Positions 1 to 64,000 of a stretch of DNA of 64,000 nucleotides are shown here, in pieces. Below the pieces are notes generated by a model. That model made no database searches, had not been told where the DNA came from, and saw only the letters and a list, made by a program, of their open reading frames with translations. How positions within the stretch are numbered: the stretch's first letter is position 1; each line of letters begins with the position of its first letter. A program made the translations under genes and the position numbers. Location: positions 295,045-359,044 of the IMG/VR virus record IMGVR_UViG_3300035698_035310, one strand, 5' to 3'.

Positions 1-1073
1 TTAATAAACAAATAGCATTCCGTGATCAACGACAATTGATTAAAAAGATTTTGCTTAACAGTTTGTATGGTGCGTTACTTAATCCATATTGTAGATTTTT
101 TGATCAACGTATGGGACAGTCAGTTACATTAACTGGGCGTTGTATTACCAAACACATGATGTCAAAAATGAATGAAATATTTACCGGTGAATATGATCAT
201 GAAGGTGAATCGATAATTTATGGCGATACTGATTCTGCATATTTCTCCGCGTATCCAATTTTCAAAGATATAAAAGATTTTGACTGGTCTGCGGATAATA
301 TAATTGAATTATATGATACCGTATCAAGTCAAATGAATGAATCGTTTCCGGGTTATATGGTAGATGCGTTTCATACATCATTAGAAAACGGAAAGATAAT
401 TGAAGCAGGGCGCGAAGTTATTGCACAGAAAGGTGTATTCATTAAAAAGAAACGTTATGCTTTATTATGTAATGATATTGAAGGTAGACGTTTTGATCAA
501 GGTGATGAACCAGGAAAAATGAAAGCGATGGGCGTTGAACTTAAACGTTCTGATACACCCGCAAGCATTCAAGTGTTTCTAAAAGACACATTAATGATGG
601 CACTATCTGGTTCCAGCGAAGAAGAAATTAGATTATACATTAAAGATTTCCGTGAAGATTTTAGATCATGGGATGGATGGAATAAAGGCGCACCAAAACG
701 CGTCAACAATCTTACAGAAAAAGTCGATAAAGAAAAAACGTTGGGAATGAGAACCAGCATGGCAGGACATCAACGTGCATCAATGGCATGGAATGATTTA
801 AGAAAGAAATTCAATGACCATTATAGCATGGAAATACAAGATGGATTCAAAGTGGTTGTATGTAAACTGAAAAAAAATCCATTAGGAATAACAAGTGTCG
901 CATATCCAGTTGATCAGGAACACTTACCAGAGTGGTTTAAAGAGTTGCCGTTTGATCACGATTTGATGGAAGAAGGCATGATAGATAAAAAAATAGAAAA
1001 TATTCTTGGTGTACTTAAGTGGAAACTTAAACGCGCTGAAGATGATACAACATGGGATAATATTTTTTCATAA
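1..1073 (+). CDS. Family B DNA polymerase (T4 gp43-like), C-terminal part; gene begins before the window
   Basis: Frame is open from the window edge (NKQIAFRDQRQLIKKILLNSLYG). PolB motifs KxxxNSxYG, YGDTDS, KKRYA and KxMGVELKRS are present. Confidence 0.95.
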   Translation, partial: NKQIAFRDQRQLIKKILLNSLYGALLNPYCRFFDQRMGQSVTLTGRCITKHMMSKMNEIFTGEYDHEGESIIYGDTDSAYFSAYPIFKDIKDFDWSADNIIELYDTVSSQMNESFPGYMVDAFHTSLENGKIIEAGREVIAQKGVFIKKKRYALLCNDIEGRRFDQGDEPGKMKAMGVELKRSDTPASIQVFLKDTLMMALSGSSEEEIRLYIKDFREDFRSWDGWNKGAPKRVNNLTEKVDKEKTLGMRTSMAGHQRASMAWNDLRKKFNDHYSMEIQDGFKVVVCKLKKNPLGITSVAYPVDQEHLPEWFKELPFDHDLMEEGMIDKKIENILGVLKWKLKRAEDDTTWDNIFS

Positions 1074-1141
1074 TAAAAGAATAATATTGCAATAATAACA
1101 ACAATGATTTATATTATATAAACACTTAGAGGAATAGAATA

Positions 1142-1933
1142 ATGATACTTAACTACTTACGTGATATTGTAAAATACACAACTAAACTTGGTGCGAACTC
1201 AGTTAAAATATCCGGCGACAACGGCGTTGTAACAGTTGAAGCATGCGACGAGACTAACAAAACGGTTGTAATCAAAGGCACCCTAATAAAACCATCACCG
1301 GATTTAGAAGGCATTTGCGGATTGAGCGATTTGGAATGGCTCACGAGTTATGTAAATGCTTATAAACACAAAGACGATGTTGCGACAGTTATTCGCAAAG
1401 AAAAGACATTCAATCAACAAATGAATGATAGCGATGGAAATGCATTGGTCGACGAGAACGGCGAAGTGAAAACAGAATCAATAACAAAAAACATGATTGA
1501 AGAAATTCATTTTGCACGTGGCACACAAATGAAGAATCAATATCGGGTTATGGATACCAGATTGTTACCGGAACAACCGAAGTTTGGCGGTTTGCCGTGG
1601 GCTATTGAAATTGAGCCAACCAAACAAGCCATTGATTTACTATCTACGCAATCAGGATTTGGCGTTGAAACAGAGTTCGGTGTTGTCACCGACGAGAATA
1701 CATTATATTTGACATTTGGCAGTTCTGCTGTTATCGAATTTGCATATGATGTTGAAGGCACACTTGATAAGCCATGGAGATGGGAAACTAAACGAGTATT
1801 GGATATATTAAAACTATCTAATGATGCTGAATGCAAAATGGGATTTTCAGACAAAGGTGCCATGCAAATAACATTAAATTCTGGATTGGCGGAATATAAT
1901 TATATAGTTCCCGCAAAAGCAAAAAGTAATTAA
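1142..1933 (+). CDS. Probable DNA polymerase sliding clamp / processivity factor
   Basis: 263 aa, directly after polB, RBS GAGGA. Alternating beta/alpha pattern and the C-terminal YNYIVPA resemble clamp folds. Assignment rests mainly on context. Confidence 0.5.
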   Translation: MILNYLRDIVKYTTKLGANSVKISGDNGVVTVEACDETNKTVVIKGTLIKPSPDLEGICGLSDLEWLTSYVNAYKHKDDVATVIRKEKTFNQQMNDSDGNALVDENGEVKTESITKNMIEEIHFARGTQMKNQYRVMDTRLLPEQPKFGGLPWAIEIEPTKQAIDLLSTQSGFGVETEFGVVTDENTLYLTFGSSAVIEFAYDVEGTLDKPWRWETKRVLDILKLSNDAECKMGFSDKGAMQITLNSGLAEYNYIVPAKAKSN

Positions 1934-1938
1934 ATCAC

Positions 1939-2583
1939 ATGAAAAGAACACATCAAGCAGAAAAAATAAAAGATACCGAGGTTTTGGGTATGCCAGAATC
2001 GGCAAAAGAAATGGTAGCAGTAGGTTCAGAAAAACATCAAGGGTTGATGAATAACGGCGTCTATATATTAACTGGTGAAATAAACTCAGTATGTGCAGAA
2101 GATGTTCTCGGATATATATTAGAAGCAAATTTAAACCCACAATGTGATTGGGAATATATTACGATGATAATCAATAGCCCTGGTGGTTTTGTTTCTGATG
2201 GATTTGCGATAATTGACGCAATGTTTGGAAGTCACATACCAATAAAAACAGTTGGTATAGGCATGATTGCCAGTATGGGTTTACAGATATTTCTAGCTGG
2301 TCAAGAAGGATCAAGAATGTTAACGCCCAACTGTATGATATTAAGCCATCAATTTACTGGTGGTGCCTATGGTAAAGAGCATGAATTGGTTGCGGCACAA
2401 ACCGAACAACATATATTGTCTGATAATATCATGAGACATTATAAACGCACCACGGGTATGTCTAAAGACGATATTAGAAAATATTTATTGCCCCCCGAGG
2501 ACGTATGGCTTACCGCGAAAGACGCTAAGAAATATGGCATATGTGATGTTATAAAAGACTTAAAACCAAAAATATTACTATAG
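1939..2583 (+). CDS. ClpP-like serine protease (divergent phage type)
   Basis: INSPGG, IASMG (catalytic Ser), LSHQ (His) and DVWLTAKDAKKYGICD. Confidence 0.85.
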   Translation: MKRTHQAEKIKDTEVLGMPESAKEMVAVGSEKHQGLMNNGVYILTGEINSVCAEDVLGYILEANLNPQCDWEYITMIINSPGGFVSDGFAIIDAMFGSHIPIKTVGIGMIASMGLQIFLAGQEGSRMLTPNCMILSHQFTGGAYGKEHELVAAQTEQHILSDNIMRHYKRTTGMSKDDIRKYLLPPEDVWLTAKDAKKYGICDVIKDLKPKILL

Positions 2584-2592
2584 GAAACAATT

Positions 2593-3075
2593 ATGTCTTA
2601 CAATGTACCATCAGCATCAGCGGCAAAAACTAGTTCAATGGATGGACCAGGGATAGATTTTCAATCACTTATTGATAAATCAAGAAAAATGGGATTAACA
2701 CCAGATATTCGCGATATGATTATTTCATTTGAAGATTGTAAAAATATTTTAAAAGCTAAAGAAGTTGAATTAGATACGCTACAAGCTATAGTAATGGAAA
2801 GCGATGATGAAAATATATCTACATTGCGAGAGGAATTATTTATTGTCGCAAAATTATTATATTCAGATGTAATCGAAGATGTAATAAAACGAGAAGTAAA
2901 TGATACAGAAGTGAAAATGGATAATCACTTTGACATTAACGAGAAGTCAGTAGCGGCGGATGTTACATCTTGGAATATCATAAATCGTATTTCTGAGTAT
3001 AGACGGAAACGCCGCATATATAGCGAAAATCTTACTAAAATAAAAAAGAGATTGAAAGAAAACGTAGGATTATGA
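2593..3075 (+). CDS. Hypothetical protein
   Basis: 160-aa ORF with RBS AGGA, in operon context. Confidence 0.7.
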   Translation: MSYNVPSASAAKTSSMDGPGIDFQSLIDKSRKMGLTPDIRDMIISFEDCKNILKAKEVELDTLQAIVMESDDENISTLREELFIVAKLLYSDVIEDVIKREVNDTEVKMDNHFDINEKSVAADVTSWNIINRISEYRRKRRIYSENLTKIKKRLKENVGL

Positions 3076-3116
3076 TAAATATATTATAAATCCCTTACAT
3101 TTTGGAGGCTAACGCC

Positions 3117-4067
3117 ATGAAGTTAATACCATTTGGTACAACTCTAGCTGGTCTCACCCTTAAAGGAAATCAGCGTGATGTAGCAGAAGCACATTACAAC
3201 CTTGATGGTGAATCACTAGAACGTCGATTAATTGAGTTGAATGAAATATTCACCACTGAAGTCAGAAAATTAAAGTTATTAGAGTTAGATTATGAGTATG
3301 ATCACATAAATGAATATGTTTATCATACTCAAATGTTAAAATTGAAGACAACCACTGGCACTGAATTAGATTTAGCATTATGTGATCTCGATTTTGAATA
3401 TGATAAAATTGACGCTTATAGTCATGCTATACTTAGAGCAAATATATTATATTCAGAAGCAGAATTAACACAAGAAAAACTCAAAATTGATTTGAAATAT
3501 GAAAAAATATCACAAGAAGAATATGATATTGAAGATGTCAAATTAACTTTATCAGATGATGAACTAGAAATAGAACTTTTAAACATTGAAAGAAAATATA
3601 AACATATTACAAAAGAAGAATATGATTATAAAATGGTTGAAGTTAAATATAGAAATTCTGCTCATGATACAGATTTGCCATTTGCTAGATACGAACTTGA
3701 TAAAAAATATGGTAAATTAACTGAAAAAGAATTTGATAAAGCTGTATATTCACTTGGTAATAGACCATGGGTTGATATAGTTCGCAGTGAATATAAAGAT
3801 GATGAAAAATCCGATGGGTTTACGTTTGAATTGGATTGGAATGATGCATTTGTAAAAATGTTGCGTTCAGAAGGTTATAACGGCGGCACAGACGAAGCAA
3901 TTGTTGAGCAGTGGTTTGAAGATAAATCGCTTGATACATACTTGGGGGTTCTTTCAGAACAATTAGATGAAATTGGTGATGACCCTGAAGATGCACACAA
4001 AGTTAGACCGGGTAGTAATAAAACGTTTCGAGAACAACTCGAAGATAAAAAATCTAGACATTCATAA
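3117..4067 (+). CDS. Hypothetical acidic protein with internal tandem repeats
   Basis: GGAGG RBS before ATG 3117. About five repeats of (E/D/K)(L/I)(D/E)xxYxxIxxxEY; C-terminal FTFELDWNDAF. Confidence 0.75.
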   Translation: MKLIPFGTTLAGLTLKGNQRDVAEAHYNLDGESLERRLIELNEIFTTEVRKLKLLELDYEYDHINEYVYHTQMLKLKTTTGTELDLALCDLDFEYDKIDAYSHAILRANILYSEAELTQEKLKIDLKYEKISQEEYDIEDVKLTLSDDELEIELLNIERKYKHITKEEYDYKMVEVKYRNSAHDTDLPFARYELDKKYGKLTEKEFDKAVYSLGNRPWVDIVRSEYKDDEKSDGFTFELDWNDAFVKMLRSEGYNGGTDEAIVEQWFEDKSLDTYLGVLSEQLDEIGDDPEDAHKVRPGSNKTFREQLEDKKSRHS

Positions 4068-4081
4068 CATAAAGAAAATAA

Positions 4082-5104
4082 ATGACCGATAAAAAAACAT
4101 TTTTAATAATAGATACCAGCAACATGATGTATCGCGCCAGACATGCGTCTAATAGCGGTGATATATGGGATACGATTGGTGTTACCATTCATATCATGTT
4201 GAATAGCATACGCAAAAGTTGGATTAAATCACAGGCGACACACGTGGTATTTTGTCTTGAAGGTAAAAGTTGGCGTCGGGCTATATATGAGCCATACAAA
4301 GCCAACCGTGATGCCCTAAAGGCGGCTAAAACACCAGATGAACTAGAAGAAGATAAACTATTTTATGAAGGCGTTAATGGGTTCATTGATTTTATAACAA
4401 ATCAAACTAATTGCACGGTATTACAAAACGAATTATGTGAAGCAGATGATTTAATTGCACGATTTGTGCAAAAACATCCTACTGACGATCATGTAATAAT
4501 ATCGGGCGATACTGATTTTATACAGTTGTTAGCAAGCAATGTTACTATATATGACGGCGTTAAAGAAATAATTCTTAAACAAGATGGTATATATAACGAA
4601 CGAGATAAACGTTTGCATTTTAACGTTAAATCCAATACAAAAATAAAAGTCGGTTTCCCTGTTAAGAAAAACGAAGAAGAAATATACGACAACGAGTGGA
4701 TTGAGTGGGCATTATTTTTAAAGTTTGTTCGAGGCGATCCTGGTGATAATGTGTTTAGTGCATATCCACGCGCCAATATCAAAAAAATAAGAGCAGCATT
4801 TGATGATAGACATGATAAAGGTTATAATTGGAATAATTTCATGTTACACCGATGGACTGATCATAAAAATAAAGATCATCGGGTTAAGGCTTGTTATGAA
4901 CGCAATAAAGAACTTATCGATCTGACCATGCAACCAATAGAAATAAAAATGATCATGGATGAAGTAATTGATGAAGCAACATTGCCACGTGGCAAAACCA
5001 AAATTGGATTACGTCTATTAAAATATGCTGGTATTAATGAACTCGTTAGAATATCCGACAATCCAGATAATTATGTCAAATTTCTTTCGGCAAAATATTA
5101 TTGA
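4082..5104 (+). CDS. rnh: T4-type RNase H / 5'-3' flap exonuclease
   Basis: IIDTSN, YKANR, EADD, SGDTDFIQL and GDPGDNV motifs of the FEN/RNase H family. Confidence 0.9.
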   Translation: MTDKKTFLIIDTSNMMYRARHASNSGDIWDTIGVTIHIMLNSIRKSWIKSQATHVVFCLEGKSWRRAIYEPYKANRDALKAAKTPDELEEDKLFYEGVNGFIDFITNQTNCTVLQNELCEADDLIARFVQKHPTDDHVIISGDTDFIQLLASNVTIYDGVKEIILKQDGIYNERDKRLHFNVKSNTKIKVGFPVKKNEEEIYDNEWIEWALFLKFVRGDPGDNVFSAYPRANIKKIRAAFDDRHDKGYNWNNFMLHRWTDHKNKDHRVKACYERNKELIDLTMQPIEIKMIMDEVIDEATLPRGKTKIGLRLLKYAGINELVRISDNPDNYVKFLSAKYY

Positions 5105-5129
5105 CATCTGAACAGAGAATCTATATTCT
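5101..5129 (+). promoter_or_regulatory. Sigma70-like early promoter
   Basis: TTGACA-N17-TATTCT upstream of the ORF at 5147. Confidence 0.55.
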
Positions 5130-5146
5130 ATACATACACACAATAC

Positions 5147-5800
5147 ATGGAGAATACGATGGCAATAGAAAACGAACGAAAATATATTATCGATATGGAA
5201 TTGATTGATATAGATTCAATTACATTTGATTACGATGGCGAACATTACATGGTGACACAATCTTATGTTGACGATGGGAGAATTCGAAAAACCGAAAACA
5301 TAGATGGTTCTATTGATTATATATTTACATGGAAAAAAAGAAAAGATAATGGTTCGTGTATTGAAATAGAAACCATAATAACAATAGATGATTACATTGG
5401 TTTGTTGGCTGTGTCGACAAATACTATAACAAAATATCGAATTAAAATGATTCACGATGGCTTAGATTGGGATATAGATTTTTTATTCAAAGACAATGGT
5501 AAGTATGATCATTATCTTACGATAGCCGAAGTAGAAATGCCAGAAGATCAAGAAATACCAGAAAATTTGCCCTATTTTGTAAGTCGAAATTTAATATATT
5601 TAATTCCGCGCAATCTAGATGATTTATGGACGAATAAAAAATTAAGTGACATCGACTATACCAAACAATTGATTATAGATACATCATATAAAATACCAAA
5701 CACCCCAGTTGAAATATCGCCCGAAGCGAAAAAGAGAAGCGAGAAAATACTCGACGAGATTAGAACCAGAACAGCGGCAAAACAAGAAATTTATGGCTAG
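5147..5800 (+). CDS. CYTH-domain (triphosphate tunnel) protein
   Basis: N-terminal ENERKY (ExExK), RIRK, EIE, KYR, WDIDF and IAEVE motifs. Confidence 0.8.
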   Translation: MENTMAIENERKYIIDMELIDIDSITFDYDGEHYMVTQSYVDDGRIRKTENIDGSIDYIFTWKKRKDNGSCIEIETIITIDDYIGLLAVSTNTITKYRIKMIHDGLDWDIDFLFKDNGKYDHYLTIAEVEMPEDQEIPENLPYFVSRNLIYLIPRNLDDLWTNKKLSDIDYTKQLIIDTSYKIPNTPVEISPEAKKRSEKILDEIRTRTAAKQEIYG

Positions 5801-6200
5801 ACCTAAACCACAATTCAATCGATATCATCATTCTATATGTTTTCCAAACGAGTTAAATAAAATGATGATAGAATATATAAATTCATTCACAGACGATATT
5901 GATCTTACATCACACGCCGCTGAACAAATGTCTGATCAAAAAGACCCACGTGGATATATCCCCTTGCCAACATCTGGCGAATTGCTCGATAACTCCAATA
6001 AATTAATAGAAATATATGAACGATTAGATAAACCAGGGAGAATACAAAAAGCAGTTATACGTGTTGGTCATTTAAGTGAAAAGTATGATTACACTTATGT
6101 TGTTGCACGTGATGGTGTTATAGTTACATCATGGATCAACGACAAAGGCGACAATCATCGATTAACAAACACTGCTAATAATTATATACAACGATCATAA
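5793..6200 (+). CDS. Hypothetical protein
   Basis: Likely start ATG 5793 (MARPKPQF), overlapping the previous stop; contains TSHAAEQ...DPRG. Confidence 0.6.
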   Translation: MARPKPQFNRYHHSICFPNELNKMMIEYINSFTDDIDLTSHAAEQMSDQKDPRGYIPLPTSGELLDNSNKLIEIYERLDKPGRIQKAVIRVGHLSEKYDYTYVVARDGVIVTSWINDKGDNHRLTNTANNYIQRS

Positions 6201-6269
6201 AAATATACGATCATTTCATATCACCACCAACTGACTAAATACTTGCATAATATAATAGGAGTTTTTATT

Positions 6270-7370
6270 ATGCAAGTAGATATGCATTTTTATGGAGTTT
6301 TTTGTATGGCTCGTGCAGCGGGAATGAACCGCGAAGCAGCTAAAACAATAGCATATGCCTCACAATACGTTGACGATTCTAACCTTACTGAAACCAATAC
6401 TCACGATAATGGTGGTAAAATAATATCTGAAGCAACTGCCCATCACACCACCGATATTAAAAATATAAATCATAACGATCAACGTTATATATGGGTTCCA
6501 TTTCATTTTTATCCAAGCGGGGTTGGTGTGAAATTCACTGACAAATTAGTTTGTCAAAAAGATTCAACATCTGTTAACGAAATGGTTGATAACCATATCA
6601 ACCAAGACAAATCCTACATATTGGAATTAATGGGAATTGCGGCACACGTATATGCTGACACGTTTTCACATTATGGTTTCTCTGGCGTTAGTTCCAGAAG
6701 TAATAGAGTGGTAGGTGAAACCATAAAATTGTATGGATTGCCACCAACACTTGAAGCCCTTTTAGGTAAAAAAGTAGCAAGATGGTTTGGTCGTTACGGT
6801 AAACAGGGTGGATTGATGTCTAATATTAGAACATTGATTAGTGATGGAGCAGAACTTGCAACTGGCGCATTAGGTCATGGCGGGGTATCTATATATCCAG
6901 ACCAGCCATATTTAAAATGGGAATTTGAATACGAATTCAAAAATCCAAATCGTAACGATTATTCAGAACGTGATAATCAAGTGACATTTTTAGAAGCATG
7001 TGTTAAACTATATGAAATGTTTACCAAATTTTTAAATGCGCACCCCGAATATAAAGAAGATGGAGTTCGAATAGAAATAGAAAAAATAATACCACATCTA
7101 AAGGAAATACTAAAAACTGAAGGTGGTAAAGATGAACGAATGGAAAAATGGAAAAAATACGCCGCAGATAATTTATTATATAATGGTGATGGAGAAATAG
7201 ACACTTATGATTCAGAAGATTGGCATAATCAATATGAAGATTTTTCTAAGTTGACAAACCATGACGAATTTGCTAATATGAACATATACAAATTCTTCCA
7301 AGCCGCAAGTTATCATAAACATACGGTGTTGAGAGAATTATTACCGAAACATGGGATAATTGTTATATGA
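6270..7370 (+). CDS. DUF6765-like protein (His-rich, possible metal-dependent hydrolase)
   Basis: AGGAG RBS before ATG 6270; MQVDMHFYG, ASQYVDD, WVPFHFYP, HVYADTFSH and GHG motifs. Confidence 0.65.
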   Translation: MQVDMHFYGVFCMARAAGMNREAAKTIAYASQYVDDSNLTETNTHDNGGKIISEATAHHTTDIKNINHNDQRYIWVPFHFYPSGVGVKFTDKLVCQKDSTSVNEMVDNHINQDKSYILELMGIAAHVYADTFSHYGFSGVSSRSNRVVGETIKLYGLPPTLEALLGKKVARWFGRYGKQGGLMSNIRTLISDGAELATGALGHGGVSIYPDQPYLKWEFEYEFKNPNRNDYSERDNQVTFLEACVKLYEMFTKFLNAHPEYKEDGVRIEIEKIIPHLKEILKTEGGKDERMEKWKKYAADNLLYNGDGEIDTYDSEDWHNQYEDFSKLTNHDEFANMNIYKFFQAASYHKHTVLRELLPKHGIIVI

Positions 7371-7828
7371 TTAATGCAGAACCAATGACTGAGAAAAGTT
7401 GGATTTTATATGAAAAAACAACTCGTAAAGGATTGATGCGACTAACGAACGATGAAGAATATACAATATTAGGTGGACCAAATGCTGGCAAATATCCAGA
7501 TTTAAAATCATTAACTGATAAATTAGGTGAAGTTACATTTGGAAAAATAAAAGCATCCGCCGTTCAAGAAAAAGAAATAGTCGGTGAATATCCGATAAAA
7601 CATGATACATATCATGAAGTAGAATCGATAGATTCACTTAGTTTATATACGAAAAAAGAAGGCAGTAAAGACGTATATGCTGCTGGATATTTTAGTGTAA
7701 ACAGTAAAGGCAAATGGCAGACGTCATTCAGCCCCCGTTATAAGTCACTAGAAGATAATGAATATCATGGCCCATTCAAATCTAAAATGGAAGCAGATCA
7801 AGAAACCAAAATGGAAAATAATAAATGA
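7367..7828 (+). CDS. Conserved phage hypothetical protein
   Basis: ATGA overlap with the previous gene; YAAGY...W..SFSPR...YHGPFK. Confidence 0.7.
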   Translation: MINAEPMTEKSWILYEKTTRKGLMRLTNDEEYTILGGPNAGKYPDLKSLTDKLGEVTFGKIKASAVQEKEIVGEYPIKHDTYHEVESIDSLSLYTKKEGSKDVYAAGYFSVNSKGKWQTSFSPRYKSLEDNEYHGPFKSKMEADQETKMENNK

Positions 7829-8055
7829 GTGCAGTAGAAACATTTATGGCTAAAACCACTGCTGCAACCAAAGCACGTAGCAAAGACATTCGCATTTCTT
7901 TACAAGAAGCACAATTATTGTCATCTGAACTTGCATCCATGTTGGCAAAAGAAAATAAATTACTTAGTAAGATAGTTACGTTACAAGACAATATAACCGT
8001 TGTTGCCCCAACGCCAACTGGCGACATGGTGATGGACGGAGGGTCGTTTAAATAA
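7825..8055 (+). CDS. Hypothetical protein
   Basis: ATGA overlap; C-terminal MDGGSF. Confidence 0.65.
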   Translation: MSAVETFMAKTTAATKARSKDIRISLQEAQLLSSELASMLAKENKLLSKIVTLQDNITVVAPTPTGDMVMDGGSFK

Positions 8056-8068
8056 TAGGAGATCACAA

Positions 8069-8266
8069 GTGCCAAAATATCAAGTAAATGTATATGAAAC
8101 ATTTCGCGTTAAACATGCCGCTGTTGTAGAAGCAGATAATGAACAAGATGCAATAACCAAATTACATAAAGATGAATACAAAATATTTGAGAAAGGAAAC
8201 TCTGATCATTATGAACCAGTATTCGAAGTTGATACCTCAAGTATAATTGAGAATGACCTCCTATGA
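8069..8266 (+). CDS. Small hypothetical protein
   Basis: AGGAG RBS and GTG start; VEADNEQDA motif. Confidence 0.65.
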   Translation: MPKYQVNVYETFRVKHAAVVEADNEQDAITKLHKDEYKIFEKGNSDHYEPVFEVDTSSIIENDLL

Positions 8267-8293
8267 CCTATAAAATAAATCAACCACATATAC

Positions 8294-8340
8294 CCTTTAT
8301 CATACCCATGCCGGGGAGAGCCCGGCTCATGATAAAGGAG
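8294..8340 (+). promoter_or_regulatory. RBS-sequestering RNA hairpin
   Basis: CCTTTATCAT (8294-8303) pairs with ATGATAAAGG (8329-8338); inner stem GCCGGG/CCCGGC. The 3' arm covers the AAGGAG RBS of ORF 8348. Confidence 0.65.
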
Positions 8341-8347
8341 ATTATAT

Positions 8348-8635
8348 ATGTATCAAGAGAAAAAACTCGAAAGAAGAAGACGTGACTACTTAAGAATGAA
8401 AGAACGTGCTAGACACGTTCAAGCCCGTTGGTGGGATACCCATCACACTGATCCTGACTTACATGACGCTGCAAGTAAGTTAGCCAACACTTTAAAATTA
8501 TGTTCATGTTCATTGTGTGGAAACCCACGCCGTGATAATGTTTATGGCGATACATTAACGATGCAAGAATTAAAAGCACTGGATGATTCAAAAGATCAGT
8601 TAAAATGTTTTTTAGAAGAAACGCTTGACATATAA
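8348..8635 (+). CDS. Small basic Cys-motif protein (CSCxxCGNPRR)
   Basis: AAGGAG RBS; Arg-rich N-terminus and a CxCxxC putative Zn site. Confidence 0.75.
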   Translation: MYQEKKLERRRRDYLRMKERARHVQARWWDTHHTDPDLHDAASKLANTLKLCSCSLCGNPRRDNVYGDTLTMQELKALDDSKDQLKCFLEETLDI

Positions 8636-8661
8636 ATATCATGTGTTATATTGTATAAATA
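8625..8661 (+). promoter_or_regulatory. Composite promoter: sigma70-like plus T4-late-like TATAAATA
   Basis: TTGACA (8625)-N16-TATATT, followed by TATAAATA at 8654-8661, upstream of the pth2 operon. Confidence 0.6.
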
Positions 8662-8700
8662 AGTTTAACGAATTAACCACTATTCAAGAAAGGAAATATT

Positions 8701-9126
8701 ATGTTGTAGATTAATACTGCTACCAAAGACGAAACCTTTGATCCCATGATGGATCAAACATTGCGCATGTATGCGATTGAGCGCGGTGATTTGGATATGA
8801 CAAGAGGGAAGTGTTCTTCTCAAACAGGTCATGCATACAAACTTCTAACAAAAAATGTGGTAGAGAATAACCCAACACTATCGAACGAATACTTCGATGA
8901 TGGCATGGGAACTAATGTCACACTTAAATCCAAAAATCTAAGTCAACTTGAACGTGCCTATGACAATGCATTGGACGCGGGGCTTCCTTGTGTTTTAATC
9001 ACTGACGAAGGGCATATAATGCCGCCACACTTCGATGGTGAACCTATTGTCACGGTTATAGGCATTGGCCCATGTAGGCGTGCCGAAGTTCATCACATCA
9101 CCAAAAAATTTAACTGTGTAAAATAA
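8701..9126 (+). CDS. pth2: Peptidyl-tRNA hydrolase, Pth2 family; in-frame TAG at codon 3 (8707-8709)
   Basis: RGDLDMTRGKCSSQTGHA, ITDEGH and TVIGIGP are Pth2 motifs. RBS AAGGA precedes ATG 8701 (ATG TTG TAG ATT...), which is in frame with the RBS-less ATG at 8746. Confidence 0.8.
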
Positions 9127-9138
9127 AGGAGATATAAA

Positions 9139-9525
9139 ATGACAAATCAAACAACCACCGAGACATATTGGATTTTTAAATACACGAATAAGGAAGGGTT
9201 CTATCAAGATCAAAGCAACAGTGGTTCACGTAACTATATCGAACCTAGAACAACGGATATCGAATACGCTACAAAATATAGTGAATATACTATTGGTGAT
9301 CATGCCATTTGGGTACGTAAGAAAAAAGAACCAATGAAACCAATTCAGATCAAGGAGACACGAACTTATCAACAAGAAGAACTTGGCGAAGAGGCACTAG
9401 GATATATTGCTACTGAAGAACTGAAACAAGCAAGCCGTGCAGAGAAAAATGCTATTCAACGACGCGAACAAGAGAGAAAAGAATATGAGCGTTTACAGAA
9501 ACTATTTGAAGAAGAAGGAGAATAA
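9139..9525 (+). CDS. Hypothetical protein with C-terminal coiled coil
   Basis: AAGGAG RBS; ends KEYERLQKLFEEEGE. Confidence 0.75.
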   Translation: MTNQTTTETYWIFKYTNKEGFYQDQSNSGSRNYIEPRTTDIEYATKYSEYTIGDHAIWVRKKKEPMKPIQIKETRTYQQEELGEEALGYIATEELKQASRAEKNAIQRREQERKEYERLQKLFEEEGE

Positions 9526-9527
9526 TT

Positions 9528-9962
9528 ATGAAATGGTTTGATAAAGAAGAATTATTTGATATCACAAAATCCAACCCAGAAGCAATTCGTGAGATTTGTC
9601 AATGGTTTAATGATCGATGTGATGAAATCCATAGCGAAGAGCGAGAAGTATCTATTGATGATAACAATGTTAATATTTCATATTCATGGGAAGATAATTT
9701 CCGAGGGTGCCATATGGGAACTGAAACAGAATATTTTGAAATCCCCAATGAGATTTTCTTTTCGGATTATTCACTAAGTGCTTGGCAGCGTGAAGAGGCT
9801 GATCGTATAAAAGAAATCGCTGCGAAGGAAAAAGAAGCCGAAGATAAAAAAAAGAGAACGCAAGCTAAACGCGATAAGACTCTTGCAACCAAGAAAAAAG
9901 AACAGAAAGACAAAGATGAATATGAACGATTGAAAGAAAAATATGAAGGAGAAAAAAAATGA
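9528..9962 (+). CDS. Hypothetical protein with C-terminal coiled coil
   Basis: AGGAG RBS; ends DEYERLKEKYEGEKK. Confidence 0.75.
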   Translation: MKWFDKEELFDITKSNPEAIREICQWFNDRCDEIHSEEREVSIDDNNVNISYSWEDNFRGCHMGTETEYFEIPNEIFFSDYSLSAWQREEADRIKEIAAKEKEAEDKKKRTQAKRDKTLATKKKEQKDKDEYERLKEKYEGEKK

Positions 9963-10525
9963 CTATGTGTACAATGAGATTAGCGATGATTGCATGTGAT
10001 CAAATGGAAGGATTATCCATTTTGCAACATGGCGAAAGCGTTGCTTCATATTATAAAGATTTGAAGTCTCACTTACAACACGGAACGGATTTAAAATATG
10101 AGTGGCGCATGCCTTCATGGATTAACAACCCGTTGATATTAAACAATTTGCTATCTGATGATATTATGGAAACGTATCACATTTATCATGATTGTGGAAA
10201 GCCAGTGTGTATTAAATGGGACGAAAATGGGAGACGACACTTTCCTAATCATGCTGAAGTGTCAAAACAAACTTGGTTAGAAAACGGTGGCGACCCTTAG
10301 ATTGCTAAATTAATTGGTATGGATATGGATATTCATACTATCAAAGCAGACGGTGTAGAAGAATTTGCATCAAGGCCCGAAGCGATTAGTTTATTATTGA
10401 CGGGTTTGTCGGAAGTTCATTCTAATGCATCAATGTTTGGTGGAATAGAATCGACGAGTTTTAAAATCAAATTTAAGCAGTTAGAAAAGCGTGGTAAGAA
10501 AATCTTAGCATTGCTTGAAAAATAA
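9959..10525 (+). CDS. HD-domain protein; in-frame TAG at 10298-10300 joins ORFs 9959-10300 and 10319-10525
   Basis: QHG...YHDCGKP...HFPNHAEVS, then GDP*IAKLIGMDMDIH...EVHSNA, continuous in one frame. The HD fold needs both halves. Confidence 0.75.
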
Positions 10526-10581
10526 ACGGCACACGTGATACAGCCGGAACCAATGTATCACTTTATATAAGGAGAAATATT

Positions 10582-10899
10582 ATGACTACATTTACTTTTA
10601 AGACTCGTAACGAATATCTTACACAACGCGCTGAATGGAAAGCAGATTATAAAGCATTGAGCCAAACCATTCGTGATTTGAAAGGACAACGCAAACAGTA
10701 TACATGGAAATATGTTCCAAAGGGCAAGAACATTAAAATGGGCGACAACCCACGATATGATTCTACTGCTGGTTGGAGTGCGGTTGCACTTAAATATAAG
10801 GCAACTAAAATGTTAGAAGACCTTGCTGAAGCTAAAATTGAGGCAGGTAAGCAACGTGAATATCGCATTGCTAACGAACAAGAAGCAGCAGCAGCGTAA
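10582..10899 (+). CDS. Hypothetical basic protein
   Basis: AAGGAG RBS; 105 aa; followed by a terminator. Confidence 0.8.
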   Translation: MTTFTFKTRNEYLTQRAEWKADYKALSQTIRDLKGQRKQYTWKYVPKGKNIKMGDNPRYDSTAGWSAVALKYKATKMLEDLAEAKIEAGKQREYRIANEQEAAAA

Positions 10900-10908
10900 C
10901 ATATTAAT

Positions 10909-10934
10909 GGGGGCCATAGTGCCCCCGTTTTTTT
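10909..10934 (+). terminator. Rho-independent terminator
   Basis: GGGGGC-catagt-GCCCCC followed by a T7 tract. Confidence 0.8.
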
Positions 10935-10952
10935 CAACATTAGGAGAACAAA

Positions 10953-11501
10953 ATGGCAACACTAAAAGAACACAAAGAGCAATTAGTAAAAATGAAACCA
11001 TCTAACATTTGGACGGATGATGATTTAAAAAAACGTGCACAAAATAGAAAATCGTTACACACGTAGTTTCCATATGTTATAACATATAAAGGCTATTATG
11101 GATTGCATGATACAATGGTCGATTGGTGCCGTGAACAATTTAGCGACATGTATGGCGAATGCGATTGGGATGATTGTGATTTGGGATGGGAAAAATGGCA
11201 CGACAATATAGGGCTACAAGGTCAACTCGACAATGAATTATATGACGAAATATTATTTGATAAAGGCAGCGAACTTCATTATTGGTGGCGCACATTAATT
11301 ATTGAAACACATTACGACATAATAAAAACTGAATACTTTCCAACACAACCGGGCGATCATTGCCATCAGGGAACATGGAGAAGTAATTTCGTAATTAAAA
11401 CTGGATATGATTATGGATATCAAGATTATTGCTTCAAAAACGGCGAAGACGCGTTCTATTTCAAGATAATGTGGGACGAAGAAGTTTTTAAAAGAAATTG
11501 A
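10953..11501 (+). CDS. Hypothetical protein; in-frame TAG at 11064-11066
   Basis: AGGAG RBS before ATG 10953. MATLKEH...RKSLHT*FPYVITYKGYYGLHDTMVDWC continues in frame into the ORF called at 11103, whose TTG start has no RBS. Confidence 0.7.
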
Positions 11502-11600
11502 TATTTTTTTATTGACTTGAATATAGTGTTAGTATATAGTGTATTCAAGTTCGGGCACGTGCCCTAACTATTTTTATCATTACACAGGAGTATTATTATC

Positions 11601-11810
11601 ATGGCTAAATTGAAACTATCACAAAACCAACGCGTACTTTCTACGCTTAACAAAGTCGGCTCTATCACCAATGTCGCTGCACGTTCACGCGGTATTCAAA
11701 ATCTTCGCGCACGAATTTGCGAGCTTCGCAACACTGGTGTCAAGATTAAAACTGAGCCATATGTTCGCAAAGACGGCGTCGTCGCTGCAAAATACATTCT
11801 TTCTGCATAA
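11601..11810 (+). CDS. Small winged-helix DNA-binding protein
   Basis: SQNQRVL...SIT...A..RGIQNLRARICELR..G..I is a typical wHTH pattern; AGGAG RBS. Confidence 0.7.
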   Translation: MAKLKLSQNQRVLSTLNKVGSITNVAARSRGIQNLRARICELRNTGVKIKTEPYVRKDGVVAAKYILSA

Positions 11811-11834
11811 AAGCCTTTCGTTAAAGCATAAATT

Positions 11835-11867
11835 AAAAATAGGTAGCAGTTTGCTACCTATTTTTTT
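11835..11867 (+). terminator. Rho-independent (possibly bidirectional) terminator
   Basis: AAAAATAGGTAGCA-gtt-TGCTACCTATTTTTTT. Confidence 0.8.
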
Positions 11868-11935
11868 GTCTTGACATATAACACTTATTACGTTAATATT
11901 AAACCCACAAATGATATTAATGAAAGGATGCTATT

Positions 11936-12409
11936 ATGGCTGAACAACCTGACGATCAACCAAAAAAGAAGAAAAAACAAAAAAAACAAAAGATGAGCAA
12001 AAGCAGTTCTAATACTGTTGCACAGGTATATTTCAATGAGTCTGAACCAGAGTATCCGTTGACATTGCCACTGGAGATGCTTGTCCGTGCAAAAGCCATC
12101 TTAGATATGCATAACATCATAATGAAGCCATGGGTCACGCTTATAAGCCTTGGTAAGCACGCTATTGAAGCATGGACAATTGGCGGCGACCCAATCGATA
12201 AAAAATATTGGTGGATGGATCAATATATCGAATCTGTATGCAACATGATATGGTGTGACATTAATAGTAAATACTATAAAGAATGGTGTGATACAGGCAT
12301 TCTATTGGATGTTCCATCATTGAATAAACGATCAAGAGGAAGTCCAGAAAGTGTTGCAGAACATTTTGCCGATGTCGCAGTTAAAGCGTTTATAGAGCCA
12401 TACAAATAA
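11936..12409 (+). CDS. Hypothetical protein
   Basis: 157-aa ORF after a TTGACA promoter and AAGGA RBS; Lys-rich N-terminus. Confidence 0.65.
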   Translation: MAEQPDDQPKKKKKQKKQKMSKSSSNTVAQVYFNESEPEYPLTLPLEMLVRAKAILDMHNIIMKPWVTLISLGKHAIEAWTIGGDPIDKKYWWMDQYIESVCNMIWCDINSKYYKEWCDTGILLDVPSLNKRSRGSPESVAEHFADVAVKAFIEPYK

Positions 12410-12420
12410 TAAGGTAATAC

Positions 12421-13512
12421 ATGACAGATAAAACAAAAATAATGATTATTGGTGCTGGTAATATTGGTATTGCTATTGCATCAATGTTACTACACATCGA
12501 CGCATATGAAATATCAATATCCGATAAACTTGACGCACTTTCTTCTGTGACGGCATTGAAGCATCTTGGTGTGGCTAAAGTATTACTAGATGCATCAAGC
12601 GATGCACAATTAAGAGAAGTGTTGAAATCATATGATTATGTCATAAATGCGGGACCGTATCATTTGGCTTCCACAATAGCAATGGCTGCGATTAAAACAG
12701 AGACGCATTATTTCGATTTAACTGAAGATGTATTTCAAACTGATCGTATTAGATCATTTGCTAGCATTGATTTAAAAACTGTATTAGTTCCTCAATGTGG
12801 ATTGGCACCTGGGTATATTTCTATATTGGCTAACCATGTTGCACAACAATTCGATCAAGTGTGCGACGTTAAAATGAGAGTTGGTGCACTTCCAATAAAT
12901 CCAACCAATGCATTGAAATATAATACATCGTGGTCTATTGATGGACTAATTAATGAATATTTACATCCATGTAACGCAATAAAAAATGGAAAAATGACAG
13001 TAACAGAACCACTTGAAGGATATGAAACATTCGTATTAGACGGCGTTCAGTATGAAGCATTTAATACTAGTGGTGGATTGGGAACTATGTGTGAAACATG
13101 GAAAGGCAAAGTCGATTCTATGAGTTATAAAACAGTTCGATATCCAGGTCATAATTATTTGATGAAATTTCTTATTGATGATATGAACATCGAGGAACAA
13201 CAACTGAAAGATATGATGACCTCCGCAGTTCCATCCACTAGTCAGGATGTTGTGGTGATATTAGTTGAAGTAACTGGTATGAAAAATGGCAAACTTGTAA
13301 CAAAAAATGAAACCAGAAAAATATATGGAAATCACGGATGGAGTGGTATACAACTAGCAACAGCATCTGGTGTATGCACAGTGGTAGAAATACATCGTCA
13401 GAATCTTATCCAAACAAGCGAGGGCGGATTTATTAAACAAGAAGATATAAATTATGACGATTTCGTAACAATAAATCGAGCATATTTCAATAATGTCTAC
13501 AACACTATTTGA
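12421..13512 (+). CDS. Saccharopine dehydrogenase / lysine 6-dehydrogenase family oxidoreductase
   Basis: GAGNIG Rossmann motif; HYFDLTED, QCGLAPG, VGALP, FNTSGG and YKTVRYPGH. Confidence 0.85.
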   Translation: MTDKTKIMIIGAGNIGIAIASMLLHIDAYEISISDKLDALSSVTALKHLGVAKVLLDASSDAQLREVLKSYDYVINAGPYHLASTIAMAAIKTETHYFDLTEDVFQTDRIRSFASIDLKTVLVPQCGLAPGYISILANHVAQQFDQVCDVKMRVGALPINPTNALKYNTSWSIDGLINEYLHPCNAIKNGKMTVTEPLEGYETFVLDGVQYEAFNTSGGLGTMCETWKGKVDSMSYKTVRYPGHNYLMKFLIDDMNIEEQQLKDMMTSAVPSTSQDVVVILVEVTGMKNGKLVTKNETRKIYGNHGWSGIQLATASGVCTVVEIHRQNLIQTSEGGFIKQEDINYDDFVTINRAYFNNVYNTI

Positions 13513-13590
13513 AAATATATAATTTTTTTATAAAAACCGGTCTAAATGAATAAATACTATTAATAAACATCTTTTAATAGGATTAGATCG

Positions 13591-13905
13591 ATGAGTCGCC
13601 CAAAACCAATTATATTATTCGAATTTACCGATAAAGATTATAAAACAGAAGAAATACTAAAAGGCGAATCAGTCTTTGCGGTATGTTTTGACAATCAGCC
13701 GATAAATTTAAGATCGCGAAATAAAATGAAATACGATCCAATCCTTGGGCGTGAATATCCTGGACCAAAGTATAAGAAAACTTCTTTTACTAATCCTGGG
13801 CATGCCTTCAATTTGGCTGAACGATTGAATACTCTATTTAAAACAGATAAATTTAAAGTTCATAAAATGGAAATGGGTCCAACTGTAAGTGAAAATGATA
13901 TATGA
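13591..13905 (+). CDS. Conserved jumbo-phage hypothetical protein
   Basis: MSRPKP...PINL...GPKYKKTSFTNPGHA motif. Confidence 0.75.
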   Translation: MSRPKPIILFEFTDKDYKTEEILKGESVFAVCFDNQPINLRSRNKMKYDPILGREYPGPKYKKTSFTNPGHAFNLAERLNTLFKTDKFKVHKMEMGPTVSENDI

Positions 13906-14483
13906 TTCCATTCCCCGATAAAAAATATAAAGCAATATTAGCCGATCCACCATGGTCGTTTAAAAACTTCTCCAAAAAAGGCGAAAGCAGAAACGTCAAC
14001 AAACACTATGATGTTATGAAATTGGCGGATATTAAAGCATTGCCAGTTGGAGAACTTGCCGATAAAAACAGCGTTCTTTTTATGTGGGCTACTGGCCCAC
14101 TATTAGATAAAGCGTTTGATGTTATTAATGCATGGGGATTTACATATAAAACATTAGCGTTCACATGGATCAAACAGAATAAAAAATCAGCCGGATTATT
14201 TATGGGTGGCGGTTATTGGACTAGAAGCAATGCAGAAATTTGTTTACTAGCCACAAAGGGAAAACCATCCCGTGTGAATGCCGATGTCATGCAGCCAATC
14301 ATATCACCACGAAGAGAACATAGTCGCAAGCCTGATGAAATACACGAACGTATAGAACGTTTGGTAAGTGGGCCATACATAGAGTTGTTTGCACGAACAG
14401 AATCAAGAACGTGGGACACTTGGGGTAATGATACTGAACATTTTGGCACAGAAAGCACATATAACGAAATATTCACCAAATAA
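13902..14483 (+). CDS. MT-A70 family N6-adenine methyltransferase
   Basis: ILADPPW, LFMWAT, WGF.YKT..F.W.K, HSRKP, ELFAR and WGN motifs. Confidence 0.9.
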   Translation: MIPFPDKKYKAILADPPWSFKNFSKKGESRNVNKHYDVMKLADIKALPVGELADKNSVLFMWATGPLLDKAFDVINAWGFTYKTLAFTWIKQNKKSAGLFMGGGYWTRSNAEICLLATKGKPSRVNADVMQPIISPRREHSRKPDEIHERIERLVSGPYIELFARTESRTWDTWGNDTEHFGTESTYNEIFTK

Positions 14484-14570
14484 TGATATTATACAAAAAT
14501 ATAATAAAAATTTAATTGTAATATAATTTTAGTATACTTAAATAAATACTGTAGTTGTTTTATTTACTAT

Positions 14571-15500
14571 ATGGAGATTTTAATGAACACAGTTGTTATA
14601 TATCATGCAAGATGCACTGATGGCGCAGGAGCAATGTGGTCTGCGTGGAAACATTTTCAAGATGATGCCATTTATATTCCAGTAGGAAAAAATAATGATC
14701 GCCGAAAATATGCATTGACCAAATGTCTCCAAGCAAAGCGAGTATATATGCTTGATGTTATGTTGGATATGGATGATATAGAATCATTATTAATTAATAA
14801 TATTGATGTATTTTTGTTAGATCATCACATTAGCAATATAGTTGCATTAAAAAAAGCAAAACTTAAAAGAAAATATCCAGTTTTTCTACATGAACATAAT
14901 GACATAGAACGCAGCGGTGCTGGTATAGCATGGGATCACTTCAATGATGGTCCACGACCAATCATTATTAATTATGTTGAAGATTTTGATTTATGTCATT
15001 GGTCTATGCCCAATAGTGAAAATATTGATGTATATTTGAGTCAATTTAATTGGTCTGATAATGAAACAATAATAAAAATATTTAATGAGTTGGAAAGCAT
15101 CAATCCTGGAAAAATGGCAGCATTAGGAAAACCGTTAGTAGATTACAAAAACCAGTTGATGGTAAAAAATATAGCACATATTGCTAGAGCCAAGATACGC
15201 ATTGACATGCCAACTGAAACTAGTCACGTTGCCACGACATATGATATTCCTATATTAAATGCTAATCAATTTATAAATGAGACGGGCGAGTTCATGGCAC
15301 AGGGTGAATCATTTTCAATAATATGGCAAATGACTAATGATAGCAAAATAATTCTTAATTTAAGAAGTGATGAAAATGGTGAAGATGTTAGCATTATTGC
15401 AGCACAGTTGGGAGTAAAAGGTGGCGGTGGGCATAAGAATGCATCTGGGGTACGATTTGAAACCATACAAGACATGTTAGAAATTATCACAATATATTAA
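14571..15500 (+). CDS. DHH/DHHA1 phosphoesterase, copy 1
   Basis: YHARCTDG, LDHH, SGA, EDFDL and GGGH motifs. Confidence 0.85.
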   Translation: MEILMNTVVIYHARCTDGAGAMWSAWKHFQDDAIYIPVGKNNDRRKYALTKCLQAKRVYMLDVMLDMDDIESLLINNIDVFLLDHHISNIVALKKAKLKRKYPVFLHEHNDIERSGAGIAWDHFNDGPRPIIINYVEDFDLCHWSMPNSENIDVYLSQFNWSDNETIIKIFNELESINPGKMAALGKPLVDYKNQLMVKNIAHIARAKIRIDMPTETSHVATTYDIPILNANQFINETGEFMAQGESFSIIWQMTNDSKIILNLRSDENGEDVSIIAAQLGVKGGGGHKNASGVRFETIQDMLEIITIY

Positions 15501-15544
15501 AAATAATAATCGATGACATGGAAAAAATGTTAAGTGTTATAAAA

Positions 15545-15573
15545 TTGACTTTATGAACACATTTTAGTATACT
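15545..15573 (+). promoter_or_regulatory. Sigma70-like promoter
   Basis: TTGACT-N17-TATACT. Confidence 0.6.
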
Positions 15574-15593
15574 TAAATTAATAAATTTAATAT

Positions 15594-16526
15594 ATGGAGA
15601 AATTAATGGATATAGTTGTTATATATCATGCAAGATGCACAGATGGCGCGGGGGCAATGTGGTCCGCATGGAAACATTTTCAAGATGATGCCATTTATAT
15701 TCCAATAGGAAAAAATAGTAAAAAACAAAAATCCGTATTAAATAAATGTCACAAAGCAAAGCGAGTATATATGCTTGATGGTATGTTGGATATGGTCGAC
15801 GTAGAATCATTGTTAATGAATGATATTGAGGTGTTTCTATTAGATCACCACATCAGCAATATCACCGCGTTAAGTGATGCAAAACTTCAAGAAAAATATC
15901 CAGATTTATTACACGATCACAATGATATTGAACGTAGTGGTGCTGGTATCGCGTGGGATTACTTCAACGAAGGTCCACGACCAAGCATTATTAATTATGT
16001 AGAAGATTTTGATTTGTGGCATTGGGCCATGCCCGAGGGTGAAAGCATCCATGTTTATCTGAGCCAATTCAATTGGTCAAGCAATGAAGAAATTATTGGA
16101 TTGTTTAACACTTGGGAAAACGTTAGTCCAGGTCATTTGGCTGCAATGGGAAAACCACTTGTTGATTATAAAAATCAATTGATGGGGAGAAATTTATCAC
16201 ATATCGCAAGGGCCAAAGTATATGTTGTATTGCCAACAGAATTTAGTCGCATAGCGATGACATATGATGTTCCTATTCTAAATGCCAATCAATTTATAAG
16301 TGAAACAGGTAATGTCATGGCACAAGGCGAACCATTTGCGGTAATTTGGCAAGTAATGAACGACTGCAAAATTAGGCTTAGTTTGAGAAGTGATGATAAC
16401 GGTGAAGATGTTAGCATCATAGCAACACACTTGGGCATAAAAGGCGGTGGACACAAGCACGCCGCTGGATTGCGTTTTGATTCTATGCAAGATATGTTAG
16501 AAGTTATCACGATGTATGAAAAATAA
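15594..16526 (+). CDS. DHH/DHHA1 phosphoesterase, copy 2
   Basis: YHARCTDG, LDHH, DFDLW, SLRS and GGGHKHAAG; tandem paralog of 14571-15500. Confidence 0.9.
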   Translation: MEKLMDIVVIYHARCTDGAGAMWSAWKHFQDDAIYIPIGKNSKKQKSVLNKCHKAKRVYMLDGMLDMVDVESLLMNDIEVFLLDHHISNITALSDAKLQEKYPDLLHDHNDIERSGAGIAWDYFNEGPRPSIINYVEDFDLWHWAMPEGESIHVYLSQFNWSSNEEIIGLFNTWENVSPGHLAAMGKPLVDYKNQLMGRNLSHIARAKVYVVLPTEFSRIAMTYDVPILNANQFISETGNVMAQGEPFAVIWQVMNDCKIRLSLRSDDNGEDVSIIATHLGIKGGGHKHAAGLRFDSMQDMLEVITMYEK

Positions 16527-16529
16527 TAT

Positions 16530-16883
16530 ATGAATGTACGACAAGACGTATTTGACGCGGTTCAATCACAAATAGACCTCGATATAGATTTTAAAAAACT
16601 ATGCGCGGAAATATATTTCCATCCTGGTGGAGATACATTACGTCTTAGTTTTAAAGGATTGGTTTTTTTATCTGATTATTTACCATCCAATAAAGTTGAT
16701 GTATTGATAGAAAATCAAAATAGAAAAACTATGCCATCAAAGCATTATGTGTTTTTAACACGATATAATAAAATGCCATATTACATAGGCGGAAAATATA
16801 TTACATTTTTTGATGAAGACGCGGCGTTTTTATTTAAAATGTGCGATGGCGACATAGAAAACGTAAAAGAAGTAACTAAATGA
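16530..16883 (+). CDS. Conserved phage hypothetical protein
   Basis: LRLSFKG...PYYI...FFDEDAAFLFKM. Confidence 0.7.
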   Translation: MNVRQDVFDAVQSQIDLDIDFKKLCAEIYFHPGGDTLRLSFKGLVFLSDYLPSNKVDVLIENQNRKTMPSKHYVFLTRYNKMPYYIGGKYITFFDEDAAFLFKMCDGDIENVKEVTK

Positions 16884-16978
16884 AACTAAATGAAATATAA
16901 ATTTGACAGCAACAATTCTCCTAGTGTATGCTACATAGATAAAGAGTATACAAAAATAAAAACAAGGAGTTAATTATA

Positions 16979-18160
16979 ATGCGTCCTACCGATGTAGTAA
17001 TAGGATTGAATAGACTGAATAAAGTACAATTACCAGCAATGCTTTGGGGTAGCCCAGGTATTGGTAAATCTTCAGTTATTCATCAAATGGGAAAAAATAA
17101 CAATCGGAAAATATATGATATACGATTGGCACTGTTAGACCCAACCGATTTGCGGGGTATACCATTTTATAACCCTAAGACAAATAGTGCACAATGGGCA
17201 CAATCGTCCATTCTTCCAAAAGAAATGCCATTTGGCACAATTATCGGTCAACAAGAATATACAGATACCGACAATGTAGTTGAAGTTAGAGCAACACTTG
17301 TAATGGGTGCCGATGGTCAGCCATATCTTGAATTACCAGATCACATTAAAGAAGAAATTGTTCGCGATCAAAACGCAATATTATTTCTCGACGAAATTAA
17401 CACAGCGCCACCAGTTATTCAAGCCGCATCATATCAATTAGTACTTGATCGAAAAATCGGCGAATATTTCTTACCAGATGGTGTTAGTATTATTGCCGCT
17501 GGTAACAATGAAGGTGATAAAGCCGTTACCTTTAAAATGCCAACGCCATTAATGAATCGATTTGTTCATATTGATTTCGAAGTTAAATTTGCTGATTGGC
17601 ACGAATGGGCAATCACTAATCGTAAAATAGCAGATGACGTTGTTGGATTTCTTAATTTCAGCGAAATGCATTTAAATAAATTCGATCCTAACTCAAAAAG
17701 TCGTGGATTTCCAACACCTCGTTCATGGGAATTTGTATCTAAAATTCTTGATCCAAATATACCAGAGGCAGTGTTGCGTGGTCTTATTGGTGGTGCAGTG
17801 GGTGATGGTGCAGCAATTGAATTTTTGAAATTCCGTGAAATTCGTCTTAATTTACCCGATCCAGGTGATGTTCTTGATGGAAAGGTAGCCCCACAAGTAA
17901 ATCCAAGTCTATCAGAATCGTATGCTATGATTGTAGCGTTAAGTTATAAATTAAGTGAACGATTTGAAAAAATGGGAAAAACTCCAGAATTTTTGAAAAT
18001 GGAAGCAACATACTTAGAGTTTCTTCATGCATCTTACAAACCCGAATACTGTGTTCTAGGTGTTCGTGATACACTAAAAGCGTTCAAACTTCCAATGGTA
18101 CAAGCGCCAAACTGGAAAACCTTTGCGAAGAGTTATACCCGCTTCGTAATGGCAGCCTAA
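16979..18160 (+). CDS. MoxR-like AAA+ ATPase
   Basis: Walker A GSPGIGKS, DLRGIP, Walker B LFLDE, AAGN, NRF and TPRSW. Confidence 0.9.
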   Translation: MRPTDVVIGLNRLNKVQLPAMLWGSPGIGKSSVIHQMGKNNNRKIYDIRLALLDPTDLRGIPFYNPKTNSAQWAQSSILPKEMPFGTIIGQQEYTDTDNVVEVRATLVMGADGQPYLELPDHIKEEIVRDQNAILFLDEINTAPPVIQAASYQLVLDRKIGEYFLPDGVSIIAAGNNEGDKAVTFKMPTPLMNRFVHIDFEVKFADWHEWAITNRKIADDVVGFLNFSEMHLNKFDPNSKSRGFPTPRSWEFVSKILDPNIPEAVLRGLIGGAVGDGAAIEFLKFREIRLNLPDPGDVLDGKVAPQVNPSLSESYAMIVALSYKLSERFEKMGKTPEFLKMEATYLEFLHASYKPEYCVLGVRDTLKAFKLPMVQAPNWKTFAKSYTRFVMAA

Positions 18161-18238
18161 GTGTTTGATAATAAAGGATATTTTTTAGCCGCATTCATTT
18201 GACGTTGATGTATTAATATCCTTAAAGGGGATGGTTGT

Positions 18239-18913
18239 TTATTCAATCATCCCTTTTTCAATATAAGATATAGTCCATTTTTTATGAGTATAACAACCTC
18301 TACCACCTCTTGCGATAGCCGCCATCCTTCCTTTATTGAGATTATATTTTCGGCAAAATCTAGTGAGATTTATTCTCGTAAAGCGCGTACCTTCGGGACT
18401 TATAGCCGTGAACCACTTTGCTTTACTATTTCGCACCGAATCTTTTTTATTCATTCCACCCATTATCAATGGCTTCCCCAATCTATTTGGGCGCGGAACG
18501 CCAGCAGCAGCCTTACCGGTTTGCTTTCTACCCGCGCAACTATACGCGGTTGGATTATGATTATATCCATTATCCAACCAAATAAATGGTTTATGTTTGT
18601 CAAGATAACGTTGCTCACAATCAATCAATATCTGTTTCGCTACATCTGGATGTACATCATCAATATCGCACTCTTCTAATATTTCCCAAATAAACCCACT
18701 AGAGCCATATTTTCGCAGAGCATTGACAAATGGCATATGAGCATGCTCTGTTCTTTTTATTGAATATTCATGACCAGCCCAACGGTTGCGAATGTCCTTT
18801 CCGCTACCGATATATATTTTTCCATTAGTTTTATTAGTTATTATATAGACACCAGCAATACCAGATGGTATAGATGTTGTTATGGTCGTGTGTTTGAATC
18901 TAAATTTTTTCAT
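18239..18913 (-). mobile_element. Free-standing GIY-YIG homing endonuclease
   Basis: GVYIITN..NGKIYIGS...R...H and EQRYLD...GYN motifs; antisense insertion right after the ATPase. Confidence 0.85.
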
Positions 18914-18924
18914 GACATGTTACC

Positions 18925-19020
18925 TATAAATAGAGTATGGGTGCGTATTGGTCTATTACCTAGCCAATCAGTTATATAAGTGTCCGCTTATATGACTCGC
19001 CCTTTCTTTATATTATTTAT
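18925..19020. ncRNA. Structured element (three-way junction) upstream of the GIY-YIG gene
   Basis: Stems GGGTGCG/CGCCC, ATTGGTCTA/TAGCCAAT and AGTTATATAAG/CTTATATGACT, flanked by TATAAATA and TATTTAT. Confidence 0.5.
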
Positions 19021-19042
19021 CATATATTGTATAAATAATACT

Positions 19043-19279
19043 ATGAGAGCAAAAGAATTTATATTAGAATACGCCATAGGCAACAAAACTGATTTCACAC
19101 AGATAAGTGCGCCATGTGATGCGTGTCACGGAACTGGCAACACTGATACCGGTGGGGGGAGTGAAACCTGCCAAGCATGCAAAGGCGTGGGCACACAAGA
19201 TAAAACAGATAACACTGGATATGCGATGGATAAAGACCATCAATCATTACAAGGCACCTATGCGGGTGGAGGATTTTAA
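19043..19279 (+). CDS. Small protein with DnaJ-type CxxCxGxG zinc-finger repeats
   Basis: ATG 19043 (MRAKEFILE) just after TATAAATA (19030-19037); CDACHGTG and CQACKGVG. Confidence 0.7.
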   Translation: MRAKEFILEYAIGNKTDFTQISAPCDACHGTGNTDTGGGSETCQACKGVGTQDKTDNTGYAMDKDHQSLQGTYAGGGF

Positions 19280-19510
19280 ATGAGAGCACATGAATTTATA
19301 GTAGAAGAAGATGATGATTTAGACGAAGGAAATGCCGAAAATGCCAAAGCACTGGTTGGCTCCGGTAAAGCAGATTCTAATGGTAAAAAAACAAATTCAG
19401 ATTCCGCAGATCATAAAGCAGTTCGAACTCCTGGAACTGGTCCTGAATCAAGAACAAAATCCAACAATGGAGCACCTCCCGGTGCAAATCCCGGTTTTAC
19501 CGGTGGTTAA
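19280..19510 (+). CDS. Small low-complexity protein
   Basis: MRAHEFIVE N-terminus shared with the upstream gene. Confidence 0.7.
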   Translation: MRAHEFIVEEDDDLDEGNAENAKALVGSGKADSNGKKTNSDSADHKAVRTPGTGPESRTKSNNGAPPGANPGFTGG

Positions 19511-19579
19511 TATATTGACATCAATATAACATATACGATACACTACATATAATAAAAATAAACAATATGGAGTAGATAT

Positions 19580-20755
19580 ATGCCCGTTCGCGATCAAGAA
19601 GCACTCGATTTATTAACCACTGCTAGAATATCATTACTGATTAAGCAGCCATTTTTTGGCATCTTAGGAATGAATTTAGAATTAGTTGAAGCAAGTGTCA
19701 AAGAAGCAGAAAAGATGACTACTGCCGCCGTTGATGGTAGACATCTATGGTATAATCCAGAATTTATAAAATCGTTAACTGAAGGAGAAATAAAATTTCT
19801 TGTTGGTCATGAAATAATGCATTGTGTTTTTAAGCATATACGAAGAAGATTTGATCGCGATCCCAAAATATATAACATGGCAGCAGATTATGTCATCAAT
19901 GCGTTATTGATCAATGAAGGGTTCACTAAACCTAAAATTGGACTATATAATGAAAAGTATCTTAATTGGTTTGCTGAAGATGTATATGATGAATTAGTAG
20001 AAACTGGTGCTGAACCTAGCCCCACATTAGATCATCATCCAGGCGACCCCGGTTATCCCGGCGAGGAAGGCGAAGATGGTGAGGGAAGGTCTGATGAAGA
20101 GCAACAACGAATAGAAGATGATTGGACTGATAATCTTATTAAAGCGTCTTTGGCAGCAGGCGATGTTCCATTAGGCATACAACGATTGATCAAAGACCTT
20201 ATTGATCCAAGAATGGATTGGCGTCAATTGCTTCAAATGCATCTACAAAGTTGCATTAGAACCGATTACACATGGATGCGCCCAAATAAAAGAACCTTTG
20301 GTATGGGTATAACTATGCCATCTATGGATATGGATGACATGGTGGAAATATGTGTTGCAATTGATACATCTGGTTCTGTGTCTCAAACTATGTTACAAGA
20401 TTTCTTATCTGAAATCAAAGGCATTATGGATACTTTCAGTGGATATAAAATACACATCGCTTGTTTTGATACAGAAATTCATAATCCTGCAACGTTCGAC
20501 ACCGAAGATGATTTGATGTCATATGAATTAGCGGGTGGTGGTGGAACTGATTTCATGGCATATTGGAATTTTGCGATAGAACAAGATTGGATTGGCGATG
20601 TTCGTAAATTATTATTTTTCACCGATGGAATGCCTAATGGTGATTGGGGAATTGATAATGTTGTAGATACATTATGGATTGTTCACGGTAGCACCAACGA
20701 AGGACCATTTGGTCATACTGCATTTTACGACGATCATAAAAAGGAGCAAGTGTAA
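19580..20755 (+). CDS. vWA-domain / DUF2201-type metallopeptidase-like protein (MoxR partner)
   Basis: TAAVDG, HEIMH (HExxH), MIDAS DTSGS, GGGGTDF and FFTDG. Confidence 0.85.
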   Translation: MPVRDQEALDLLTTARISLLIKQPFFGILGMNLELVEASVKEAEKMTTAAVDGRHLWYNPEFIKSLTEGEIKFLVGHEIMHCVFKHIRRRFDRDPKIYNMAADYVINALLINEGFTKPKIGLYNEKYLNWFAEDVYDELVETGAEPSPTLDHHPGDPGYPGEEGEDGEGRSDEEQQRIEDDWTDNLIKASLAAGDVPLGIQRLIKDLIDPRMDWRQLLQMHLQSCIRTDYTWMRPNKRTFGMGITMPSMDMDDMVEICVAIDTSGSVSQTMLQDFLSEIKGIMDTFSGYKIHIACFDTEIHNPATFDTEDDLMSYELAGGGGTDFMAYWNFAIEQDWIGDVRKLLFFTDGMPNGDWGIDNVVDTLWIVHGSTNEGPFGHTAFYDDHKKEQV

Positions 20756-21033
20756 TGAGAGCTACAATAGACGACTTGAGATATAAAAATGCTGCTGCCA
20801 GAAACAGAAATGAGTTAATGAATATGATAAAATGGCGACCTAAAAAAGTAGAACTACCTACACCTACGCCTACACGAAAATTTAAATTTTTATTAGATAA
20901 CAGTCTAATGATAAGTGCTATATTTGCATGCGTTGGCATTGTGATGATGTTTGGTGCTATTTTATATACTGCGCAAAAAAATACAGAACAACTAACTGCA
21001 ATAGAACAATATATTATAAAAAACGACAGATAA
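20755..21033 (+). CDS. Small membrane protein
   Basis: Hydrophobic segment LMISAIFACVGIVMMFGAILY. Confidence 0.65.
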   Translation: MRATIDDLRYKNAAARNRNELMNMIKWRPKKVELPTPTPTRKFKFLLDNSLMISAIFACVGIVMMFGAILYTAQKNTEQLTAIEQYIIKNDR

Positions 21034-21366
21034 ATGGGAAAACGCATATCAGATAACACGTGGAGATATTTAAAGAAAAATACTCCTGATATTATTGATG
21101 GTTTACCAATAGTAACTATCAAACTTGATAGGCATAATATATTTCCAAATCACTTTTTGTTAAAATATAAACATAAATCAAAAACTAATTCCGAACGTTA
21201 TGGTGTTGAATTAGGGCCAGCGATAGATTGGTTGGATGAAAATACCAATGACGAATATTATGTAGAAATGGGTGATGACGAAGATAGATTAAAAAATATA
21301 ATAATATATTTTCACGAAGAAAGCGATGCTATGGCATTTAAATTAGTTCTAGGAGAAAAAACTTGA
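21034..21366 (+). CDS. Hypothetical protein (DAxxFKL family)
   Basis: DWLDE...YF..ESDAMAFKL. Confidence 0.7.
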   Translation: MGKRISDNTWRYLKKNTPDIIDGLPIVTIKLDRHNIFPNHFLLKYKHKSKTNSERYGVELGPAIDWLDENTNDEYYVEMGDDEDRLKNIIIYFHEESDAMAFKLVLGEKT

Positions 21367-21400
21367 CATAATACATGCGTTGTTGTATTATGTATAAATA
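21363..21400 (+). promoter_or_regulatory. Composite promoter of the NAD operon
   Basis: TTGACA-N17-TATTAT followed by TATAAATA (21393-21400). Confidence 0.65.
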
Positions 21401-21490
21401 GAAATGAAACTAGATGCAAATCAGTTTCATTATGGATTCGAAAGGGTCACAAAATTATAATCTTTAACCCATTTAACGTGAGGTGATAAA

Positions 21491-22666
21491 ATGAGCAAAT
21501 CAACTAAATCCACTTTCGTGCAAGAGCGCACAGATAAGTATTTCACAAAAACTAAAAATATTGTAGATATGTTTGGCGATAAAATCGTTACATATGCAGT
21601 ATTTCAACGTCGTGCAGTTATAGCAGCAACCAAGCTAGCGGTAGAACTGATCAAAGAACATTGTCCAGAGGCTACCGTGGTAGTTCATTACGAAGATGGC
21701 ACGCTTGTTCCACCACAATCCAAAATTATGTCTATCACTGTATCAATGAGTAAATTTGTTGAACTTGAAACATTGTGCCTACAGCGTGTTGGATTTACCC
21801 AAGTATGCGCCTACAATGCTTATAAGATGAGTATGGCACTTCCACACGTTCCATTCATGGATATGCACGGGCGACACGGGACAGGCGACGATATGATGAT
21901 TGCTGCCGCTTACGGTGCTTCCGTTGGATCGCGAACTGCGCGGATGCAGGGCGCTAAAGGTTTTGTTGGTACTTCCAACGATCTTACCGCACACTACTTC
22001 CCTATCAAACAAGGTATCGGAACTATGCCACACGCTGCTGTTGGTTACGCTGGAAGTAACATGAGGGCGATGGAAATGTTTGTTGAAGCCAATCCTGATG
22101 ACAAAAACCTTGTTTCATTGGTTGATTACTTCGGAAAAGAAACAACCGAAGCACTTGAAGTATCCAAATGGTTTTATGATAAAGAATTGGATAAAAAAGG
22201 TAAAACTTTGGGTATGCGCCTTGATACACACGGTGGTCGTTTTGCCGAGGGTCTTGATTATGAAAAATCAGTTGAGATTGTATGTAACTGGCTTAAAGTA
22301 AATCCTACCGATGAATACGCTGCTGTGCGTAAGGTTATTGGTGATGCGGTATTCGATGCTGCGGCTGATGACTATATCGACAAGGTTCGTAAAATTTTGT
22401 TTGGAACTGGTGTAAGTGCGGCAAACATTATCAATATGCGCGAACAGTTGAATAACAAAAAGTTTAACAATGTCGCAATTGTTGCAAGTTCTGGCTTTGA
22501 TTTGTTCAAGTGTACCATTATGGCACAAGTGAACGCACCAATCACCATGGTCGGAACCGGCTCATTCTTGCCTAAAACCCTAAGTGAAACATATGCAACT
22601 GCTGATATCGTTCAATATGGCGATACCCCTTCCGTTAAGGTTGGACGCGAATGGTTGCTGGATTAA
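21491..22666 (+). CDS. Nicotinate phosphoribosyltransferase-like protein (PncB/NAMPT superfamily)
   Basis: TDKYF, GTS, GTMPHA, LVDY, RLDTHG, ASSGF and GTGS type II PRTase motifs; operon with nadE, nadM-like and pncA. Confidence 0.8.
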   Translation: MSKSTKSTFVQERTDKYFTKTKNIVDMFGDKIVTYAVFQRRAVIAATKLAVELIKEHCPEATVVVHYEDGTLVPPQSKIMSITVSMSKFVELETLCLQRVGFTQVCAYNAYKMSMALPHVPFMDMHGRHGTGDDMMIAAAYGASVGSRTARMQGAKGFVGTSNDLTAHYFPIKQGIGTMPHAAVGYAGSNMRAMEMFVEANPDDKNLVSLVDYFGKETTEALEVSKWFYDKELDKKGKTLGMRLDTHGGRFAEGLDYEKSVEIVCNWLKVNPTDEYAAVRKVIGDAVFDAAADDYIDKVRKILFGTGVSAANIINMREQLNNKKFNNVAIVASSGFDLFKCTIMAQVNAPITMVGTGSFLPKTLSETYATADIVQYGDTPSVKVGREWLLD

Positions 22667-22678
22667 CGGAGTAGTAAC

Positions 22679-23047
22679 ATGAATAAATTAGGATGGCTTT
22701 TTAAAACGGTATTTGACGCTAATCGCGAACGATCCCTTAATACGATAGAAAGACGTATGGGAAAACTTAGCGAAGAACACGGTGAGTTATGGGAAGCATA
22801 TCTTAATGTAACTAGCGCCAACAATGGCAAAAATAAAACATGGCATGATGTGCGCGAAGAAGCCATCGATTCAGTCATTGTTGCGCTAGATGTTATGGCT
22901 ACACGTTTGCCCATTGATGAGGGTAAAACTGACGAAGAAATTGAAGAAGAAATCGTTGAAGTTGTTAACGTAAAAATGGAAAAATGGAAAAAGACTAAAA
23001 CTTGTAAGACTGATGCGGTATCAGAGGATGCTACAGATGCCAATTGA
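22679..23047 (+). CDS. MazG-like nucleotide pyrophosphohydrolase
   Basis: KLSEEHGEL...EEAID...K..KW. Confidence 0.75.
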   Translation: MNKLGWLFKTVFDANRERSLNTIERRMGKLSEEHGELWEAYLNVTSANNGKNKTWHDVREEAIDSVIVALDVMATRLPIDEGKTDEEIEEEIVEVVNVKMEKWKKTKTCKTDAVSEDATDAN

Positions 23048-23318
23048 AAAATATGAATTGCGTGATGGTGAAGAATACATTGATGAATATATCAATGAAG
23101 AAGGAAAGCACGTAACCATCGTTAAAGAATCGAGTGGTAATATAATTCATGGATGGGTTATGGACATCGATCCAGCAGATTATGCACTTATTGAGAAAGC
23201 CGCAGCACTGGAAGGTGTGGATATACAAGATTTTATTGACAGCGCTATAAAATCTGCTATACTGTTAGCAATAGACGAAGTTAATATGAAATCAGCAATA
23301 GAGGATATATCAGACTAA
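23037..23318 (+). CDS. Hypothetical protein (possible ribbon-helix-helix)
   Basis: GAGGA RBS before ATG 23037; DYALIEKAAALEG...DFI. Confidence 0.55.
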   Translation: MPIEKYELRDGEEYIDEYINEEGKHVTIVKESSGNIIHGWVMDIDPADYALIEKAAALEGVDIQDFIDSAIKSAILLAIDEVNMKSAIEDISD

Positions 23319-23587
23319 TGGAAGATTTTAAAGAATATACTGAAGAACAATGCTACAAAGACGAGCGCCCCGATAACGATACACGTGTTACATATTTTAA
23401 ACACAAGGGCGACAAAAAAGCATATTCAGTAACGGTAGCCGATGTTACATTGCAATTATCCGAAGAAATAGAACGTCAGGATCGTGGCACATTTAAAGAG
23501 TTCGCTGCGTTATTGCTGAATAAACATCTAACAGAAGAACGAGAAATTGAAGGAGTTAAAAGTTTCTTTGATGAAATTTCAGACTAA
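23318..23587 (+). CDS. Hypothetical protein
   Basis: TAATG coupling with the previous gene; 89 aa. Confidence 0.65.
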   Translation: MEDFKEYTEEQCYKDERPDNDTRVTYFKHKGDKKAYSVTVADVTLQLSEEIERQDRGTFKEFAALLLNKHLTEEREIEGVKSFFDEISD

Positions 23588-23609
23588 TCGATAAGGAAGG
23601 AATACAAAA

Positions 23610-24101
23610 ATGATTAAACGATTCATACATATGCTTTGCCGGTGGTTTAAAATTCACGCTTATGATTTTCCGATGGCTGGAAATACTGCAACTATGATTC
23701 TTTATAATCCCGAGAGAAAAGAGGTATTGTTGGGGTTGAGAAGTGAAGATTCTGATGCATTTCCAAATCGTTGGTCACTTCCCGGTGGATATCTTAATGT
23801 TGGTACGGAACGCATGACGAGAGTTGCATCACGTGAAACAAAAGAAGAAGTTAATCTTGATATCGATGAATGGCGGTGGAATATATTTTATCTTGATGAT
23901 GAAATCGGAACCGACCCACGATATACACAAGTCATTAATATTTGTTATGATGCAATTGTGAGCGAGGCTCATGAATATGATAACCCTGTAGCGGGAGATG
24001 ACCTACGAGACGTTGAATGGTATTCAATTGAAAATGCTTTAAAAGTTGATCTACCATTTAATCACAATACTATTTTACGAGAGTTTGTTCAACAACTCTA
24101 A
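23610..24101 (+). CDS. NUDIX hydrolase (ADP-ribose pyrophosphatase-like)
   Basis: WSLPGG...RETKEE Nudix box; DPR, AGDD and LPFNH resemble the NadM-Nudix/NrtR ADPRase domain. Confidence 0.85.
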   Translation: MIKRFIHMLCRWFKIHAYDFPMAGNTATMILYNPERKEVLLGLRSEDSDAFPNRWSLPGGYLNVGTERMTRVASRETKEEVNLDIDEWRWNIFYLDDEIGTDPRYTQVINICYDAIVSEAHEYDNPVAGDDLRDVEWYSIENALKVDLPFNHNTILREFVQQL

Positions 24102-24166
24102 AAAATAAAACCAATGCAATAATGCATTAGGTATTACATAAACTTCAATCCCAAGGAGGGTTAGAA

Positions 24167-25219
24167 ATGACAAAACCAAAAAACACAATACTTGAAATTA
24201 GTCGACAAGATCAAATGGGCGCACTATCGCCGTGGTTTGATAAACATCTTGATATTTGTATTGATGATGGATATTTCGGCAGTGAAAAACTTCTAACAGA
24301 TATAGGCAATCATATCATCGAAGATTTGATAGCATATCGCATACAAACCGGTATTAGCACAGTCATTCTTGGTATGAGTGGTGGCGTCGATAGCGCATTA
24401 ACCGCCGCATTATTTAAAAGAGCAGGGTGGAAAGTGATTGGGGTTACAATGCCCATACATCAAGACCCTGAAGAAACAACACGTGGCGTTGATGCATGTG
24501 AAGCACTAGGCATCGAACATAAACATATCGATTTAACCTCGCTGTATAACGATGCCACTACTTCATTGGGTGATTTGGATGGTTTATTAGACGATGCGAA
24601 CGAAACAAATAAAGCAGTTCTTATTCGCCGTGGCAACGTTAAAGCACGGTTGCGTATGATTACATTATACAACCTTGCTGCAATGCATGGTGGTTTGGTT
24701 GCAAGCACTGATAACTATTCCGAACTAGCCGCTGGCTTCTGGACATTGCATGGCGACGTGGGTGATTTAAGCCCCATACAAAGCCTTACTAAGTCTTGGG
24801 AAGTGCCAATGCTTGCAAAACTATTCGGCGTTCCTGAAGAAACGTGGCGTGCAAAACCAACCGATGGATTGGGGGTTGATGCTGGTGATGAAGCACAATT
24901 CGGATTCACTTATCTTGAACTCGACCTTATGCTGTTAGCGATTGGTGATTTTTCTGCTGATGGATATAAAGACGATGAAATGCAAGAATTGGGTGGTGTC
25001 AATCGTGAAAATTTATTCAAAGTTATGGACGGTGATATCGATAAAGATGGACGCGCCACAACCGTGTTTAATAAATTATTGGATAGAATGGGAAGTTCGT
25101 GGTTTAAGCGTCACGGAACTGTTAATATAAAGCACCCATATGATAGCAGCCGTTATAATAGATTGGAACGCGTCGATTATGATCAATTTGTTCCACAAGT
25201 TATAAAAAGGAGCAACTGA
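24167..25219 (+). CDS. nadE: NH3-dependent NAD+ synthetase
   Basis: GMSGGVDS, GNVKARLRM, T.HGD..D and KPTDGL...DE; no glutaminase domain. Confidence 0.9.
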   Translation: MTKPKNTILEISRQDQMGALSPWFDKHLDICIDDGYFGSEKLLTDIGNHIIEDLIAYRIQTGISTVILGMSGGVDSALTAALFKRAGWKVIGVTMPIHQDPEETTRGVDACEALGIEHKHIDLTSLYNDATTSLGDLDGLLDDANETNKAVLIRRGNVKARLRMITLYNLAAMHGGLVASTDNYSELAAGFWTLHGDVGDLSPIQSLTKSWEVPMLAKLFGVPEETWRAKPTDGLGVDAGDEAQFGFTYLELDLMLLAIGDFSADGYKDDEMQELGGVNRENLFKVMDGDIDKDGRATTVFNKLLDRMGSSWFKRHGTVNIKHPYDSSRYNRLERVDYDQFVPQVIKRSN

Positions 25220-25220
25220 T

Positions 25221-26171
25221 ATGTCCCAATGGAAAAATATTAAATGTATCGAAAGTGCCGAAGGTAATGTAAGCAAGTTCGTATACACAAATGATACCGC
25301 AGTAGCAGAATCAGTTTTATACAAATATCCTGATTACAAATCACGGACAGTTATTTGTTGCTCAACAATGAGTGGATGTCCAGTTGGATGCCGCTTCTGT
25401 GGTGCTGGCGACTATTTCGTAAAATCACTTTCCGGTGAAGAAATCATTTCACAGGTTAAGTATTCCATCGATCAAACTGGTGTCGATCCTGCTACAATGG
25501 GTAGATTGCAAATCATGTTTATGTCTATGGGTGAGCCACTTCTTAATAAGAATGGTCTATCTGAAGCATTGAAGAAATTATATTTCATGTACCCAAATGC
25601 TGCATTGCTTATTTCCAGCATTGGACCAGATGTTGATTATGAATGGTTGATGGAACTAAGTGAACGTATCCCCACTATTGGATTACAGTTTTCCGTTCAT
25701 GAAGCAACCGATGAACGCCGTGACGCACTTATTCCATTCAAGAAAAAATTAACATTGGATGGTATTACGAAAGTTGGCGCTGAATGGAATAAACGAACCG
25801 GACGTAAACCGTATTTCAATTACTGTGCGGGTGATGAAAACTCATCTAGTGGCGATGCATTTAAAATGCGCAAACTGTTTGATCCAACCATTTGGAATGC
25901 GACAATAAGTGTTATATGTGAGCGAAATGAAGGTCTTCCAGCACGCAACGAACATCAACGCGAGTTGGCTTGTGATTTTTCTAGCAAATTACTTGAACTT
26001 GGTTTTGACGTCAGAGTTTTTGATCCAGCCGGTCAAGACGACACTGGCTCAGGCTGTGGTCAATTATGGTTTGTTCAGCGATGGATGGTAGACAATCCAG
26101 AGAAATCTAAACCAAGCATAGGTCATGGCATGGATAAAATACACGTGCCTACATTGGAGGTGGCATCATGA
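25221..26171 (+). CDS. RlmN/Cfr-like radical SAM methyltransferase (short form)
   Basis: ICCSTMSGCPVGCRFC, MSMGEP, SVH and terminal GCGQL; both RlmN-type catalytic Cys equivalents are present. Confidence 0.8.
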   Translation: MSQWKNIKCIESAEGNVSKFVYTNDTAVAESVLYKYPDYKSRTVICCSTMSGCPVGCRFCGAGDYFVKSLSGEEIISQVKYSIDQTGVDPATMGRLQIMFMSMGEPLLNKNGLSEALKKLYFMYPNAALLISSIGPDVDYEWLMELSERIPTIGLQFSVHEATDERRDALIPFKKKLTLDGITKVGAEWNKRTGRKPYFNYCAGDENSSSGDAFKMRKLFDPTIWNATISVICERNEGLPARNEHQRELACDFSSKLLELGFDVRVFDPAGQDDTGSGCGQLWFVQRWMVDNPEKSKPSIGHGMDKIHVPTLEVAS

Positions 26172-26845
26172 GCATACACAGAGTAGGGCTATCAGTAATG
26201 CGTGCACAACCATTTCACAAAGGGCATGAAGCAATCATTAACACGATGATATCTGAATGCGAAACTGTGGTTGTGTGTTTAGGTAGTGCGCAAAAATCAA
26301 GAGAAAAACATGATCCATGGACAATTGAAGAACGCATCGATATGATTCAACGTGTATATGGTGCATATAACAATAAAGGTGAATTTCTTGGTAGTAGAGT
26401 TAAAATCATTCCGTTGACTGATATTGGGGCTGCTACTCCACAAAAGTGGGTTAGTTATATTGTTGAAAAGATTGAGAAACTCGGTCTTCCTGAACCGACT
26501 GATTATTTTACTGGTTCAGAGTTTGACGCTGCATGGTTTAGAGATCATTTTGCCGCCGATTGGCGTGCATTAGAAGGACATTATTATAATCAATCTAAAG
26601 AGAAAGTAAATGGACAACCATCTGTTGAAGGCAATTCATATGAACGATATGTGGGTGAAAATGGAATATTTAGACGTTTACATAACATCCAACGACAAGA
26701 AAACAGAATTCCATCTGCTACGGAATTGCGTGGATTTATGGAATTGCGGTTGAATGATTGGAAAGAATGGATTGCAACTGTAAATCATGAAACACTTGAT
26801 GAAACATATCCAGACGAATTTAAAGTTCCAATGGATAACGAATAG
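26168..26845 (+). CDS. NadM-like nicotinamide/nicotinate mononucleotide adenylyltransferase
   Basis: RAQPFHKGH (HxGH), GSAQ...DPWT..ER and SATELR. Confidence 0.85.
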   Translation: MSIHRVGLSVMRAQPFHKGHEAIINTMISECETVVVCLGSAQKSREKHDPWTIEERIDMIQRVYGAYNNKGEFLGSRVKIIPLTDIGAATPQKWVSYIVEKIEKLGLPEPTDYFTGSEFDAAWFRDHFAADWRALEGHYYNQSKEKVNGQPSVEGNSYERYVGENGIFRRLHNIQRQENRIPSATELRGFMELRLNDWKEWIATVNHETLDETYPDEFKVPMDNE

Positions 26846-26847
26846 AG

Positions 26848-26876
26848 TTGACAATCTCTTAAAAATGTTATAATAT
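26848..26876 (+). promoter_or_regulatory. Sigma70-like promoter of pncA
   Basis: TTGACA-N17-TAATAT (TATAAT at 26869). Confidence 0.6.
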
Positions 26877-26933
26877 AAACATAGCGTTACCATTAAGGAA
26901 TGCTAATCATACTACCAATTGGAGGAGTATAAA

Positions 26934-27599
26934 ATGAGAAAATTTGAACAAGGAAATTTTAAACTTGCAGTAATCGTAGACGCACAAGAGGATTTTGTGT
27001 TGTCGACAGGTGCATTGCCCGTTCCGGGTGCAGAGGCATTGATTCCAGATATGGAAGAATACCTTAAAAATATAACATTGGAAAATGGATATGTAGGTGC
27101 GCTGTTTACCGCAGACACGCATAATGAAAAAGATTATCCTGAATCCAAAGAAGCCAAAGGCGATCCTGATGCCGTTGAACCAATTCCAGGTTTTCCACCA
27201 CATTGCATGCAAGGAACTGATGGTTTTAAATTTGCCATTAACCCTGCTAACGTAGCAATGGATAATAATGTTGGGCGTTTTATTCTCAACAAAGGCGTAT
27301 TTAATATGTGGGAAGAAGATAACATCGTTGTTCGACCTTTGGTGTTGGATGGTGAGCCGGTTTCTTATGGCGGTGCACAAGACCGAAATGAATTCTTCGA
27401 AACACTAAAATCAAATGGAATCGAAGACGTTGAAATCGTTGGATTTGCTGCTGATTACTGTGTTATGTGGGCAATTGCTGGATTTGTTGCACGCGGATTC
27501 AATGTTACACTTTATGATAATCTTACTGCTGGTATCGCAAAAGATATTCATGCAGTGGTGGAAACAGAATTTTCTAAAGAGAACGTACAAGTTCTTTAA
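26934..27599 (+). CDS. pncA: Nicotinamidase / pyrazinamidase
   Basis: GGAGGAG RBS; VDAQEDF, DTH, PPHC..GT.G, KG and GFAADYCV catalytic motifs. Confidence 0.9.
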   Translation: MRKFEQGNFKLAVIVDAQEDFVLSTGALPVPGAEALIPDMEEYLKNITLENGYVGALFTADTHNEKDYPESKEAKGDPDAVEPIPGFPPHCMQGTDGFKFAINPANVAMDNNVGRFILNKGVFNMWEEDNIVVRPLVLDGEPVSYGGAQDRNEFFETLKSNGIEDVEIVGFAADYCVMWAIAGFVARGFNVTLYDNLTAGIAKDIHAVVETEFSKENVQVL

Positions 27600-27613
27600 A
27601 GAAAATATTGAAA

Positions 27614-27641
27614 CAGTGGAGGGAATTATACCCCTCCACTG
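27614..27641 (+). terminator. GC-rich hairpin after pncA (no U tract)
   Basis: CAGTGGAGGG-N8-CCCTCCACTG. Confidence 0.5.
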
Positions 27642-27644
27642 CTC

Positions 27645-27974
27645 ATGTCTAATATAAAGGATATAATGATGCGATATTATCATAGCAATATATATAAAAG
27701 CAAAAATTGGTTGGAAACAGATGCGACTGATCCAAAAAAAGTAATAGAAGATTATTACTATGATCGTTGTGAAGTTCCAGATGCTGATGTGTGCGGCGAT
27801 GCTACCGTCCATTTCGTTTTTTTTATTAATGGTGTAAACGTATATTATGTGTTATCATATTCATGGTATATTGATTACGAACCAGAATGGTGCATAAATA
27901 ATGATCATTATGTTGAAGAAGTAAGTGAACCAACATACAAATTTCCTGGCGATAGGGATTGGATCAATGTTTGA
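27645..27974 (+). CDS. Hypothetical protein
   Basis: 109-aa ORF, co-oriented with neighbours. Confidence 0.55.
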   Translation: MSNIKDIMMRYYHSNIYKSKNWLETDATDPKKVIEDYYYDRCEVPDADVCGDATVHFVFFINGVNVYYVLSYSWYIDYEPEWCINNDHYVEEVSEPTYKFPGDRDWINV

Positions 27975-28344
27975 TATTTTACATATTCAAAAATGGGTAT
28001 ATCATATTGCGTTGAGACTTTATGGATGGAAATCCATTGATACTGCGCCAACAGACGGAACCAGTGTTATAATTCTCGAAAATATGCAATTAGAATATTG
28101 GAATGTTTTCGAAGCGCAATATATTAATGAAGAGCCATTACCTGGATGGAGAGGGGTATATGTAGCAAAATATGTTGGCGCAGATGAAACTAAACCACAT
28201 TATGTATCAAAAACTCTCGTCACAATTCCTGAATATTGGAAACCGATGCCAAAATCACCACGGTTTTATAAATTATGGTGTTTCGCATGCAATGATATTC
28301 AAGTAAAAATAGAGGAAGAAGAAGAAAAATGCCAACATACTTAG
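27967..28344 (+). CDS. Hypothetical protein (WxxIxTAPxDG / DUF551-like)
   Basis: WKSIDTAPTDGT...YWKPMPK; likely start ATG 27967. Confidence 0.65.
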   Translation: MFDILHIQKWVYHIALRLYGWKSIDTAPTDGTSVIILENMQLEYWNVFEAQYINEEPLPGWRGVYVAKYVGADETKPHYVSKTLVTIPEYWKPMPKSPRFYKLWCFACNDIQVKIEEEEEKCQHT

Positions 28345-28787
28345 AAGCAATAAACACAGATAATTTTATTTTAACAGGAAATAGAAGAACTATATTTTTA
28401 GCTGGTGGCATCACTGGATGCGTAGATTGGCAAAAAGTATCTAAAGATGCACTAATGGCATCAAACAAATATAAAATAATTTGCAATCCACGCCGTGCAG
28501 ATTTTGACGTAACTGATCCAACTGCATCTGAAAAACAAATTAAATGGGAAGCTGATCATTTAAAAATATGCACAGATATATTGTTTTGGTTTTCTAGTGA
28601 AACCATCCAACCAATTGCATTATTTGAATTGGGGAAATACCTCAATGAAAAAGATAATATTTTTGTTGGCTGCGATCCAGATTATTCAAGAAAATTTGAT
28701 GTTATTACACAGGTTGGTATATATAGACCAGACATCAAAGTGTGGGATAATTTAGATGATATGATGGAACATATTGTTTCATCATGA
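28329..28787 (+). CDS. Nucleoside 2-deoxyribosyltransferase-like protein
   Basis: IFLAGGI...DWQ, NPRR, QIKWE and PIALFELG. Confidence 0.8.
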   Translation: MPTYLEAINTDNFILTGNRRTIFLAGGITGCVDWQKVSKDALMASNKYKIICNPRRADFDVTDPTASEKQIKWEADHLKICTDILFWFSSETIQPIALFELGKYLNEKDNIFVGCDPDYSRKFDVITQVGIYRPDIKVWDNLDDMMEHIVSS

Positions 28788-29695
28788 AAAATAAACACAC
28801 TCCATTATATGATCCAGAAATAGCCAAAAAAATAACTGAAATTGGTAGACGTATTTTATATGAAATGAAAAAGGAAATGAAAAAAATGGAATCATTATTT
28901 GATGTAAATGGTCTAATGTTTTGGACGCAGCGCGAAATACGATTGCGCGAATCGTTTGCAAAACATTTTTCAGAAGAACTACACAATGCATTATTATATG
29001 AAAATAGAGCATGGGAATTTATTCAATTTGAAGGACCGCAACTAACCCCACGTTCAGCCATTAATCCCAACTATACAAATGATGATATATGGGTTCAACA
29101 AAACCATAGTAATATGAAAATAGGTGAACCATTTCCTGAAATTAGTAGCGATTTAGTTCTTCGACCCGAAACAACGCCTTCATCATACGTATATGCTAGA
29201 CATTTGTTAGACACCCATAGTGGAATTAAGCCACCATTTGTCATATGGCAAACTGGTAAAAGTTTTAGACGCGAACAAGATCAGGTGATAAAAAATATGC
29301 GCCTAAAAGAATTCTATCAACAAGAATTTCAATGCATATATACCGCTGATACAAAAAATGATTACCAAGAAGCCGTATTAGAGCCAGTTAGAAAAATGAT
29401 TGGTGAAATGGTAAACCTACCAACACGATTGGTGGAAAGCGATAGATTGCCTTCTTATAGCAAACGTACAATGGATGTGGAAGTTTGGATATCTGATAAC
29501 ATTAACGAGCCAGGATTCATATCTGACACTGGAAGATGGATGGAAGTTTGTTCGATATCTAAACGAACTGATTTTCCTGGTACAGTGAAATTCCAAACCA
29601 AAAATAAAATAGTCGAAAAAGATTTAGAAGTGCTTGAGGTCGCAATCGGATTAGACAGAATAAATTATTGCTTTGAACAAGGAAATATAAAATAA
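28784..29695 (+). CDS. Class II aaRS catalytic core, glycyl-tRNA synthetase (alpha2 type)-like, lacking the anticodon-binding domain
   Basis: LRPET, QTGKSFRRE (motif 2), RLKEFYQQEFQ, EVCSIS.RTDF and VLEVAIGLDR (motif 3), then the stop. True start may be ~28885. Confidence 0.75.
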   Translation: MKNKHTPLYDPEIAKKITEIGRRILYEMKKEMKKMESLFDVNGLMFWTQREIRLRESFAKHFSEELHNALLYENRAWEFIQFEGPQLTPRSAINPNYTNDDIWVQQNHSNMKIGEPFPEISSDLVLRPETTPSSYVYARHLLDTHSGIKPPFVIWQTGKSFRREQDQVIKNMRLKEFYQQEFQCIYTADTKNDYQEAVLEPVRKMIGEMVNLPTRLVESDRLPSYSKRTMDVEVWISDNINEPGFISDTGRWMEVCSISKRTDFPGTVKFQTKNKIVEKDLEVLEVAIGLDRINYCFEQGNIK

Positions 29696-29783
29696 TATAA
29701 GTATTCCATTTATATTGACAATGATGCGATATATCTATAATATTAAAATACAAAAAATAAAATAATAACAAAGGAGAAATAAA

Positions 29784-30410
29784 TTGGATCAAGAACAAAT
29801 GAATTTAATACCAATGGTAGTGGAAACTACAGCAAAAGGCGAACGAGCCTATGATATATTTTCGAGAATGTTGCGTGAAAGAATTATCTTTCTTAATGGA
29901 CCTGTGAATGATACCGTAGCCAGTTTGGTTGTGGCACAAATGTTATTTTTGGAATCAGAAAATCCATCAAAAGATATTTCTTTTTACATCAATAGCCCCG
30001 GTGGCGTAGTTACTGCGGGTATGGCAATTTATGACACTATGCAATATATTCGCCCTAATGTATCCACTGTTTGTATTGGTCAAGCAGCATCCATGGGATC
30101 GTTGTTATTGGCGGCTGGTGCAGAAGGTAAGCGTTTCGCACTACCTAATGCAAGAATTATGATTCACCAACCATCAGGCGGCGCACAAGGACAGGCATCT
30201 GATATTGAAATTCAAGCAAAAGAAATCATTCGCATAAAGAAAGATTTGACACAAATTTACGTTGATCACGGCGTTAAAGAAAAATCATATGAAGATTTTC
30301 TTGCAGCAATGGATCGTGATAATTTTCTATCTGCCACTGAAGCAGTTGAAGAATGGGGTATAATTGATGCGGTGGTTGATTCAAGACCGCCAGTTGAAGA
30401 AAACGATTAA
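29784..30410 (+). CDS. clpP: ATP-dependent Clp protease proteolytic subunit (host-like)
   Basis: LIPMVVE...[29 protein letters not shown] and MDRDNF. Confidence 0.95.
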
Positions 30411-30413
30411 TAT

Positions 30414-31352
30414 TTATGGAAGGAGTGATTTGCGTTGCTCCTTCCATTCACTCTCCCATATAACTATTAACTTATAACCCATAGATTTTATTTTATTTTC
30501 ACGTTGTGTAGTTTTTTCATATAATTCACCATAAGTCGTTTTCGTTATTGGATGAACATCTATCATATCAAATTTATTGGGATTCCCATGCCAAAAATCA
30601 CCATGATATTCATATACAGTGTTGCTTTTTAAATCATAACCATCAACTATAACAATATTATCATCGATTTTGATTTGCACCTGACGATGATTCACGTCAT
30701 TCGGCAAACCAATATAATCCAACCAAGCAGTTTCTTGATTAGACAATCTTTTAGAACATGACGGACATCCAGAACCGGCGCATAAATGTGAACTTGGTGT
30801 TTGAAAAAATGCACCATGCCTTGGGCATATAATTTTAATTTTTTCATGTGAATTTTTATATATCATATAACTATAATCATATTTGTCACTATGTATTATA
30901 TTGGATTCTGTTATAAATATTTTATCTGTTTTTTTAAATAGTGTATTCATTTTCTCATTGACGCATATGCGACATCCATATCCTTGAAGATGGTTAGCCG
31001 GACTAATTTTAAAATTACCATGTTTGCTACAAGTCACAATAACTTTTTTATGCGATGTTTTATATTTTGTAAATTTATAATTGTATATATTATTATGTTT
31101 TTCATTGGCTTCTGATACAAAAGAACTATTTGTTTTTCTACAAGATATTCTTCTTTTATTATCAGCACATGTAGGACATTCTTGTCCTTGTGTATGATTA
31201 CTCGGCGTCATAACAAATTTGTCGTGATTGCTGCACAATATTATTATATTATGCTTATTATTGATATAGTCAACTAACGAATAATCATATTTATTGCCAT
31301 GTATTTTTATGGCATTCATTATAAATTCATTAGTTGTTAATTTTCTTGTCAT
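30414..31352 (-). mobile_element. Putative homing endonuclease (DUF723-like Zn repeats plus PD-(D/E)XK/Vsr-like nuclease)
   Basis: Three H..KYDYS...I.C..HG.F...P..H..G..C..C repeats and C-terminal VDGY...YEYHGDFWHG; antisense after clpP. Confidence 0.75.
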
Positions 31353-31368
31353 TTCATTAACTCCTGTT

Positions 31369-31459
31369 TATAAATATATATGAGGGACAACAGGCAAAAC
31401 TTCTGTGCCTGCGATATTAATATGTGGAGTATTAATATCTTACCTCTAATGCTATTTAT
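31369..31459. ncRNA. Structured element (three-way junction) upstream of the endonuclease gene
   Basis: Stems GAGG/CCTC, CAGGCA/TGCCTG and GATATTAATAT/GTATTAATATC, flanked by TATAAATA and TATTTAT. Confidence 0.5.
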
Positions 31460-31471
31460 CTTTAAATTTCA

Positions 31472-31499
31472 TTGACATTTCCTTATTTTCTGTTATAAT
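31472..31499 (+). promoter_or_regulatory. Sigma70-like promoter
   Basis: TTGACA-N16-TATAAT. Confidence 0.65.
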
Positions 31500-31529
31500 A
31501 CATCAAATAATAACAAAGGAGGACATATA

Positions 31530-32540
31530 ATGTCATTTATCAAATGGACAGATATTGAAAATTTTCATAATGTAAGAAAAGCTGCTGTAAAATATTACAG
31601 CATTTCAGAACCAATCACATATCGTGGAAAAATAAAACTCCATGGAACAAATGCAGGCATTATCATTAAACCCAATGGTGATATATTTGCACAATCGAGA
31701 AGTGGTATCATCGGAACCGGTAACGATAATGCAGGGTTTGCCCAATACATAGAAAACACCAAAGATTATTGGTCTACATTAGCTACCACTGAACAAATCA
31801 CGATATTTTGCGAGTGGTTTGGTAAAGGCATTCAAAAAGGCGTTGCTGCTTCGCAGATTGTTTCCAAACATGTTGCTATTTTTTCGATTCAAATCGGCGA
31901 ATATGACGAAGATGGCAATGCCGATATGATTATTGAGCCATCAGAAATCGAAAAATATATTGCAGTTGATAGTAAACCCGATAATGTTCATATTCTTCCT
32001 TGGTATGGTGAAAAGATTATCATCGATTATACAGATACTACATCGTTGGAAGTCATAGTTGAGAAACTTAACAAAGAAGTGGAAACGGTAGAAGCATGCG
32101 ATCCTTGGATCAAAGACGTGTTTGGTATTAGCGGAACCGGGGAAGGTTTGGTTTATTATCCAATCAGTTTTTCTAAAAATGGTGTAATCAATCGCTGGCA
32201 TTTAAGCCGTTATTTGATGAAATGCAAAGGCGAGAAGCACAAAGTTCAGAAGGATAGAAAGGCGGTTATTCTCGATCCTGAAATAGTTGCTTCCTCGAAT
32301 GCGTTTGTTGAAAAGTTTGTCACAGAATCCCGATTGGAACAAGGCGCAACGGAAGTCAATCGCGGTGTTCTTGATTTTGATACAAAACTTATTGGACCAT
32401 TTTTGAAATGGTTCAATGGTGATGTTAATAAAGAATGCACCGATGAACTTGAAGCTTCTGGACTTGAATGGAAACAAGTTGCCAAGGGTGTTAGCACTGC
32501 TGCACGCAATTGGTATATTGAAAAGTCGAAGGAACTTTAA
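31530..32540 (+). CDS. RNA ligase, Rnl2 family
   Basis: KIKLHGTNA (motif I), DNAGFA, CEWFG.GIQKG, EGLV, K.K and the C-terminal VTESRL domain. Confidence 0.8.
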   Translation: MSFIKWTDIENFHNVRKAAVKYYSISEPITYRGKIKLHGTNAGIIIKPNGDIFAQSRSGIIGTGNDNAGFAQYIENTKDYWSTLATTEQITIFCEWFGKGIQKGVAASQIVSKHVAIFSIQIGEYDEDGNADMIIEPSEIEKYIAVDSKPDNVHILPWYGEKIIIDYTDTTSLEVIVEKLNKEVETVEACDPWIKDVFGISGTGEGLVYYPISFSKNGVINRWHLSRYLMKCKGEKHKVQKDRKAVILDPEIVASSNAFVEKFVTESRLEQGATEVNRGVLDFDTKLIGPFLKWFNGDVNKECTDELEASGLEWKQVAKGVSTAARNWYIEKSKEL

Positions 32541-33010
32541 TGACTGAAAAGAACATAACAATCATGAACATCAAACCGAATATTTTTGCTGTTCATGATT
32601 CTCATTGTTGCCCCGAACATGGTTGCAAGTATGGCGATCCTGATTGCCCTGTTATGGATGGGTTAGCGTCGGGAGTTACATGTGAAGATTGCGATGACGA
32701 ACAACAAGATTTGCTAAGAGAGCAATTAAGAATAGTCAATTTAGAAAATGAGCCTCGTGCTCGATATGAAGAAAAAGAAACTAAAAAACTTGGTGATGTT
32801 ATTGGGTATGGTCGAATGATGCAACTAGCAGAACAACTGTGGCGTAAAAAACTTGAAGAAGATGATATGGGGGGTGGCGAGTTTGTATCTGGACCATGCA
32901 AAGCATTGACTGTCCCATGTGGATGTAAATCAGGATGTGATTGGTGCGAGGGTGCTGAATGGTTAACTAAAAAAGTTAAAGATATCAAAAATGAAATGAC
33001 GAGGGTTTAA
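32540..33010 (+). CDS. Cys-rich hypothetical protein
   Basis: HCCPEHGCKYGDPDCP, IGYGRMMQ and CDWC. Confidence 0.7.
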   Translation: MTEKNITIMNIKPNIFAVHDSHCCPEHGCKYGDPDCPVMDGLASGVTCEDCDDEQQDLLREQLRIVNLENEPRARYEEKETKKLGDVIGYGRMMQLAEQLWRKKLEEDDMGGGEFVSGPCKALTVPCGCKSGCDWCEGAEWLTKKVKDIKNEMTRV

Positions 33011-33277
33011 ATGACTAAAAATACTGAAATTCGTGCGGTAATAGATGAACGTTATCTATTCGAGTTACAAAAAAAATTAGACATACCAAATATAACCAAT
33101 TTGGTTAAAGTGGCATTTACTATATTAGATTGGGCTGCGGGTGAAGCAATAAATGGACGAAAAATCATGTCTGCCGATATTGATGGCTATGATGCTAAAA
33201 TATTGAAAATTCGTGAACTTGACGAAATTAATAACACATACGATTCTACTGAAAAACCAAGAAATGACGTTCCATGA
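33011..33277 (+). CDS. Hypothetical protein
   Basis: GAGG RBS; 88 aa. Confidence 0.65.
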   Translation: MTKNTEIRAVIDERYLFELQKKLDIPNITNLVKVAFTILDWAAGEAINGRKIMSADIDGYDAKILKIRELDEINNTYDSTEKPRNDVP

Positions 33278-33447
33278 ATTTTTCACGGTTGTGTTCAGAA
33301 TATCTTGACAGACAGCCCACACAAAACCAAAAAACAGATAAATTAGACCAATACTTTCGAAATCATCCTATTAAATTTTGCTGTGGTATTATTGCTCTTT
33401 TGGCAATAGAAACGTTTTGCTTGTTTTATTTTGGAGGTGTGGTATAA
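33274..33447 (+). CDS. Small membrane protein (57 aa, not in the ORF track)
   Basis: ATGA overlap; MNFSRLC...FCCGIIALLAIETFCLFYFGGVV. Confidence 0.45.
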   Translation: MNFSRLCSEYLDRQPTQNQKTDKLDQYFRNHPIKFCCGIIALLAIETFCLFYFGGVV

Positions 33448-33480
33448 TACACTAACTTATAACTGTAGAAAGTAAATAAA

Positions 33481-35160
33481 ATGGAAAACCTAAATGATTT
33501 AAAGTCGTGGCCTTTTGTTGAGGCGCGGCGTCTTGTAGAGCATACACAAGATAAGGAAGTGGTTGTTTTTTCCACTGGATATGGTCCGTCTGGTCCGCCA
33601 CACATTGGAACCTTTGGTGAAGTTGCACGAACTGTAATGGTTATGAATGCATTTCGACAATTATCCGATAAGCCAATGCGTCTTATTGTATTTTCAGATG
33701 ATATGGACGCTTTGCGTGCCATTCCAGAAAATGTACCCAATCCAGATAACATGCTTGATGATTTTATCGGCATTCCACTGTCTTGGATTCCTGATCCATA
33801 TGAAACACATGATAGTTATTCTGCACATAATAATGCAGCACTTTGTGATTTTTTAGATTTACACGGTTATGATTATGAATTTATAATGTCATCGGATTGC
33901 TATGAAGGTGGTGTATTTAATGAGACATTGCGATTATTTGCGTCACGAGTTGATGAGATCAGCAACATTATTACGCATGATTATGGTATCAATGGCGGAA
34001 ATCGTAAGGACACTTATTGTCCATTTCTTCCAATTAACACAATCGAGGGAACAGTTTTCGAGTTGGATGAATGGGAAATTATTGAGGTTGAAAATATGTC
34101 AATTGGTTCTTATGGAAATGGCGAGATTGCACCGTCGCCATTTCTTGCATTGCGATATACGAATGCAAGCGGTGGGGTAGGAATGTGCAATATTGATAAC
34201 GGCAAGGTTAAGCTGCAATGGAAGGCAGATTGGCCTATGCGATGGATTGCTCTAGGCATTGATTATGAAATGCATGGCAAGGATTTAATTGGGTCTGCGC
34301 AAGTTGGACAACGTATTTGCAAGTTGCTTGGTAAGAAGGCACCGCTTAACTATATGTATGAACTATTTTTAGATGAAGATGGTGAAAAGATTTCTAAGTC
34401 TAAGGGAAATGGATTGTCATTGACCGATTGGATGAGCTATAGCACCCCTGCGTCTGTGGCATATTATATGTTTCAGAACCCACGCAAGTCGCGTAAGTTG
34501 CACTTTGGTGTTATTCCGCAAATGACAGACGACTATTTGAAGATGTTGGATAAGTATATCCAAGAGCCAAGCATGGATAATCCAGTTTGGCATATCCATA
34601 ATGGCGATGTTCCTACGGTTGGTTCACCAGTAATGTTCAGCATGATTCTAAATTTGGTCAGCATTACTGATACCCAAGACCCATATGTATTGATTGAGTT
34701 CATTCGGAACTATGCGCATGGCGCTTCGTTCAAGAATCCAATTCTTCGTGATTTGATCAATGGTGCATTGAACTATTACACAACCGAAGTTCTTCCTAAG
34801 AAGACATATCGTGCTCCAACTGAAATGGAGCGTGTCGCACTTATTTCTTTACATGGGTCATTGCGTATGGTTCAAGCGCAACATAATGCTATGCTTGAAT
34901 TCATGAATACAAATATGGTAAAGATGGATGCCATCAATGAAGCAGGTGGCGAGAAGGCTGTATTGGAAGAAGCAATCACTTCGGTAACATATGAAGTAGG
35001 CAAGGTTCATTTCGGCGAAGAAAAGGATTCATTGCGAAAGTATTTCAAGAGTGTATATGAAATAATCATGGGTCAATCAAGTGGACCTAGATTGCCAGTA
35101 TTCATTGTGATGTTGGGCATTGATGAATTTTTGAGAATTTTAAAGGAAAAGATTCAATAA
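33481..35160 (+). CDS. lysS: Lysyl-tRNA synthetase, class I
   Basis: WPFVEA, TGYGPSGPPHIG, KLQWKADW, YEMHGKDL, KISKSKGN and GQSSGPR. Confidence 0.95.
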   Translation: MENLNDLKSWPFVEARRLVEHTQDKEVVVFSTGYGPSGPPHIGTFGEVARTVMVMNAFRQLSDKPMRLIVFSDDMDALRAIPENVPNPDNMLDDFIGIPLSWIPDPYETHDSYSAHNNAALCDFLDLHGYDYEFIMSSDCYEGGVFNETLRLFASRVDEISNIITHDYGINGGNRKDTYCPFLPINTIEGTVFELDEWEIIEVENMSIGSYGNGEIAPSPFLALRYTNASGGVGMCNIDNGKVKLQWKADWPMRWIALGIDYEMHGKDLIGSAQVGQRICKLLGKKAPLNYMYELFLDEDGEKISKSKGNGLSLTDWMSYSTPASVAYYMFQNPRKSRKLHFGVIPQMTDDYLKMLDKYIQEPSMDNPVWHIHNGDVPTVGSPVMFSMILNLVSITDTQDPYVLIEFIRNYAHGASFKNPILRDLINGALNYYTTEVLPKKTYRAPTEMERVALISLHGSLRMVQAQHNAMLEFMNTNMVKMDAINEAGGEKAVLEEAITSVTYEVGKVHFGEEKDSLRKYFKSVYEIIMGQSSGPRLPVFIVMLGIDEFLRILKEKIQ

Positions 35161-35161
35161 A

Positions 35162-35617
35162 ATGGAAATATTACAATATTTAATAACACGGTGTAATATG
35201 GTTGGAAGTCGGGATATATGCCCCGAAACTGCAACCGACAACACCGATCATGATTATTTGATGTTGGCTAATCCGATTGGCGCATTTTTTGTTAGAATTG
35301 TATTATATTTGAATAGATATAAAAGACGTCATGGCGGTATAACATATTTCAATCCTATACCTGTCATGACGCAAACTGCTGGATTTCAAGTGTGGAAAAG
35401 TATTAAAAATAATATAACAGTAGATGTTTTATTGACTACCGATAAAGGGTTTTATGATAAATTCATGGAAGCACACAATGAAGCAAAACGTTTGAAAATA
35501 TTAGACAAAGCAGAACGATTGGTATTGTTTCAGAAAATAATATATGACCACGTCATAACAGTAGAAGATATGCAAAAATATTTAGATGCAAAAATACAAA
35601 AACGAAATAATAACTGA
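35162..35617 (+). CDS. Possible minimal nucleotidyltransferase
   Basis: VGSR...TDHDYL (GS...DxD), pol-beta-like. Confidence 0.45.
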   Translation: MEILQYLITRCNMVGSRDICPETATDNTDHDYLMLANPIGAFFVRIVLYLNRYKRRHGGITYFNPIPVMTQTAGFQVWKSIKNNITVDVLLTTDKGFYDKFMEAHNEAKRLKILDKAERLVLFQKIIYDHVITVEDMQKYLDAKIQKRNNN

Positions 35618-35682
35618 CGTTTTATATTGCCTTTACTTGGATGGTTGAAGTATAATACAAAATCATTAATTAGAGAAATATA

Positions 35683-36333
35683 ATGGCAAAAACAGAGTTA
35701 AGACGAAAACATCCATATTTTGGAAAGTTTAAATTCAAAATAAATGTATATAATAAAGATTGGGTTAAAGATTATAAATTGGCATATCCTACTTTTTTAA
35801 CTGATATTACAGATATAGAAAAAGAACAATACATAAAAGTAAAAGATTATTTAACTAAATATTGGAAAGTCGAAAAAGATTTTAGATGGAATGATAATTG
35901 GAATGTGTATTTAAGAGATGCTGATGTATATGATCATGTTCTATCAAGATTTCCGACGTTTTTATCAAAAGTTATTAGACCAGCACCAGGTTATGAGGAT
36001 TTAGAAGGAAGGGGGGCGCTTAATGAACATATATTATGGTATGGAAAATTTTCATATAAAATATCATTGAGAAATGTCGATAGCACAACAAATCATTTAT
36101 ATAAAAAATGGTGTATGGAAAATTTAGAAAGCGATATAAAATACTCAACCGGTTATAGTGATACAAGTTTTTATTTTATGAATTCATTTGACGCGATGGC
36201 ATTTAAATTAAGATTTGGTGATTATGTTAAAGATACGTTTATTGCCGATAAAGACGAAGCTGCTATACAATTAAGAAATCGAATGGATCAAGCTATTCAA
36301 GAATATAACAACTACATGGAAGGTGAATCATGA
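35683..36333 (+). CDS. Hypothetical protein (DAxxFKL family)
   Basis: YFGKF.FKI and WYGKF.YKI duplicated domains; KWC...FYF...DAMAFKL. Confidence 0.7.
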
Positions 36334-37292
36334 CAAAACACAATAAAAATGAAATAATTTTAATATCTGGAAATAGCAACAGACCACTATCCGAAGAAAT
36401 ATCGGATATACTTGATATCCCATTATCAAAAGTTGAAATATCTTCATTTTCGGATGAAGAAACTAAAATAGAAATAAGTGACAATGTGCGTGGTGAAGAT
36501 GTATATGTTATACAACCAACATCACAACCGGCGAACCAAAACCTAATGGAACTACTAATCACCATAGATGCCCTTAAGCGTTCATCTGCGCGGCGTATAA
36601 CGGCTGTAATACCATATTATGGATATGCACGCCAAGATGCAAAACCAGCCCCCAGAACACCAATAACGGCAAAATTGGTAGCCGATTTGATTACTACTGC
36701 TGGTGCTGACAGAGTTCTAACGATGGATTTTCACTCACGCCAAGCACAAGGGTTTTTTAATATTCCAACAGATAACCTTTTCGCACAACCATTTTTCGTC
36801 ACGGACATTAAAAAACAATTCAAAAAATTAGATAATGTTATTATCGTATCACCAGATGTTGGTGGCGTGGTCAGAGCAAGAGCGCTTGCTAAGAAAATAA
36901 ATGCCGATCTTGCCATTATCGACAAGCGTCGTGAAAAAGCAAACGTTAGTGAAGTTATGAATATCATTGGCGATATAGACGGTCATGATTGTATCATTAT
37001 TGACGATATGGTAGATACCGCAGGAACATTATGCAATGCTGCTGATGCGTTGATAGAAAAGGGCGCTAAATCAGTTCACGCATATGCAACACATGGCGTA
37101 TTGAGTGGACCGGCAACTGAAAGACTTAACGCATCAGAATCATTATCATCTTTAACTATCACAAATAGCGTACAATATCCATACAATGGCGAAGCATCCG
37201 ATAAAGTTAGAATAGTATCCATTGCTCCATTGCTTGCAAGGGCGATAAGTAGAATAGCCAAAGAATCTTCAGTTAGTGAGTTATTTGAATAA
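36330..37292 (+). CDS. prs: Ribose-phosphate pyrophosphokinase (PRPP synthetase)
   Basis: [26 protein letters not shown] and DDMVDTAGT. Confidence 0.95.
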
Positions 37293-37305
37293 AAAGGACT
37301 AAATT

Positions 37306-38358
37306 ATGAAACAATTATTAATAAGTATGTTTATAATTTTTTTGACGATAGGAACAGCAAACGCGGATTATATATTTGTTGTCCCACAAAAACCCGGTGC
37401 AGGGACGTCGCAGTGGGCACAAATAGTAGCCAAAGAATTAGAAAAATATTTAGGTGAAAAAATAAAAATAAAACATATTCCTGGTGCTCGTGATCGTGCT
37501 GGATTTAAAAAATTTCACGATACATTAAGGTTTGATGATAAGACAGTTATGGTATCGCATGGCGGTAACGCAATTAGTTATCTAACTGAACCAGTTGGAT
37601 ACGATTATAAAGAATATGATTCTATTGCAATCATGAATTTTAATATCGCGGTAGCGCATCGTTCAGATTTGGATTGGCGGGGTAATGATAAAGTGTCGTT
37701 TGCTGCTGGTTCGGGTATGGTTCCAGAGGCACTTGCTATAGCGATGCTATTATGTGGCGCAGATGCACCCGCGTGTTGGAATGACCGTGTGATATGGGTT
37801 CGCGGTATGTCGGGTTCCGAACGTCGGTTGGCATTTCGACGTGGTGAAATTTCAGGAACAAGAGAGAATGTTGCTGCTTATAAAAAACATGTAGTCCCCA
37901 TTGTAAAATCTGGTGATGCAAAGCATTGGTTCAATCATGGTATGTTGAATCCTGCTACGGGTGAATTTGGTGCAGATACCAATCTTTCTTTTCCGCACAT
38001 GGAAGCATTGTATGAAGAACTATGGGGTGAAAAACCATCTGGTGGTTTTTATGATGCGTATAAGTTAGCCAAGGCTTGGAGAGATAGTGTTCAAAAAGCG
38101 TTGTGGGTTAATAAAGGAAATCCTAATCGTGATATATTAGTGCAAGCAGTTAACGATATGTTGAATGATCCTGCATCTATGGCGAACCTTCATAAAAAAA
38201 TGGGTTCTTATCCATGGAGAGTTGGTGATGCAGGGAATGATTTTATGGACGTTTTATACAACATGATTTCAAGCGACGCACTTAAAACATTAGTCGATTT
38301 TGAAAAAGATGTATTAAGGTTGGATGCTGTGTTTAATGAGAAACGTGTAGAGAAATAA
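37306..38358 (+). CDS. TctC/Bug-like periplasmic substrate-binding protein
   Basis: Signal peptide (…ANA-D); VVPQKPGAGT..W and HIPGA; convergent with a TctA gene. Confidence 0.7.
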   Translation: MKQLLISMFIIFLTIGTANADYIFVVPQKPGAGTSQWAQIVAKELEKYLGEKIKIKHIPGARDRAGFKKFHDTLRFDDKTVMVSHGGNAISYLTEPVGYDYKEYDSIAIMNFNIAVAHRSDLDWRGNDKVSFAAGSGMVPEALAIAMLLCGADAPACWNDRVIWVRGMSGSERRLAFRRGEISGTRENVAAYKKHVVPIVKSGDAKHWFNHGMLNPATGEFGADTNLSFPHMEALYEELWGEKPSGGFYDAYKLAKAWRDSVQKALWVNKGNPNRDILVQAVNDMLNDPASMANLHKKMGSYPWRVGDAGNDFMDVLYNMISSDALKTLVDFEKDVLRLDAVFNEKRVEK

Positions 38359-38369
38359 TATCATACGTA

Positions 38370-39809
38370 TTATGAATATTCTAACCGATTTTTATTCTTG
38401 ATGCCTATATACAAAATAACTATTGCCATAATTGCAATACCTATAAACATCGGTCTACCAAGAAGCATATCCAAAGTATATAACGACGACATTTGATAAC
38501 TTAAATTTACTATTTTATCGGATAATATAAAACCTATTAACAATGATGGTCGACTAAAATTAAACTTTTTAGCGAGTAACCCAACCACCGAAAAACCACA
38601 TAACATAATGATATCTTCCCATCCACCAGTATACTGTAATGTTGCCCACATAATAATAATTATAAGAAATGGAAAATAATATTTATATGGGACATATGCA
38701 ATATAAGTTATATATTTCACTGCCCACAAACAAATCAATCCTGTGATTAATGTTCCTAAAATGAATCCTAAACTCATCATTCCAAAAAACATCGAATCTG
38801 CTGCTAGAGCCAATGTTCCCATTTCAAAATTCAAATACATAAACAACGCCATAAGTATCGCAGCGAATGGCGCACCGGGAATTCCAAATAAAACAGTCGG
38901 AATAAATGATGACGCTTTTTGTGCATTATTTGCACCCTCGCATCCGATCACGCCTTTGATATTTCCATCACCAAATTTTTCATTGGGGTTACTAGCTACT
39001 GCTTGACCATATGCTAACCAATCCGCAACCGCGCCACCCAAACCCGGAAGAATGCCAATAAATGAACCAATGATTCCACCTTTGGCACCCAATTTCCATT
39101 CCTTGAAAGCAATTTTTATGCCATCAATTCTTTGTTGTGTGTGATCAATTTTGTTGTCTTTAATAGCGGTATATTTTGACTTCAGACCAGCAAGCAGTTC
39201 TGGTATTGCAAATAAACCTGCTACTACCGGAATTATTTGTATTCCATCCTCTAAATACGCCCAACCAAACGTAAATAATGGCGATGCATTGGCATCCAAT
39301 CCTATAACTCCAAACCACACTCCAATGGATAACGCAATCAATGATCTGAGCCAATACTTAGATGAAATAAAACTAACAGTAAAAAATGCTAAAATTGTAA
39401 ATGCCCATAGTTCTGGAATACCTAAAATTAAAATTATTTTTGCATAATATGGCATCAATAGGAACGCCATACAGCCCCATACAAGCCCGTTTATAGTGCT
39501 GGTAACGATTGCTGCCGATAATGCATAAGTAGCCTTCCCTTGGCGTGCTAATGGAAATCCATCCACCATTGTAGCGGCGGCAGAGTTTGCCCCAGGTATT
39601 CCCAATAAAACAGACGTGAAGGTATCACCAATTGTAGATGATGCCACAACCGCGACGCAAAAAAGAACACCAAGATATGGATTTGCTGCGAATATATGTA
39701 TAAACGAAAAAACTGCAACCAAGCCTGTTGTTGCGCCAACAGACGGAATAATACCAATAACCAATCCATAGGCTATACCCATTAACAATGTAATAATTAT
39801 TTCAATCAT
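38370..39809 (-). CDS. tctA: Tripartite tricarboxylate transporter large subunit TctA
   Basis: GIIP..G, LLGIPG...AAT..DGFP.A..G, GILPGLGG, EGANNA and LFGIPG; highly hydrophobic; start likely 39809. Confidence 0.85.
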   Translation of the reverse strand: MIEIIITLLMGIAYGLVIGIIPSVGATTGLVAVFSFIHIFAANPYLGVLFCVAVVASSTIGDTFTSVLLGIPGANSAAATMVDGFPLARQGKATYALSAAIVTSTINGLVWGCMAFLLMPYYAKIILILGIPELWAFTILAFFTVSFISSKYWLRSLIALSIGVWFGVIGLDANASPLFTFGWAYLEDGIQIIPVVAGLFAIPELLAGLKSKYTAIKDNKIDHTQQRIDGIKIAFKEWKLGAKGGIIGSFIGILPGLGGAVADWLAYGQAVASNPNEKFGDGNIKGVIGCEGANNAQKASSFIPTVLFGIPGAPFAAILMALFMYLNFEMGTLALAADSMFFGMMSLGFILGTLITGLICLWAVKYITYIAYVPYKYYFPFLIIIIMWATLQYTGGWEDIIMLCGFSVVGLLAKKFNFSRPSLLIGFILSDKIVNLSYQMSSLYTLDMLLGRPMFIGIAIMAIVILYIGIKNKNRLEYS

Positions 39810-39883
39810 ATATTTTCCAATAATAAATAAATCTATAGATTTATTTATATTATACAAAAAATAAAAAATAATAGGCTGCAAAC

Positions 39884-40651
39884 ATGATTAAAAACCGAAA
39901 AATTTACAATAACTTAGTCGAAAAAATAACTGAATATTTCGGAACCAAATGGTTAAACGAAAACAATATCACCATGACGCATACCACCAAATTCAATAAA
40001 GATTTAAATTTTGATATATTAAATGAAGTAGCAATAACATCATATGTGGAAGAGACATTTAATATAGTATTGCCGCATAACCAAAACAAATGGTTTGAAA
40101 CGATGAATGACATGGTTGATTATATAAGTGATATCATAATCACGCGACACTTTGAAGACGTATGGCAACCAAATATAATACATTTTCAGCACAGTGGCGA
40201 TAATTTGATAGAAACGATCAATGATGATGCGCCAAATAAAGTCCTCGATGTTGGATGTGGGACCAATTACTTCAAAGGAAAAATACATAATCTTTTGGGC
40301 ATTGATCCAATTCGAACTGAAGCCGATATTACTACAACCATATTAGATTATGAAACAACAGAAACATATGATGTGATATTAATACTTGGCAGTATAAATT
40401 TCGGTTCAGAAGAGTATATACTGCAACAATTGAAGAAAGTGATTTCTCTTTTATCCGACGATGGAAAAATATATGCACGGGTTAATCCCGGCATAGAAGA
40501 TTCAGAAAGCCCATGGATGGATTTTTTCGAATGGAATGAAGCATTGATTGCCAAATATGCAAATGATTTCGATTTGACTATATCTACTGATATACAAAAA
40601 GATTATAACGGAAGATTGATGTTTGTGTATAGTAAGAAAAAAATACAATGA
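39884..40651 (+). CDS. ACP-like domain fused to class I SAM methyltransferase
   Basis: N-terminal DLNFDILNEVAI..YVEETFNI.LP resembles an acyl carrier fold; VLDVGCG SAM motif. Confidence 0.65.
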   Translation: MIKNRKIYNNLVEKITEYFGTKWLNENNITMTHTTKFNKDLNFDILNEVAITSYVEETFNIVLPHNQNKWFETMNDMVDYISDIIITRHFEDVWQPNIIHFQHSGDNLIETINDDAPNKVLDVGCGTNYFKGKIHNLLGIDPIRTEADITTTILDYETTETYDVILILGSINFGSEEYILQQLKKVISLLSDDGKIYARVNPGIEDSESPWMDFFEWNEALIAKYANDFDLTISTDIQKDYNGRLMFVYSKKKIQ

Positions 40652-41241
40652 AAAATTGGATATTTTTTACTGGAGTTCCCGGATCAAGATGGAGTGGTGT
40701 AGCAAAGACTTTATGCGAAGCACCAATTGTTAATAATTCAGACCGCAACGAAACTAGAACTTATAATGATATGCACCAAGGAAATTATTTTGGGCCGAAT
40801 ATGGAGCATGGAAAATTATTTGAACAACTGAATAAATTGCCATCATCTATTATCAATGCAGAATTAGAATCCCCATTCGAAGAGAAAAATGACACACAAC
40901 TACGATTTTTAAAAAGTCATACATTTGCTTATCATTTGGATTTTATAAAAACACAATACCCAACCAGTAAAATAATGATGGTATATCGCGATGACGAAAC
41001 GGCATTGAAATGGTGGTTGGACGCTGGTGGTTTTAATATAACCTATCCAAAATATGATTGGTACAAAGATGAAAAAACGATGTTTGAACGAATAAAATTA
41101 GAAAACAATAATATATTAACGTTTTGTAAAAAACATAATACAGAGTTGGTTCCATTCACTGATGTGTGGATAAAACAAAATTTCGATTGGGATATGGAAG
41201 TAGATACTTATTTCGACGACATAACGGTAGCAATCATATAA
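40648..41241 (+). CDS. Sulfotransferase-like / P-loop protein
   Basis: TGVPGSRWSG, LKSH and VYRD pattern. Confidence 0.5.
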   Translation: MKNWIFFTGVPGSRWSGVAKTLCEAPIVNNSDRNETRTYNDMHQGNYFGPNMEHGKLFEQLNKLPSSIINAELESPFEEKNDTQLRFLKSHTFAYHLDFIKTQYPTSKIMMVYRDDETALKWWLDAGGFNITYPKYDWYKDEKTMFERIKLENNNILTFCKKHNTELVPFTDVWIKQNFDWDMEVDTYFDDITVAII

Positions 41242-41307
41242 CGCTTGACATTTCTAACACTTATGCTAATATAACACAAATATTAATAGGGTATAAGGAT
41301 TAAGACG

Positions 41308-42531
41308 ATGTTTTACAAATTTCCAATAATTGAACACGTGGATCAGGTGCGCGAAGCAATCAAGGGTCGCACCGAATTTATCGTCGCTGAACGCGAATGG
41401 GGTTTTGTTGCCAATTATTTGGTCAATTTGATCGATTCATTTCCGTATCCAGACACCAAAGATGAAAAACTCAATGAAATGTATAAAATACGACGCGAAT
41501 GCCGTGGTATCAAATTTGACTTGAACGGATTGCCATTAGCACGTCCATTCCATAAGTTTCACAATCTTGGCGAACGTCCAGAAACTGCTGCTGATCGGGT
41601 TGATTTCTCTCGTTCATTTATCACTCTAGATAAATTGGATGGGTCAATGATTCACCCAATCATAATTGATGATAAAGTTATGTTATGTACCAAGATGGGT
41701 CTTACCGATGTTGCTACCCCAGTTCAGGTATATGCCGAGCGCGGTTTATCATTCGTTAATGATAAAAAGGCAAAGACTTGGTATGTCGACTTTATGTATG
41801 ATTTAGCAAAGAGTGGAATGACTCCAATATTTGAATGGTGCTCACGTCAACAACGCATCGTTATTGACTATGGCGATAAAGACCATTTGGTATTGACTGC
41901 TGTTCGTGAAACCATTAGCGGCAAGTATAAATCATATGATCAAATGGTTGCATTGGCTGAAGCATATAAAATTCCGGTTGTTGATCATTGGGAAGGGACT
42001 TTTGAAGGAATTCAAGAGTTCGTTGAAAAAGTTCAGGAAAAGGAAGGCGAAGAAGGATGTATTATCCGATTTGATAATGGACATATGCTCAAGATCAAAA
42101 ATCCTTGGTATTTGCAATTGCATAAAACCAAAGAACTTCTTCAGTTCGAAAAAGATGTTTGGGCGTTAGTTCTTGATGAAAAGCAGGACGATGCAAAAGC
42201 ATTTATGGAACAGGAAGATAAGGATCGCATCGATGCATTCGCTGATGATTTATATGGCGCACTCGATGCTATAGCAGAACGTCTTAAATGGGAAGTGATT
42301 GCATGGGTAGATAACCATGGCGACAGTCAAAAGAAGTTTGCTGTTGAGTTCATTAACGGAAAAGATAGTGTGTTTGATCATCATGAAAAAACATTGCTAT
42401 ATAAAATCAAACTCGATATAGACAATGCACGAACTTTTGTGCACGACTATGTTCGTAACAATGTTAGCACTAGCACGAAAGTAGAAAGCATTCGTGGATT
42501 TGTTAACGACATCAATTGGGAGGATTACTAA
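41308..42531 (+). CDS. RNA ligase 1 (T4 RnlA family)
   Basis: RECRG, KFHNLGE, KLDGS, TPIFEW, IVIDY, EG..IRF and KIKN.WY. Confidence 0.9.
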   Translation: MFYKFPIIEHVDQVREAIKGRTEFIVAEREWGFVANYLVNLIDSFPYPDTKDEKLNEMYKIRRECRGIKFDLNGLPLARPFHKFHNLGERPETAADRVDFSRSFITLDKLDGSMIHPIIIDDKVMLCTKMGLTDVATPVQVYAERGLSFVNDKKAKTWYVDFMYDLAKSGMTPIFEWCSRQQRIVIDYGDKDHLVLTAVRETISGKYKSYDQMVALAEAYKIPVVDHWEGTFEGIQEFVEKVQEKEGEEGCIIRFDNGHMLKIKNPWYLQLHKTKELLQFEKDVWALVLDEKQDDAKAFMEQEDKDRIDAFADDLYGALDAIAERLKWEVIAWVDNHGDSQKKFAVEFINGKDSVFDHHEKTLLYKIKLDIDNARTFVHDYVRNNVSTSTKVESIRGFVNDINWEDY

Positions 42532-42881
42532 TGAGTAATTCTCCCTTATGTCCATCAATCAAACATATAATTCTTCCAGACATTGAACATAATGATTGGT
42601 TCATGACGCATCAATTTAAAAAAGACATCGAGGACAGTGAAGAAAATCGAAAAAAAATCTTTAATAATAACAATCCATGCTCAGAAGTAATGTTGGTAAA
42701 ATCAAAAAATGAACATTGCCTTTGCTGCCAAGAACACGTTGGTGCCGAAGATGCAGATGTTATTACCACTCAATTAAAAAATTGTGAAAAGCAATGCACG
42801 TGGTGTGGTGATGATTTTGATATACCCGACGGGGAACTTGAATATATATTAGAAGAGGAAAACAACGATGGACGATTTTAA
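42531..42881 (+). CDS. Hypothetical Zn-finger protein
   Basis: TAATG coupling; NNNPCSE and CLCC...CTWC. Confidence 0.6.
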   Translation: MSNSPLCPSIKHIILPDIEHNDWFMTHQFKKDIEDSEENRKKIFNNNNPCSEVMLVKSKNEHCLCCQEHVGAEDADVITTQLKNCEKQCTWCGDDFDIPDGELEYILEEENNDGRF

Positions 42882-42996
42882 AGATCACGAATATTGTGGA
42901 TGTTGCCAAGTGCATGTTGGTGCCGAAGATGCATTGGTTATCATTAAACAACTTAAAAATTGTGAAAAACAATGCACTTGGTGTGGCGATGATTTC
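42711..42996 (+). repeat. ~108-bp imperfect direct repeat (42711-42818 / 42889-42996)
   Basis: Encodes EHCLCCQEHVGAEDADVITTQLKNCEKQCTWCGDDF and EYCGCCQVHVGAEDALVIIKQLKNCEKQCTWCGDDF. Confidence 0.9.
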
Positions 42997-43674
42997 AATC
43001 TTAATGTGACTGATGCTGCCACTATTGTAGAAAGTTACGAGACTACACCCAAAACAACACTCGAATTATTACGTGATATAATACACAAAAAAAACAAAGA
43101 CACGGTTTTTACATCCACTTATGGAGCGATGCAAACAATGTATAGCCTCGACTCTAATTTAAATCAAAAACAAACACAAACTAGGGCATACTCAAAAGAA
43201 GACACCCCCGAATGGAAAGCCGCACGAAAAGAAGCAATATTAAACACGTTCGGTGTGGATACCGATAAAGAAACGTTTGACCCAGGATATGCAGATAAAA
43301 ATGGCGATCCACACGATAGAATGTTTGATGGCGACCCATATTATCAAGTAGATAGAAATATGTTGCCGCATCGTATGTTGAGAATTGTATCAGATAATCC
43401 GGGTTGTATAACAAATCATTTGATGAAAAAATCATACACATCAAGACCACAACGCAAAAAACGATTAAATCATTCATGTATTGCGAGATTGGCTGCATCA
43501 AAATTAATCAAGTTTACTAGTGATTTTATGTGTTTTTATTCGACATCAAATCCATCATGCGCTAGTATGTATTTGGGTAAAATACCAAGATTTAAACGAA
43601 AATTCACAATAACCCCAAAGGGTTCTGAATTTTTAAAAAAATTAGACACTGACAAAAAAAGGATGTATGTATGA
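42868..43674 (+). CDS. Hypothetical protein (N-terminal Zn finger, possible C-terminal wHTH)
   Basis: GAGGA RBS; CGCC...CTWC and C-terminal FTITPKG.EFL. Confidence 0.65.
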   Translation: MDDFKDHEYCGCCQVHVGAEDALVIIKQLKNCEKQCTWCGDDFNLNVTDAATIVESYETTPKTTLELLRDIIHKKNKDTVFTSTYGAMQTMYSLDSNLNQKQTQTRAYSKEDTPEWKAARKEAILNTFGVDTDKETFDPGYADKNGDPHDRMFDGDPYYQVDRNMLPHRMLRIVSDNPGCITNHLMKKSYTSRPQRKKRLNHSCIARLAASKLIKFTSDFMCFYSTSNPSCASMYLGKIPRFKRKFTITPKGSEFLKKLDTDKKRMYV

Positions 43675-44045
43675 TTGATGCAATAAAGAAATTAAAAATA
43701 TCATGGGACGCCGCAAAAGAAGAAGTGAGTTTATATAAAAACGAAAGCAACGATATACATATTGCCATTAATGCAATAGATGCCGATATAGCAAAATTGA
43801 TGCGCGAATTCACCAAATATTCCATAACTGATACATGGGACGGTGACGCTATCAAATCCATTTCAACAAACATACGTGTATTAACAGAACGAAAAACTAT
43901 ATTATATGGAGTATATAAAATATCACGCGCAAAATACAATGCCGCATGGCCCAAAGTAGTGAAAATAGAAACCAACATCAAACGCCAACAAGAACGATAT
44001 TGGTTAGACCTTGATTTGTCTATATTACCAATGTGGGAACATTAA
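43671..44045 (+). CDS. Hypothetical coiled-coil protein
   Basis: ATGA overlap; 124 aa. Confidence 0.6.
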   Translation: MIDAIKKLKISWDAAKEEVSLYKNESNDIHIAINAIDADIAKLMREFTKYSITDTWDGDAIKSISTNIRVLTERKTILYGVYKISRAKYNAAWPKVVKIETNIKRQQERYWLDLDLSILPMWEH

Positions 44046-44109
44046 AGTCTTGACATAATATGGTTAATGATATAAAATACAATATAAATATTATGAAAGG
44101 TTTAGTAAC

Positions 44110-45339
44110 ATGTTAAAAATACCCCTACACGCATTAATAGTAATGGTCGGACCATCCGGCGCAGGAAAGACGGATATCGCTATTAACGCGTTCGACGATC
44201 ACGAAATTGTATCACTTGATAACATTCGAGAAGAACTTACTGGCGATGTGAACAACTATCACCACGAAGACATAGTGAATGAAGAGTTTTATCGACGCAT
44301 AAAACTCAAACTATCAATTGGTGAACGTGTGGTTGCTGATGCGTCACACGTAAAGAAAAAAGAACGTCTATTAACCACAATGATTGGTATGGATATGCAT
44401 GTTCCAATTTATTATATTGTGGTAGATCGTCCACTTGATGAGAAACTAACAAGCAATCAAATAGGTGATGGAACTTTAATTAATAAAGAAGACGCGACAT
44501 TTAAAAGCAATGAAAAAGACATTGTTAAAGGTGATAGTATGGCTACGGTAATTGATTCACGTGAGGTTGAGGTTCCATGCAATATCATTCGCAGTTTCAA
44601 CTACGAGGGAATTATCGACGATATTAAAATTCGTGGATTTAATAATATCACAGCAATTGGTGATGTTCATGGTATGACTGAAGATTTTGTTCAGCACATA
44701 AATGCGGCACGTGCGGTTAACAATTTTATCGTACAGTTAGGTGATATCGTAGATTATGGACCAGACTCGGTTGGATGTGTTGATTTGATGTATCGGTTGG
44801 TGGTTAATGGTGATGCTATTTTCATCATCGGAAATCATGAAGCAAAATTGGAAAAATATATCAAGCAAGCAAAAGCTGGTGATATCCGTATCAAACTTAA
44901 AGGTGGTATCGTCAAGACTGTTGAACAGCTTGATAAATTAAGTGATTCAAAGCGTGCGTTGTTTGAGTTAAAGTTTGCGACACTTATGAACTATGCACGT
45001 CATCACGTAAGAATAGGCAATAATGTTTTTGTACATGCATCATCAACTAAAATGATGAGGGATGTGATTACTAATAGGTTACATGGTTTTAACTCAAACC
45101 GTGCCATTTATGGGGAAATAGATCAAAATAATTCCACAGATGAAAATGGATTTCCGAATCGACAATATAATTGGGTTGATGAAATACCTGAAGGTCATAC
45201 ATCATATGTCGGTCATGCCTATCTCGACTTACATAATCCAATAACCAAAATTGGTAAGCTTGGCGGGAAAGCAATATTCGTCGATACCGGCTCTGGAAAA
45301 GAAGGAACTCTAAGTTCAGTAGATATCCCATTAAAATAA
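44110..45339 (+). CDS. Polynucleotide kinase-phosphatase (Pnkp kinase plus metallophosphoesterase, no ligase domain)
   Basis: GPSGAGKT, SLDNIR; GDVHG, GDIVDYG, GNHE, GH and DTG. Confidence 0.85.
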   Translation: MLKIPLHALIVMVGPSGAGKTDIAINAFDDHEIVSLDNIREELTGDVNNYHHEDIVNEEFYRRIKLKLSIGERVVADASHVKKKERLLTTMIGMDMHVPIYYIVVDRPLDEKLTSNQIGDGTLINKEDATFKSNEKDIVKGDSMATVIDSREVEVPCNIIRSFNYEGIIDDIKIRGFNNITAIGDVHGMTEDFVQHINAARAVNNFIVQLGDIVDYGPDSVGCVDLMYRLVVNGDAIFIIGNHEAKLEKYIKQAKAGDIRIKLKGGIVKTVEQLDKLSDSKRALFELKFATLMNYARHHVRIGNNVFVHASSTKMMRDVITNRLHGFNSNRAIYGEIDQNNSTDENGFPNRQYNWVDEIPEGHTSYVGHAYLDLHNPITKIGKLGGKAIFVDTGSGKEGTLSSVDIPLK

Positions 45340-45462
45340 AAATTATTGGGATATCTATTTTTCACTTGACAAAACATTATATTCATTGTATAAATAATAT
45401 CATATAAGCCATATTTTACAGGTGTGGCAAACACCCCAATAGGAAATATGGAGATTATCATG

Positions 45463-46056
45463 AGTGGTGGAACATTAGTTTTGAATGCAGACGCACAACC
45501 AGTAAGTGTTGTCCCATTGTCTACAGTTAATTGGCAAGATGCAATCAGAATCATCTACCTAGATCGGGCAACCGTTTTGGGTGAATACAATCGTTGGGTT
45601 GTTCGCAGCCCATCTGTGCAGATGCGCATGCCTTCTGTTATCATGTTGAAAAACTATCAGCAGCATAACGGCAAAGTCGAGTTCTCGCGATACAATATTA
45701 TTTTGCGAGATAACTACAAATGTTTGTATTGTGGTGAAAAGTTCGAGTTCAATCAGTTAACCTACGACCACGTTATTCCTAGACGTGATGGTGGAAAAAC
45801 TGAATGGAAAAATATCGTATCAGCGTGTGCTCCTTGTAATCAGGAAAAAGCGCATCATCATAAGATGAAGCCGAAACGACAGCCACACATTCCAACATAT
45901 TGGGAATTGGCGGGTATTATAAAAACAATGCCAATAACTGTTCCACACCAAACGTGGAAAGAGTTTATGATTTGGGATTCGGAAATTATTGTTGATGATT
46001 CTCTTCAAACAGAAAACGTCGATGAAGATAACATATTGGCAAGTAAAATAATTTAG
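45463..46056 (+). CDS. HNH endonuclease (McrA-like)
   Basis: TLVLNAD, FSRYNI.LRD.Y.C.YCG, DHVIP...GG...W.N.V.AC..CN; start approximate (GGAG RBS near 45450). Confidence 0.85.
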   Translation, partial: SGGTLVLNADAQPVSVVPLSTVNWQDAIRIIYLDRATVLGEYNRWVVRSPSVQMRMPSVIMLKNYQQHNGKVEFSRYNIILRDNYKCLYCGEKFEFNQLTYDHVIPRRDGGKTEWKNIVSACAPCNQEKAHHHKMKPKRQPHIPTYWELAGIIKTMPITVPHQTWKEFMIWDSEIIVDDSLQTENVDEDNILASKII

Positions 46057-46226
46057 AAATAATTATTTTAATATTGACAATTTAACCAAAATAGCAGTAG
46101 AATGCAAGTTCTATTGCTATTTTTCGTCGTATAATAGGATTATGTTCATAAAACAATGCATATAAACCTATTAAGTCCGTATTTAATAAATAGTAATATC
46201 CGGTTTTTATTAAAAGGAAAACAAAT

Positions 46227-46580
46227 ATGACTGAAGAAACAAACACTGCACAAGAACCAATGGCAAGACCTGAATCTATGAATGTAGGAGATTTGCAATT
46301 ACTAACTAAATTAGTTGATGCTGGCTCCGAACGTGGAGCGTGGAAAGGTGAAGAATTGTCAGTAATTGGTGCGGTAAGAACTAAAATGATTGCGAATATA
46401 CAATACGCAACACCTACACCAATTGCTCCCACTGAAGAGACTACAACTACAACAAAAACAATTGAGCGCGATGAAAACGATTTGATTAAAACAATCACTG
46501 AAACAAAAACGCCGTCGAAACAAACTAAAGCAAAAGCTAAACCAAAACGCAAGCGTGCTGCTAAACCAACTGCTGCGTAA
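46227..46580 (+). CDS. Hypothetical protein with basic tail
   Basis: AAGGA RBS; ERGAWKGEEL; K/A-rich C-terminus. Confidence 0.75.
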   Translation: MTEETNTAQEPMARPESMNVGDLQLLTKLVDAGSERGAWKGEELSVIGAVRTKMIANIQYATPTPIAPTEETTTTTKTIERDENDLIKTITETKTPSKQTKAKAKPKRKRAAKPTAA

Positions 46581-46600
46581 ATAGACAAGAGGTATAACAA

Positions 46601-47509
46601 ATGTCAATACACAATCAAAATACATCTACTGCTACGCGCCACGTTGGAACATGTGGTGACAAACGCGTCGCTGTGATAATACAAGACCCTAATGCTACAC
46701 ACGAAGTTCATGTTGTAGATACTGATTCATTACCTGATGTATATCATCAAAATTTGATGGATATGTTAATGCGTGCTGAAGCACAATCATCTAAATGGTT
46801 CGGCGAATATATGCACCGTCAAATGTTATTTGATGGCACCAATGCGTTACGAACTTTCTATGAAAAAAATTGGATACTACAAGTTCCAGTAACGAGTGTT
46901 TACTTAACACCAAGACCTAATACAAGTGTTTCACTTGCTGAAGAATTAGGTATCATGGTTAATCACCAACAACCACAACAACAAGTTAATCAACCACAAC
47001 AATTTAACCCGTTGGCAAATAATCAACAACCGCAACCGCAACCACAACCGCAGCAAATTCAAGAATCCAATTATGACAATATAATTGCTCAAGAACAAGC
47101 CAAATTGAATCAGGTTAATAATCCAAATATGCCGCCAGCGTCTGATGCATATAACCAACACGTTCAGAACTTTCAAGGCGATGCTAATGAACAAAATAGA
47201 TTGGTAGCCGCCAACCTATTACAAGAAGCGAAAATGTTAGAGATGGATGCCGCTAATAAACGTGCACAAGCAGTTCAATACGATCCTTCTACTGCTCAAC
47301 AAGCAGCAACATTTACGCCACAACCGCAACCGCAACCAACTAACACGTTTAATCCATTAACTGAAACTACTAAGGTTCCAGTTGTTGATAGTGTTCCTGC
47401 ACAGTCTTTTTCAGATTCAGTAACAGGTAAAACGTATTCTTCTGCTAGCGCACTTAAAGGTGCAATAACCAGAAGAGAGAATGCAGCAAAGAAAACCGGA
47501 AATGGATAA
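46601..47509 (+). CDS. Conserved phage protein with Q/P-rich linker
   Basis: RHVG N-terminus; QPQPQP tracts; followed by a strong terminator. Confidence 0.8.
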   Translation: MSIHNQNTSTATRHVGTCGDKRVAVIIQDPNATHEVHVVDTDSLPDVYHQNLMDMLMRAEAQSSKWFGEYMHRQMLFDGTNALRTFYEKNWILQVPVTSVYLTPRPNTSVSLAEELGIMVNHQQPQQQVNQPQQFNPLANNQQPQPQPQPQQIQESNYDNIIAQEQAKLNQVNNPNMPPASDAYNQHVQNFQGDANEQNRLVAANLLQEAKMLEMDAANKRAQAVQYDPSTAQQAATFTPQPQPQPTNTFNPLTETTKVPVVDSVPAQSFSDSVTGKTYSSASALKGAITRRENAAKKTGNG

Positions 47510-47537
47510 TAAATCATCTATGATTTTTTGTTGAATG

Positions 47538-47571
47538 AAAAGCCCAATACTTTAAAGTGTTGGGCTTTTTT
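47538..47571 (+). terminator. Rho-independent terminator
   Basis: AAAAGCCCAATAC-tttaaa-GTGTTGGGCTTTTTT. Confidence 0.85.
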
Positions 47572-47579
47572 AATATAAA

Positions 47580-47608
47580 TTGACTTTATACTTAGATAAT
47601 ACTATAAT
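47580..47608 (+). promoter_or_regulatory. Sigma70-like promoter
   Basis: TTGACT-N17-TATAAT. Confidence 0.7.
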
Positions 47609-47637
47609 AATTAAAATAAACAATTAACTGAATAATA

Positions 47638-47985
47638 ATGAATAATAAAAAAACAACAACGATTGGCGATTACATTGCTGATATCAAACTTTCAACCCTT
47701 GATGTATCATCATCCAGCGAAACGTTAACAATAGTAGATATAAGTGACGTATCATGTGCGGGTGGATTAACGTTTGTTACACACGATGGAACACTTAAAA
47801 AACCTGACCCATACCAAGAACTGGAAGATATAACATTAGAGCGCGAGCGCGATGAACAATTAAGAGATGAATATCCAGTGCTTCAAGAAGCGCACGAAAA
47901 TTACGAATTAATAAAAAAATTACTTGAAGATCACAATATAGATAAAACATTTGACACCAGATATAGAGATTTTATAAAAAAATGA
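47638..47985 (+). CDS. Hypothetical protein
   Basis: LRDEYPVLQEAHENYELIKKL; directly downstream of the promoter. Confidence 0.65.
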   Translation: MNNKKTTTIGDYIADIKLSTLDVSSSSETLTIVDISDVSCAGGLTFVTHDGTLKKPDPYQELEDITLERERDEQLRDEYPVLQEAHENYELIKKLLEDHNIDKTFDTRYRDFIKK

Positions 47986-48485
47986 TAACAGCGATAGTAG
48001 CAGTAGCAGATAATAATTTAATTGGTTCAAATAACGACTTACCTTGGCCTAGAATTTCAGAAGACATGAATTGGTTTAAATCATTAACAACTGGAAATGT
48101 TGTAGTGATGGGAAGAAACACGTGGGAAAGTTTAGGGGATTATAAACCACTACCGAACAGAATAAATGTAGTAGTTTCCAGCGATGAAGCAGATGGCGCA
48201 GACTTAACTATAACTGAAAATACATTGGTTAATATAAAAAACTTAGAAACTGAATATCCAGAAAAAGAAATTTTTATAATAGGCGGCGCAAGACTATATG
48301 AAACCACTGAATCAATTATCGATAAAGTGCAAATGACACGTATCAGAAATTATTACGAAGGCGACACTTTTTTAAATACTGATTTGTTATTACAGCATTC
48401 CGTGGTGGAAAGAAGTGAGACGATGGTCACCAAAAAGGATCGATTGAGTATAGAATTTAATACATATAGAAAATTGAAGCGTTAA
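47982..48485 (+). CDS. folA: Dihydrofolate reductase
   Basis: IG..N.LPW, EDM.WFK, VVMGRNTWES, PLPNR.N, IIGG and GDTF. Confidence 0.95.
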   Translation: MITAIVAVADNNLIGSNNDLPWPRISEDMNWFKSLTTGNVVVMGRNTWESLGDYKPLPNRINVVVSSDEADGADLTITENTLVNIKNLETEYPEKEIFIIGGARLYETTESIIDKVQMTRIRNYYEGDTFLNTDLLLQHSVVERSETMVTKKDRLSIEFNTYRKLKR

Positions 48486-48486
48486 T

Positions 48487-48933
48487 ATGCTATTAGAAAT
48501 AGAACTCGTTCCACAAACATCACATTTTAAAAATCTTCGTTCAGAATTAAAATCATCTGAATGGGATTTGCTACGCAAAGATTCATACAAACAAGCAAAT
48601 CATTGCTGCGAGATATGTGGCGGCAAAGGTCGTAAATGGCCTGTTGAATGTCATGAAATATGGAATTATCAAAATGGCACACAAACATTATTAGGATTGA
48701 TATCATTATGTCCATCTTGCCACGAAGTGAAACATTTTGGCTTGGCGCAAATAAAGGGCCGCGATGGCATAGCAATGAAACATTTGATGAAAGTAAATGA
48801 ATGGTCTATTCGCCAAGCAAGTGCTCATATACAAGAAGCATTTACGATATGGGATAAACGTTCTAAGCAACCATGGACACTTGATATATCATGGGCACTT
48901 GAAAAACTGGAGGCACTCAAAATAGGAAAATAA
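48487..48933 (+). CDS. HNH-like nuclease family protein
   Basis: ELVP..S...NLR, CEICG, ECHE.W and LC..CHEVKH. Confidence 0.7.
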   Translation: MLLEIELVPQTSHFKNLRSELKSSEWDLLRKDSYKQANHCCEICGGKGRKWPVECHEIWNYQNGTQTLLGLISLCPSCHEVKHFGLAQIKGRDGIAMKHLMKVNEWSIRQASAHIQEAFTIWDKRSKQPWTLDISWALEKLEALKIGK

Positions 48934-49022
48934 CATGCATCAATTTACAAAACAAACCCAAATAATTTTCAACCCATGATATCATTTTTAACAAGATGTT
49001 ATTCAACAAACAGAGAAGAAAC

Positions 49023-49886
49023 ATGAAAAAATATTTAGAAGCATTACAAGACATAATGGATAACGGCGTAGACCGAAATGACCGCACAGGCGTTGGCACA
49101 CGTTCAGTATTTACACAACAGTTACGATTTAACCTAAATGATGGATTTCCCGCTGTAACAACCAAAAAACTGGCTTGGAAGGGCGTTGTGTCAGAATTGC
49201 TATGGATGATAGAAGGTTCTGGTGATGAACGTAGATTAGCGGAGATACGTTATGGTAAAGACCGTTCAGAACTTGATGGTAAAACTACTATTTGGACTGC
49301 GAATGCACAAGCAGATTATTGGAAAGATAAAGCAAAGTATGATGGTGATTTGGGCAGAGTGTACGGAGTGCAATGGAGAAATTGGAAATCGCCACAATTT
49401 GATTCAGTTGAAACGACAGACCAGCTAGCTGATGTCATTCAACGTATAAAAGATAAGCCATGGGATAGACGACATGTTATAACAGCATGGAATCCTGGTG
49501 AAACCGACCAAATGGCATTACCGCCATGTCATATGATATTTCAATTTTATGTAGCAGATGGTAAACTTTCATGCCATATGTTCCAGAGAAGTTGTGACAT
49601 GCTGCTCGGAATCCCATTTAATATCGCATCCTATGCCCTTTTAACACATTTAGTGGCACAAGTATGTGATCTCGGCGTGGGTGAAGTTGTGTTAACATTA
49701 GGCGATGCGCATATTTATAATAATCATTTCGACCAAGTCAAAGAACAACTTAGTAGAACACCAGGACATTTACCTTCGTTGGTGTTGAACGAAACAATTA
49801 AAAACATCGACGATTTTACAATGGAAGATATACATTTAGAAAATTACAATCCACAAGAAGCAATAAAAGCACCTATGGCTGTTTAG
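49023..49886 (+). CDS. thyA: Thymidylate synthase
   Basis: DRTGVGT, TTKK, GRVYG.QWR, MALPPCH, QRSCD..LG.PFN, GDAHIY and terminal APMAV. Confidence 0.97.
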   Translation: MKKYLEALQDIMDNGVDRNDRTGVGTRSVFTQQLRFNLNDGFPAVTTKKLAWKGVVSELLWMIEGSGDERRLAEIRYGKDRSELDGKTTIWTANAQADYWKDKAKYDGDLGRVYGVQWRNWKSPQFDSVETTDQLADVIQRIKDKPWDRRHVITAWNPGETDQMALPPCHMIFQFYVADGKLSCHMFQRSCDMLLGIPFNIASYALLTHLVAQVCDLGVGEVVLTLGDAHIYNNHFDQVKEQLSRTPGHLPSLVLNETIKNIDDFTMEDIHLENYNPQEAIKAPMAV

Positions 49887-50757
49887 GTTCAAACCAAAAA
49901 CCAAGGTCGCGATATGATTTACCTATATTATCACGACCTTGGTTTTCTTTCAAATAGCGAGATTTACTCGTTGCTTGTTTTACTATAATATTATCACAAT
50001 TCAAACACCACCTATGAATAGTAGCAGATAACATATATTCATGTGCTTGTTGTGCTTGGCTTGATGAAGGAAAAACACCCCAAGGTGTATAATAATATCC
50101 CATAAATCTATAAGAATTTTCACCAGTTACTTTTTCAATAGATTCTTTTGATTTGATAACACCAGTGCTTAATGCTCGCAATTTATGCAATGTTTTTTTT
50201 GTATGTTTCTTGCCATAAAATGGATTATTTTTACCTGTTCTATCGCGACATTCGCCACATACATTACTACAAGTCTGTATGCTGTTTTTATTGCAAGATG
50301 GGCATATTTTATAACTAATACCACCATCACGCCAGTTGGGATTATTTTTCCCATATCTCGCCCATCGTTCTTGTTTTTCTTCATCAGACATTGCATCCAA
50401 TATTTTTTGTTGCGCAACAACTCTGCGTTTAATAATATTTTCTCTATCAGGATGATTAGTTAGATTATCACCACCACCGGCTGCTCCAATATTATATCCA
50501 CCAATATTTTCATCTATATATTTTTGTTCGATTTCAAATAACATTTCTTCATCACATTCTTCAATATATTCAAATATGAATACATTAGAACCATTTTTAT
50601 TCCATGACCGCTGTAAATATATATTATGATGATTATTATTTTTCAAACGATTTTTATGACTAACCCAACGCTTATAAATATTGACAGATGACCCATAATA
50701 AGCTTTACCATTGACGTTATTTCTGATACGATAAATACCACAGTTAAAAGATTTCAT
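49873..50757 (-). mobile_element. Free-standing GIY-YIG homing endonuclease with NUMOD3-like motifs
   Basis: GIYRIRN..NGKAYYGSS, EQKYID..GYNI and NPFYGKKHT; overlaps the thyA 3' end in antisense. Confidence 0.9.
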
Positions 50758-50771
50758 GCTGTAACTCCCTT

Positions 50772-50824
50772 ATAGTTATAGATTAGGTGGGGATTGCCGT
50801 CCCGCGACCTATATAACTATTTAT
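50772..50824. promoter_or_regulatory. Long hairpin between a late-promoter-like ATAAATA (minus strand) and the endonuclease RBS
   Basis: Nested stems ATAGTTATA/TATAACTAT, TAGGT/ACCTA and GGGAT/GTCCC. Confidence 0.55.
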
Positions 50825-50909
50825 CAGATTGGGCTGACTTTTAACATCGCTATATTGACAATATATGATCGATGCTGTAAACTTAACTATAAAAAAATGA
50901 GACTAAACT

Positions 50910-51623
50910 ATGACAAATACTACAAAGTTATTAATGATACATGTATTAGCGCACATAATGCTAATACCAATGTTTTTATATGGCGAAATGTGGATGTTTA
51001 TTGCGGCGTTTTTTTGGTGGCAGTTTATAGCAGCATCCTCTATTACTTCTGGATATCATAGATATTTTTCACATAAAAATTTTAAAACTGGAAAATGGTA
51101 TGAGTGGTATAGTCAGTATTTGGGTATATTTTCTAATGCTGGACCTGTTCTTACATGGGCATCGGTTCATAGAATGCATCATGCCAATAGCGACAATGAA
51201 CTCGACCCACATAGCCCAAAACATAAAGGATTTTGGTATGCATTTTTTAATTTGTGGGGATATGATGTTCATATACCAAGAAAATATCTAAAAGGTTTGA
51301 TACAAAACAAAAGTGTCAGAGTTTTTCACAAATATTATTTTTTAATCGTCGCAGCAACTATTATGATGTTGGGTATAATTAATTTTAATTTGTTATTATT
51401 TGGTTTTTTCTTTCCTGTTATATGTGGATTTTGGGGTTTTGGTATGGTTAATGCGTACACACATAGAAAAGGTTATGCTACAAATAGTGCACTTGCTAAT
51501 ATATTAACTGCTGGTGAAGGATGGCATTTAAACCACCACAACGATGGTAGCAATTGGCGTATCGGAAAGAAATGGTGGGAAATAGATACAGGAGCATGGT
51601 TTATATGGGCAATAAAGTATTAA
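50910..51623 (+). CDS. Membrane fatty acid desaturase (delta-9 type)
   Basis: His boxes HRYFSH, HRMHH..SD..DPHSP and GEGWHLNHH; transmembrane segments. Confidence 0.9.
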   Translation: MTNTTKLLMIHVLAHIMLIPMFLYGEMWMFIAAFFWWQFIAASSITSGYHRYFSHKNFKTGKWYEWYSQYLGIFSNAGPVLTWASVHRMHHANSDNELDPHSPKHKGFWYAFFNLWGYDVHIPRKYLKGLIQNKSVRVFHKYYFLIVAATIMMLGIINFNLLLFGFFFPVICGFWGFGMVNAYTHRKGYATNSALANILTAGEGWHLNHHNDGSNWRIGKKWWEIDTGAWFIWAIKY

Positions 51624-53491
51624 TATCAGTCCCGCCGTTATTGCATAAGTCTGTATATTTGCCATACATATGGGGCAGACTTAAAACATATGCTGATTGT
51701 GATTATGAAAATGATTTATCCGATATAGATTGGCTCGATCCATTATTTTTACACGAAACACCGGACCAATTACCAGAATGCGACATTCTTGGTTTAAGTT
51801 GTTATGTATGGAACTGGGATAAAAATTTAGAAATAGCAAAAACAATTAAAGAAAATAATCCAAATTGTTTTATAATCGCCAGTGGTCCACATGTTCCATA
51901 TAAAAATTCAAATTTCTTTGAAGAATTTCCTCAAATAGATGCAATATGCTACAGCGAAGGCGAACGAGTATTTTCAGAATTTTTATATAATTACACAAAC
52001 GATATAGATTACGACATAGATGGTTTGTTATTAAAAACTAATCCTACCAAATCATTACCTAATGTTCCAAAATTGTCATTAGATGATTTAACTTCGCCAT
52101 GGATTCATTGCGATGAATCATTCAGAAGATTTGATGCAGAATTAAGAATATTGGATAAGCGCGTCAATATCATCATTGAAACAAATCGTGGGTGTCCATA
52201 CAAGTGTGCGTTTTGTGATTGGGGATCAGCCACAAATTCTAAAATTAAAAAATTCAACAAACGCAACATATTCGACGAAATTGATTTATTATGCAAATAT
52301 GACCCAGAAATAGTGTTTATAGCAGATGCAAATTTTGGTATATTGGAAGTTGATTTAGAATATATAAAACGATTTGTTGAAAATAAAACCCGTTTCGATA
52401 TGAGACGCATGCAAGTCAATGTATGTATCGCAAAAAACAAAAAAGATATAGCCAATGAATGTTTGAAATTACTGTATGAAAATGAAATGCTGGTTAATGC
52501 ACAAATTTCATTTCAACACACAGACGACGAAGTATTGGATATAATGGATAGAAGTAACATAAAAGTGTTAAGTTCAATCGAAGAAGTCAAAGAAAATTAT
52601 AAAAATGGCATACCGAGTGCAGGAGTATTGATATTAGGAAATCCTGGTGATACTATGGTTAAACTGAAAAAAGCATTCAATGATTTATTGTGTTTAGGAT
52701 TTCATGATGAAATCAGATTGCACGATTTTATGTTACTGCCAAATGCACCTGCTAGCGATCCGGCATATATTGAAAAATGGAAAATTGGATATATTGAAAA
52801 AATGTATCAAGAAACGCCAGACAGAACGCCGTTTAAAACTAAATTTTTATGCGAATCTTTTAGTTACACAAAAAAAGATTACATAGAAATGCAATTATAT
52901 AGTTCATTTATTCAAAGCATGCATAATTTATCGATATTCAAATTCGTTGCAATGTTCGCGCATCATTCACACAACGTCGATTATAATACATTTTATGATC
53001 AAGTAATTAAAATACCTGCAATACGAAAAATATTGGATGTAGTCGAAGATGACTTGAATGAATATATGTATGGCGATAAACAGACTAAATTTATAACATA
53101 TAACAACAGATCATTTTCGTATGAAAATTATATTTTCTTGAAAGCATTGGAAAATATTGATGAAATATATGACAGTTTCGAGTTATATGGTTCCGATATT
53201 ATAAAATTTCAAAAAGAAATATTAGTTAACGGATTACCAAAAAATGATTTCGAATTGGATTTCGATTATAAAGAATATTTCACCAAAATATATAATCTTC
53301 CAGTAAATGAACGTGGAAATTTTTTTCCTATAAAAAGGAAAACAAAATATAAATTCAAACATTATAATGTAGGACCATATGAAAATATAAACACAAAAGG
53401 GTTCACCATAAAAGATGTGATTAACAAAATTTTAAATAAAACACCAAATTATAGACACAAAATAACATATTATGAGAATATTATAAAATGA
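51605..53491 (+). CDS. B12-binding-domain radical SAM enzyme
   Basis: LGLSCYVWN, SGPH, EGE, ETNRGCPYKCAFCDW and DANFG; start approximate (ATG 51596 or 51605). Confidence 0.85.
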   Translation: MGNKVLISVPPLLHKSVYLPYIWGRLKTYADCDYENDLSDIDWLDPLFLHETPDQLPECDILGLSCYVWNWDKNLEIAKTIKENNPNCFIIASGPHVPYKNSNFFEEFPQIDAICYSEGERVFSEFLYNYTNDIDYDIDGLLLKTNPTKSLPNVPKLSLDDLTSPWIHCDESFRRFDAELRILDKRVNIIIETNRGCPYKCAFCDWGSATNSKIKKFNKRNIFDEIDLLCKYDPEIVFIADANFGILEVDLEYIKRFVENKTRFDMRRMQVNVCIAKNKKDIANECLKLLYENEMLVNAQISFQHTDDEVLDIMDRSNIKVLSSIEEVKENYKNGIPSAGVLILGNPGDTMVKLKKAFNDLLCLGFHDEIRLHDFMLLPNAPASDPAYIEKWKIGYIEKMYQETPDRTPFKTKFLCESFSYTKKDYIEMQLYSSFIQSMHNLSIFKFVAMFAHHSHNVDYNTFYDQVIKIPAIRKILDVVEDDLNEYMYGDKQTKFITYNNRSFSYENYIFLKALENIDEIYDSFELYGSDIIKFQKEILVNGLPKNDFELDFDYKEYFTKIYNLPVNERGNFFPIKRKTKYKFKHYNVGPYENINTKGFTIKDVINKILNKTPNYRHKITYYENIIK

Positions 53492-54126
53492 CATACCCAA
53501 CAAACATCGATATTGTAAATCTAAATGAATTCGGTGTTGATAAGTTTAAAAATATATTATTACAATTATCAACCGAATGCGCCGACAAAAATAGAGATTG
53601 GTTTGATCCAGATAATAATTGGAGTTTGATACATCAATTCGCTAAATATGATTGGTGTTTTGCATTACACGACGATCAATTAGTGGCGTTTTCTGCTATA
53701 CAAAAATATAATTTCGGTGTAAGAGTTTTAACCAGAACATTTTACATGCCGGTTTTTAGAAAATCCAGCTTGAAAGTTAATATGAAATACACAATGGATG
53801 AAATCACTCCAGCGATGAAAATGTTACAATATCAACTTAATTCATTAAAAAATAGCGATGTTTCTTTAGCATTTATCAGCATGGAATATCCAGAAAGACG
53901 GACGGCACTTGAGACATTTCGTGATAAGTTAAATCATCATTATGATAACAATTGGACTATTCCTGAAAATATGTATTTAACATGTCCCGATCCTGAAAGT
54001 TTTTCGTGTTGGCAGAACATATGCTATACCGAATTAAAACCAAATTCATTTTTTAATGATTGGGGTAACATAACAGTAGACGAATGGAGGAATAGATATG
54101 GAAACGCACGAAAGACACTTGACTGA
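53488..54126 (+). CDS. Hypothetical protein (possibly GNAT-like)
   Basis: LVAFSAI...VRVLTRTFY.P.FR pattern; weak. Confidence 0.45.
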   Translation: MTYPTNIDIVNLNEFGVDKFKNILLQLSTECADKNRDWFDPDNNWSLIHQFAKYDWCFALHDDQLVAFSAIQKYNFGVRVLTRTFYMPVFRKSSLKVNMKYTMDEITPAMKMLQYQLNSLKNSDVSLAFISMEYPERRTALETFRDKLNHHYDNNWTIPENMYLTCPDPESFSCWQNICYTELKPNSFFNDWGNITVDEWRNRYGNARKTLD

Positions 54127-54754
54127 TTCTGATGTAATACGTGAACGCGTTAAAGGTGATAATGGGCCACGAAGACATGAAGTGGTCACATTTGAAAAAC
54201 TATCAGAAGTTCCCAGAGACGTGATCGATGAAATACATCAAGTATTGAGCAATTATCGAAAAAACGATTTGGTTTCAGATAGGCATCCAATAAGTGTTAA
54301 TTGCAAAATAGCACAAGAATTTAAAAAAGAAAACGGATATAAACAAATATTACTACAAGGACATTTAGGTGATGAAGGAATAGAAGAAAGCCAGTATACT
54401 GAATGGTTTGACATGGGAACTGATAATATACAAAAATATTTAACTGCTACATTTGGAAAGGTGTTTAGAGCAAGAATAAGTGTGTGTCCTGCCGGTGAAG
54501 AACTAAATTGGCATATAGATACAGATACGTCTAAAATGTGTCGAATACAAATATGTGTGCAAGACAAAGAATCTTATTTTGAGTTCAAAGTGCGTGGCGT
54601 GGAATCATCCAATCGCATGGAAGAGAACAACTTGTACTTCATAAATACTGGATGGACACATCGTGTAAGAAATGTATCTGATATAGATCGAATTGTTCTA
54701 TTAGCAGGCGTGTATTTTGATGACGTTCCAAATAATGAAAAATTGAGAGTTTAG
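54098..54754 (+). CDS. Aspartyl/asparaginyl beta-hydroxylase-like 2OG-Fe(II) oxygenase
   Basis: R.R....WHID...YFINTGWTHRV.N....R. Confidence 0.75.
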   Translation: METHERHLTDSDVIRERVKGDNGPRRHEVVTFEKLSEVPRDVIDEIHQVLSNYRKNDLVSDRHPISVNCKIAQEFKKENGYKQILLQGHLGDEGIEESQYTEWFDMGTDNIQKYLTATFGKVFRARISVCPAGEELNWHIDTDTSKMCRIQICVQDKESYFEFKVRGVESSNRMEENNLYFINTGWTHRVRNVSDIDRIVLLAGVYFDDVPNNEKLRV

Positions 54755-54755
54755 T

Positions 54756-55454
54756 ATGCACGACTTTATGCCAATAGACGTTGCCTTAAATTACGAAAAA
54801 CATCACATGGTCGATTTTTTTAATAAACGATGTGTGCGCGGCTCTATATGGTGGGATATGGTTATAGTTCGATCAGTAGAAAAAATGAGTGATACCGAAT
54901 CGGTTAAAGTAAAATGGAATGAATCATATAAGTGGATTTGGGATGAAGAATTTGAAAACAAATTTCCATCATTGATAGATGATTTATATAATAAATTACC
55001 TTTTAGATTTATAAGCAGTGTGCTATTGCTTAGAAATTTCGACGTTGTTCATCCACATTGTGATATTTCCATCAATGAAAAAGAAAATGACAATATTCGT
55101 TTGGCTAAAAACGACCTTGGTAGCATGGAATCAAGCATGTATAGAATTGTAATAGATGGTTCTATAAATAATTCATTTTTTTTAAGTGATAAATTGGTAG
55201 GTGATGATACGGGACGCAAATGGGTTGGCATGGATGATATAACCCCCGGTGTCGATTATAACGTCAAATTTGTTAGTATGCCACCAGACACCAATATATT
55301 CGCCCTAACGGCGTTTAATGCTACACACGGATCAGTAATTCCAGATTCACCAAAAATAATTATGGCAGTGCATGGATTTTTAGATGAAGCACGACATTCA
55401 TCCCTATTAACACAAAGTTATGACAAATATAAATCATATGGAATAACTTATTAA
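54756..55454 (+). CDS. Probable 2OG-Fe(II)/cupin-fold oxygenase
   Basis: PHCD...THG...K facial-triad-like pattern. Confidence 0.5.
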   Translation: MHDFMPIDVALNYEKHHMVDFFNKRCVRGSIWWDMVIVRSVEKMSDTESVKVKWNESYKWIWDEEFENKFPSLIDDLYNKLPFRFISSVLLLRNFDVVHPHCDISINEKENDNIRLAKNDLGSMESSMYRIVIDGSINNSFFLSDKLVGDDTGRKWVGMDDITPGVDYNVKFVSMPPDTNIFALTAFNATHGSVIPDSPKIIMAVHGFLDEARHSSLLTQSYDKYKSYGITY

Positions 55455-56290
55455 TGTATACACTTTTTAGCACACCAAGAACAGGAAGCATTTTAGCATC
55501 TGGATTGTTATGGTTATATTTACGGAACAAATACAAATATAATTCATATATAATAGAAATGTTTAATCAAAATCATTATAATGTGTGGCACGATGATAAT
55601 ATTAAAGATGGGATATTATTAAGTAGGCATAATCATTCAATCAAAGTGAAAAATTCATATAAATTAAAATTTAAATTATCACATGGTACAATAATTCAAT
55701 ACAAAGATTATGACGATATTCGATATTTAGACGAATCTGAAATAATTGAAGAAGATTTATACCGTCTCGATATACTTAAGCAAGCCAGCAAAAATAATGA
55801 TTATTTTCTTAATAATCATGCGACGCCGTTGGGTGAAAATGTTTTTAAATATTTAACCACATTAGATGTTATATGTATAGAGCGCAAAGATAAATTTGAA
55901 CAAATTATGAGTAATTGTATAGCGCATCACACCAAACAATATTGGTGTAAAGATAACTCGTCTATTATAATACACGAAAAAGATAGCATTCAAGTTGACG
56001 AGAAATTCTTTAAAAATACATTAAAGAGATATGAAACTTACACACATCGAAAAAAAATGTTAATCGACCCTATAACGATATATTATGAAGATATAAATGA
56101 TATGAAATCATATTTAGAGTTTGGTGAATTAGTTGGATTTAAAGACTATGATAAATATGTAACCATCGACGAAATTGATGATATTGTGGGTGTTAAACAA
56201 AATCCCGATGATAAATTGAAGTATTTTAAAAATAAAAATCAAATGATAAGTTGGTTCGAGGAGTGGAATGAGCACATTACTGTTACCTGA
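55454..56290 (+). CDS. Sulfotransferase-like protein
   Basis: TPRTGS (5'-PSB), ERKDKFEQ..S (3'-PB) and IYYED. Confidence 0.65.
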   Translation: MYTLFSTPRTGSILASGLLWLYLRNKYKYNSYIIEMFNQNHYNVWHDDNIKDGILLSRHNHSIKVKNSYKLKFKLSHGTIIQYKDYDDIRYLDESEIIEEDLYRLDILKQASKNNDYFLNNHATPLGENVFKYLTTLDVICIERKDKFEQIMSNCIAHHTKQYWCKDNSSIIIHEKDSIQVDEKFFKNTLKRYETYTHRKKMLIDPITIYYEDINDMKSYLEFGELVGFKDYDKYVTIDEIDDIVGVKQNPDDKLKYFKNKNQMISWFEEWNEHITVT

Positions 56291-56810
56291 AATTAAATAC
56301 AATAAACGCGAACTGAAAGAATTTGTAATGCATTGTGTTAAAAATAATAAACCAATAACAAATGTAGATGATTCTTATATCGTATATGACTCAGATTTTA
56401 ATGCTACAGCATATACTGCCATTAGAAATCAAATTTCATTAAAAGGTCATATCAATTTTAAAATTGTTTATCTCAAAAAAGGTATTAATTTTTTACCTCA
56501 TATCGACAACACATCAAACGGATTGACGTGTAAAATAATATTTCCTATAACTGGTGATTTTGAAGTTTCACCAATAGATATATATAATCCCACTAAAAAA
56601 AATAAATCAGGGAAAGCGATCTCTGAAACCGATGCTGGTGAGAAAATAGGAAGTATAGTATATCGTTGTCCTATTTTATTAGACACAACCATTGTTCATG
56701 GTGTTGATAATAGTTCTGGTGGCGATAGAATAGTATTGAGTATGTGTTTTCATAATACAAGTTTTAATGATTTAGCAAAAATGCATTATTCAAACAATTT
56801 GATTGTTTAA
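56268..56810 (+). CDS. 2OG-Fe(II) oxygenase-like protein
   Basis: PHID...LLDTT..HGVDN....R..LS. Confidence 0.65.
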   Translation: MSTLLLPEIKYNKRELKEFVMHCVKNNKPITNVDDSYIVYDSDFNATAYTAIRNQISLKGHINFKIVYLKKGINFLPHIDNTSNGLTCKIIFPITGDFEVSPIDIYNPTKKNKSGKAISETDAGEKIGSIVYRCPILLDTTIVHGVDNSSGGDRIVLSMCFHNTSFNDLAKMHYSNNLIV

Positions 56811-57481
56811 TATTCACCAAACGCCCAATATTTCTCTCTACACCACCAACATTTTTTACACGTTTCTGTAAAATTATTTGTTACATCAGAATGACCTTCA
56901 CATGATCTCGTTATTGGAAATAGATCATACATGAGATCATATTCATCATATAAATATGCTATAAATTTTTTATCTACATTTCTAAATGGAAAATATATAG
57001 GAGTTATATCATTCCATATATACCAATTGTTATGCTTATGTTCACCGACATCGCGTATAAGTTCTCTACCTTTTTTTAATTCTTCTGGTATATCTACTGG
57101 ATTTGCACTTAATCCAGTGATAACCATATCTATCATATCACTATCTAATAATTTCTTTTCAAAATTTCTAAGATACTCTAATTTTTGTGTTTCATGAAAA
57201 TATGAAATATGATGTGATATAATATTATTAGGTATCAATTTTTTTATTTTATCAACAACGTCAACTGAACGAAAATATGTCCATCTTCCCTTAAGATCAT
57301 TTACGCATGTAAGAATAACCAATTCAATATCTCGATTGTTTTCAACTATATATTTGGTCAAAATATATAATAAAATCGAACTATCTGCACCACCACTCAA
57401 ATTTACTGCTATTTTTTTATATTTTTCAGGTATGTTGAAATTTATTTCTTGATTGTCGTGTTTTAATATTAATTCTTTCAT
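56807..57481 (-). CDS. QueC-like PP-loop ATPase
   Basis: LSGGADS, PF...K, TRSC and CKKCWWCREK. Confidence 0.7.
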   Translation of the reverse strand: MKELILKHDNQEINFNIPEKYKKIAVNLSGGADSSILLYILTKYIVENNRDIELVILTCVNDLKGRWTYFRSVDVVDKIKKLIPNNIISHHISYFHETQKLEYLRNFEKKLLDSDMIDMVITGLSANPVDIPEELKKGRELIRDVGEHKHNNWYIWNDITPIYFPFRNVDKKFIAYLYDEYDLMYDLFPITRSCEGHSDVTNNFTETCKKCWWCREKYWAFGEY

Positions 57482-58027
57482 TTACAATATAGTTCCAACT
57501 ATATGTACGCGCTCGACGTCTACGCTACCATTAAATACCGTATGTGGTAATGTTGTATCAACTATAAAAGAATTTCCATCGGAGGGGAGGTGAAATGCAC
57601 GATCTTCTACAACCATTTTACAGTTTTCATCTGTAATAATGGGAAGATGTATTCGTTTATGTGAATCAGCGTGCCACGATAAACATTTTTTTCTATTTAA
57701 TTTCATCAATCTAACCCTTCCCAATGTCAATCCATAGTCATTTATCCAGCAATTGTATATATTATAAAAATATGAATTATGTAAATTTATATTAAATTCA
57801 CTATAGTCGCTTTCTTTATATACGACAGTTTTGGATATTTTTATACCATTTTCAAAATCACCTTCGTAGAATAACGACCCAGTTCCTTCATAATATGGAT
57901 TTGTACATCCTATTTTATTTGTTAAACATATTTGATTGCGAGTATGGAATGGTGCATTCAATAATAAATTGTTTAATGATTTGTTAATTTCAACCATATC
58001 AAAATTTGTTGGTAGTATATCATACAT
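57482..58027 (-). CDS. Aspartyl/asparaginyl beta-hydroxylase-like oxygenase
   Basis: GRVRLM...SWHAD...RIHLPIIT...DTTLPHT.FN....R.H. Confidence 0.75.
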   Translation of the reverse strand: MYDILPTNFDMVEINKSLNNLLLNAPFHTRNQICLTNKIGCTNPYYEGTGSLFYEGDFENGIKISKTVVYKESDYSEFNINLHNSYFYNIYNCWINDYGLTLGRVRLMKLNRKKCLSWHADSHKRIHLPIITDENCKMVVEDRAFHLPSDGNSFIVDTTLPHTVFNGSVDVERVHIVGTIL

Positions 58028-58128
58028 TTATAGTTGTCCTATACATATAAAAAGAGTTGACATTATTACTATTCGTGATATTATATCACAATACAACAAT
58101 ATTTATCAATATTTAAAAGGATTTTAAC

Positions 58129-58902
58129 ATGATTTATAATCGTTTTTTCGCGTCTGTGATCACCATGTTTATGCTTTCTGGGTGCGTCACAAATTCTGGC
58201 GGATTTGGTTCATTCTCAAAAGGGGATTTGAATAAAAAATCATATGGTCATACCGAAGTTCCTGATCCAACAGGGTTTGCTCCAACAAAAATGGTTCATC
58301 GTTTCGAAGTGCGGGATGGTGATTGCGGTGTAAGCAGTAAAGGAAGCAGTGATTGTAATCGTGGGAGTGAACGGGCTGAAATGAAGGAAAACAGTCCATC
58401 CCATTATGGCGAATCTTGGTATGGATGGTCTATTTATTTCCCGAAGGATTATGTAAGTTTGATACATTCTGGTGTCACGGTGGCGCAATTCAAACCATAC
58501 AGCAGAAAGCCATTGCTAACATTTGGTGATCATTTTGAGACGCTTGTAGTAAACAGATATGAAGGCGTTCCTAATGCGGTAAGACAACAAAAATCACTTG
58601 AGCGCTACGAACTTATTGCCACTGAAGATTTAAGGGGAAAATGGCACAAAATCGAAATGAATATTAAATGGTCATCCGATGATGATGGTTTTTATAAAAT
58701 TTGGGTCAATGGGAAACTCAAAGTCGACTACAAAGGTGTCACAAAAGCAGGAAGACCATATCTTAAATATGGAATTTATCGAAACAATTTGCATAAATAT
58801 AAATTTCATGCCGGTGTAAAAATTATACCAACGCAAATTTTGATGTATTCAAATGTCAAAAAAAGTGACACACGGGAAGGTCTGTTGCCTACGGTAGAAT
58901 AA
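58129..58902 (+). CDS. Lipoprotein with polysaccharide lyase (heparin lyase I-like) jelly-roll domain
   Basis: Lipobox LSGC; RFEVR.GDC, ERAE, WYGWSIYFP, G.W.....KWS...G...W.NG and YLKYGIYR; own TTGACA promoter at 58057. Confidence 0.75.
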   Translation: MIYNRFFASVITMFMLSGCVTNSGGFGSFSKGDLNKKSYGHTEVPDPTGFAPTKMVHRFEVRDGDCGVSSKGSSDCNRGSERAEMKENSPSHYGESWYGWSIYFPKDYVSLIHSGVTVAQFKPYSRKPLLTFGDHFETLVVNRYEGVPNAVRQQKSLERYELIATEDLRGKWHKIEMNIKWSSDDDGFYKIWVNGKLKVDYKGVTKAGRPYLKYGIYRNNLHKYKFHAGVKIIPTQILMYSNVKKSDTREGLLPTVE

Positions 58903-58908
58903 TCTTTT

Positions 58909-59877
58909 TTAGTTTGTATAATCCATTAATTTTTTCTGACCATTTGGCAATTTATGATATAATGGCTGTATCTCTAATTGAAAATGTGGAAAATTATCAT
59001 TAATAGATTTTGATATTATAGCAATTTCATCCGTTTTTTCTGGAAGATGCGCAACTTTAATTACAATATATTTAGCATCAGGCGATCTATGCTTGGACAT
59101 ATATTCTAATTTTTTATACAATGCATCCCATTTGGTAAATTCAAAATGCACACTTAATCGGAGTCCACATATCTCACTCAATTCAGTCAAATATTCTTTG
59201 TTTTTTGTACCATTGGTATTAACATGCATCATTAAATGTTGCTCCTCACCAATGAATTTATCATGCATTGTTTTAACATATTTTAAAAAATCAGGATTTA
59301 TTGTCGGCTCTCCTCCAGTATAAACAATATCTATATTCATATTTTCTGGTATTTGTGAAAAAAGATTATTTGTGCCATCTATTAATTGATCATATTTAAA
59401 ATGTGGGCTAAAGTTATCGTGAACGGTATCTGGGCAATACGAACAATCAAAATTACATCTTTTTCCAATATTCCAATTGATTCGAAAATTATTATCATCA
59501 CTCAATTCATCAACTGACGAGACCGCCACAACATCGTTTATATTAAAATTATCAGTGATATCAGTATTCAATAATGGCATATATTTAACATCTTTGACTT
59601 TTTCTAAAACAATATCGTCGGTGCAATGACAAACATCAAAATCACATGTTATCCATTCAGTTCTTAATTTAAAATTTGTATATATATTTCCAATTGATCC
59701 GCCTTGTTTGCATACCGATCCAAACACTGAACCCTTAGAATTGATGCTAATAGTTCTTCTGCCAGCACTACACGACCAACCTTTCCATTTATTATAACCG
59801 TTATTTTTAATATCATCCAATGATAAAAATTCTGATTTTCCATTACTGTCTATGAATTTTACTCGTTTATGTGCCAT
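58909..59877 (-). CDS. Radical SAM protein with N-terminal SPASM/Twitch-like domain
   Basis: CSAG...I...G.V...C...GNI...C....C.C..D precedes RCNFDCSYC, TGGEPT and TNG. Confidence 0.8.
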   Translation of the reverse strand: MAHKRVKFIDSNGKSEFLSLDDIKNNGYNKWKGWSCSAGRRTISINSKGSVFGSVCKQGGSIGNIYTNFKLRTEWITCDFDVCHCTDDIVLEKVKDVKYMPLLNTDITDNFNINDVVAVSSVDELSDDNNFRINWNIGKRCNFDCSYCPDTVHDNFSPHFKYDQLIDGTNNLFSQIPENMNIDIVYTGGEPTINPDFLKYVKTMHDKFIGEEQHLMMHVNTNGTKNKEYLTELSEICGLRLSVHFEFTKWDALYKKLEYMSKHRSPDAKYIVIKVAHLPEKTDEIAIISKSINDNFPHFQLEIQPLYHKLPNGQKKLMDYTN

Positions 59878-60731
59878 TATATAATTCCTATTAATTTTTT
59901 ATTTTCAGATATAGCGGTTATTATATCGATCATATTTGAGGTATCAAACATTATTGCAACATATACCTGTCCCAATCTACATTTTGGATCGGTTGTGTCA
60001 TATCCCAAATTACTATACCATTCATGTATTAATTGTACCCTGTTCGCGTGCCATTCGTTATTATAAGGTCCAAAATCCGCAACAAATGATGCTGAATATG
60101 TTTCTAACGGTCTTGGTGTTGTTACAACATCTTGTCTTCTATAACACTCTATATAATCTTTGCCGACTTGTGAATAATTTAATTTGATCCCGCCAGCTAT
60201 ATAAAGCGGCGTAAACATATCATTATAATCATCTATTATATTTTTCTTTTCAAATTGAAATGGTTCATCACCATGCTTTAAAAATCTAACTCTTATTCTA
60301 CTATCTGATTGTTTTCGTGTTTGTGTTATAATGGCATTTTCTAATTCATGTATGAAAATATTTAAATCGTTCATTGCTTGAACTAAATCATGATCTATTC
60401 GATAATTCTTATCTACTACTATATTTTCATATATAAAATGCAAATTGTTTAAACAATTCTGTGTAAATATATCATCTATATATTCAAACAATACATTATC
60501 AAATGTTTTAGGTTTTTTACTTTTTATTATATCTATCGCTACAAGTAAATTTTGTTGAATATTTATAATTTTGGCAGGATTATAAAATCCAGAATAAGTA
60601 TCTTCGATGAAATAATCATTATTGTATATTCGATTTTCAAGTAAATTAAACCAACTATAAGCAAGTTCATTATCATATAGTAAATATTTTACCTCTGTTC
60701 CATTTTCAAAAATTAAACTAAATTTTTTCAT
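59877..60731 (-). CDS. Hypothetical protein
   Basis: LNNLH..YE...LN..IH.LE and LNYSQVGK; in operon with radical SAM genes. Confidence 0.7.
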   Translation of the reverse strand: MKKFSLIFENGTEVKYLLYDNELAYSWFNLLENRIYNNDYFIEDTYSGFYNPAKIINIQQNLLVAIDIIKSKKPKTFDNVLFEYIDDIFTQNCLNNLHFIYENIVVDKNYRIDHDLVQAMNDLNIFIHELENAIITQTRKQSDSRIRVRFLKHGDEPFQFEKKNIIDDYNDMFTPLYIAGGIKLNYSQVGKDYIECYRRQDVVTTPRPLETYSASFVADFGPYNNEWHANRVQLIHEWYSNLGYDTTDPKCRLGQVYVAIMFDTSNMIDIITAISENKKLIGII

Positions 60732-61810
60732 ATCTTAACACCGCATTGAAATGTGCATTTTTTAATAGTGTTGTGTGGAGTTTTCCACGATTCTTCCAAT
60801 AATTCACATAATTTTATATAATGAGAATACACGTGGTCAAAATCATATTTGGTTGAATCTAAATTGTCTATTCCTATCACGTTATAAATTTCAGTAAAAT
60901 CAACAGGTAATGGTTTATTATCATAAATAAATTCCGAAAGTGTAGCCCCATGCCAACAGCATGGTACTATATGACCCGTTGAATTATAAAACATTTTATC
61001 TATTTTCGTTTTTGATATATTATCATATGATTTACAAATTATATCAATATTGTTTTCTTTTTCATAAGTTTCAAGTTGTTTTAAAATAGTATCGGTACTT
61101 GTCGAGGTTTTATCATCGTGCACATTTATCAAAAATGTTTCTCTTATCGTTCCTTTATTATCATACTTATATTTATAATCACCGTCGGCTATTTCTAACG
61201 TGTATTCTTCATTTTTCCATTCATACGTAAGTGTGGGTGATCGACTAAATCTATCACTATTAAATGATTTAAAATCAAAAAATCCTAATTTTTCAGCCAT
61301 CAATTTTGCTTCTTCGAGTTGATGTTGATTGTGTTTAAATATTATAAATTGCCATCTTGCTTTACCGCCAGAACTTATAAATGCTTCTGCATTTTTTACT
61401 ATTTTATCAAAATTGCAATTTCTTCTATACATTTCTAATGTTTCTTGTGTAGAACCATCTAATCCAAATGTACAAACACAACCCAATGAACCCAATCTCT
61501 CCCACCACGATGTAGATCGTAAACTACCATTTGTTGCTATTCTTATTTTAAGTTTGTCATTTAAAGAACGCATGTATTCTACAATTTCTAAAAAATCACT
61601 TGATGCAACAGGATCGCTAACATTTCCACAAAACAAAACACTTTTCAAATTTTTTAAAAATTCTACAGGATAAAACTCTTTAAATGCTGAAATAGACTGG
61701 TCGGTTGACGACCATTTTGATGTATCGGTTCTTGCTCTAAAACACTGAGGGCAATATGCATTACATTTATTAGATAATTCAAAATGAATTTCTTTTACTG
61801 AATATTCCAT
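60728..61810 (-). CDS. Radical SAM protein with C-terminal SPASM/Twitch-like domain
   Basis: CNAYCPQC.R, FCGN..DP, TNGS, F.LDG, F.HNQHQ and PCCW. Confidence 0.85.
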   Translation of the reverse strand: MEYSVKEIHFELSNKCNAYCPQCFRARTDTSKWSSTDQSISAFKEFYPVEFLKNLKSVLFCGNVSDPVASSDFLEIVEYMRSLNDKLKIRIATNGSLRSTSWWERLGSLGCVCTFGLDGSTQETLEMYRRNCNFDKIVKNAEAFISSGGKARWQFIIFKHNQHQLEEAKLMAEKLGFFDFKSFNSDRFSRSPTLTYEWKNEEYTLEIADGDYKYKYDNKGTIRETFLINVHDDKTSTSTDTILKQLETYEKENNIDIICKSYDNISKTKIDKMFYNSTGHIVPCCWHGATLSEFIYDNKPLPVDFTEIYNVIGIDNLDSTKYDFDHVYSHYIKLCELLEESWKTPHNTIKKCTFQCGVKI

Positions 61811-62500
61811 TTATTTTCTTCCTATTAACATAAATCTATCATATTTTTCAAGATTTAAATGCCCTTCATATAATATATCATCCATTGGCGACTGCTGCTT
61901 AAATGAATACAAGCTATCGACACAATTAATATGCCCTTTACCATCGTAAAAATTATTCGATTGTAATATCAACAACGCGCCATCGGGTATTTTTTCAAAC
62001 CATTTATCATAATTGTCAATATGCTCACAACTGGTGTTTATAACACAATCTGGAATATCATATAAATTACAATCACTACCGTCAGCGCGAATTGTGCTGT
62101 AATCCATGCCATTATAATCTATGTCATGCATATCCATAGTGGAAGCCTTAAACGTCCATTCATCCATTACCCATTTTCTATTAATGGTGTCTGCTATGTT
62201 AGCACACTGCGTATCTATATCAAAAGAGCGTATTTTATTTATTTTCAATTTATTGGATTCAAACATCATGGCGGCTAATGATCCATACCAACCACCCACT
62301 ATATATACAACACCAAGGTCTAAATCTAAACTAATCAATTCATCAATTAGCCACAATTTGCTTTTTATTTGTCCTTGCGTAAATACATCATTAAAGTCTA
62401 TATCTGGAAAGTTAATTAATGCTCGGCGCAAATGTGCTATAAGATCACTTTCGTATATTGTTTGTAATCCATTTAATATTATATCGATATCATTATACAT
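61811..62500 (-). CDS. Class I SAM-dependent methyltransferase-like protein
   Basis: QIKSK.WL, GGWYG, SFDID, INTSCEH and LQSNN. Confidence 0.7.
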   Translation of the reverse strand: MYNDIDIILNGLQTIYESDLIAHLRRALINFPDIDFNDVFTQGQIKSKLWLIDELISLDLDLGVVYIVGGWYGSLAAMMFESNKLKINKIRSFDIDTQCANIADTINRKWVMDEWTFKASTMDMHDIDYNGMDYSTIRADGSDCNLYDIPDCVINTSCEHIDNYDKWFEKIPDGALLILQSNNFYDGKGHINCVDSLYSFKQQSPMDDILYEGHLNLEKYDRFMLIGRK

Positions 62501-63398
62501 CTTTCCACAGTCCTAAATCTTTAAGATATTGTTCATCTGCCAAGTGTGGCAGCATTAAACCCAATCTAGATGGATTATTCTGTATCTGTCTTGCAAACAG
62601 GCTTCCATTGTTATCTAATGTGATAACTGGCATATCCAGTTTATCCCTAAGATATGAACCATATATAGAAAACTCCGCGATGGTAAACTTATGCCACGTC
62701 GATTTCCACATTTTATCAAACCATTCATAATCAGAAATATGCGTGATATCTAAATCATTAACACATGTTTCATAACAACCGACTCTTGCGCCCATCATTG
62801 TCCAGAATCCATTGTCTATATCAATGCCTATATTCATCCACGACAGCAACCGATTGTAATTTCCTATCCACACATCAGTTCTAGGGTTTTCAACCACCAC
62901 ACCATCGTTTAAGCCCATCCTAACACCCTCTCTGAACCCCGTTCTGAATGCTTGTAGCGGCGTGGTGTTAATATGCGTGGTTGAACTAACTGCATTCATT
63001 TGAAAATAAGGAACAGTCCAACAAAAATCAGTTCCGTTGTTTTTTTCATGACTTTTAATATTTAACATTGTATGCTTGGGCCACAATTTTGCACCACCAT
63101 TACCATACTGCAATCCGTTAACTGAATTTATAGCAGACCAACTATGAACATAATTTGGATTTATATCATCCAACTCTTGACCAAAAAATTCATCATCTAC
63201 TTTGGTGTCACCGTCTATTACGAAAAAATGTTCCGAGTATGCAATTTTCGCTGCTTCTTTGTGTGCTTTATCGATACCTTTTACACCATGCACACGTTTT
63301 GCGTGTTTTACTAATGTTAATAAGTGCTCATAATTTTCATCAGCATTTGGTTCATCATATGATATGAATATCACATCAAATTCATAAGCGTTTGTCAT
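62493..63398 (-). CDS. GT-A fold glycosyltransferase-like protein
   Basis: FISYDEPNADENY, VHGVKG...AH, IDGD (DxD), NGL.YGNGG.K and AFR.GFRE. Confidence 0.7.
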   Translation of the reverse strand: MTNAYEFDVIFISYDEPNADENYEHLLTLVKHAKRVHGVKGIDKAHKEAAKIAYSEHFFVIDGDTKVDDEFFGQELDDINPNYVHSWSAINSVNGLQYGNGGAKLWPKHTMLNIKSHEKNNGTDFCWTVPYFQMNAVSSTTHINTTPLQAFRTGFREGVRMGLNDGVVVENPRTDVWIGNYNRLLSWMNIGIDIDNGFWTMMGARVGCYETCVNDLDITHISDYEWFDKMWKSTWHKFTIAEFSIYGSYLRDKLDMPVITLDNNGSLFARQIQNNPSRLGLMLPHLADEQYLKDLGLWKDV

Positions 63399-64000
63399 AT
63401 TTTATACATTACCTTTTTTATAAATTCACTTTGTTCTGCGGTAAACAGTGCCGTTTCGATATCAAACATATCAAGCATTTCTTCACCACATGATTGTATA
63501 TTGCTCATAATATCATTGTGGTTAAGTTGTAAATCATAATATTCGCGACACACGCTAAAATCATTTATTATATTTAATTCTTCAACTTCTCGTTCAATCA
63601 ACTTATTTGAGTTACACGAACCGTGCATTACGCCCATTCTAGCACCCGCTATAGCATAATCACCAAAATCAACATCCATGCCAACACTTGTCCATATTTT
63701 AAGACGCGCTAATGTTTCTTCATTTTTTTGATTATCAATGACTGCACTAGATAATTTGGTACATTCTCTAAATCCACTTTTCCATGCATTAAACGGAGTT
63801 GTATTGAAATGGGTAGTGCTGGCTATTTCTTTATGTGATTTAAACCCACTAGATGCAGCCGCAGCACTCGTGCAAAAATCAACAGAATATTCTTTTATGT
63901 GCTCTACGTGATCAGTTGGAAATAATTTAACACCACCATATCCGTATTGCAATCCATTTACTGGATTATTGCAGCCCCATACATGAACGCGTCTATCATT
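63395..64000 (-). CDS. Paralogous glycosyltransferase-like protein (C-terminal part; starts beyond the window)
   Basis: NPVNGLQYGYGGVKL, FNTTPFNAWKSGFRE and GAR.G shared with 62493-63398. Confidence 0.7.
   Translation of the reverse strand, partial: NDRRVHVWGCNNPVNGLQYGYGGVKLFPTDHVEHIKEYSVDFCTSAAAASSGFKSHKEIASTTHFNTTPFNAWKSGFRECTKLSSAVIDNQKNEETLARLKIWTSVGMDVDFGDYAIAGARMGVMHGSCNSNKLIEREVEELNIINDFSVCREYYDLQLNHNDIMSNIQSCGEEMLDMFDIETALFTAEQSEFIKKVMYKI

What the first reader, a model, noticed from the sequence alone, without database searches (positions are those of the whole stretch)
18925..31459. Two unrelated endonuclease genes share a three-way-junction element bracketed by inverted late-promoter motifs
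Upstream of the GIY-YIG gene (18925-19020) and the DUF723-like nuclease gene (31369-31459) the plus strand has the same layout. It runs TATAAATA, P1 5' arm (GGGTGCG or GAGG), P2 hairpin, a single C, an 11-bp AU-rich P3 hairpin, P1 3' arm (CGCCC or CCTC), then TATTTAT. The fold is shared with almost no sequence identity. G-U pairs in P3 form on the plus strand, antisense to the nuclease mRNA, while ATAAATA on the minus strand points into the nuclease gene. Established: T4 homing endonucleases use late promoters and RBS hairpins. Inference: a more elaborate element, either an antisense or partner ncRNA, a translational switch, or a DNA structure marking the mobile cassette end.
Basis: partly seen in the sequence, partly recalled or inferred. 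Interest (0 to 1): 0.68.

Follow-up and report, generated by a model that had tools for sequence, protein, structure and literature searches.

The report
Antisense RNA module guarding phage homing endonucleases
The two look-alike folds are real. They belong to a family of at least 19 small three-armed elements placed just upstream of unrelated homing-endonuclease genes in uncultured giant phages, and each carries in one loop a copy of its own nuclease's ribosome-binding region, which most likely marks a built-in antisense RNA that holds nuclease translation in check.

Summary
The 359-kb genome holds 10 such 3WJs and 4 single-hairpin relatives, all 14 at the 5' end of a homing-endonuclease-like gene. 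Nine more 3WJ sites (seven distinct sequences) lie in other metagenomic phage contigs. Orientation is fixed relative to the nuclease, not to the genome strand.

Subfamily alignments show compensatory base-pair changes, and conserved G·U pairs exist only on the strand antisense to the nuclease.

New finding: the P2 loop repeats 7-10 nt of the adjacent nuclease's own Shine-Dalgarno/spacer region. The repeat is copy-specific (permutation p<1e-5) and changes in step between close homologues.

On the antisense strand, the nuclease-proximal TATAAATA sits 17-18 nt after a TTGACA-like -35 box in 13 of 19 copies. It therefore looks like the -10 of a sigma-70-type promoter, often overlapping the nuclease start codon. 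The distal RATAAATAG box has no -35 and resembles a T4-type late promoter.

Best reading (about 0.45): a cis-encoded antisense RNA whose loop pairs with the nuclease ribosome-binding site, analogous to IS10 RNA-OUT. No RNA data exist, so transcription is inferred. No Rfam or sequenced-phage match was found.

The parts
18239..18913 (-). GIY-YIG homing-endonuclease gene (224 aa), nuclease 1
   Evidence: Pfam GIY-YIG E=9e-10. PHROG homing-endonuclease families.
18920..18926 (.). Ribosome-binding-region copy TTACCTA. On the - strand this reads TAGGTAA and holds the SD of nuclease 1. It overlaps the first two bases of the proximal box.
   Evidence: Identical 7-mer in the P2 loop.
18925..18932 (+). 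Nuclease-proximal box TATAAATA, site 1. No -35 match in this copy.
18939..19002 (+). Three-way junction 1: P1 18939-18943/18998-19002, P2 18947-18968, P3 18970-18997
   Evidence: MFE fold, z = -3.38 on the + strand and -2.18 on the - strand.
18956..18962 (+). P2 apical loop string TTACCTA, a repeat of the nuclease-1 RBS region. As RNA from the + strand it is complementary to that RBS.
19014..19021 (-). Nuclease-distal box GATAAATA, read on the nuclease strand. Candidate late-type promoter lacking a -35, pointing into nuclease 1.
30414..31352 (-). Hef-like (DUF4379 treble-clef / HNH-type) homing-endonuclease gene (312 aa), nuclease 2. The genome holds about 8 paralogues.
31346..31351 (+). -35-like hexamer TTGTCA, overlapping the nuclease-2 start codon on the opposite strand and lying 17 nt upstream of TATAAA
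31359..31367 (.). Ribosome-binding-region copy AACTCCTGT. On the - strand this reads ACAGGAGTT and holds the SD of nuclease 2.
31369..31376 (+). Nuclease-proximal box TATAAATA, the candidate -10 of the antisense-strand promoter
31382..31446 (+). Three-way junction 2: P1 31382-31385/31443-31446, P2 31391-31411, P3 31413-31439
   Evidence: MFE fold, z = -3.52 on the + strand. Found by covariance model R1 at 30.4 bits.
31398..31406 (+). P2 loop string AACTTCTGT, matching the RBS-region copy at 8 of 9 positions. The single difference would be a U.G wobble in an antisense-loop/RBS duplex.
31452..31460 (-). Nuclease-distal box GATAAATAG, read on the nuclease strand
31472..31499 (+). Perfect sigma-70-type promoter (TTGACA-16-TATAAT with TG) for the downstream RNA ligase gene, immediately after the element
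50784..50825 (+). Single-hairpin relative of the element (hairpin 50784-50811, distal box 50817-50825), upstream of a third nuclease, the GIY-YIG gene at 49873-50757 (-)
   Evidence: The hairpin sequence is conserved in other phage contigs.

Best explanation
Each element is a portable regulatory module attached to the 5' end of a free-standing homing-endonuclease gene (HEG).

**Proposed mechanism:**
- On the strand antisense to the HEG, a promoter fires away from the HEG. Its -10 is the proximal TATAAATA. Its -35 is usually TTGACA-like and lies over the HEG start codon or the SD-AUG spacer.
- The transcript is a structured RNA of about 70-90 nt. P1 closes a three-way junction, P3 is a long stabilising hairpin, and P2 presents a loop complementary to the cognate HEG's Shine-Dalgarno/spacer region.
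- The HEG mRNA starts at the distal RATAAATAG box, which lacks a -35 and is T4-late-like. Its 5' leader is therefore the mirror image of this RNA.
- The antisense RNA pairs with the leader and, through the P2 loop, with the ribosome-binding site. This limits or delays nuclease translation.
- The logic resembles IS10 RNA-OUT/RNA-IN or a type I antitoxin.

**Shown in silico:** the conserved fold, covariation, strand-specific wobble pairs, HEG linkage, loop/RBS identity and the promoter-like sites.

**Inferred:** that either strand is transcribed, the RNA ends, and repression itself.
For: 1. **Family and linkage.**
   - There are 10 three-way junctions and 4 single-hairpin variants in the genome, all next to HEG-like genes of at least four families.
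   - Nine further 3WJ sites (seven distinct sequences) lie in other contigs, again upstream of HEG-like genes.
   - The one + strand HEG carries the element flipped.
   - Covariance model R1 finds only HEG-linked copies in the genome.
2. **Structure.**
   - Type I alignment: 96.3% of cells paired, 9 of 18 pairs with double changes, 0 of 500 shuffles as good.
   - Type II alignment: 94.1% paired, 7 of 17 pairs with double changes, 0 of 500 shuffles.
3. **Strand.**
   - G.U pairs are conserved on the antisense strand: columns 26-45 in 5 of 6 sequences, and P1 ends in 5 of 6 and 4 of 6.
   - Inside helices, G.T outnumbers A.C 14 to 4.
   - The antisense strand folds more stably in 15 of 17 copies.
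   - Mean z-score is -3.6 on the antisense strand against -2.9 on the sense strand.
4. **Loop = RBS copy.**
   - 16 of 17 copies share 6-10 nt with their own RBS region (15 exact strings and two 9-nt matches with one mismatch), always in the P2 loop and ending 5-10 nt before the ATG. Cognate beats non-cognate with permutation p<1e-5.
   - Predicted duplex energy is -15.4 kcal/mol for cognate pairs against -11.2 for non-cognate pairs, p<1e-5.
   - Two copies found with a pattern blind to loop and RBS (L074, L075) show 8 of 8 identity covering the spacer, not only the SD.
   - Three homologue pairs changed loop and RBS in step.
   - All 4 internal mismatches are loop-A against RBS-G, which is a U.G wobble in the duplex.
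5. **Promoter.**
   - 13 of 19 copies score at least 9/12 and 9 of 19 at least 10/12 for a -35/-10 pair. Shuffled controls give 0.36 copies at 10/12, maximum 4.
   - The -35 keeps its distance to the box while its register to the ATG varies.
Against: - There are no RNA data. Only DNA runs hold this genome.
- The candidate -10, TATAAA, lacks the conserved -7 T.
- 6 of 19 copies, including window site 1, have no -35.
- No canonical intrinsic terminator follows the fold, so a discrete small RNA is not established.
- The distal box as HEG promoter rests on resemblance to NATAAATA-type late promoters. No gp55 homologue was found in the 359-kb record, which appears to be a 359-kb cut of a 570-kb contig.
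- z-scores separate the two strands only weakly.
- Two elements flank Hef-like genes with internal stop codons, so the element may have a role independent of the nuclease.
- In L074 and L075 the HEG is co-oriented with the upstream terminase gene. The antisense RNA there would need the box alone as its promoter.
Confidence: 0.45

Rival explanations
1. The functional strand is the nuclease mRNA itself. Transcription from the distal late-type box gives an mRNA whose 5'-terminal three-way junction protects it from 5'-end-dependent decay. The P2' loop displays a second Shine-Dalgarno copy as a ribosome standby or decoy site that tunes translation.
For: - The distal box plus the following ~6 nt (ATAAATAGATATAG) is the best conserved sequence. 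It recurs in single-hairpin relatives that lack the proximal box.
- The spacing from the box to P1 is typically 6 nt.
- The sense strand also folds significantly better than shuffles, with mean z = -2.9.
- In type II copies the sense loop forms GNRA-like tetraloops (GGAA, GAAA).
- Loop copies carry A where the real SD has G, which would make them weaker SDs.
Against: - The conserved G.U pairs on the opposite strand become A.C mismatches on this strand.
- Loop/RBS identity extends into non-SD flanks and the spacer, and co-varies there. Binding by 16S rRNA does not require that.
- No conserved anti-SD segment or small ORF supports a cis switch.
Confidence: 0.22
2. The element is a transcriptional adaptor for the phage backbone, similar to a PeSL. 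On the main coding strand it attenuates or terminates read-through coming across the antisense nuclease gene, and it supplies promoters for the downstream phage gene. The nuclease cassette can then sit in an operon without harm. The module also serves as a recombination point that moves cassettes.
For: - In at least 8 of 17 copies a canonical TTGACA-N16/17-TATAAT or TATACT promoter follows the element within 1-19 nt on the same strand.
- Several copies have a T-run right after the distal box.
- The module is shared by unrelated nuclease genes.
- The element stays intact beside two nuclease genes with internal stops.
- PeSLs are known composite promoter + stem-loop cassettes in T4-type phages (PMC2839356, PMC4122927).
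Against: - This does not explain why the P2 loop tracks the cognate nuclease RBS.
- It does not explain why orientation follows the nuclease even where neighbours are co-oriented with it.
- No terminator-like site was called at the two window elements.
- There are no HEG-free copies in the genome.
Confidence: 0.18
3. It is a DNA-level signal: a cruciform or three-way DNA structure, or paired protein-binding sites (the two identical 7-10-mers) marking the cassette end. It would serve homing, recombination or nuclease autorepression, as I-TevI binds an operator over its own promoter.
For: - The element has perfect 7-8-bp terminal inverted repeats.
- It has copy-specific direct repeats.
- Autorepression by I-TevI at an operator resembling its homing site is documented (PMC2988022).
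Against: - Conserved G.T wobble positions and strand asymmetry point to RNA rather than duplex or extruded DNA.
- The repeats are short for homing-endonuclease recognition.
- The repeats always coincide with the SD/spacer and a hairpin loop, across at least four unrelated nuclease families.
Confidence: 0.07

Closest known systems
IS10/Tn10 RNA-OUT / RNA-IN antisense control of transposase (from my own knowledge, not tested here)
   Same: - A mobile element's DNA-cutting enzyme gene has face-to-face promoters at its 5' end.
- The inner promoter makes a small, stable, structured antisense RNA.
- The loop of that RNA pairs with the translation-initiation region.
   Different: - Here the RNA is a three-way junction rather than a single stem-loop.
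- The antisense promoter sits on the RBS and start codon, so the overlap excludes the RBS.
- A separate loop carries the anti-RBS string.
- The targets are homing endonucleases in lytic giant phages.
- Nothing has been shown experimentally.
T4-type regulation of homing endonucleases: RBS-sequestering hairpin plus internal late promoter (I-TevI/II/III, segB, Aeh1 mobE). Review PMC2988022.
   Same: - A TATAAATA-like box and an RNA structure lie just upstream of a phage HEG.
- The purpose is probably to restrict nuclease translation.
- seg43(25) of Aeromonas phage 25 also has a strong hairpin that does not cover the RBS.
   Different: - The RBS is outside the structure.
- The structure is a junction of three helices.
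- A second, opposed box with a -35 is present.
- The loop repeats the RBS rather than pairing with it in cis.
CfrI antisense RNA of cyanophage S-PM2 (Millard et al. 2010, cited via PMC12197685 and PMC2984593)
   Same: An antisense RNA in a T4-like phage runs opposite a homing-endonuclease gene (named F-ChpI in PMC12197685).
   Different: CfrI is about 225 nt and overlaps the HEG and the psbA 3' end. I did not compare it with this element, and its function is reported as unknown (PMC2984593).
PeSL (promoter-early stem-loop) cassettes of T4-type phages (PMC2839356, PMC4122927)
   Same: - Small composite promoter + stem-loop modules are repeated through the genome.
- They are associated with accessory genes.
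- They can shuffle between unrelated ORFs.
   Different: - PeSLs have a single G/C-rich stem-loop and face the gene they serve.
- This element is HEG-specific, is oriented by the HEG, is bracketed by inverted ATAAATA boxes, and carries the RBS copy.
P1/P7 c4 antisense RNA and type I toxin-antitoxin sRNAs (from my own knowledge)
   Same: A short structured RNA uses loop sequences to occlude the RBS of a harmful gene encoded next to it.
   Different: - c4 lies on the same strand as its target.
- Type I toxins are small membrane peptides.
- There is no sequence or Rfam similarity.

Membership tests
T4-type HEG translational control (RBS hairpin + internal late promoter) | The RNA hairpin includes and sequesters the Shine-Dalgarno sequence of the nuclease ORF. 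| tested here: not met
   The SD lies 0-12 nt beyond the proximal box, outside P1-P3, in all copies.
T4-type HEG translational control (RBS hairpin + internal late promoter) | A late promoter TATAAATA on the nuclease strand is placed so that late transcripts lack the 5' arm of the hairpin. | tested here: not met
   The RATAAATAG box lies upstream of the whole junction, typically 6 nt before P1, so a transcript from it would contain the complete fold.
T4-type late transcription | The phage encodes a gp55-like late sigma factor. | tested here: inconclusive
   T4 gp55, phrog_234 and phrog_12791 give no match at E<=1-10 in the 359-kb record. The record appears to be a cut of a 570-kb contig, and the rest could not be searched.
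Cis-encoded antisense RNA control (IS10 RNA-OUT type) | A promoter on the antisense strand lies inside the 5' region of the target gene. | tested here: inconclusive
   Promoter-like -35/-10 pairs occur in 13 of 19 copies, far above shuffled controls. However, the -10 is TATAAA, 6 copies lack a -35, and there are no transcript data.
Cis-encoded antisense RNA control (IS10 RNA-OUT type) | The antisense RNA has a conserved stable structure. | tested here: met
   Covariation in two independent subfamily alignments and conserved G.U pairs on that strand. Mean z = -3.6.
Cis-encoded antisense RNA control (IS10 RNA-OUT type) | A loop of the antisense RNA is complementary to the target's translation-initiation region. 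| tested here: met
   Copy-specific 6-10-nt complementarity in 18 of 19 copies, p<1e-5, with in-step changes between homologues.
Cis-encoded antisense RNA control (IS10 RNA-OUT type) | Both RNAs are made, and the antisense RNA lowers target translation. | not testable with these tools
   Only DNA metagenome runs hold the sequence.
Intrinsic (rho-independent) terminator | A G+C-rich hairpin is followed directly by a U-tract. | tested here: not met
   The consensus scan calls no terminator-like site at either window element. The tail after P1 is CUAUAUCUAUUUAU-like, about 55% U.
Any curated RNA family (Rfam 15) | Match to a covariance model. | tested here: not met
   There is no hit in the window at gathering score and no hit at the elements at E<=1 in 8 loci. 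Only tRNAs matched.
PeSL cassette | A strong sigma-70-like promoter adjoins a single stem-loop terminator, flanks accessory ORFs, and faces the downstream gene. | tested here: inconclusive
   A sigma-70-type promoter follows the element in at least 8 of 17 copies. However, the fold is a junction, the element is tied to HEG orientation, and termination is untested.

The most novel reading that the evidence does not exclude
A previously undescribed class of cassette-specific 'anti-nuclease' RNAs. It would be a portable three-way-junction antisense RNA gene that travels with, and is swapped between, unrelated homing-endonuclease genes in uncultured giant phages. One loop is re-tuned in each cassette to match that nuclease's own ribosome-binding site, and the promoter's -35 box is written into the nuclease's first codons (ATGTCAA = reverse complement of TTGACAT). 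If so, selfish nucleases in phages would carry their own programmable silencer or antidote, comparable to type I antitoxins and IS10 RNA-OUT.
Probability: 0.42. Interest if true: 0.8.

Novelty: new variant of a known kind. Interest (0 to 1): 0.74.

Why it matters
- **Regulation of homing endonucleases.** These enzymes are the main selfish DNA-cutting genes of large phages. How the phage tolerates dozens of them is known only for a few T4 cases, where hairpins hide the RBS. This module would be a second, RNA-based solution.
- **Modularity.** The module is shared by GIY-YIG, Hef-like, HNH-type and other nuclease families. It occurs in phages from salt-lake and other metagenomes.
- **Testable rule.** The loop sequence equals the RBS sequence, which is a clean prediction to test.
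- **Motif status.** It is a candidate new RNA family with covariation support and no match in Rfam.
- **Coding constraint.** It gives an example of an antisense promoter constraining the first codons of a protein.
- **Practical uses.** It marks free-standing nuclease cassettes in metagenomic phage contigs. It also suggests a compact, re-targetable translational repressor design.

Tried and rejected
- **Close relatives.** Megablast of both regions against 50,697 phage records found nothing. blastn with one element found nothing meaningful. A peptide-pattern search with the neighbouring AAA ATPase found nothing. Distant Hef-like loci (L013-L018) lack the element. I could therefore compare no empty site and could not map cassette borders.
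- **Reads.** The runs are salt-lake DNA metagenomes only. Laying 5,901 bases (within the 6,000-letter limit) gave identical low-depth fragments with no variants, joints or RNA.
- **Late sigma factor.** gp55 searches were blank. The 570-kb parent contig is not held.
- **T4 late-promoter reading of the proximal box.** TATAAATA is not enriched in the window. Elsewhere in the window it serves as a -10 behind a TTGACA (45366-45396).
- **Cis switch (anti-SD pairing alternately with the loop copy or the real SD).** A CUCCUU-like segment exists in L034 and L043 only, so this is not general.
- **Leader peptide after the loop SD.** No start codon sits at a usable distance in most copies.
- **Known ribozymes or riboswitches.** The junction has almost no unpaired conserved nucleotides, and Rfam gives no hit.
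- **One alignment of all 17 copies.** MAFFT was not structurally consistent. I therefore counted covariation on two subfamily alignments only, and left P2 of type II out because of a one-column slip.
- **Covariance model R1.** It misses the two most divergent copies, window site 1 and genome 206992.
- **Metagenome pattern scan.** Most of the 50 hits were chance matches and were discarded after folding.
- **Not used.** The large protein searches, structure prediction and complex prediction were not needed. No alternative genetic code was used.

Full report
**What is there**

The window is the last 64 kb of a 359,044-bp IMG/VR phage record with 36% G+C. The same sequence occurs in a 570,750-bp salt-lake metagenome contig.

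The order is TATAAATA, a short P1 arm, hairpin P2, a single C, an 11-12-bp A/U-rich hairpin P3, the P1 return arm, then TATTTAT.

RNAfold gives the three-way junction as the minimum-energy fold for both sites. On the + strand the z-scores are -3.38 and -3.52, with no shuffle out of 200 folding as well. On the - strand they are -2.18 and -4.03.

The genes on the left, both on the - strand, are a GIY-YIG nuclease (18239-18913) and a 312-aa Hef-like treble-clef/HNH homing endonuclease (30414-31352).

**It is a family, and it follows nucleases**

The genome has five GIY-YIG hits and about eight Hef-like paralogues. Folding the upstream region of each shows the same layout at several of them.

The pattern ATAAATA-N30-110-TATTTAT occurs 14 times in the genome, against roughly 1.6 expected from the word counts. 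Ten matches are three-way junctions. They start at genome positions 21476, 45988, 81255, 127561, 160187, 206992, 232121, 244316, 313970 (window 18926) and 326414 (window 31370). The other four are single-hairpin relatives.

Every match abuts the 5' end of a homing-endonuclease-like ORF. The families are GIY-YIG/SegE-like, Hef-like, phrog_23051/HNH and phrog_1271 HNH.

The only copy beside a + strand nuclease (206992) is flipped. Orientation is therefore fixed relative to the nuclease: distal RATAAATAG, junction, TATTTATA, SD, ATG on the nuclease strand.

A covariance model built from six copies finds seven of the ten genome copies and nothing that is not nuclease-linked. Rfam has no match.

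**Copies in other phages**

- A metagenome scan with a pattern taken from the distal side returned 50 stretches. Most were chance matches.
- Seven were new three-way junctions in independent contigs: L027, L034, L039, L040, L043, L051 and L070.
- A second pattern, which specified neither loop nor RBS, found L074 (also L072 and L076) and L075 in IMG/VR.
- For the seven copies with an intact downstream ORF, that ORF is again nuclease-like or a family seen beside other copies: phrog_23051/HNH, phrog_655, phrog_314, phrog_3339/559 and phrog_22655.
- The ORFs after L051 and L070 are cut short at 40 and 25 aa. In L070 a longer reading frame continues in another frame.
- No sequenced phage in the INPHARED set matches.

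**Structure is under selection, mostly on the strand antisense to the nuclease**

I used sequence-based MAFFT alignments of two subfamilies.

| Alignment | Cells paired | Pairs with changes on both sides | Shuffles reaching this |
|---|---|---|---|
| Type I (6 sequences) | 96.3% | 9 of 18 | 0 of 500 |
| Type II, P1 and P3 (6 sequences) | 94.1% | 7 of 17 | 0 of 500 |

Partners slid by one to three columns give 27-54% paired for type I and 20-56% for type II.

Several pairs are conserved G.U on the antisense strand. Type I columns 26-45 are G.U in 5 of 6 sequences. The type II P1 end pairs are G.U in 5 of 6 and U.G in 4 of 6. On the nuclease strand these would be A.C mismatches.

Further strand evidence:
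- Inside helices, G.T outnumbers A.C 14 to 4.
- The antisense strand folds more stably in 15 of 17 copies.
- z-scores separate the strands less clearly, at -3.6 against -2.9 on average.

**The loop repeats the nuclease's ribosome-binding region**

In 16 of 17 copies the best match between the region from box to ATG and the element falls in the apical loop of P2. The match is 6-10 nt and ends 5-10 nt before the ATG. It covers the Shine-Dalgarno sequence plus copy-specific flanks.

| Copy | Loop / RBS string |
|---|---|
| L034 | GTCAGGAGAA, both identical |
| L070 | AACAAAGGAA, both identical |
| e45988 | GCAAGGAAG, both identical |
| e244316 | ACCGGAAGG, both identical |
| Window site 1 | TAGGTAA, both identical |
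| Window site 2 | ACAGAAGTT (loop) vs ACAGGAGTT (RBS) |

- Cognate pairs beat non-cognate pairs with permutation p<1e-5.
- Written as RNA from the antisense strand, the loop is complementary to the RBS. Predicted duplex energy is -15.4 kcal/mol for cognate pairs against -11.2 for non-cognate pairs, p<1e-5.
- L074 and L075, found blind to this feature, show TTGGACTC twice and TTTGACTC twice. These strings cover half the SD and the spacer.
- Three pairs of close homologues changed loop and RBS in step: e160187/L051, L074/L075 and e127561/L070.
- All four internal mismatches are loop-A against RBS-G, which is a U.G wobble in an antisense duplex.

**The two boxes are not equivalent**

On the antisense strand the proximal box is TATAAATA in all ten genome copies, although the search required only ATAAATA. 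In 13 of 19 copies a TTGACA-like hexamer lies 17-18 nt upstream. Nine copies reach at least 10 of 12 matches, against 0.36 expected and a maximum of 4 in 2,000 shuffles.

This -35 keeps its distance to the box. Its register to the start codon varies. It overlaps ATGTCAA in several unrelated nucleases and lies in the SD-ATG spacer in others.

Window site 2 has TTGTCA-17-TATAAA. Window site 1 has no -35.

The distal box reads RATAAATAG on the nuclease strand. It has no -35 and is typically followed by 6 nt and then P1. It resembles the NATAAATA late promoters of T4-like phages (PMC2984593). The same ATAAATAGATATAG string heads a single conserved hairpin before Seg-like genes in other contigs.

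No gp55-like factor was found in the record. TATAAATA is not enriched in the window.

In at least 8 of 17 copies a canonical TTGACA-N16/17-TATAAT-type promoter follows the element on the antisense strand. One example is 31472-31499, ahead of the RNA ligase gene.

**Interpretation**

The simplest model that explains the fixed orientation, the strand-specific wobble pairs, the antisense-strand promoter and the copy-specific loop/RBS match is a cis-encoded antisense RNA. Its P2 loop would occlude the nuclease ribosome-binding site, with the nuclease mRNA starting at the distal box.

This works like IS10 RNA-OUT/RNA-IN. It is not a member of any described family.

It differs from the T4 scheme reviewed in PMC2988022, where a hairpin hides the RBS in cis. 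It also differs from PeSL cassettes (PMC2839356, PMC4122927). CfrI of S-PM2 is a reported antisense RNA opposite a phage homing-endonuclease gene (PMC12197685, PMC2984593). I did not compare it with this element.

**Cautions**

- Transcription of either strand is not shown.
- TATAAA lacks the -7 T.
- Six copies lack a -35.
- No canonical terminator follows the fold.
- Two elements sit beside nuclease genes with internal stops.
- In L074 and L075 the nuclease is co-oriented with an upstream terminase gene.

The main rivals are a sense-strand leader with a standby SD, a PeSL-like adaptor for backbone transcription, and a DNA-level signal. They are weighed in their own sections.

Noticed in passing
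window 50771-50825 with gene 49873-50757 (-): A third nuclease (GIY-YIG + NUMOD3 + I-TevI-type zinc finger) carries a single-hairpin version of the element: TATAGTTATAG, one hairpin, then CTATTTATC. The hairpin sequence (GGTCRCGG...CCCACC on the nuclease strand) is nearly the same after a TATAAATAG box in unrelated contigs (L019/L036, L061/L071, L032), and in L019 and L032 the next gene is Seg-like. A second genome copy lies at about 121915-121969.
   Followed up: partly
window 45366-45396 and gene 45424-46056 (+): An HNH endonuclease gene co-oriented with its neighbours has TTGACA-N17-TATAAATA directly upstream and no junction. TATAAATA therefore also occurs here as the -10 position of a sigma-70-type promoter.
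   Followed up: partly
L001 (genome 19500-25000): Two nuclease cassettes with elements (genome 21476 and 23577) sit inside an array of at least 15 tRNA genes. Several metagenomic copies (L034, L043) also appear to be followed by tRNA-like sequence. This recalls segB in the T4 tRNA cluster.
   Followed up: partly
genome 231416-232111 and 243558-244289 (L009, L010): Two Hef-like paralogues contain in-frame stop codons (TAA, TAG) and look like pseudogenes. Their elements are nevertheless intact, with perfect TTGACA -35 boxes and 8-9-nt loop/RBS identity.
   Followed up: no
whole record; loci L024, L056, L057, L069: The 359-kb IMG/VR record, classed as a 'provirus', carries the same sequence as four stretches of a 570,750-bp salt-lake contig (Ga0222634_1000003). 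The phage genome may therefore be much larger than the record, and genes such as a late sigma factor may lie outside it.
   Followed up: partly
several copies, e.g. genome 232102, 244298, 127542, 45965; L040, L070: Unrelated nuclease families start with ATGTCAA (Met-Ser-Arg/Thr/Lys). Its reverse complement is the -35 hexamer TTGACA of the antisense-strand promoter. A regulatory signal may therefore be constraining the first codons.
   Followed up: partly
L074 9754-12078 and L075 5322-6763: In two other phages the nuclease and its element lie directly after, or inside, terminase large-subunit coding sequence. The terminase appears to be in pieces in L075. This may be a nuclease insertion that splits a late essential gene.
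   Followed up: no
window 16979-18160, 19580-20755, 28784-32540: Nuclease 1 sits between a MoxR-like AAA ATPase and a DUF2201 metallopeptidase/VWA gene, a pair that usually works together. Nuclease 2 sits between ClpP (3 nt from its stop codon) and an RNA ligase gene. A class II aminoacyl-tRNA-synthetase-like gene lies just upstream.
   Followed up: no
window 18903-18913 (- strand): Just before the GIY-YIG start codon there is a two-codon ORF, ATGTCATGA, whose stop overlaps the real ATG. Its reverse complement gives ATGACA at the place where other copies have the -35 box.
   Followed up: no

What the first reader, a model, noticed from the sequence alone, without database searches (positions are those of the whole stretch)
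21491..37292. Complete deamidated NAD+ rebuilding route (PncA, PncB-like, NadM-like, NadE, plus NUDIX and Prs): candidate anti-defence pathway distinct from NARP1/NARP2
Seen: PRTase (21491), NUDIX (23610), nadE (24167), nadM-like (26168) and pncA (26934) cluster within 6 kb, with prs at 36330. Established: defence NADases (SIR2, TIR, SEFIR effectors) split NAD+ into nicotinamide and ADP-ribose. The described phage counter-pathways are two-gene amidated routes: NARP1 (Adps+Namat) and NARP2 (Nampt+Nmnat). Inference: this set recycles both products. ADPR goes to ribose-5-P (NUDIX) then PRPP (Prs); nicotinamide goes to nicotinate (PncA), NaMN, NaAD and NAD+ (NadE). PncA and NadE are needed only on a deamidated route, and deamidated intermediates may escape NADases.
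Basis: partly seen in the sequence, partly recalled or inferred. Interest (0 to 1): 0.8.

Follow-up and report, generated by a model that had tools for sequence, protein, structure and literature searches.

The report
Phage nicotinamide-to-NAD+ salvage gene module
A huge salt-lake phage carries a conserved gene set that should rebuild NAD+ from nicotinamide by way of nicotinate. Related sets occur in two cultured jumbo phages, so it can be tested as a possible fourth way for phages to resist NAD+-depleting bacterial immunity.

Summary
All six genes are at the stated coordinates, in a 359-kb huge-phage contig from a salt lake. They are PncA (catalytic triad and metal site intact), a type II phosphoribosyltransferase, NUDIX, NH3-type NadE, a NadM-like adenylyltransferase and canonical Prs.

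The five clustered genes form a real module. They recur together in eight other huge-phage contigs (PRTase 52-84% identical), in at least two gene orders. In three of those contigs a glutamine-type NadE replaces the NH3 type.

Cultured jumbo phages Phosso and Atu_ph07 carry homologous NUDIX, NMNAT and PncA genes beside a canonical PncB. This displacement, the similarity ranking (NAPRT, then QPRT, then NAMPT/Namat) and the linkage to PncA and NadE argue that the divergent PRTase makes NaMN from nicotinate. The module is therefore not NARP1, NARP2 or NARP3.

The anti-defence role is inferred only. The claim that deamidated intermediates escape NADases has no support here.

Novelty is moderate. 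A 2024 survey already annotated Preiss-Handler clusters (pncB-nadD-nadE) in gut jumbo phages and suggested counter-defence. This architecture is a new, untested variant of a known kind.

The parts
21363..21391 (+). Promoter-like site (TTGACA, 17 nt, TATTAT) about 100 nt upstream of the PRTase gene
   Evidence: 11 of 12 consensus positions. Promoter-like sites are not enriched in the region overall (102 found against 86 expected), so this is only a candidate.
21491..22666 (+). Divergent type II phosphoribosyltransferase, inferred nicotinate phosphoribosyltransferase (nicotinate + PRPP to NaMN)
   Evidence: NCBIfam hits only NAPRT models, all below cut-off. The family profile hits PDB NAPRTs 2i14, 2f7f and 1ytd, then QPRT, and no NAMPT. 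The AF2 model has pLDDT 96.5, and Foldseek ranks NAPRTs first, then QPRTs, then NAMPT/Namat. Invariant residues are Y17, R128, H181 and R243, with a GTMPHA motif as in archaeal NAPRT. In Phosso and Atu_ph07 a canonical PncB accompanies the homologous NUDIX, NMNAT and PncA genes.
22679..23587 (+). Three small ORFs (122, 101 and 89 aa) of unknown function; variable filler, not core
   Evidence: No Pfam family beyond a weak TacA1 hit. Only one has a weak homolog in one related locus. Related modules carry 0 to 5 unrelated small ORFs at this position.
23610..24101 (+). NUDIX hydrolase of the NrtR / NadM-Nudix (ADP-ribose pyrophosphatase) type; inferred ADPR to AMP + ribose-5-P
   Evidence: Pfam NUDIX 48 bits. 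Best PDB matches are NrtR-like Nudix proteins 2fml, 3i9x and 3gz5. Structure neighbours include viral NMNAT-NUDIX fusions at TM 0.82. The E-x7-REUxEE box is conserved in four phage orthologs. Substrate not tested.
24167..25219 (+). NH3-dependent NAD+ synthetase (NadE), single domain with phage-specific N-terminal and internal extensions
   Evidence: TIGR00552 145 bits against a cut-off of 63.65. PDB 3p52, 2e18 and 3fiu each score about 80 bits. SGGVDS PP-loop is conserved. A two-domain glutamine-type NadE replaces it in L008, L009 and L013.
25221..26171 (+). Radical SAM RlmN/Cfr-like gene; lineage-specific insertion, not part of the core module
   Evidence: TIGR00048 75 bits, Cfr models 64-70 bits, all below cut-off. 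Present only in the window and its 84% relative. Absent from L004, L005, L009, L012, L013 and Phosso.
26168..26845 (+). NadM-like (archaeal-type) nicotinate/nicotinamide mononucleotide adenylyltransferase
   Evidence: NF002243 64 bits and TIGR01527 59 bits, both below cut-off; Pfam CTP_transf_like passes. PDB 1ej2 and 1f9a archaeal NMNATs and 2qjo NadM-Nudix match. HxGH (PFHKGH) and SxTxxR (SATELR) motifs are present and conserved.
26934..27599 (+). Nicotinamidase PncA (nicotinamide to nicotinate + NH3)
   Evidence: Best PDB matches are nicotinamidases 1im5, 3pl1, 2wt9 and 2h0r. Residues aligned to the P. horikoshii and M. tuberculosis Asp/Lys/Cys triad and Asp/His/His metal site are present, and conserved in L004, L005 and L009 orthologs. 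The identities of those reference residues are from my own knowledge of 1IM5 and 3PL1.
27611..27644 (.). 14-bp stem hairpin directly after the pncA stop; possible end of the transcription unit
   Evidence: It was scored as terminator-like on the minus strand. Its role on the plus strand is inferred only.
28329..28787 (+). Nucleoside 2-deoxyribosyltransferase-like protein (PF15891); possible accessory, function unknown
   Evidence: Pfam 64 bits. 48% identical to the 'nucleoside deoxyribosyltransferase' two genes after PncA in phage Phosso. Directly after PncA in the 84% relative. The family is mostly viral and sometimes fused to NUDIX or Metallophos domains.
36330..37292 (+). Canonical class I ribose-phosphate pyrophosphokinase (Prs; ribose-5-P + ATP to PRPP); loosely linked supplier
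   Evidence: NF002320 472 bits against 297, TIGR01251 380 against 113. PDB 3dah scores 363 bits. Close to the module in L004 (one gene away) and L005. Absent within 10 kb in L009 and the ERZ1761208 contig.

Best explanation
The cluster is a conserved phage module for remaking NAD+ from nicotinamide through deamidated intermediates.

Proposed steps:
1. PncA deamidates nicotinamide to nicotinate.
2. The divergent PRTase joins nicotinate to PRPP to give NaMN.
3. The NadM-like enzyme adenylates NaMN to NaAD.
4. NadE amidates NaAD to NAD+ using ammonia and ATP.
5. The NUDIX enzyme most likely splits ADP-ribose into AMP and ribose-5-phosphate. The phage Prs nearby turns that into PRPP for step 2.

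What is shown: the fold and family of each protein, intact catalytic motifs, and conserved co-location with component swapping. What is inferred: every substrate assignment, and the order of steps 3 and 4.

The likely biological purpose is to keep NAD+ available during infection. That would include cells whose SIR2, TIR or SEFIR defences have cleaved NAD+ to nicotinamide and ADPR, making this functionally a further NAD+ reconstitution pathway.
For: - Gene identities.
- Intact catalytic motifs, conserved among orthologs.
- The five functions co-occur next to this PRTase family in the window and eight other phage contigs, in at least two orders: PRT-NUDIX-NadE-NMNAT-PncA and NadE-PRT-NUDIX-NMNAT-PncA.
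- None of the four bacterial loci with this PRTase family has them.
- NadE is swapped for a two-domain glutamine-type NAD synthetase in L008, L009 and L013.
- In cultured phages Phosso and Atu_ph07 the PRTase is replaced by a threshold-passing PncB: NF003704 461 and 465 bits against 379. The window PRTase has no BLAST similarity to either PncB.
- Two independent displacements that keep the same chemistry argue for nicotinate to NaMN to NaAD to NAD+.
- PRTase similarity ranks NAPRT first, then QPRT, then NAMPT/Namat.
- In L013 the module is interleaved with PnuC and a NadR-like gene, the two components of experimentally validated NARP3 (PMC13464706).
- NARP2, which also runs on PRPP, defeats Thoeris and DSR2 (10.1101/2024.02.11.579819).
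Against: - There is no biochemical, expression or phenotypic data. No RNA run was listed.
- The PRTase, NMNAT and PncA all score below the NCBIfam equivalog cut-offs. The PRTase shares only 15-20% identity with any solved NAPRT.
- The NUDIX substrate is unknown. Iyer et al. instead read such Nudix domains as NAD+ regulators (PMC9503650).
- Prs is not tightly linked and is a common phage nucleotide-metabolism gene.
- A route of four to six steps that costs much ATP looks a poor emergency response next to NARP1 or NARP2, which fits general metabolic support just as well.
- The rest of the genome (359 kb or more) was not searched for NAMPT, Namat or Adps.
Confidence: 0.65

Rival explanations
1. 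The biochemistry is the same, but the purpose is general metabolic support, as an auxiliary metabolic gene set. The module raises or maintains NAD+ for a very large phage's own replication and NAD(P)-dependent enzymes, or complements a host that lacks nicotinamide salvage. It would have no specific link to NADase immunity.
For: - The module sits among metabolic, translation and RNA-repair genes: aaRS, ClpP, RNA ligases, DHFR, ThyA and Prs.
- NARP2-type salvage raises NAD+ even without a defence system (10.1101/2024.02.11.579819).
- PMC11662467 describes 'NAD-jumbo phages' with pathways complementary to those of their hosts.
- The route is long and costly in ATP.
Against: - The entry point is PncA acting on nicotinamide, and a NUDIX of ADPR-pyrophosphatase type is always present. 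These two substrates are exactly what NADase effectors release.
- In L013 the module is interleaved with a NARP3-like PnuC/NadR pair and sits next to a cREC domain gene. Iyer et al. list cREC among ADPr-processing domains (PMC9503650).
- The two readings do not exclude each other.
Confidence: 0.3
2. Francisella-type order. NadE acts as an NMN synthetase (NaMN to NMN), and the NadM-like enzyme then adenylates NMN to NAD+. No NaAD would be formed.
For: - The adenylyltransferase is NadM-type, not NadD.
- In F. tularensis, replacement of NadD by NadM goes with NadE working as an NMN synthetase (PMC3376133, citing Sorci 2009).
- The Francisella enzyme 3fiu is among the three best PDB matches of the phage NadE, at 78 bits.
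Against: - The three best matches score almost the same. They include P. horikoshii NadE, and archaeal NadE (M. jannaschii) is a true NaAD amidase with no NMN synthetase activity.
- Archaeal NadM accepts both NaMN and NMN (PMC3376133).
- Related modules use a two-domain glutamine-dependent NAD synthetase with orthologous NMNATs, which fits the canonical order.
Confidence: 0.15
3. The PRTase uses nicotinamide or another base. The core would then be NARP2-like (PRTase plus NMNAT), with PncA and NadE as unrelated passengers.
For: - The PRTase belongs to a family with no characterised member and falls below every NAPRT cut-off.
- NAMPT and Namat share the fold, at TM about 0.55.
Against: - No NAMPT model hit appears in NCBIfam or PHROGs.
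- NAPRTs rank first by both sequence profile and fold.
- PncA and NadE stay linked to this PRTase across contigs whose PRTases are only 52-84% identical, even though NadE changes type.
- A canonical PncB accompanies the homologous NUDIX, NMNAT and PncA genes in Phosso and Atu_ph07.
Confidence: 0.07

Closest known systems
Bacterial PncA-PncB-NadD-NadE nicotinamide/nicotinate salvage (Preiss-Handler pathway)
   Same: The predicted chemistry is the same: nicotinamide to nicotinate to NaMN to NaAD to NAD+. PncA and NadE are recognisable homologs with intact active sites.
   Different: It is phage-encoded. The NAPRT step is taken by a divergent family, 15-20% identical to solved NAPRTs and below all equivalog cut-offs. 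NadD is replaced by a NadM-like enzyme. A NUDIX enzyme is an obligatory neighbour.
Preiss-Handler gene clusters of 'NAD-jumbo phages' (pncB-nadD-nadE, e.g. Kuafu_71; PMC11662467)
   Same: These are huge phages carrying a complete deamidated NAD+ route as a cluster. A counter-defence role was suggested, and the evidence is bioinformatic only.
   Different: That description names canonical pncB, nadD and nadE from KEGG annotation in gut phages. Here the set is PncA, a NAPRT-like enzyme, NUDIX, a NadM-like enzyme and NadE, in environmental phages. PncA makes nicotinamide, the actual NADase product, the entry point.
NARP2 (Nampt + Nmnat/Nudix, Vibrio phage KVP40)
   Same: Both rebuild NAD+ from nicotinamide, PRPP and ATP. 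Both have a NadM-type adenylyltransferase and an associated Nudix function. Both depend on PRPP.
   Different: There is no NAMPT. The amidated one-step entry is replaced by PncA plus a NAPRT-like enzyme, with a final NadE amidation. NUDIX is a separate gene. [quoted passage not shown] NadV elsewhere in the genome was not excluded.
NARP1 (Adps + Namat)
   Same: Both start from the NADase products ADPR and nicotinamide. Both contain a Prs-fold enzyme and a type II PRTase-fold enzyme.
   Different: Prs here is a canonical PRPP synthetase (472 bits, about 363 bits to Burkholderia Prs). It is not an Adps, which is about 27% identical to B. subtilis Prs. The PRTase is nearer to NAPRT than to Namat, and the two genes are 13 kb apart. 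ADPR would be broken down to ribose-5-P rather than pyrophosphorylated.
NUDIX-NMNAT-PncA plus PncB (plus NadE in Phosso) loci of Sinorhizobium phage Phosso (PV764938.1) and Agrobacterium phage Atu_ph07 (MF403008.1)
   Same: The NUDIX, NMNAT and PncA genes are homologous (24-41% identity) and in the same order. Phosso also has NadE and a 48%-identical NDT-like gene two genes after PncA.
   Different: The PRTase is a canonical PncB with no detectable similarity to the window enzyme. No paper found in my searches describes these loci as a pathway. Attai 2018 uses the Atu_ph07 NAPRT only as a PCR marker (PMC6102473).

Membership tests
NARP1 | Adps: a Prs-like enzyme that is divergent from housekeeping Prs and pyrophosphorylates ADPR | tested here: not met
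   The window Prs passes the Prs subfamily cut-offs (NF002320 472 against 297; TIGR01251 380 against 113). Its best solved relatives are bacterial Prs at 327-363 bits. Activity not assayed.
NARP1 | Namat (NAMPT-like ADPR-PP:nicotinamide transferase) in an operon with Adps | tested here: not met
   The PRTase ranks NAPRT first; Namat 9w5w is only rank 33. It lies 13 kb from Prs.
NARP2 | Nicotinamide phosphoribosyltransferase (Nampt/NadV) | tested here: not met
   No NAMPT model hit in NCBIfam or PHROGs for the PRTase. No NAMPT in the profile-versus-PDB sequence search. The rest of the genome was not searched.
NARP2 | NMN adenylyltransferase (NadM-type, often fused to Nudix) | tested here: met
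   A NadM-like NMNAT with HxGH and SxTxxR motifs. NUDIX is a separate gene two genes upstream.
NARP3 | PnuC nicotinamide riboside transporter plus a bifunctional NadR-like kinase/adenylyltransferase | tested here: not met
   No PnuC or NadR hit among the window ORFs scanned. Not every small ORF was scanned. Related contig L013 carries both inside its module.
PncA / Preiss-Handler salvage | Nicotinamidase with the Asp-Lys-Cys triad and the Asp-His-His metal site | tested here: met
   All six aligned positions are present and conserved in four phage orthologs. The NCBIfam PncA equivalog score is below cut-off (32 against 174).
PncA / Preiss-Handler salvage | Nicotinate phosphoribosyltransferase | tested here: inconclusive
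   The protein is NAPRT-like by profile and fold, but far below the equivalog cut-offs (104 against 378). Context and displacement by a true PncB support the function. Substrate not assayed.
PncA / Preiss-Handler salvage | NaMN adenylyltransferase NadD | tested here: not met
   No NadD is present; a NadM-like enzyme stands in its place. Archaeal NadM accepts NaMN (PMC3376133), so the step can still be served.
PncA / Preiss-Handler salvage | NAD+ synthetase NadE | tested here: met
   TIGR00552 scores 145 against a cut-off of 63.65, and the PP-loop SGGVDS is present.
NAD-jumbo phage biosynthetic clusters (PMC11662467) | A phage over 200 kb with all genes of one salvage or Preiss-Handler route, clustered | tested here: met
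   The contig is 359 kb, and the same protein also occurs on a 570-kb contig. By annotation the full route lies within 6.1 kb.

The most novel reading that the evidence does not exclude
This is a fourth, deamidating NAD+ reconstitution pathway of phages. A five-enzyme module, fed by phage Prs, would convert both NADase products back to NAD+. Nicotinamide would go through PncA and a new, largely phage-borne class of nicotinate phosphoribosyltransferase. ADPR would go through NUDIX. The module would thereby defeat SIR2, TIR and SEFIR defences. Because it needs only nicotinamide plus ribose-5-P or PRPP, it might also work against defences such as aRES, whose ADPR-1''-phosphate product blocks NARP1.
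Probability: 0.35. Interest if true: 0.8.

Novelty: new variant of a known kind. Interest (0 to 1): 0.6.

Why it matters
NAD+ depletion is one of the commonest end-points of bacterial immunity. Three phage NAD+ reconstitution pathways have been validated so far, and all are amidated.

A conserved deamidating module would show that phages have also recruited the Preiss-Handler logic, starting from the nicotinamide that NADases release. It would add a new class of NAPRT-like enzyme.

It would also give a system that can be tested at once, because homologous modules sit in the cultured phages Atu_ph07 and Phosso. Even if it proves to be a general metabolic booster, it revises the published rule that phage NadM always works with NadV.

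Tried and rejected
- **Nucleotide and protein searches of GenBank phages with the module and the PRTase.** No match. The PRTase family is absent from 50,697 deposited phage records.
- **Is Prs an Adps?** Rejected.
- **Is the 350-aa ORF after Prs a Namat-like enzyme?** Rejected. It is a signal-peptide TctC-like binding protein.
- **Bacterial context of the PRTase family.** Looked at in Sporomusa and Burkholderiales for NAD genes; uninformative, as the genes are solitary.
- **Small ORFs inside the module as conserved parts.** Rejected; they are essentially unconserved.
- **Residue-level nicotinate versus nicotinamide determinants.** Only a motif-level mapping was possible: Y17, R128, H181 and R243, with Ala after the His as in archaeal NAPRT, mapped through the E. 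faecalis alignment and PMC4442680.
- **Sorci 2009** (NMN synthetase determinants) could not be read.
- **Transcript evidence.** No RNA run was listed.
- **Supplementary tables of PMC11662467** are not held, so I could not see whether that survey already lists this architecture.
- **Tree of the PRTase family.** The backbone is unresolved. Bacterial members form one clade among several phage lineages, and no direction of transfer can be claimed.

Full report
**Source and setting**

The window matches IMG/VR contig IMGVR_UViG_3300035698_035310 (359 kb). The same PRTase protein is also recorded on a 570-kb contig. DNA runs that hold the region are salt-lake metagenomes, and no RNA run was listed. 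The window is about 35% G+C, almost all on one strand, and has no tRNA genes.

It carries typical huge-phage cargo:
- a family B DNA polymerase fragment and a 5'-3' exonuclease;
- a MoxR-like AAA protein and a DUF2201 metallopeptidase/VWA protein;
- ClpP, class I LysRS and a class II aaRS core;
- two RNA ligases and a kinase-phosphatase;
- DHFR, ThyA and homing endonucleases.

**Checking the observation**

| Gene | Coordinates | Evidence |
|---|---|---|
| NadE | 24167-25219 | Passes its curated threshold, TIGR00552 145 against 63.65 |
| Prs | 36330-37292 | Passes NF002320, 472 against 297 |
| NUDIX | 23610-24101 | Passes the Pfam threshold |
| PncA | 26934-27599 | Passes the Pfam isochorismatase threshold |
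| NMNAT | 26168-26845 | Passes the Pfam CTP_transf_like threshold |
| PRTase | 21491-22666 | Recognisable, but below all equivalog cut-offs |

- **PncA.** It starts at ATG 26934 behind a GGAGGA. Its best solved relatives are all nicotinamidases. The positions aligned to the Asp/Lys/Cys triad and the Asp/His/His metal site of the P. horikoshii and M. tuberculosis enzymes are present, and they are kept in orthologs down to 37% identity.
- **NMNAT.** It is of the archaeal NadM type and has the HxGH and SxTxxR motifs.
- **NUDIX.** It has an intact E-x7-REUxEE box. It is closest to NrtR-type and NadM-fused Nudix domains, which form the ADP-ribose pyrophosphatase lineage.

**The PRTase**

This is the crux. 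It hits eight NCBIfam NAPRT models (best 104 bits, cut-off 378) and no NAMPT model. It has no PHROG and no tblastn match in 50,697 GenBank phage records.

It belongs to a compact family: 54 representatives at E up to 1e-30 among 1.8 billion cluster representatives. About 8,000 members appeared in the word-indexed search.

A family profile finds the solved NAPRTs of P. furiosus, E. faecalis and T. acidophilum, then a QPRT, and no NAMPT. An AlphaFold model (pLDDT 96.5) ranks four NAPRTs first, then QPRTs, then NAMPT and Namat, at TM about 0.6 and 15-20% identity.

Family-invariant Y17, R128, H181 and R243 fall in the motifs TDxY, R(R/H), GTxxH and RxD. In human NAPRT those motifs hold Y21, R171, H213 and R318 (PMC4442680). 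The mapping goes through the E. faecalis alignment, so it is motif-level inference. The GTMPHA motif is shared with the archaeal NAPRTs.

**Is it a module?**

I looked at the neighbourhood of PRTase homologs from 84% down to 52% identity.

| Contig | PRTase identity | Neighbourhood |
|---|---|---|
| 247-kb ENA contig | 84% | Fully syntenic with the window |
| L005 | 71% | PRT-NUDIX-NadE-NMNAT-PncA, no radical-SAM gene |
| L004 | 66% | Same order, no radical-SAM gene; Prs one gene beyond PncA |
| L012 | 61% | PRT-NUDIX-NadE-NMNAT-PncA, no radical-SAM gene |
| 161-kb ENA contig | 52% | Order NadE-PRT-NUDIX-NMNAT-PncA, different surroundings, no Prs within 10 kb |
| L009 | 52% | Order NadE-PRT-NUDIX-NMNAT-PncA, different surroundings, no Prs within 10 kb |
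| L008, L009, L013 | 52-58% | The NadE is a two-domain CN_hydrolase + NAD_synthase enzyme |
| L013 | 58% | PnuC and a NadR-like gene (the two NARP3 components) lie between NMNAT and PncA; a cREC-domain gene follows |

Bacterial members of the PRTase family, in Sporomusa and Burkholderiales, are solitary genes.

The core module is therefore PRTase, NUDIX, NadE, NMNAT and PncA. The radical-SAM gene and the small ORFs are lineage-specific filler. Prs is a loosely linked supplier.

**Cultured relatives**

tblastn with PncA found only seven phage records. Two are isolated jumbo phages.

- **Sinorhizobium phage Phosso (469 kb).** Its locus reads NadE, PncB-type NAPRT, four small ORFs, NUDIX, NMNAT, PncA, one ORF, then an NDT-like gene.
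- **Agrobacterium phage Atu_ph07 (490 kb).** It has PncB and then, about 3 kb away, NUDIX-NMNAT-PncA.

Their NMNAT, PncA and NUDIX proteins are homologous to the window's at 24-41% identity. Phosso's NDT-like protein is 48% identical to window 28329-28787.

Their PRTases pass the curated PncB thresholds (461 and 465 bits against 379; TIGR01514 286 and 293 against 269.55). They have no detectable similarity to the window PRTase.

So two slots of the module have been refilled independently with enzymes of known chemistry: PRTase by PncB, and NH3-NadE by glutamine-NadE. This is the strongest evidence available here that the window PRTase is a nicotinate phosphoribosyltransferase and that the pathway runs through NaMN and NaAD.

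Canonical PncB itself is rare in phages, at 13 records. In several huge or gut phage records it lies next to NadE. In one 4-kb contig it lies next to both NadE and PncA.

**Mechanism**

Established enzymology of these families gives the following route:
1. nicotinamide to nicotinate (PncA);
2. nicotinate + PRPP to NaMN (PRTase);
3. NaMN + ATP to NaAD (NadM-like);
4. NaAD + ATP + NH3 to NAD+ (NadE);
5. ADPR to AMP + ribose-5-P (NUDIX), and ribose-5-P + ATP to PRPP (Prs).

All substrate assignments are inference. The alternative Francisella order, NaMN to NMN to NAD+, remains possible because the adenylyltransferase is NadM-type. However, archaeal NadM is bifunctional and archaeal NadE is a true NaAD amidase (PMC3376133). 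The glutamine-type NadE in sister modules also favours the canonical order.

**Biological role**

The two entry substrates are exactly what SIR2, TIR and SEFIR effectors release. PRPP-based NARP2 is known to overcome Thoeris and DSR2 (10.1101/2024.02.11.579819). One sister module is physically merged with NARP3-type genes.

This makes counter-defence plausible but unproven. General NAD+ provisioning for a very large phage fits the data almost as well.

One further inference follows from the chemistry. A route that needs only nicotinamide plus ribose-5-P or PRPP would not be blocked by aRES, which defeats NARP1 by producing ADPR-1''-phosphate (10.64898/2026.01.28.702374).

**Comparison with what is known**

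It is not NARP1: Prs is canonical and there is no Namat. It is not NARP2: there is no NAMPT. It is not NARP3: there is no PnuC or NadR in the window.

It works like the bacterial PncA plus Preiss-Handler salvage, but with a divergent PRTase and NadM in place of NadD.

| Source | What it reports |
|---|---|
| PMC11662467 (2024) | KEGG-annotated pncB-nadD-nadE clusters in gut jumbo phages, with counter-defence suggested; mentions phage pncA |
| Iyer et al. (PMC7824862, PMC9503650) | List only NadV, NadM and NadR; state that NadM always accompanies NadV |
| Atu_ph07 paper (PMC6102473) | Does not describe the pathway |

No 'NARP4' or experimental study of a deamidated phage route turned up in my searches.

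**Verdict**

The biochemical reading is well supported by comparative evidence, and the anti-defence reading is plausible and testable. It is a new variant of a known kind.

Noticed in passing
window 37306-38358 (+) and 38370-39881 (-): The phage encodes a tripartite tricarboxylate transporter pair right after Prs. One gene is a signal-peptide TctC-like binding protein with no Pfam hit. Its structure neighbours are TctC at TM 0.80, and its family is large and mostly viral. The other is a TctA permease at 306 bits. From memory, some Bug/TctC proteins bind nicotinate, so precursor uptake is a lead only. The pair is absent next to Prs in L004 and L005.
   Followed up: partly
window 25221-26171 (+): A radical SAM RlmN/Cfr-like gene (75 bits to RlmN, 64-70 to Cfr models, all below cut-off) is inserted between NadE and NMNAT with overlapping stops and starts. 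It occurs only in this phage and its 84% relative. It may modify rRNA or tRNA.
   Followed up: partly
window 28329-28787 (+); L014 8037-8489: A PF15891 nucleoside-deoxyribosyltransferase-like protein lies near PncA here, in the 84% relative and in phage Phosso (48% identity). The family is mostly viral and is sometimes fused to NUDIX or calcineurin-like phosphoesterase domains. Its fold neighbours include TIR and DUF4062 proteins. It may process a nucleotide or an ADPR-derived molecule.
   Followed up: partly
L013 10628-12299 and 13251-13757: In a 200-kb relative, PnuC and a NadR-like AAA_28 gene (the NARP3 components), a GNAT and a cREC_REC gene are embedded in or beside the deamidated module. 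A cREC_REC gene also lies about 6 kb upstream in the ERZ1761208 contig.
   Followed up: partly
window 16979-18160 and 19580-20755: A MoxR-like AAA ATPase and a DUF2201 metallopeptidase/VWA protein lie just upstream of the module. The pair is conserved in that position in the 84% relative, L004 and L005, and DUF2201 also in L012.
   Followed up: no
window 28784-29695, 29784-30410, 31530-32540, 33481-35160, 41308-42531, 44110-45339: A translation and RNA-repair set is present: a class II aaRS catalytic core only (GlyRS-like), ClpP, two RNA ligases, a full class I LysRS and a kinase plus phosphoesterase resembling Pnkp. It is probably a counter-measure to tRNA-targeting defences.
   Followed up: no
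window 51554-62500: A stretch of lower G+C (28-33%) holds a B12-binding radical SAM protein (645 aa), two more radical SAM proteins, two Asp/Arg-hydroxylase-like proteins and a polysaccharide lyase, partly on the minus strand. It looks like a peptide- or sugar-modification cluster.
   Followed up: no
window 14571-15500 and 15594-16526: There are two adjacent paralogous proteins of about 310 aa with weak DHHA1 hits (DHH phosphoesterase family). They could be nanoRNase or cyclic-nucleotide phosphodiesterases.
   Followed up: no
PRTase family tree: Known bacterial members (Sporomusa, Burkholderiales) form a single clade (93/91 support) among several deep phage lineages. The family may be mainly phage-borne. 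The tree is unrooted and its backbone unresolved.
   Followed up: partly
window 45424-46056, 49873-50757 (-): HNH and GIY-YIG/NUMOD3 homing-endonuclease genes flank the DHFR (47982-48485) and ThyA (48996-49886) region.
   Followed up: no

Follow-up and report, generated by a model that had tools for sequence, protein, structure and literature searches.

A giant phage carries a shortened relative of the RNA-methylating enzymes RlmN and Cfr inside an operon for rebuilding NAD, and relatives of this protein are adjacent to, or fused with, NAD-salvage enzymes in many unrelated phages and bacteria, which suggests a so far undescribed role in NAD metabolism rather than the ribosome or tRNA methylation typical of this class. 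The gene was examined in a window of 64,000 nucleotides (positions 295,045 to 359,044 of IMG/VR record IMGVR_UViG_3300035698_035310). Its open reading frame starts with ATG and encodes a radical SAM (rSAM) protein, here P0001. The original prediction described an RlmN/Cfr-like radical SAM methyltransferase without the N-terminal RlmN domain, tightly coupled to NAD genes on both sides, and this observation proved to be correct. Its interpretation, that the enzyme may C-methylate an adenine in tRNA or rRNA or in a nucleotide cofactor such as NAD or ADPR, possibly making the latter NADase-resistant, was only partly supported.

Table 1. Features of the NAD-related region, with positions in the window
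Feature	Position	Strand	Size	Characteristics
Short RlmN/Cfr-like class-A radical SAM protein (P0001)	25221..26171	+	316 aa	Cluster cysteines C53/C57/C60; catalytic pair C46/C279; MGEP at 103-106; no HhH2 N-domain; family-specific C-terminal tail after residue 283
NAD synthetase NadE	24167..25219	+	350 aa	Stop lies 1 nt before the rSAM start; 144 bits
NMN/NaMN adenylyltransferase (NMNAT), archaeal/NadM type	26168..26845	+	225 aa	Start overlaps the rSAM stop (ATGA, 26168-26171)
Nicotinamidase PncA, isochorismatase fold	26934..27599	+	221 aa	Length from the ATG at 26934; a TTG start at 26919 is also possible; DxQxDF, PPHC and DYCV motifs present
Nudix hydrolase	23610..24101	+	163 aa	First recognisable NAD-related gene of the tight block
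Divergent type II phosphoribosyltransferase-like protein, candidate PncB-like step	21491..22666	+	391 aa	Weak hits only: QRPTase_N 24.8 bits, below cut-off; PDB 2i14, E 1e-4; conserved upstream of the block in a relative
Best sigma-70-like promoter match upstream of the block	23236..23263	+		11 of 12, TG extension; consensus match only
Palindromic hairpin just after pncA	27611..27644	.	14-bp stem	Possible end of the transcription unit
Ribose-phosphate pyrophosphokinase (Prs), a PRPP supplier	36330..37292	+		10 kb downstream; may feed the same pathway

The gene is translationally coupled to both neighbors: an AGGAG lies 9 nt before its ATG, and the overlapping NMNAT start is preceded by GGAGG. 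A scan for promoters and terminators gave no more sites in the region than shuffled sequences, and the two elements in Table 1 are therefore only descriptive. Close relatives (76-80% identity) keep the order Nudix-NadE-rSAM-NMNAT-PncA, whereas a megablast of the cassette against INPHARED phages returned no match.

P0001 possesses the cluster motif and both catalytic cysteines of class-A radical SAM methyltransferases. The cluster motif CX3CX2C occurs as CPVGCRFC, and Pfam Radical_SAM (PF04055) scores 32.4 bits against a cut-off of 29.5. The two additional cysteines that define class A, a resolving cysteine seven residues before the cluster motif and a methyl carrier in the C-terminal tail, are present in ICCS (residues 45-48), with C46 aligned to RlmN C118 and Cfr C105, and in GCGQL, with C279 aligned to RlmN C355 and Cfr C338. 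Over 186 diverse members, C46 is 93% conserved, the cluster cysteines 97-98%, and C279 95%. The AlphaFold model (pLDDT 88.8) has a (beta-alpha)6 core, and the top 11 Foldseek hits are all RlmN, Cfr or an RlmN-like enzyme (E 1e-18 to 1e-13, TM 0.58-0.71), with the next folds above 1e-7. However, the NCBIfam RlmN model matches only over profile positions 76-342 of 355, no residues align to RlmN 1-82 in the multiple alignment with E. coli RlmN and Cfr, and the model starts directly with the beta-sheet extension; the roughly 75-residue N-terminal HhH2 domain is therefore absent. Representatives with N-terminal extensions (P0126, P0128, P0129) have no recognisable domain there, and their extensions, which are unlike each other, may reflect start-site calls.

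P0001 is neither RlmN nor Cfr. It scores 74.8 bits against 290, and 52.1 against 633, for the RlmN equivalogs (TIGR00048 / PRK11194), and 70 bits against 530, and 64 against 550, for Cfr (NF000424 / TIGR04432). In the phylogenetic tree the family forms a separate branch (support 93), and the Cfr clade (support 97) excludes it. Other short phage RlmN-like proteins (Kehishuvirus, Arno162, Vibrio D479, Moorella MTATph1) lack both catalytic cysteines, form a different clade and were excluded from the family. The family is a large, mostly phage-borne sister clade of about 4,600-7,300 members, with thousands of metagenomic sequences, mostly viral; cultured phages that carry the gene include Stenotrophomonas ANB28, Salmonella Arash and Vibrio phages. 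Current pipelines label its members as '23S rRNA (adenine2503-C2)-methyltransferase', a label that is probably wrong and could also mislead resistance-gene screening. Literature searches on RlmN-like and radical SAM proteins in phages and in connection with NAD-salvage genes found nothing on this family.

The linkage to NAD genes extends well beyond this window. The refuting condition set with the original prediction, that homologues are unlinked to NAD genes, was not fulfilled: NAD-salvage genes are the only strongly recurrent neighbors of the family. In IMG/VR, 12 of 80 loci have NAD genes, NadV being directly adjacent in 10, and these loci are scattered on the rSAM tree with at least seven changes forced; in GTDB genomes, 12 of 67 loci have NAD genes. 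In a pooled census of 146 loci (90 groups below 80% identity), four of the five commonest neighbor families within 4 kb are NAD-salvage enzymes: NAMPT/NAPRTase in 19 groups, NMNAT/Nudix/NrtR in 18, PncA in 9 and NadE in 7. The only comparable other family is DNA methylase, in 9 groups, and everything else is found in 4 or fewer. In total, 23 of 90 groups have at least one NAD gene, whereas 67 have none within 4 kb, and complete small phages and a Rhizobium prophage carry the gene alone. Of 21 phage records holding both rSAM and NAMPT, 8 have them 2 kb or less apart, where 0.95 are expected under random placement and 0 of 1e6 simulations reach 8, although phage accessory genes cluster in islands, which inflates adjacency statistics. 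NAMPT is encoded by 21 of 50 rSAM-bearing records, while NARP2 is reported in about 1.1% of phage genomes (PMC13464706). Nevertheless, the rSAM is not a core partner of NadV: it appears in 5-6 of 80 NadV loci (about 6%) and ranks about 13th among their neighbors. A scan of 50 phage records for isochorismatases found only one clear case (record G037, locus L077), and there the gene lies next to the rSAM.

Moreover, family members occur as natural fusions with NAD-related domains. Protein P0310 is PncA (1-192) joined to rSAM (199-506); the rSAM part is 58% identical to P0001 and keeps both cysteines, and the gene lies in an operon of pncB, pncA~rSAM and nrtR (locus L253). The ESM Atlas holds a 58-member Isochorismatase+Radical_SAM cluster. 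Protein P0138 is an rSAM-Nudix fusion followed by NAPRTase-family (nadV) and NMNAT genes. A predicted complex of rSAM and PncA scored 0.00, which is neither support for nor evidence against binding.

The main alternative, considered possible but less likely, is that the protein is still an RNA adenine C-methyltransferase acting on tRNA A37, 23S A2503 or another site on host or phage RNAs, tuning or protecting translation during infection, and that the NAD genes are neighbors only because phage auxiliary and anti-defence genes cluster together. Homology and fold point to RlmN/Cfr only, both catalytic cysteines are conserved, every characterised class-A enzyme methylates RNA (A2503 or A37), and no small-molecule substrate is known for the class. 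Some Cfr RNA contacts are kept: R249 maps to the invariant R195, K250 to K/R196 and Y252 to F/Y198. Of 50 rSAM-bearing phage records 40 carry tRNA genes, the gene lies inside or beside tRNA arrays in phage ANB28 and loci L034, L079 and L082, and the window region also holds aaRS-like, RNA-ligase, PNK and PTH2 genes. In Saccharibacteria and Woesearchaeota-binned genomes it is the only RlmN-like hit. On the other hand, the window contains no tRNA, five complete phage genomes with the gene have none, and tRNA genes lie within 8 kb in 15 of 80 IMG/VR loci, within about 1.5 kb in only about 7 of these 80 by our reading, and within 6 kb in 8 of 67 GTDB loci, an association judged weak compared with that of the NAD genes. 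The missing HhH2 domain is the one that in Cfr/RlmN binds RNA tertiary structure (bioRxiv 10.64898/2026.02.27.707579), the family is acidic (median pI 5.5, median net charge -7), and several Cfr/RlmN backbone contacts are replaced by invariant family residues (R327/R344 to F267, S328/K345 to D268, R184 to A127). The fusions, and membership of pncB/pncA/nrtR operons in cellular genomes, are hard to explain for an RNA enzyme. Many hosts already have RlmN, detected as second hits, so that a duplicate activity would presumably add little. The indirect indicators of RNA methylation are mixed, and the tRNA/rRNA alternative is weakened but not excluded.

The best explanation, held with no more than even confidence, is that P0001 belongs to a third clade of class-A radical SAM C-methyltransferases that has lost the RNA-recognition domain and has been recruited to nicotinamide/NAD salvage. 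By analogy with the established RlmN/Cfr mechanism, one SAM would methylate C279, and a second would be cleaved at the [4Fe-4S] cluster to the 5'-deoxyadenosyl radical, which would abstract H from the methyl-Cys; the resulting methylene radical would add to an sp2 ring carbon of the substrate, and C46 would resolve the covalent adduct, leaving a C-methyl group. The corresponding variants RlmN C118A and Cfr C105A stay covalently linked to their substrate. The substrate, inferred from genomic context only, would be a free metabolite of the PncA/PncB/NMNAT/NadE or NadV/NatV routes rather than 23S A2503 or tRNA A37, the candidates being nicotinamide or nicotinate, NMN/NaMN, NaAD/NAD+ and ADP-ribose. 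The analysis does not show that the target is the adenine of NAD or ADPR, or that the product is NADase-resistant; the tightest partners, PncA, PncB/NadV and NrtR, handle or sense the pyridine/ADPR side, so the target ring could as well be the pyridine. In this view the megaphage gene is co-translated with a deamidating NAD-rebuilding cassette, in which PncA, NMNAT and NadE are clear and the phosphoribosyltransferase step rests on weak hits, and phages use such pathways against NAD-depleting defences. However, class-A enzymes are slow and spend two SAM per methyl, which makes bulk conversion of a millimolar NAD pool implausible, and only a low-abundance or highly potent product would make sense. 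The analysis itself establishes the fold (as predicted), the catalytic residues, the loss of the N-domain, the operon structure, the recurrent linkage and the fusions, whereas the methylation reaction, the substrate class, the product and the physiological role are inferences in the absence of biochemical data.

A more far-reaching possibility, which is tentative, is that the family is the first class-A radical SAM methylase with a small-molecule substrate and C-methylates a ring carbon of a pyridine nucleotide or its precursor: the pyridinium ring, or adenine C2/C8, of NAD+/NaAD/NMN, or nicotinamide itself. The resulting NAD-type analogue would change the outcome of NAD-centred phage-host conflict, for example as a poor substrate, an inhibitor or a decoy precursor for TIR/SIR2 NADases, which would explain why phages and NrtR-regulated salvage operons carry it. 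Class-A methylases are known only as RNA enzymes, RlmN for housekeeping and Cfr for multidrug resistance, and the association of this clade with NAD-salvage enzymes, including fusion to nicotinamidase, suggests either a new substrate class for this chemistry or an unknown step or branch in NAD metabolism. As NAD depletion and reconstitution (NARP1-3) are a central battlefield between phages and bacterial immunity, the enzyme is a concrete candidate for a new counter-defence or cofactor-editing mechanism.

Two further readings appear less likely. The protein could act on an NAD-derived macromolecular or signalling species, such as the adenine of 5'-NAD-capped RNA, ADP-ribosylated targets or TIR/cyclase-derived ADPR signals, or on (d)ATP-type nucleotides for nucleic-acid modification. 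The fused or adjacent Nudix domains, which also process NAD caps and ADPR, an ADP-ribosylglycohydrolase next to the gene in locus L231, a distant rSAM-HD (dNTPase-like) fusion, P0213, and the DNA N6/N4 methylases neighboring 9 of 90 groups are compatible with this doubtful reading. However, the tightest partners belong to pyridine salvage and not to RNA capping or DNA modification, DNA methylases are ubiquitous in phages, and P0213 is a distant relative (147 bits) in an uninformative context. It is very unlikely that the gene is a selfish or neutral passenger, or has a non-catalytic, for example regulatory or scaffolding, role. Its distribution is patchy, with only 67 loci in 185,579 species genomes and none in 200 further genomes of the Saccharibacteria class, which speaks against a core gene there, and homing endonucleases lie nearby in relatives, but cluster and catalytic residues are strongly conserved over thousands of sequences at 45-80% identity and the gene is translationally coupled within operons.

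Among characterised enzymes, RlmN (dual-specificity 23S rRNA A2503 / tRNA A37 C2-methyltransferase; PDB 3RFA, 5HR7) shares the predicted fold (Foldseek E 1e-17, TM about 0.7), the cluster motif, the MGEP SAM motif and both cysteines. It differs from P0001 in sequence (about 20-23% identity), in having the HhH2 domain, and in its context of housekeeping genes instead of NAD salvage. The members of the family, in contrast, are acidic, have a phage-borne, patchy distribution, line the nucleotide pocket with different invariant residues (Y34, Y36, M99, S230, F267, D268) and carry an extra conserved C-terminal tail. Cfr (23S rRNA A2503 C8-methyltransferase, conferring antibiotic resistance; PDB 9P0P, cryo-EM complex in bioRxiv 10.64898/2026.02.27.707579) is the best PDB sequence hit (E 1e-15), with the same two-cysteine mechanism and some conserved RS-domain RNA contacts (R249/K250/Y252 mapping to R195/K196/F198). 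However, P0001 lacks the N-domain that anchors H91/H92, R184, R185, R327 and S328 are replaced, and there is no evidence that it is a resistance gene.

With respect to the phage NAD+ reconstitution pathways (NARP2, comprising NadV and NatV; NARP1; NARP3; summarised in PMC13464706), the gene sits directly beside NadV/NatV in at least 10 IMG/VR loci, but no radical SAM component is part of any described NARP, and 75 of 80 NadV loci lack the rSAM. The window does not encode NARP2: no NAMPT (PF04095) was found in the 359-kb record, NMNAT and Nudix are separate genes, and the deamidated route with PncA, a phosphoribosyltransferase-like protein, NMNAT and NadE is found instead. In bacteria, the operon of locus L253, the arrangement PncA, rSAM, NrtR (locus L215, Ornithinimicrobium murale) and the Saccharibacteria arrangement pncB-pncA / rSAM / nrtR-nadE place the family inside nicotinamide-salvage operons (pncA-pncB-nrtR) controlled by NrtR, a family of Nudix-related regulators, and clear complete Preiss-Handler-type clusters with the rSAM exist in loci L225, L029, L200 and L253; an rSAM gene has not been described as a member of these regulons, and no paper combining NrtR and radical SAM was found. 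Finally, viperin-type radical SAM enzymes, the next-best structural matches after SuiB, are similar only at superfamily level (E about 1e-6, TM about 0.5) and catalyse a different reaction (dehydration, without a methyl-Cys pair), but they set a precedent that a radical SAM enzyme can act on a free nucleotide in virus-host conflict, with large effect from small amounts.

The 64-kb window is the end of a 359,044-bp IMG/VR virus record, and the same genes lie on a 570,549-bp metagenomic contig (ENA ERZ27315719 k141_202852), of which IMG/VR holds only 359 kb and which it classes as 'provirus'. The genome is AT-rich, is transcribed almost entirely on one strand and carries 32 tRNA genes outside the window. 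It is best read as a megaphage, the other part of which was probably trimmed as host. Two of the 32 tRNA genes have the amber-suppressor-like anticodon CUA, but no sign of recoding was seen in the window ORFs, which were read without an alternative genetic code.

The ORF of interest encodes a 316-aa protein (P0001), and all of the motifs named in the original prediction are present: ICCS, in which C46 aligns to RlmN C118 and Cfr C105; CPVGCRFC, which provides the cluster cysteines C53/C57/C60; MGEP at residues 103-106; and GCGQL, in which C279 aligns to RlmN C355 and Cfr C338. The Pfam Radical_SAM model just passes its cut-off (32.4 against 29.5 bits), whereas the NCBIfam RlmN and Cfr models match only from profile position about 72-76 onward, at 75 and 70 bits against cut-offs of 290 and 530. 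The HhH2 N-domain is therefore missing, as is also shown by the alignment with RlmN and Cfr and by the AlphaFold model (pLDDT 88.8). The stop codon of nadE ends 1 nt before the ATG of the radical SAM (rSAM) gene, with an AGGAG 9 nt upstream of the ATG, and the rSAM stop overlaps the NMNAT start as ATGA, preceded by GGAGG. The original observation of an RlmN/Cfr-like gene coupled to NAD genes on both sides is thus confirmed in full. The coordinates of the gene, its neighbors and other features noted in the course of the analysis are listed in the table below.

Features of the window, the phage record and a related locus (window coordinates unless stated)
Coordinates	Strand	Feature	Remarks
G000:C1:295045-359044 (IMG/VR record)		Whole window
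about 8746-9126; 28784-29695; 31530-32540; 33481-35160; 41308-42531; 44110-45339		Cluster of translation and tRNA-repair genes: peptidyl-tRNA hydrolase PTH2; class II aaRS-like core; RNA ligase (PF09414); class I LysRS; T4 Rnl1-like ligase; PNK/phosphatase (AAA_33 + Metallophos)
18239-18913 (-); 45424-46056 (+); 49873-50757 (-)		GIY-YIG and HNH homing-endonuclease genes	Scattered through the region
21491-22666		PRTase-like gene	Weak; upstream of the NAD block
23610-24101		Nudix
24167-25219		NadE
25221-26171	+	RlmN/Cfr-like rSAM	P0001
26168-26845		NMNAT
26934-27599		PncA
28329-28787; 29784-30410; 38370-39881 (-)		Nuc_deoxyri_tr2 (nucleoside 2-deoxyribosyltransferase-like) gene; also a ClpP-like protease and a TctA-family transporter on the opposite strand	Nuc_deoxyri_tr2 gene lies just after the NAD block, conserved there in relatives
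36330-37292		Prs	Downstream of the NAD block
37306-38358		350-aa ORF	Immediately after Prs; no Pfam or PHROG match
from about 50.3 kb	+	Second, unrelated radical SAM protein with a B12-binding domain	628 aa; downstream of DHFR and ThyA
G000:C1:28369-28446 and 221822-221895 (IMG/VR record, outside the window)		tRNA genes, anticodon CUA
L231:6828-7913 and L231:4862-5995 (Woesearchaeota-binned contig)		Quinolinate synthase NadA and ADP-ribosylglycohydrolase	Flank the rSAM

A Foldseek search with the model placed RlmN, Cfr and an RlmN-like enzyme first (E 1e-18 to 1e-13, TM 0.58-0.71), with other radical SAM folds following far behind. In a tree with RlmN, Cfr and other phage RlmN-like proteins, the family forms its own clade (support 93), which is separated by long branches from the RlmN+Cfr clade. 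A second group of short phage proteins (262-291 aa; loci L095-L099, from Moorella phage MTATph1, Kehishuvirus 'tikkala', a crAss-like phage, Pectobacterium phage Arno162 and Vibrio phage D479) has lost both catalytic cysteines and the C-terminal CGQL tail; it represents another clade, and its chemistry must differ. The family itself is large: word-search hits at E<=1e-3 numbered 4,651 for P0001 and 7,305 for the member at L215 (an Ornithinimicrobium locus), nearly all of about 310-330 aa. There are 200 loci in IMG/VR, and a profile search returned 8,729 hits among 50% representatives, although most of those are RlmN/Cfr proper. In 185,579 species genomes, however, only 67 loci were found, scattered over Proteobacteria, Actinobacteria, Saccharibacteria, Bacteroidota, Clostridia, Planctomycetota and archaeal bins, and none was found in 200 further genomes of the Saccharibacteria class. 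It is thus a mobile, chiefly viral gene. The catalytic pair and the cluster cysteines are 93-98% conserved over 186 diverse members, which implies that the inferred methyl-Cys and radical chemistry is under selection; a role without catalysis is regarded as very unlikely.

In the window, the gene sits in a tight block in the order Nudix, NadE, rSAM, NMNAT and PncA. Relatives with 76-80% identical rSAM keep the same order, even where a small ORF or a GIY-YIG endonuclease has been inserted; in a relative, a homing-endonuclease gene is inserted between NMNAT and PncA without breaking up the cassette. Among 80 IMG/VR loci at 55-69% identity there is no universal neighbor, but NadV (NAMPT) is directly adjacent on the same strand in 10 loci (gaps of 8-1759 nt), usually with a NatV-like NMNAT-Nudix beside it, and locus L029 of this sample holds NadE, PncB, Nudix, NMNAT, rSAM and PncA in another order. 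These loci are scattered over the rSAM tree, with 10 state changes, at least 7 of which are forced by well-supported branches. Of 50 long records, 21 encode NAMPT, which lies 2 kb or less from the rSAM in 8 and 22-107 kb away in 13. Random placement predicts 0.95 adjacent cases, and none of 1e6 simulations reached 8, although these statistics assume random placement, an assumption that phage accessory-gene islands violate. For comparison, NARP2 is reported in about 1.1% of phage genomes (PMC13464706), but large genome size confounds that comparison.

In an independent sample of GTDB genomes, 12 of 67 loci again carry NAD genes within 6 kb. These include PncA, rSAM and NrtR with overlapping stops and starts in Ornithinimicrobium (L215); NMNAT-PncA-PncB-NadE-rSAM in an Alphaproteobacteria-binned MAG (L225); rSAM-PncA-PncB in Saccharibacteria (L214); pncB-pncA divergent from the rSAM, with nrtR-nadE convergent on it, in three further Saccharibacteria loci (L200, L208 and L210); NadA-rSAM-ADP-ribosylglycohydrolase-GNAT-NadE in a Woesearchaeota-binned MAG (L231), which extends the association beyond salvage enzymes; rSAM-NadE in a Muribaculaceae MAG (L232); and rSAM-PRTase-NAMPT in a Methanobacterium-binned MAG (L204). 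As MAG bins may contain phage contigs, 'cellular' contexts such as the Saccharibacteria and archaeal bins may be viral or mobile. When both samples were pooled and collapsed to 90 groups below 80% rSAM identity, the neighbor families within 4 kb were NAMPT/NAPRTase (19 groups), NMNAT/Nudix/NrtR (18), DNA N6/N4 methylase (9), PncA (9) and NadE (7), with every other family present in 4 or fewer. Overall, 23 of the 90 groups have at least one NAD gene nearby; conversely, the three quarters of family groups without a NAD neighbor remain a point in favor of an RNA substrate.

Fusions were found as well. P0310, a 510-aa family protein, is a nicotinamidase domain (residues 1-192, catalytic motifs intact) joined directly to a family rSAM (residues 199-506), the latter being 58% identical to the window protein and keeping both Cys. 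It lies in an overlapping operon of pncB, pncA~rSAM and nrtR, next to a transposase and LigA. The ESM Atlas holds a 58-member bacterial cluster of Isochorismatase+Radical_SAM proteins of about 520 aa that match the model at TM about 0.8. The search of representatives, carried out because family scans had left the function open, yielded two other architectures: P0138 (468 aa) is rSAM-Nudix, followed by NAPRTase-family and NMNAT genes on a phage-like contig, a rare fusion represented by one cluster with two sequences, and P0213, a distant member, is fused to an HD/dNTPase-like module. A complex prediction for the rSAM and PncA returned no verdict in either direction.

Several features of the protein bear on its substrate. 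In Cfr and RlmN the HhH2 N-domain, absent here, carries a positive patch and reads RNA tertiary structure (bioRxiv 10.64898/2026.02.27.707579). The family is uniformly acidic, with a median pI of 5.5 and a median net charge of -7, while RlmN and Cfr range from pI 6.6 to 10.1. Moreover, several residues that bind the RNA backbone or the target nucleotide in Cfr/RlmN are replaced by family-invariant residues: R327/R344 by F267, S328/K345 by D268, N288/N307 by S230, Cfr R184 by A127, and Cfr S187 (T in most others) by L130. Others are kept, with R249 mapping to R195, K250 to K/R196 and Y252 to F/Y198. The alignment is less certain in the C-terminal tail, and this comparison is treated as suggestive only. 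The possibility that the enzyme methylates RNA after all is considered less likely, yet it is supported by the retained contacts, by the fact that all precedent is RNA, by the position of the gene within tRNA arrays in some phages, and by the richness of the window itself in translation and tRNA-repair genes.

The analysis establishes the fold (from a predicted model), the conserved residues and the gene context, whereas every functional statement beyond these, including catalysis, substrate and product, is inferred. The chemistry is very probably that of RlmN/Cfr, with methyl-Cys279, the 5'-deoxyadenosyl radical, methylene-radical addition to an sp2 ring carbon, and resolution by Cys46. The context argues that the target belongs to nicotinamide/NAD salvage, and a small NAD-pathway metabolite is the favored substrate, although this reading is held to be only about as likely as not. 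NAD-derived macromolecular or signal species, or (d)NTPs, are considered unlikely targets. The original prediction, which proposed C-methylation of an adenine in tRNA/rRNA or in a nucleotide cofactor such as NAD/ADPR, is partly supported. Because the closest partners (PncA, PncB/NadV and NrtR) handle nicotinamide or nicotinate, or sense ADP-ribose, the attacked ring may be either adenine, as homology suggests, or the electron-poor pyridine or pyridinium ring, which is inferred to be chemically plausible for a nucleophilic carbon radical. Class-A enzymes are slow and cost two SAM per turnover, from which it is inferred that a product acting in small amounts is more plausible than bulk conversion of the NAD pool.

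Databases name these proteins 23S rRNA methyltransferases, and no paper was found linking an RlmN-like radical SAM enzyme to NAD genes or to NrtR regulons. While class-A radical SAM methylase chemistry is already known, it is inferred here for a new clade, with a new architecture (no N-domain; PncA and Nudix fusions) and a new pathway context, and a small-molecule substrate, if proven, would be a first for the class. The PRTase-like, Nudix, NadE, NMNAT, PncA and Prs genes of the window represent a putative phage-encoded deamidating (Preiss-Handler-like) NAD route, in which the PRTase step rests on weak hits. The pairing of Prs with an unknown ORF is reminiscent of the NARP1 layout (Adps/Namat), but nothing supports that as yet. 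As a whole, the route differs from the described NARP1 (Adps/Namat), from NARP2 (NadV/NatV), no NAMPT being present in the record, and from NARP3 (PnuC/NadR).
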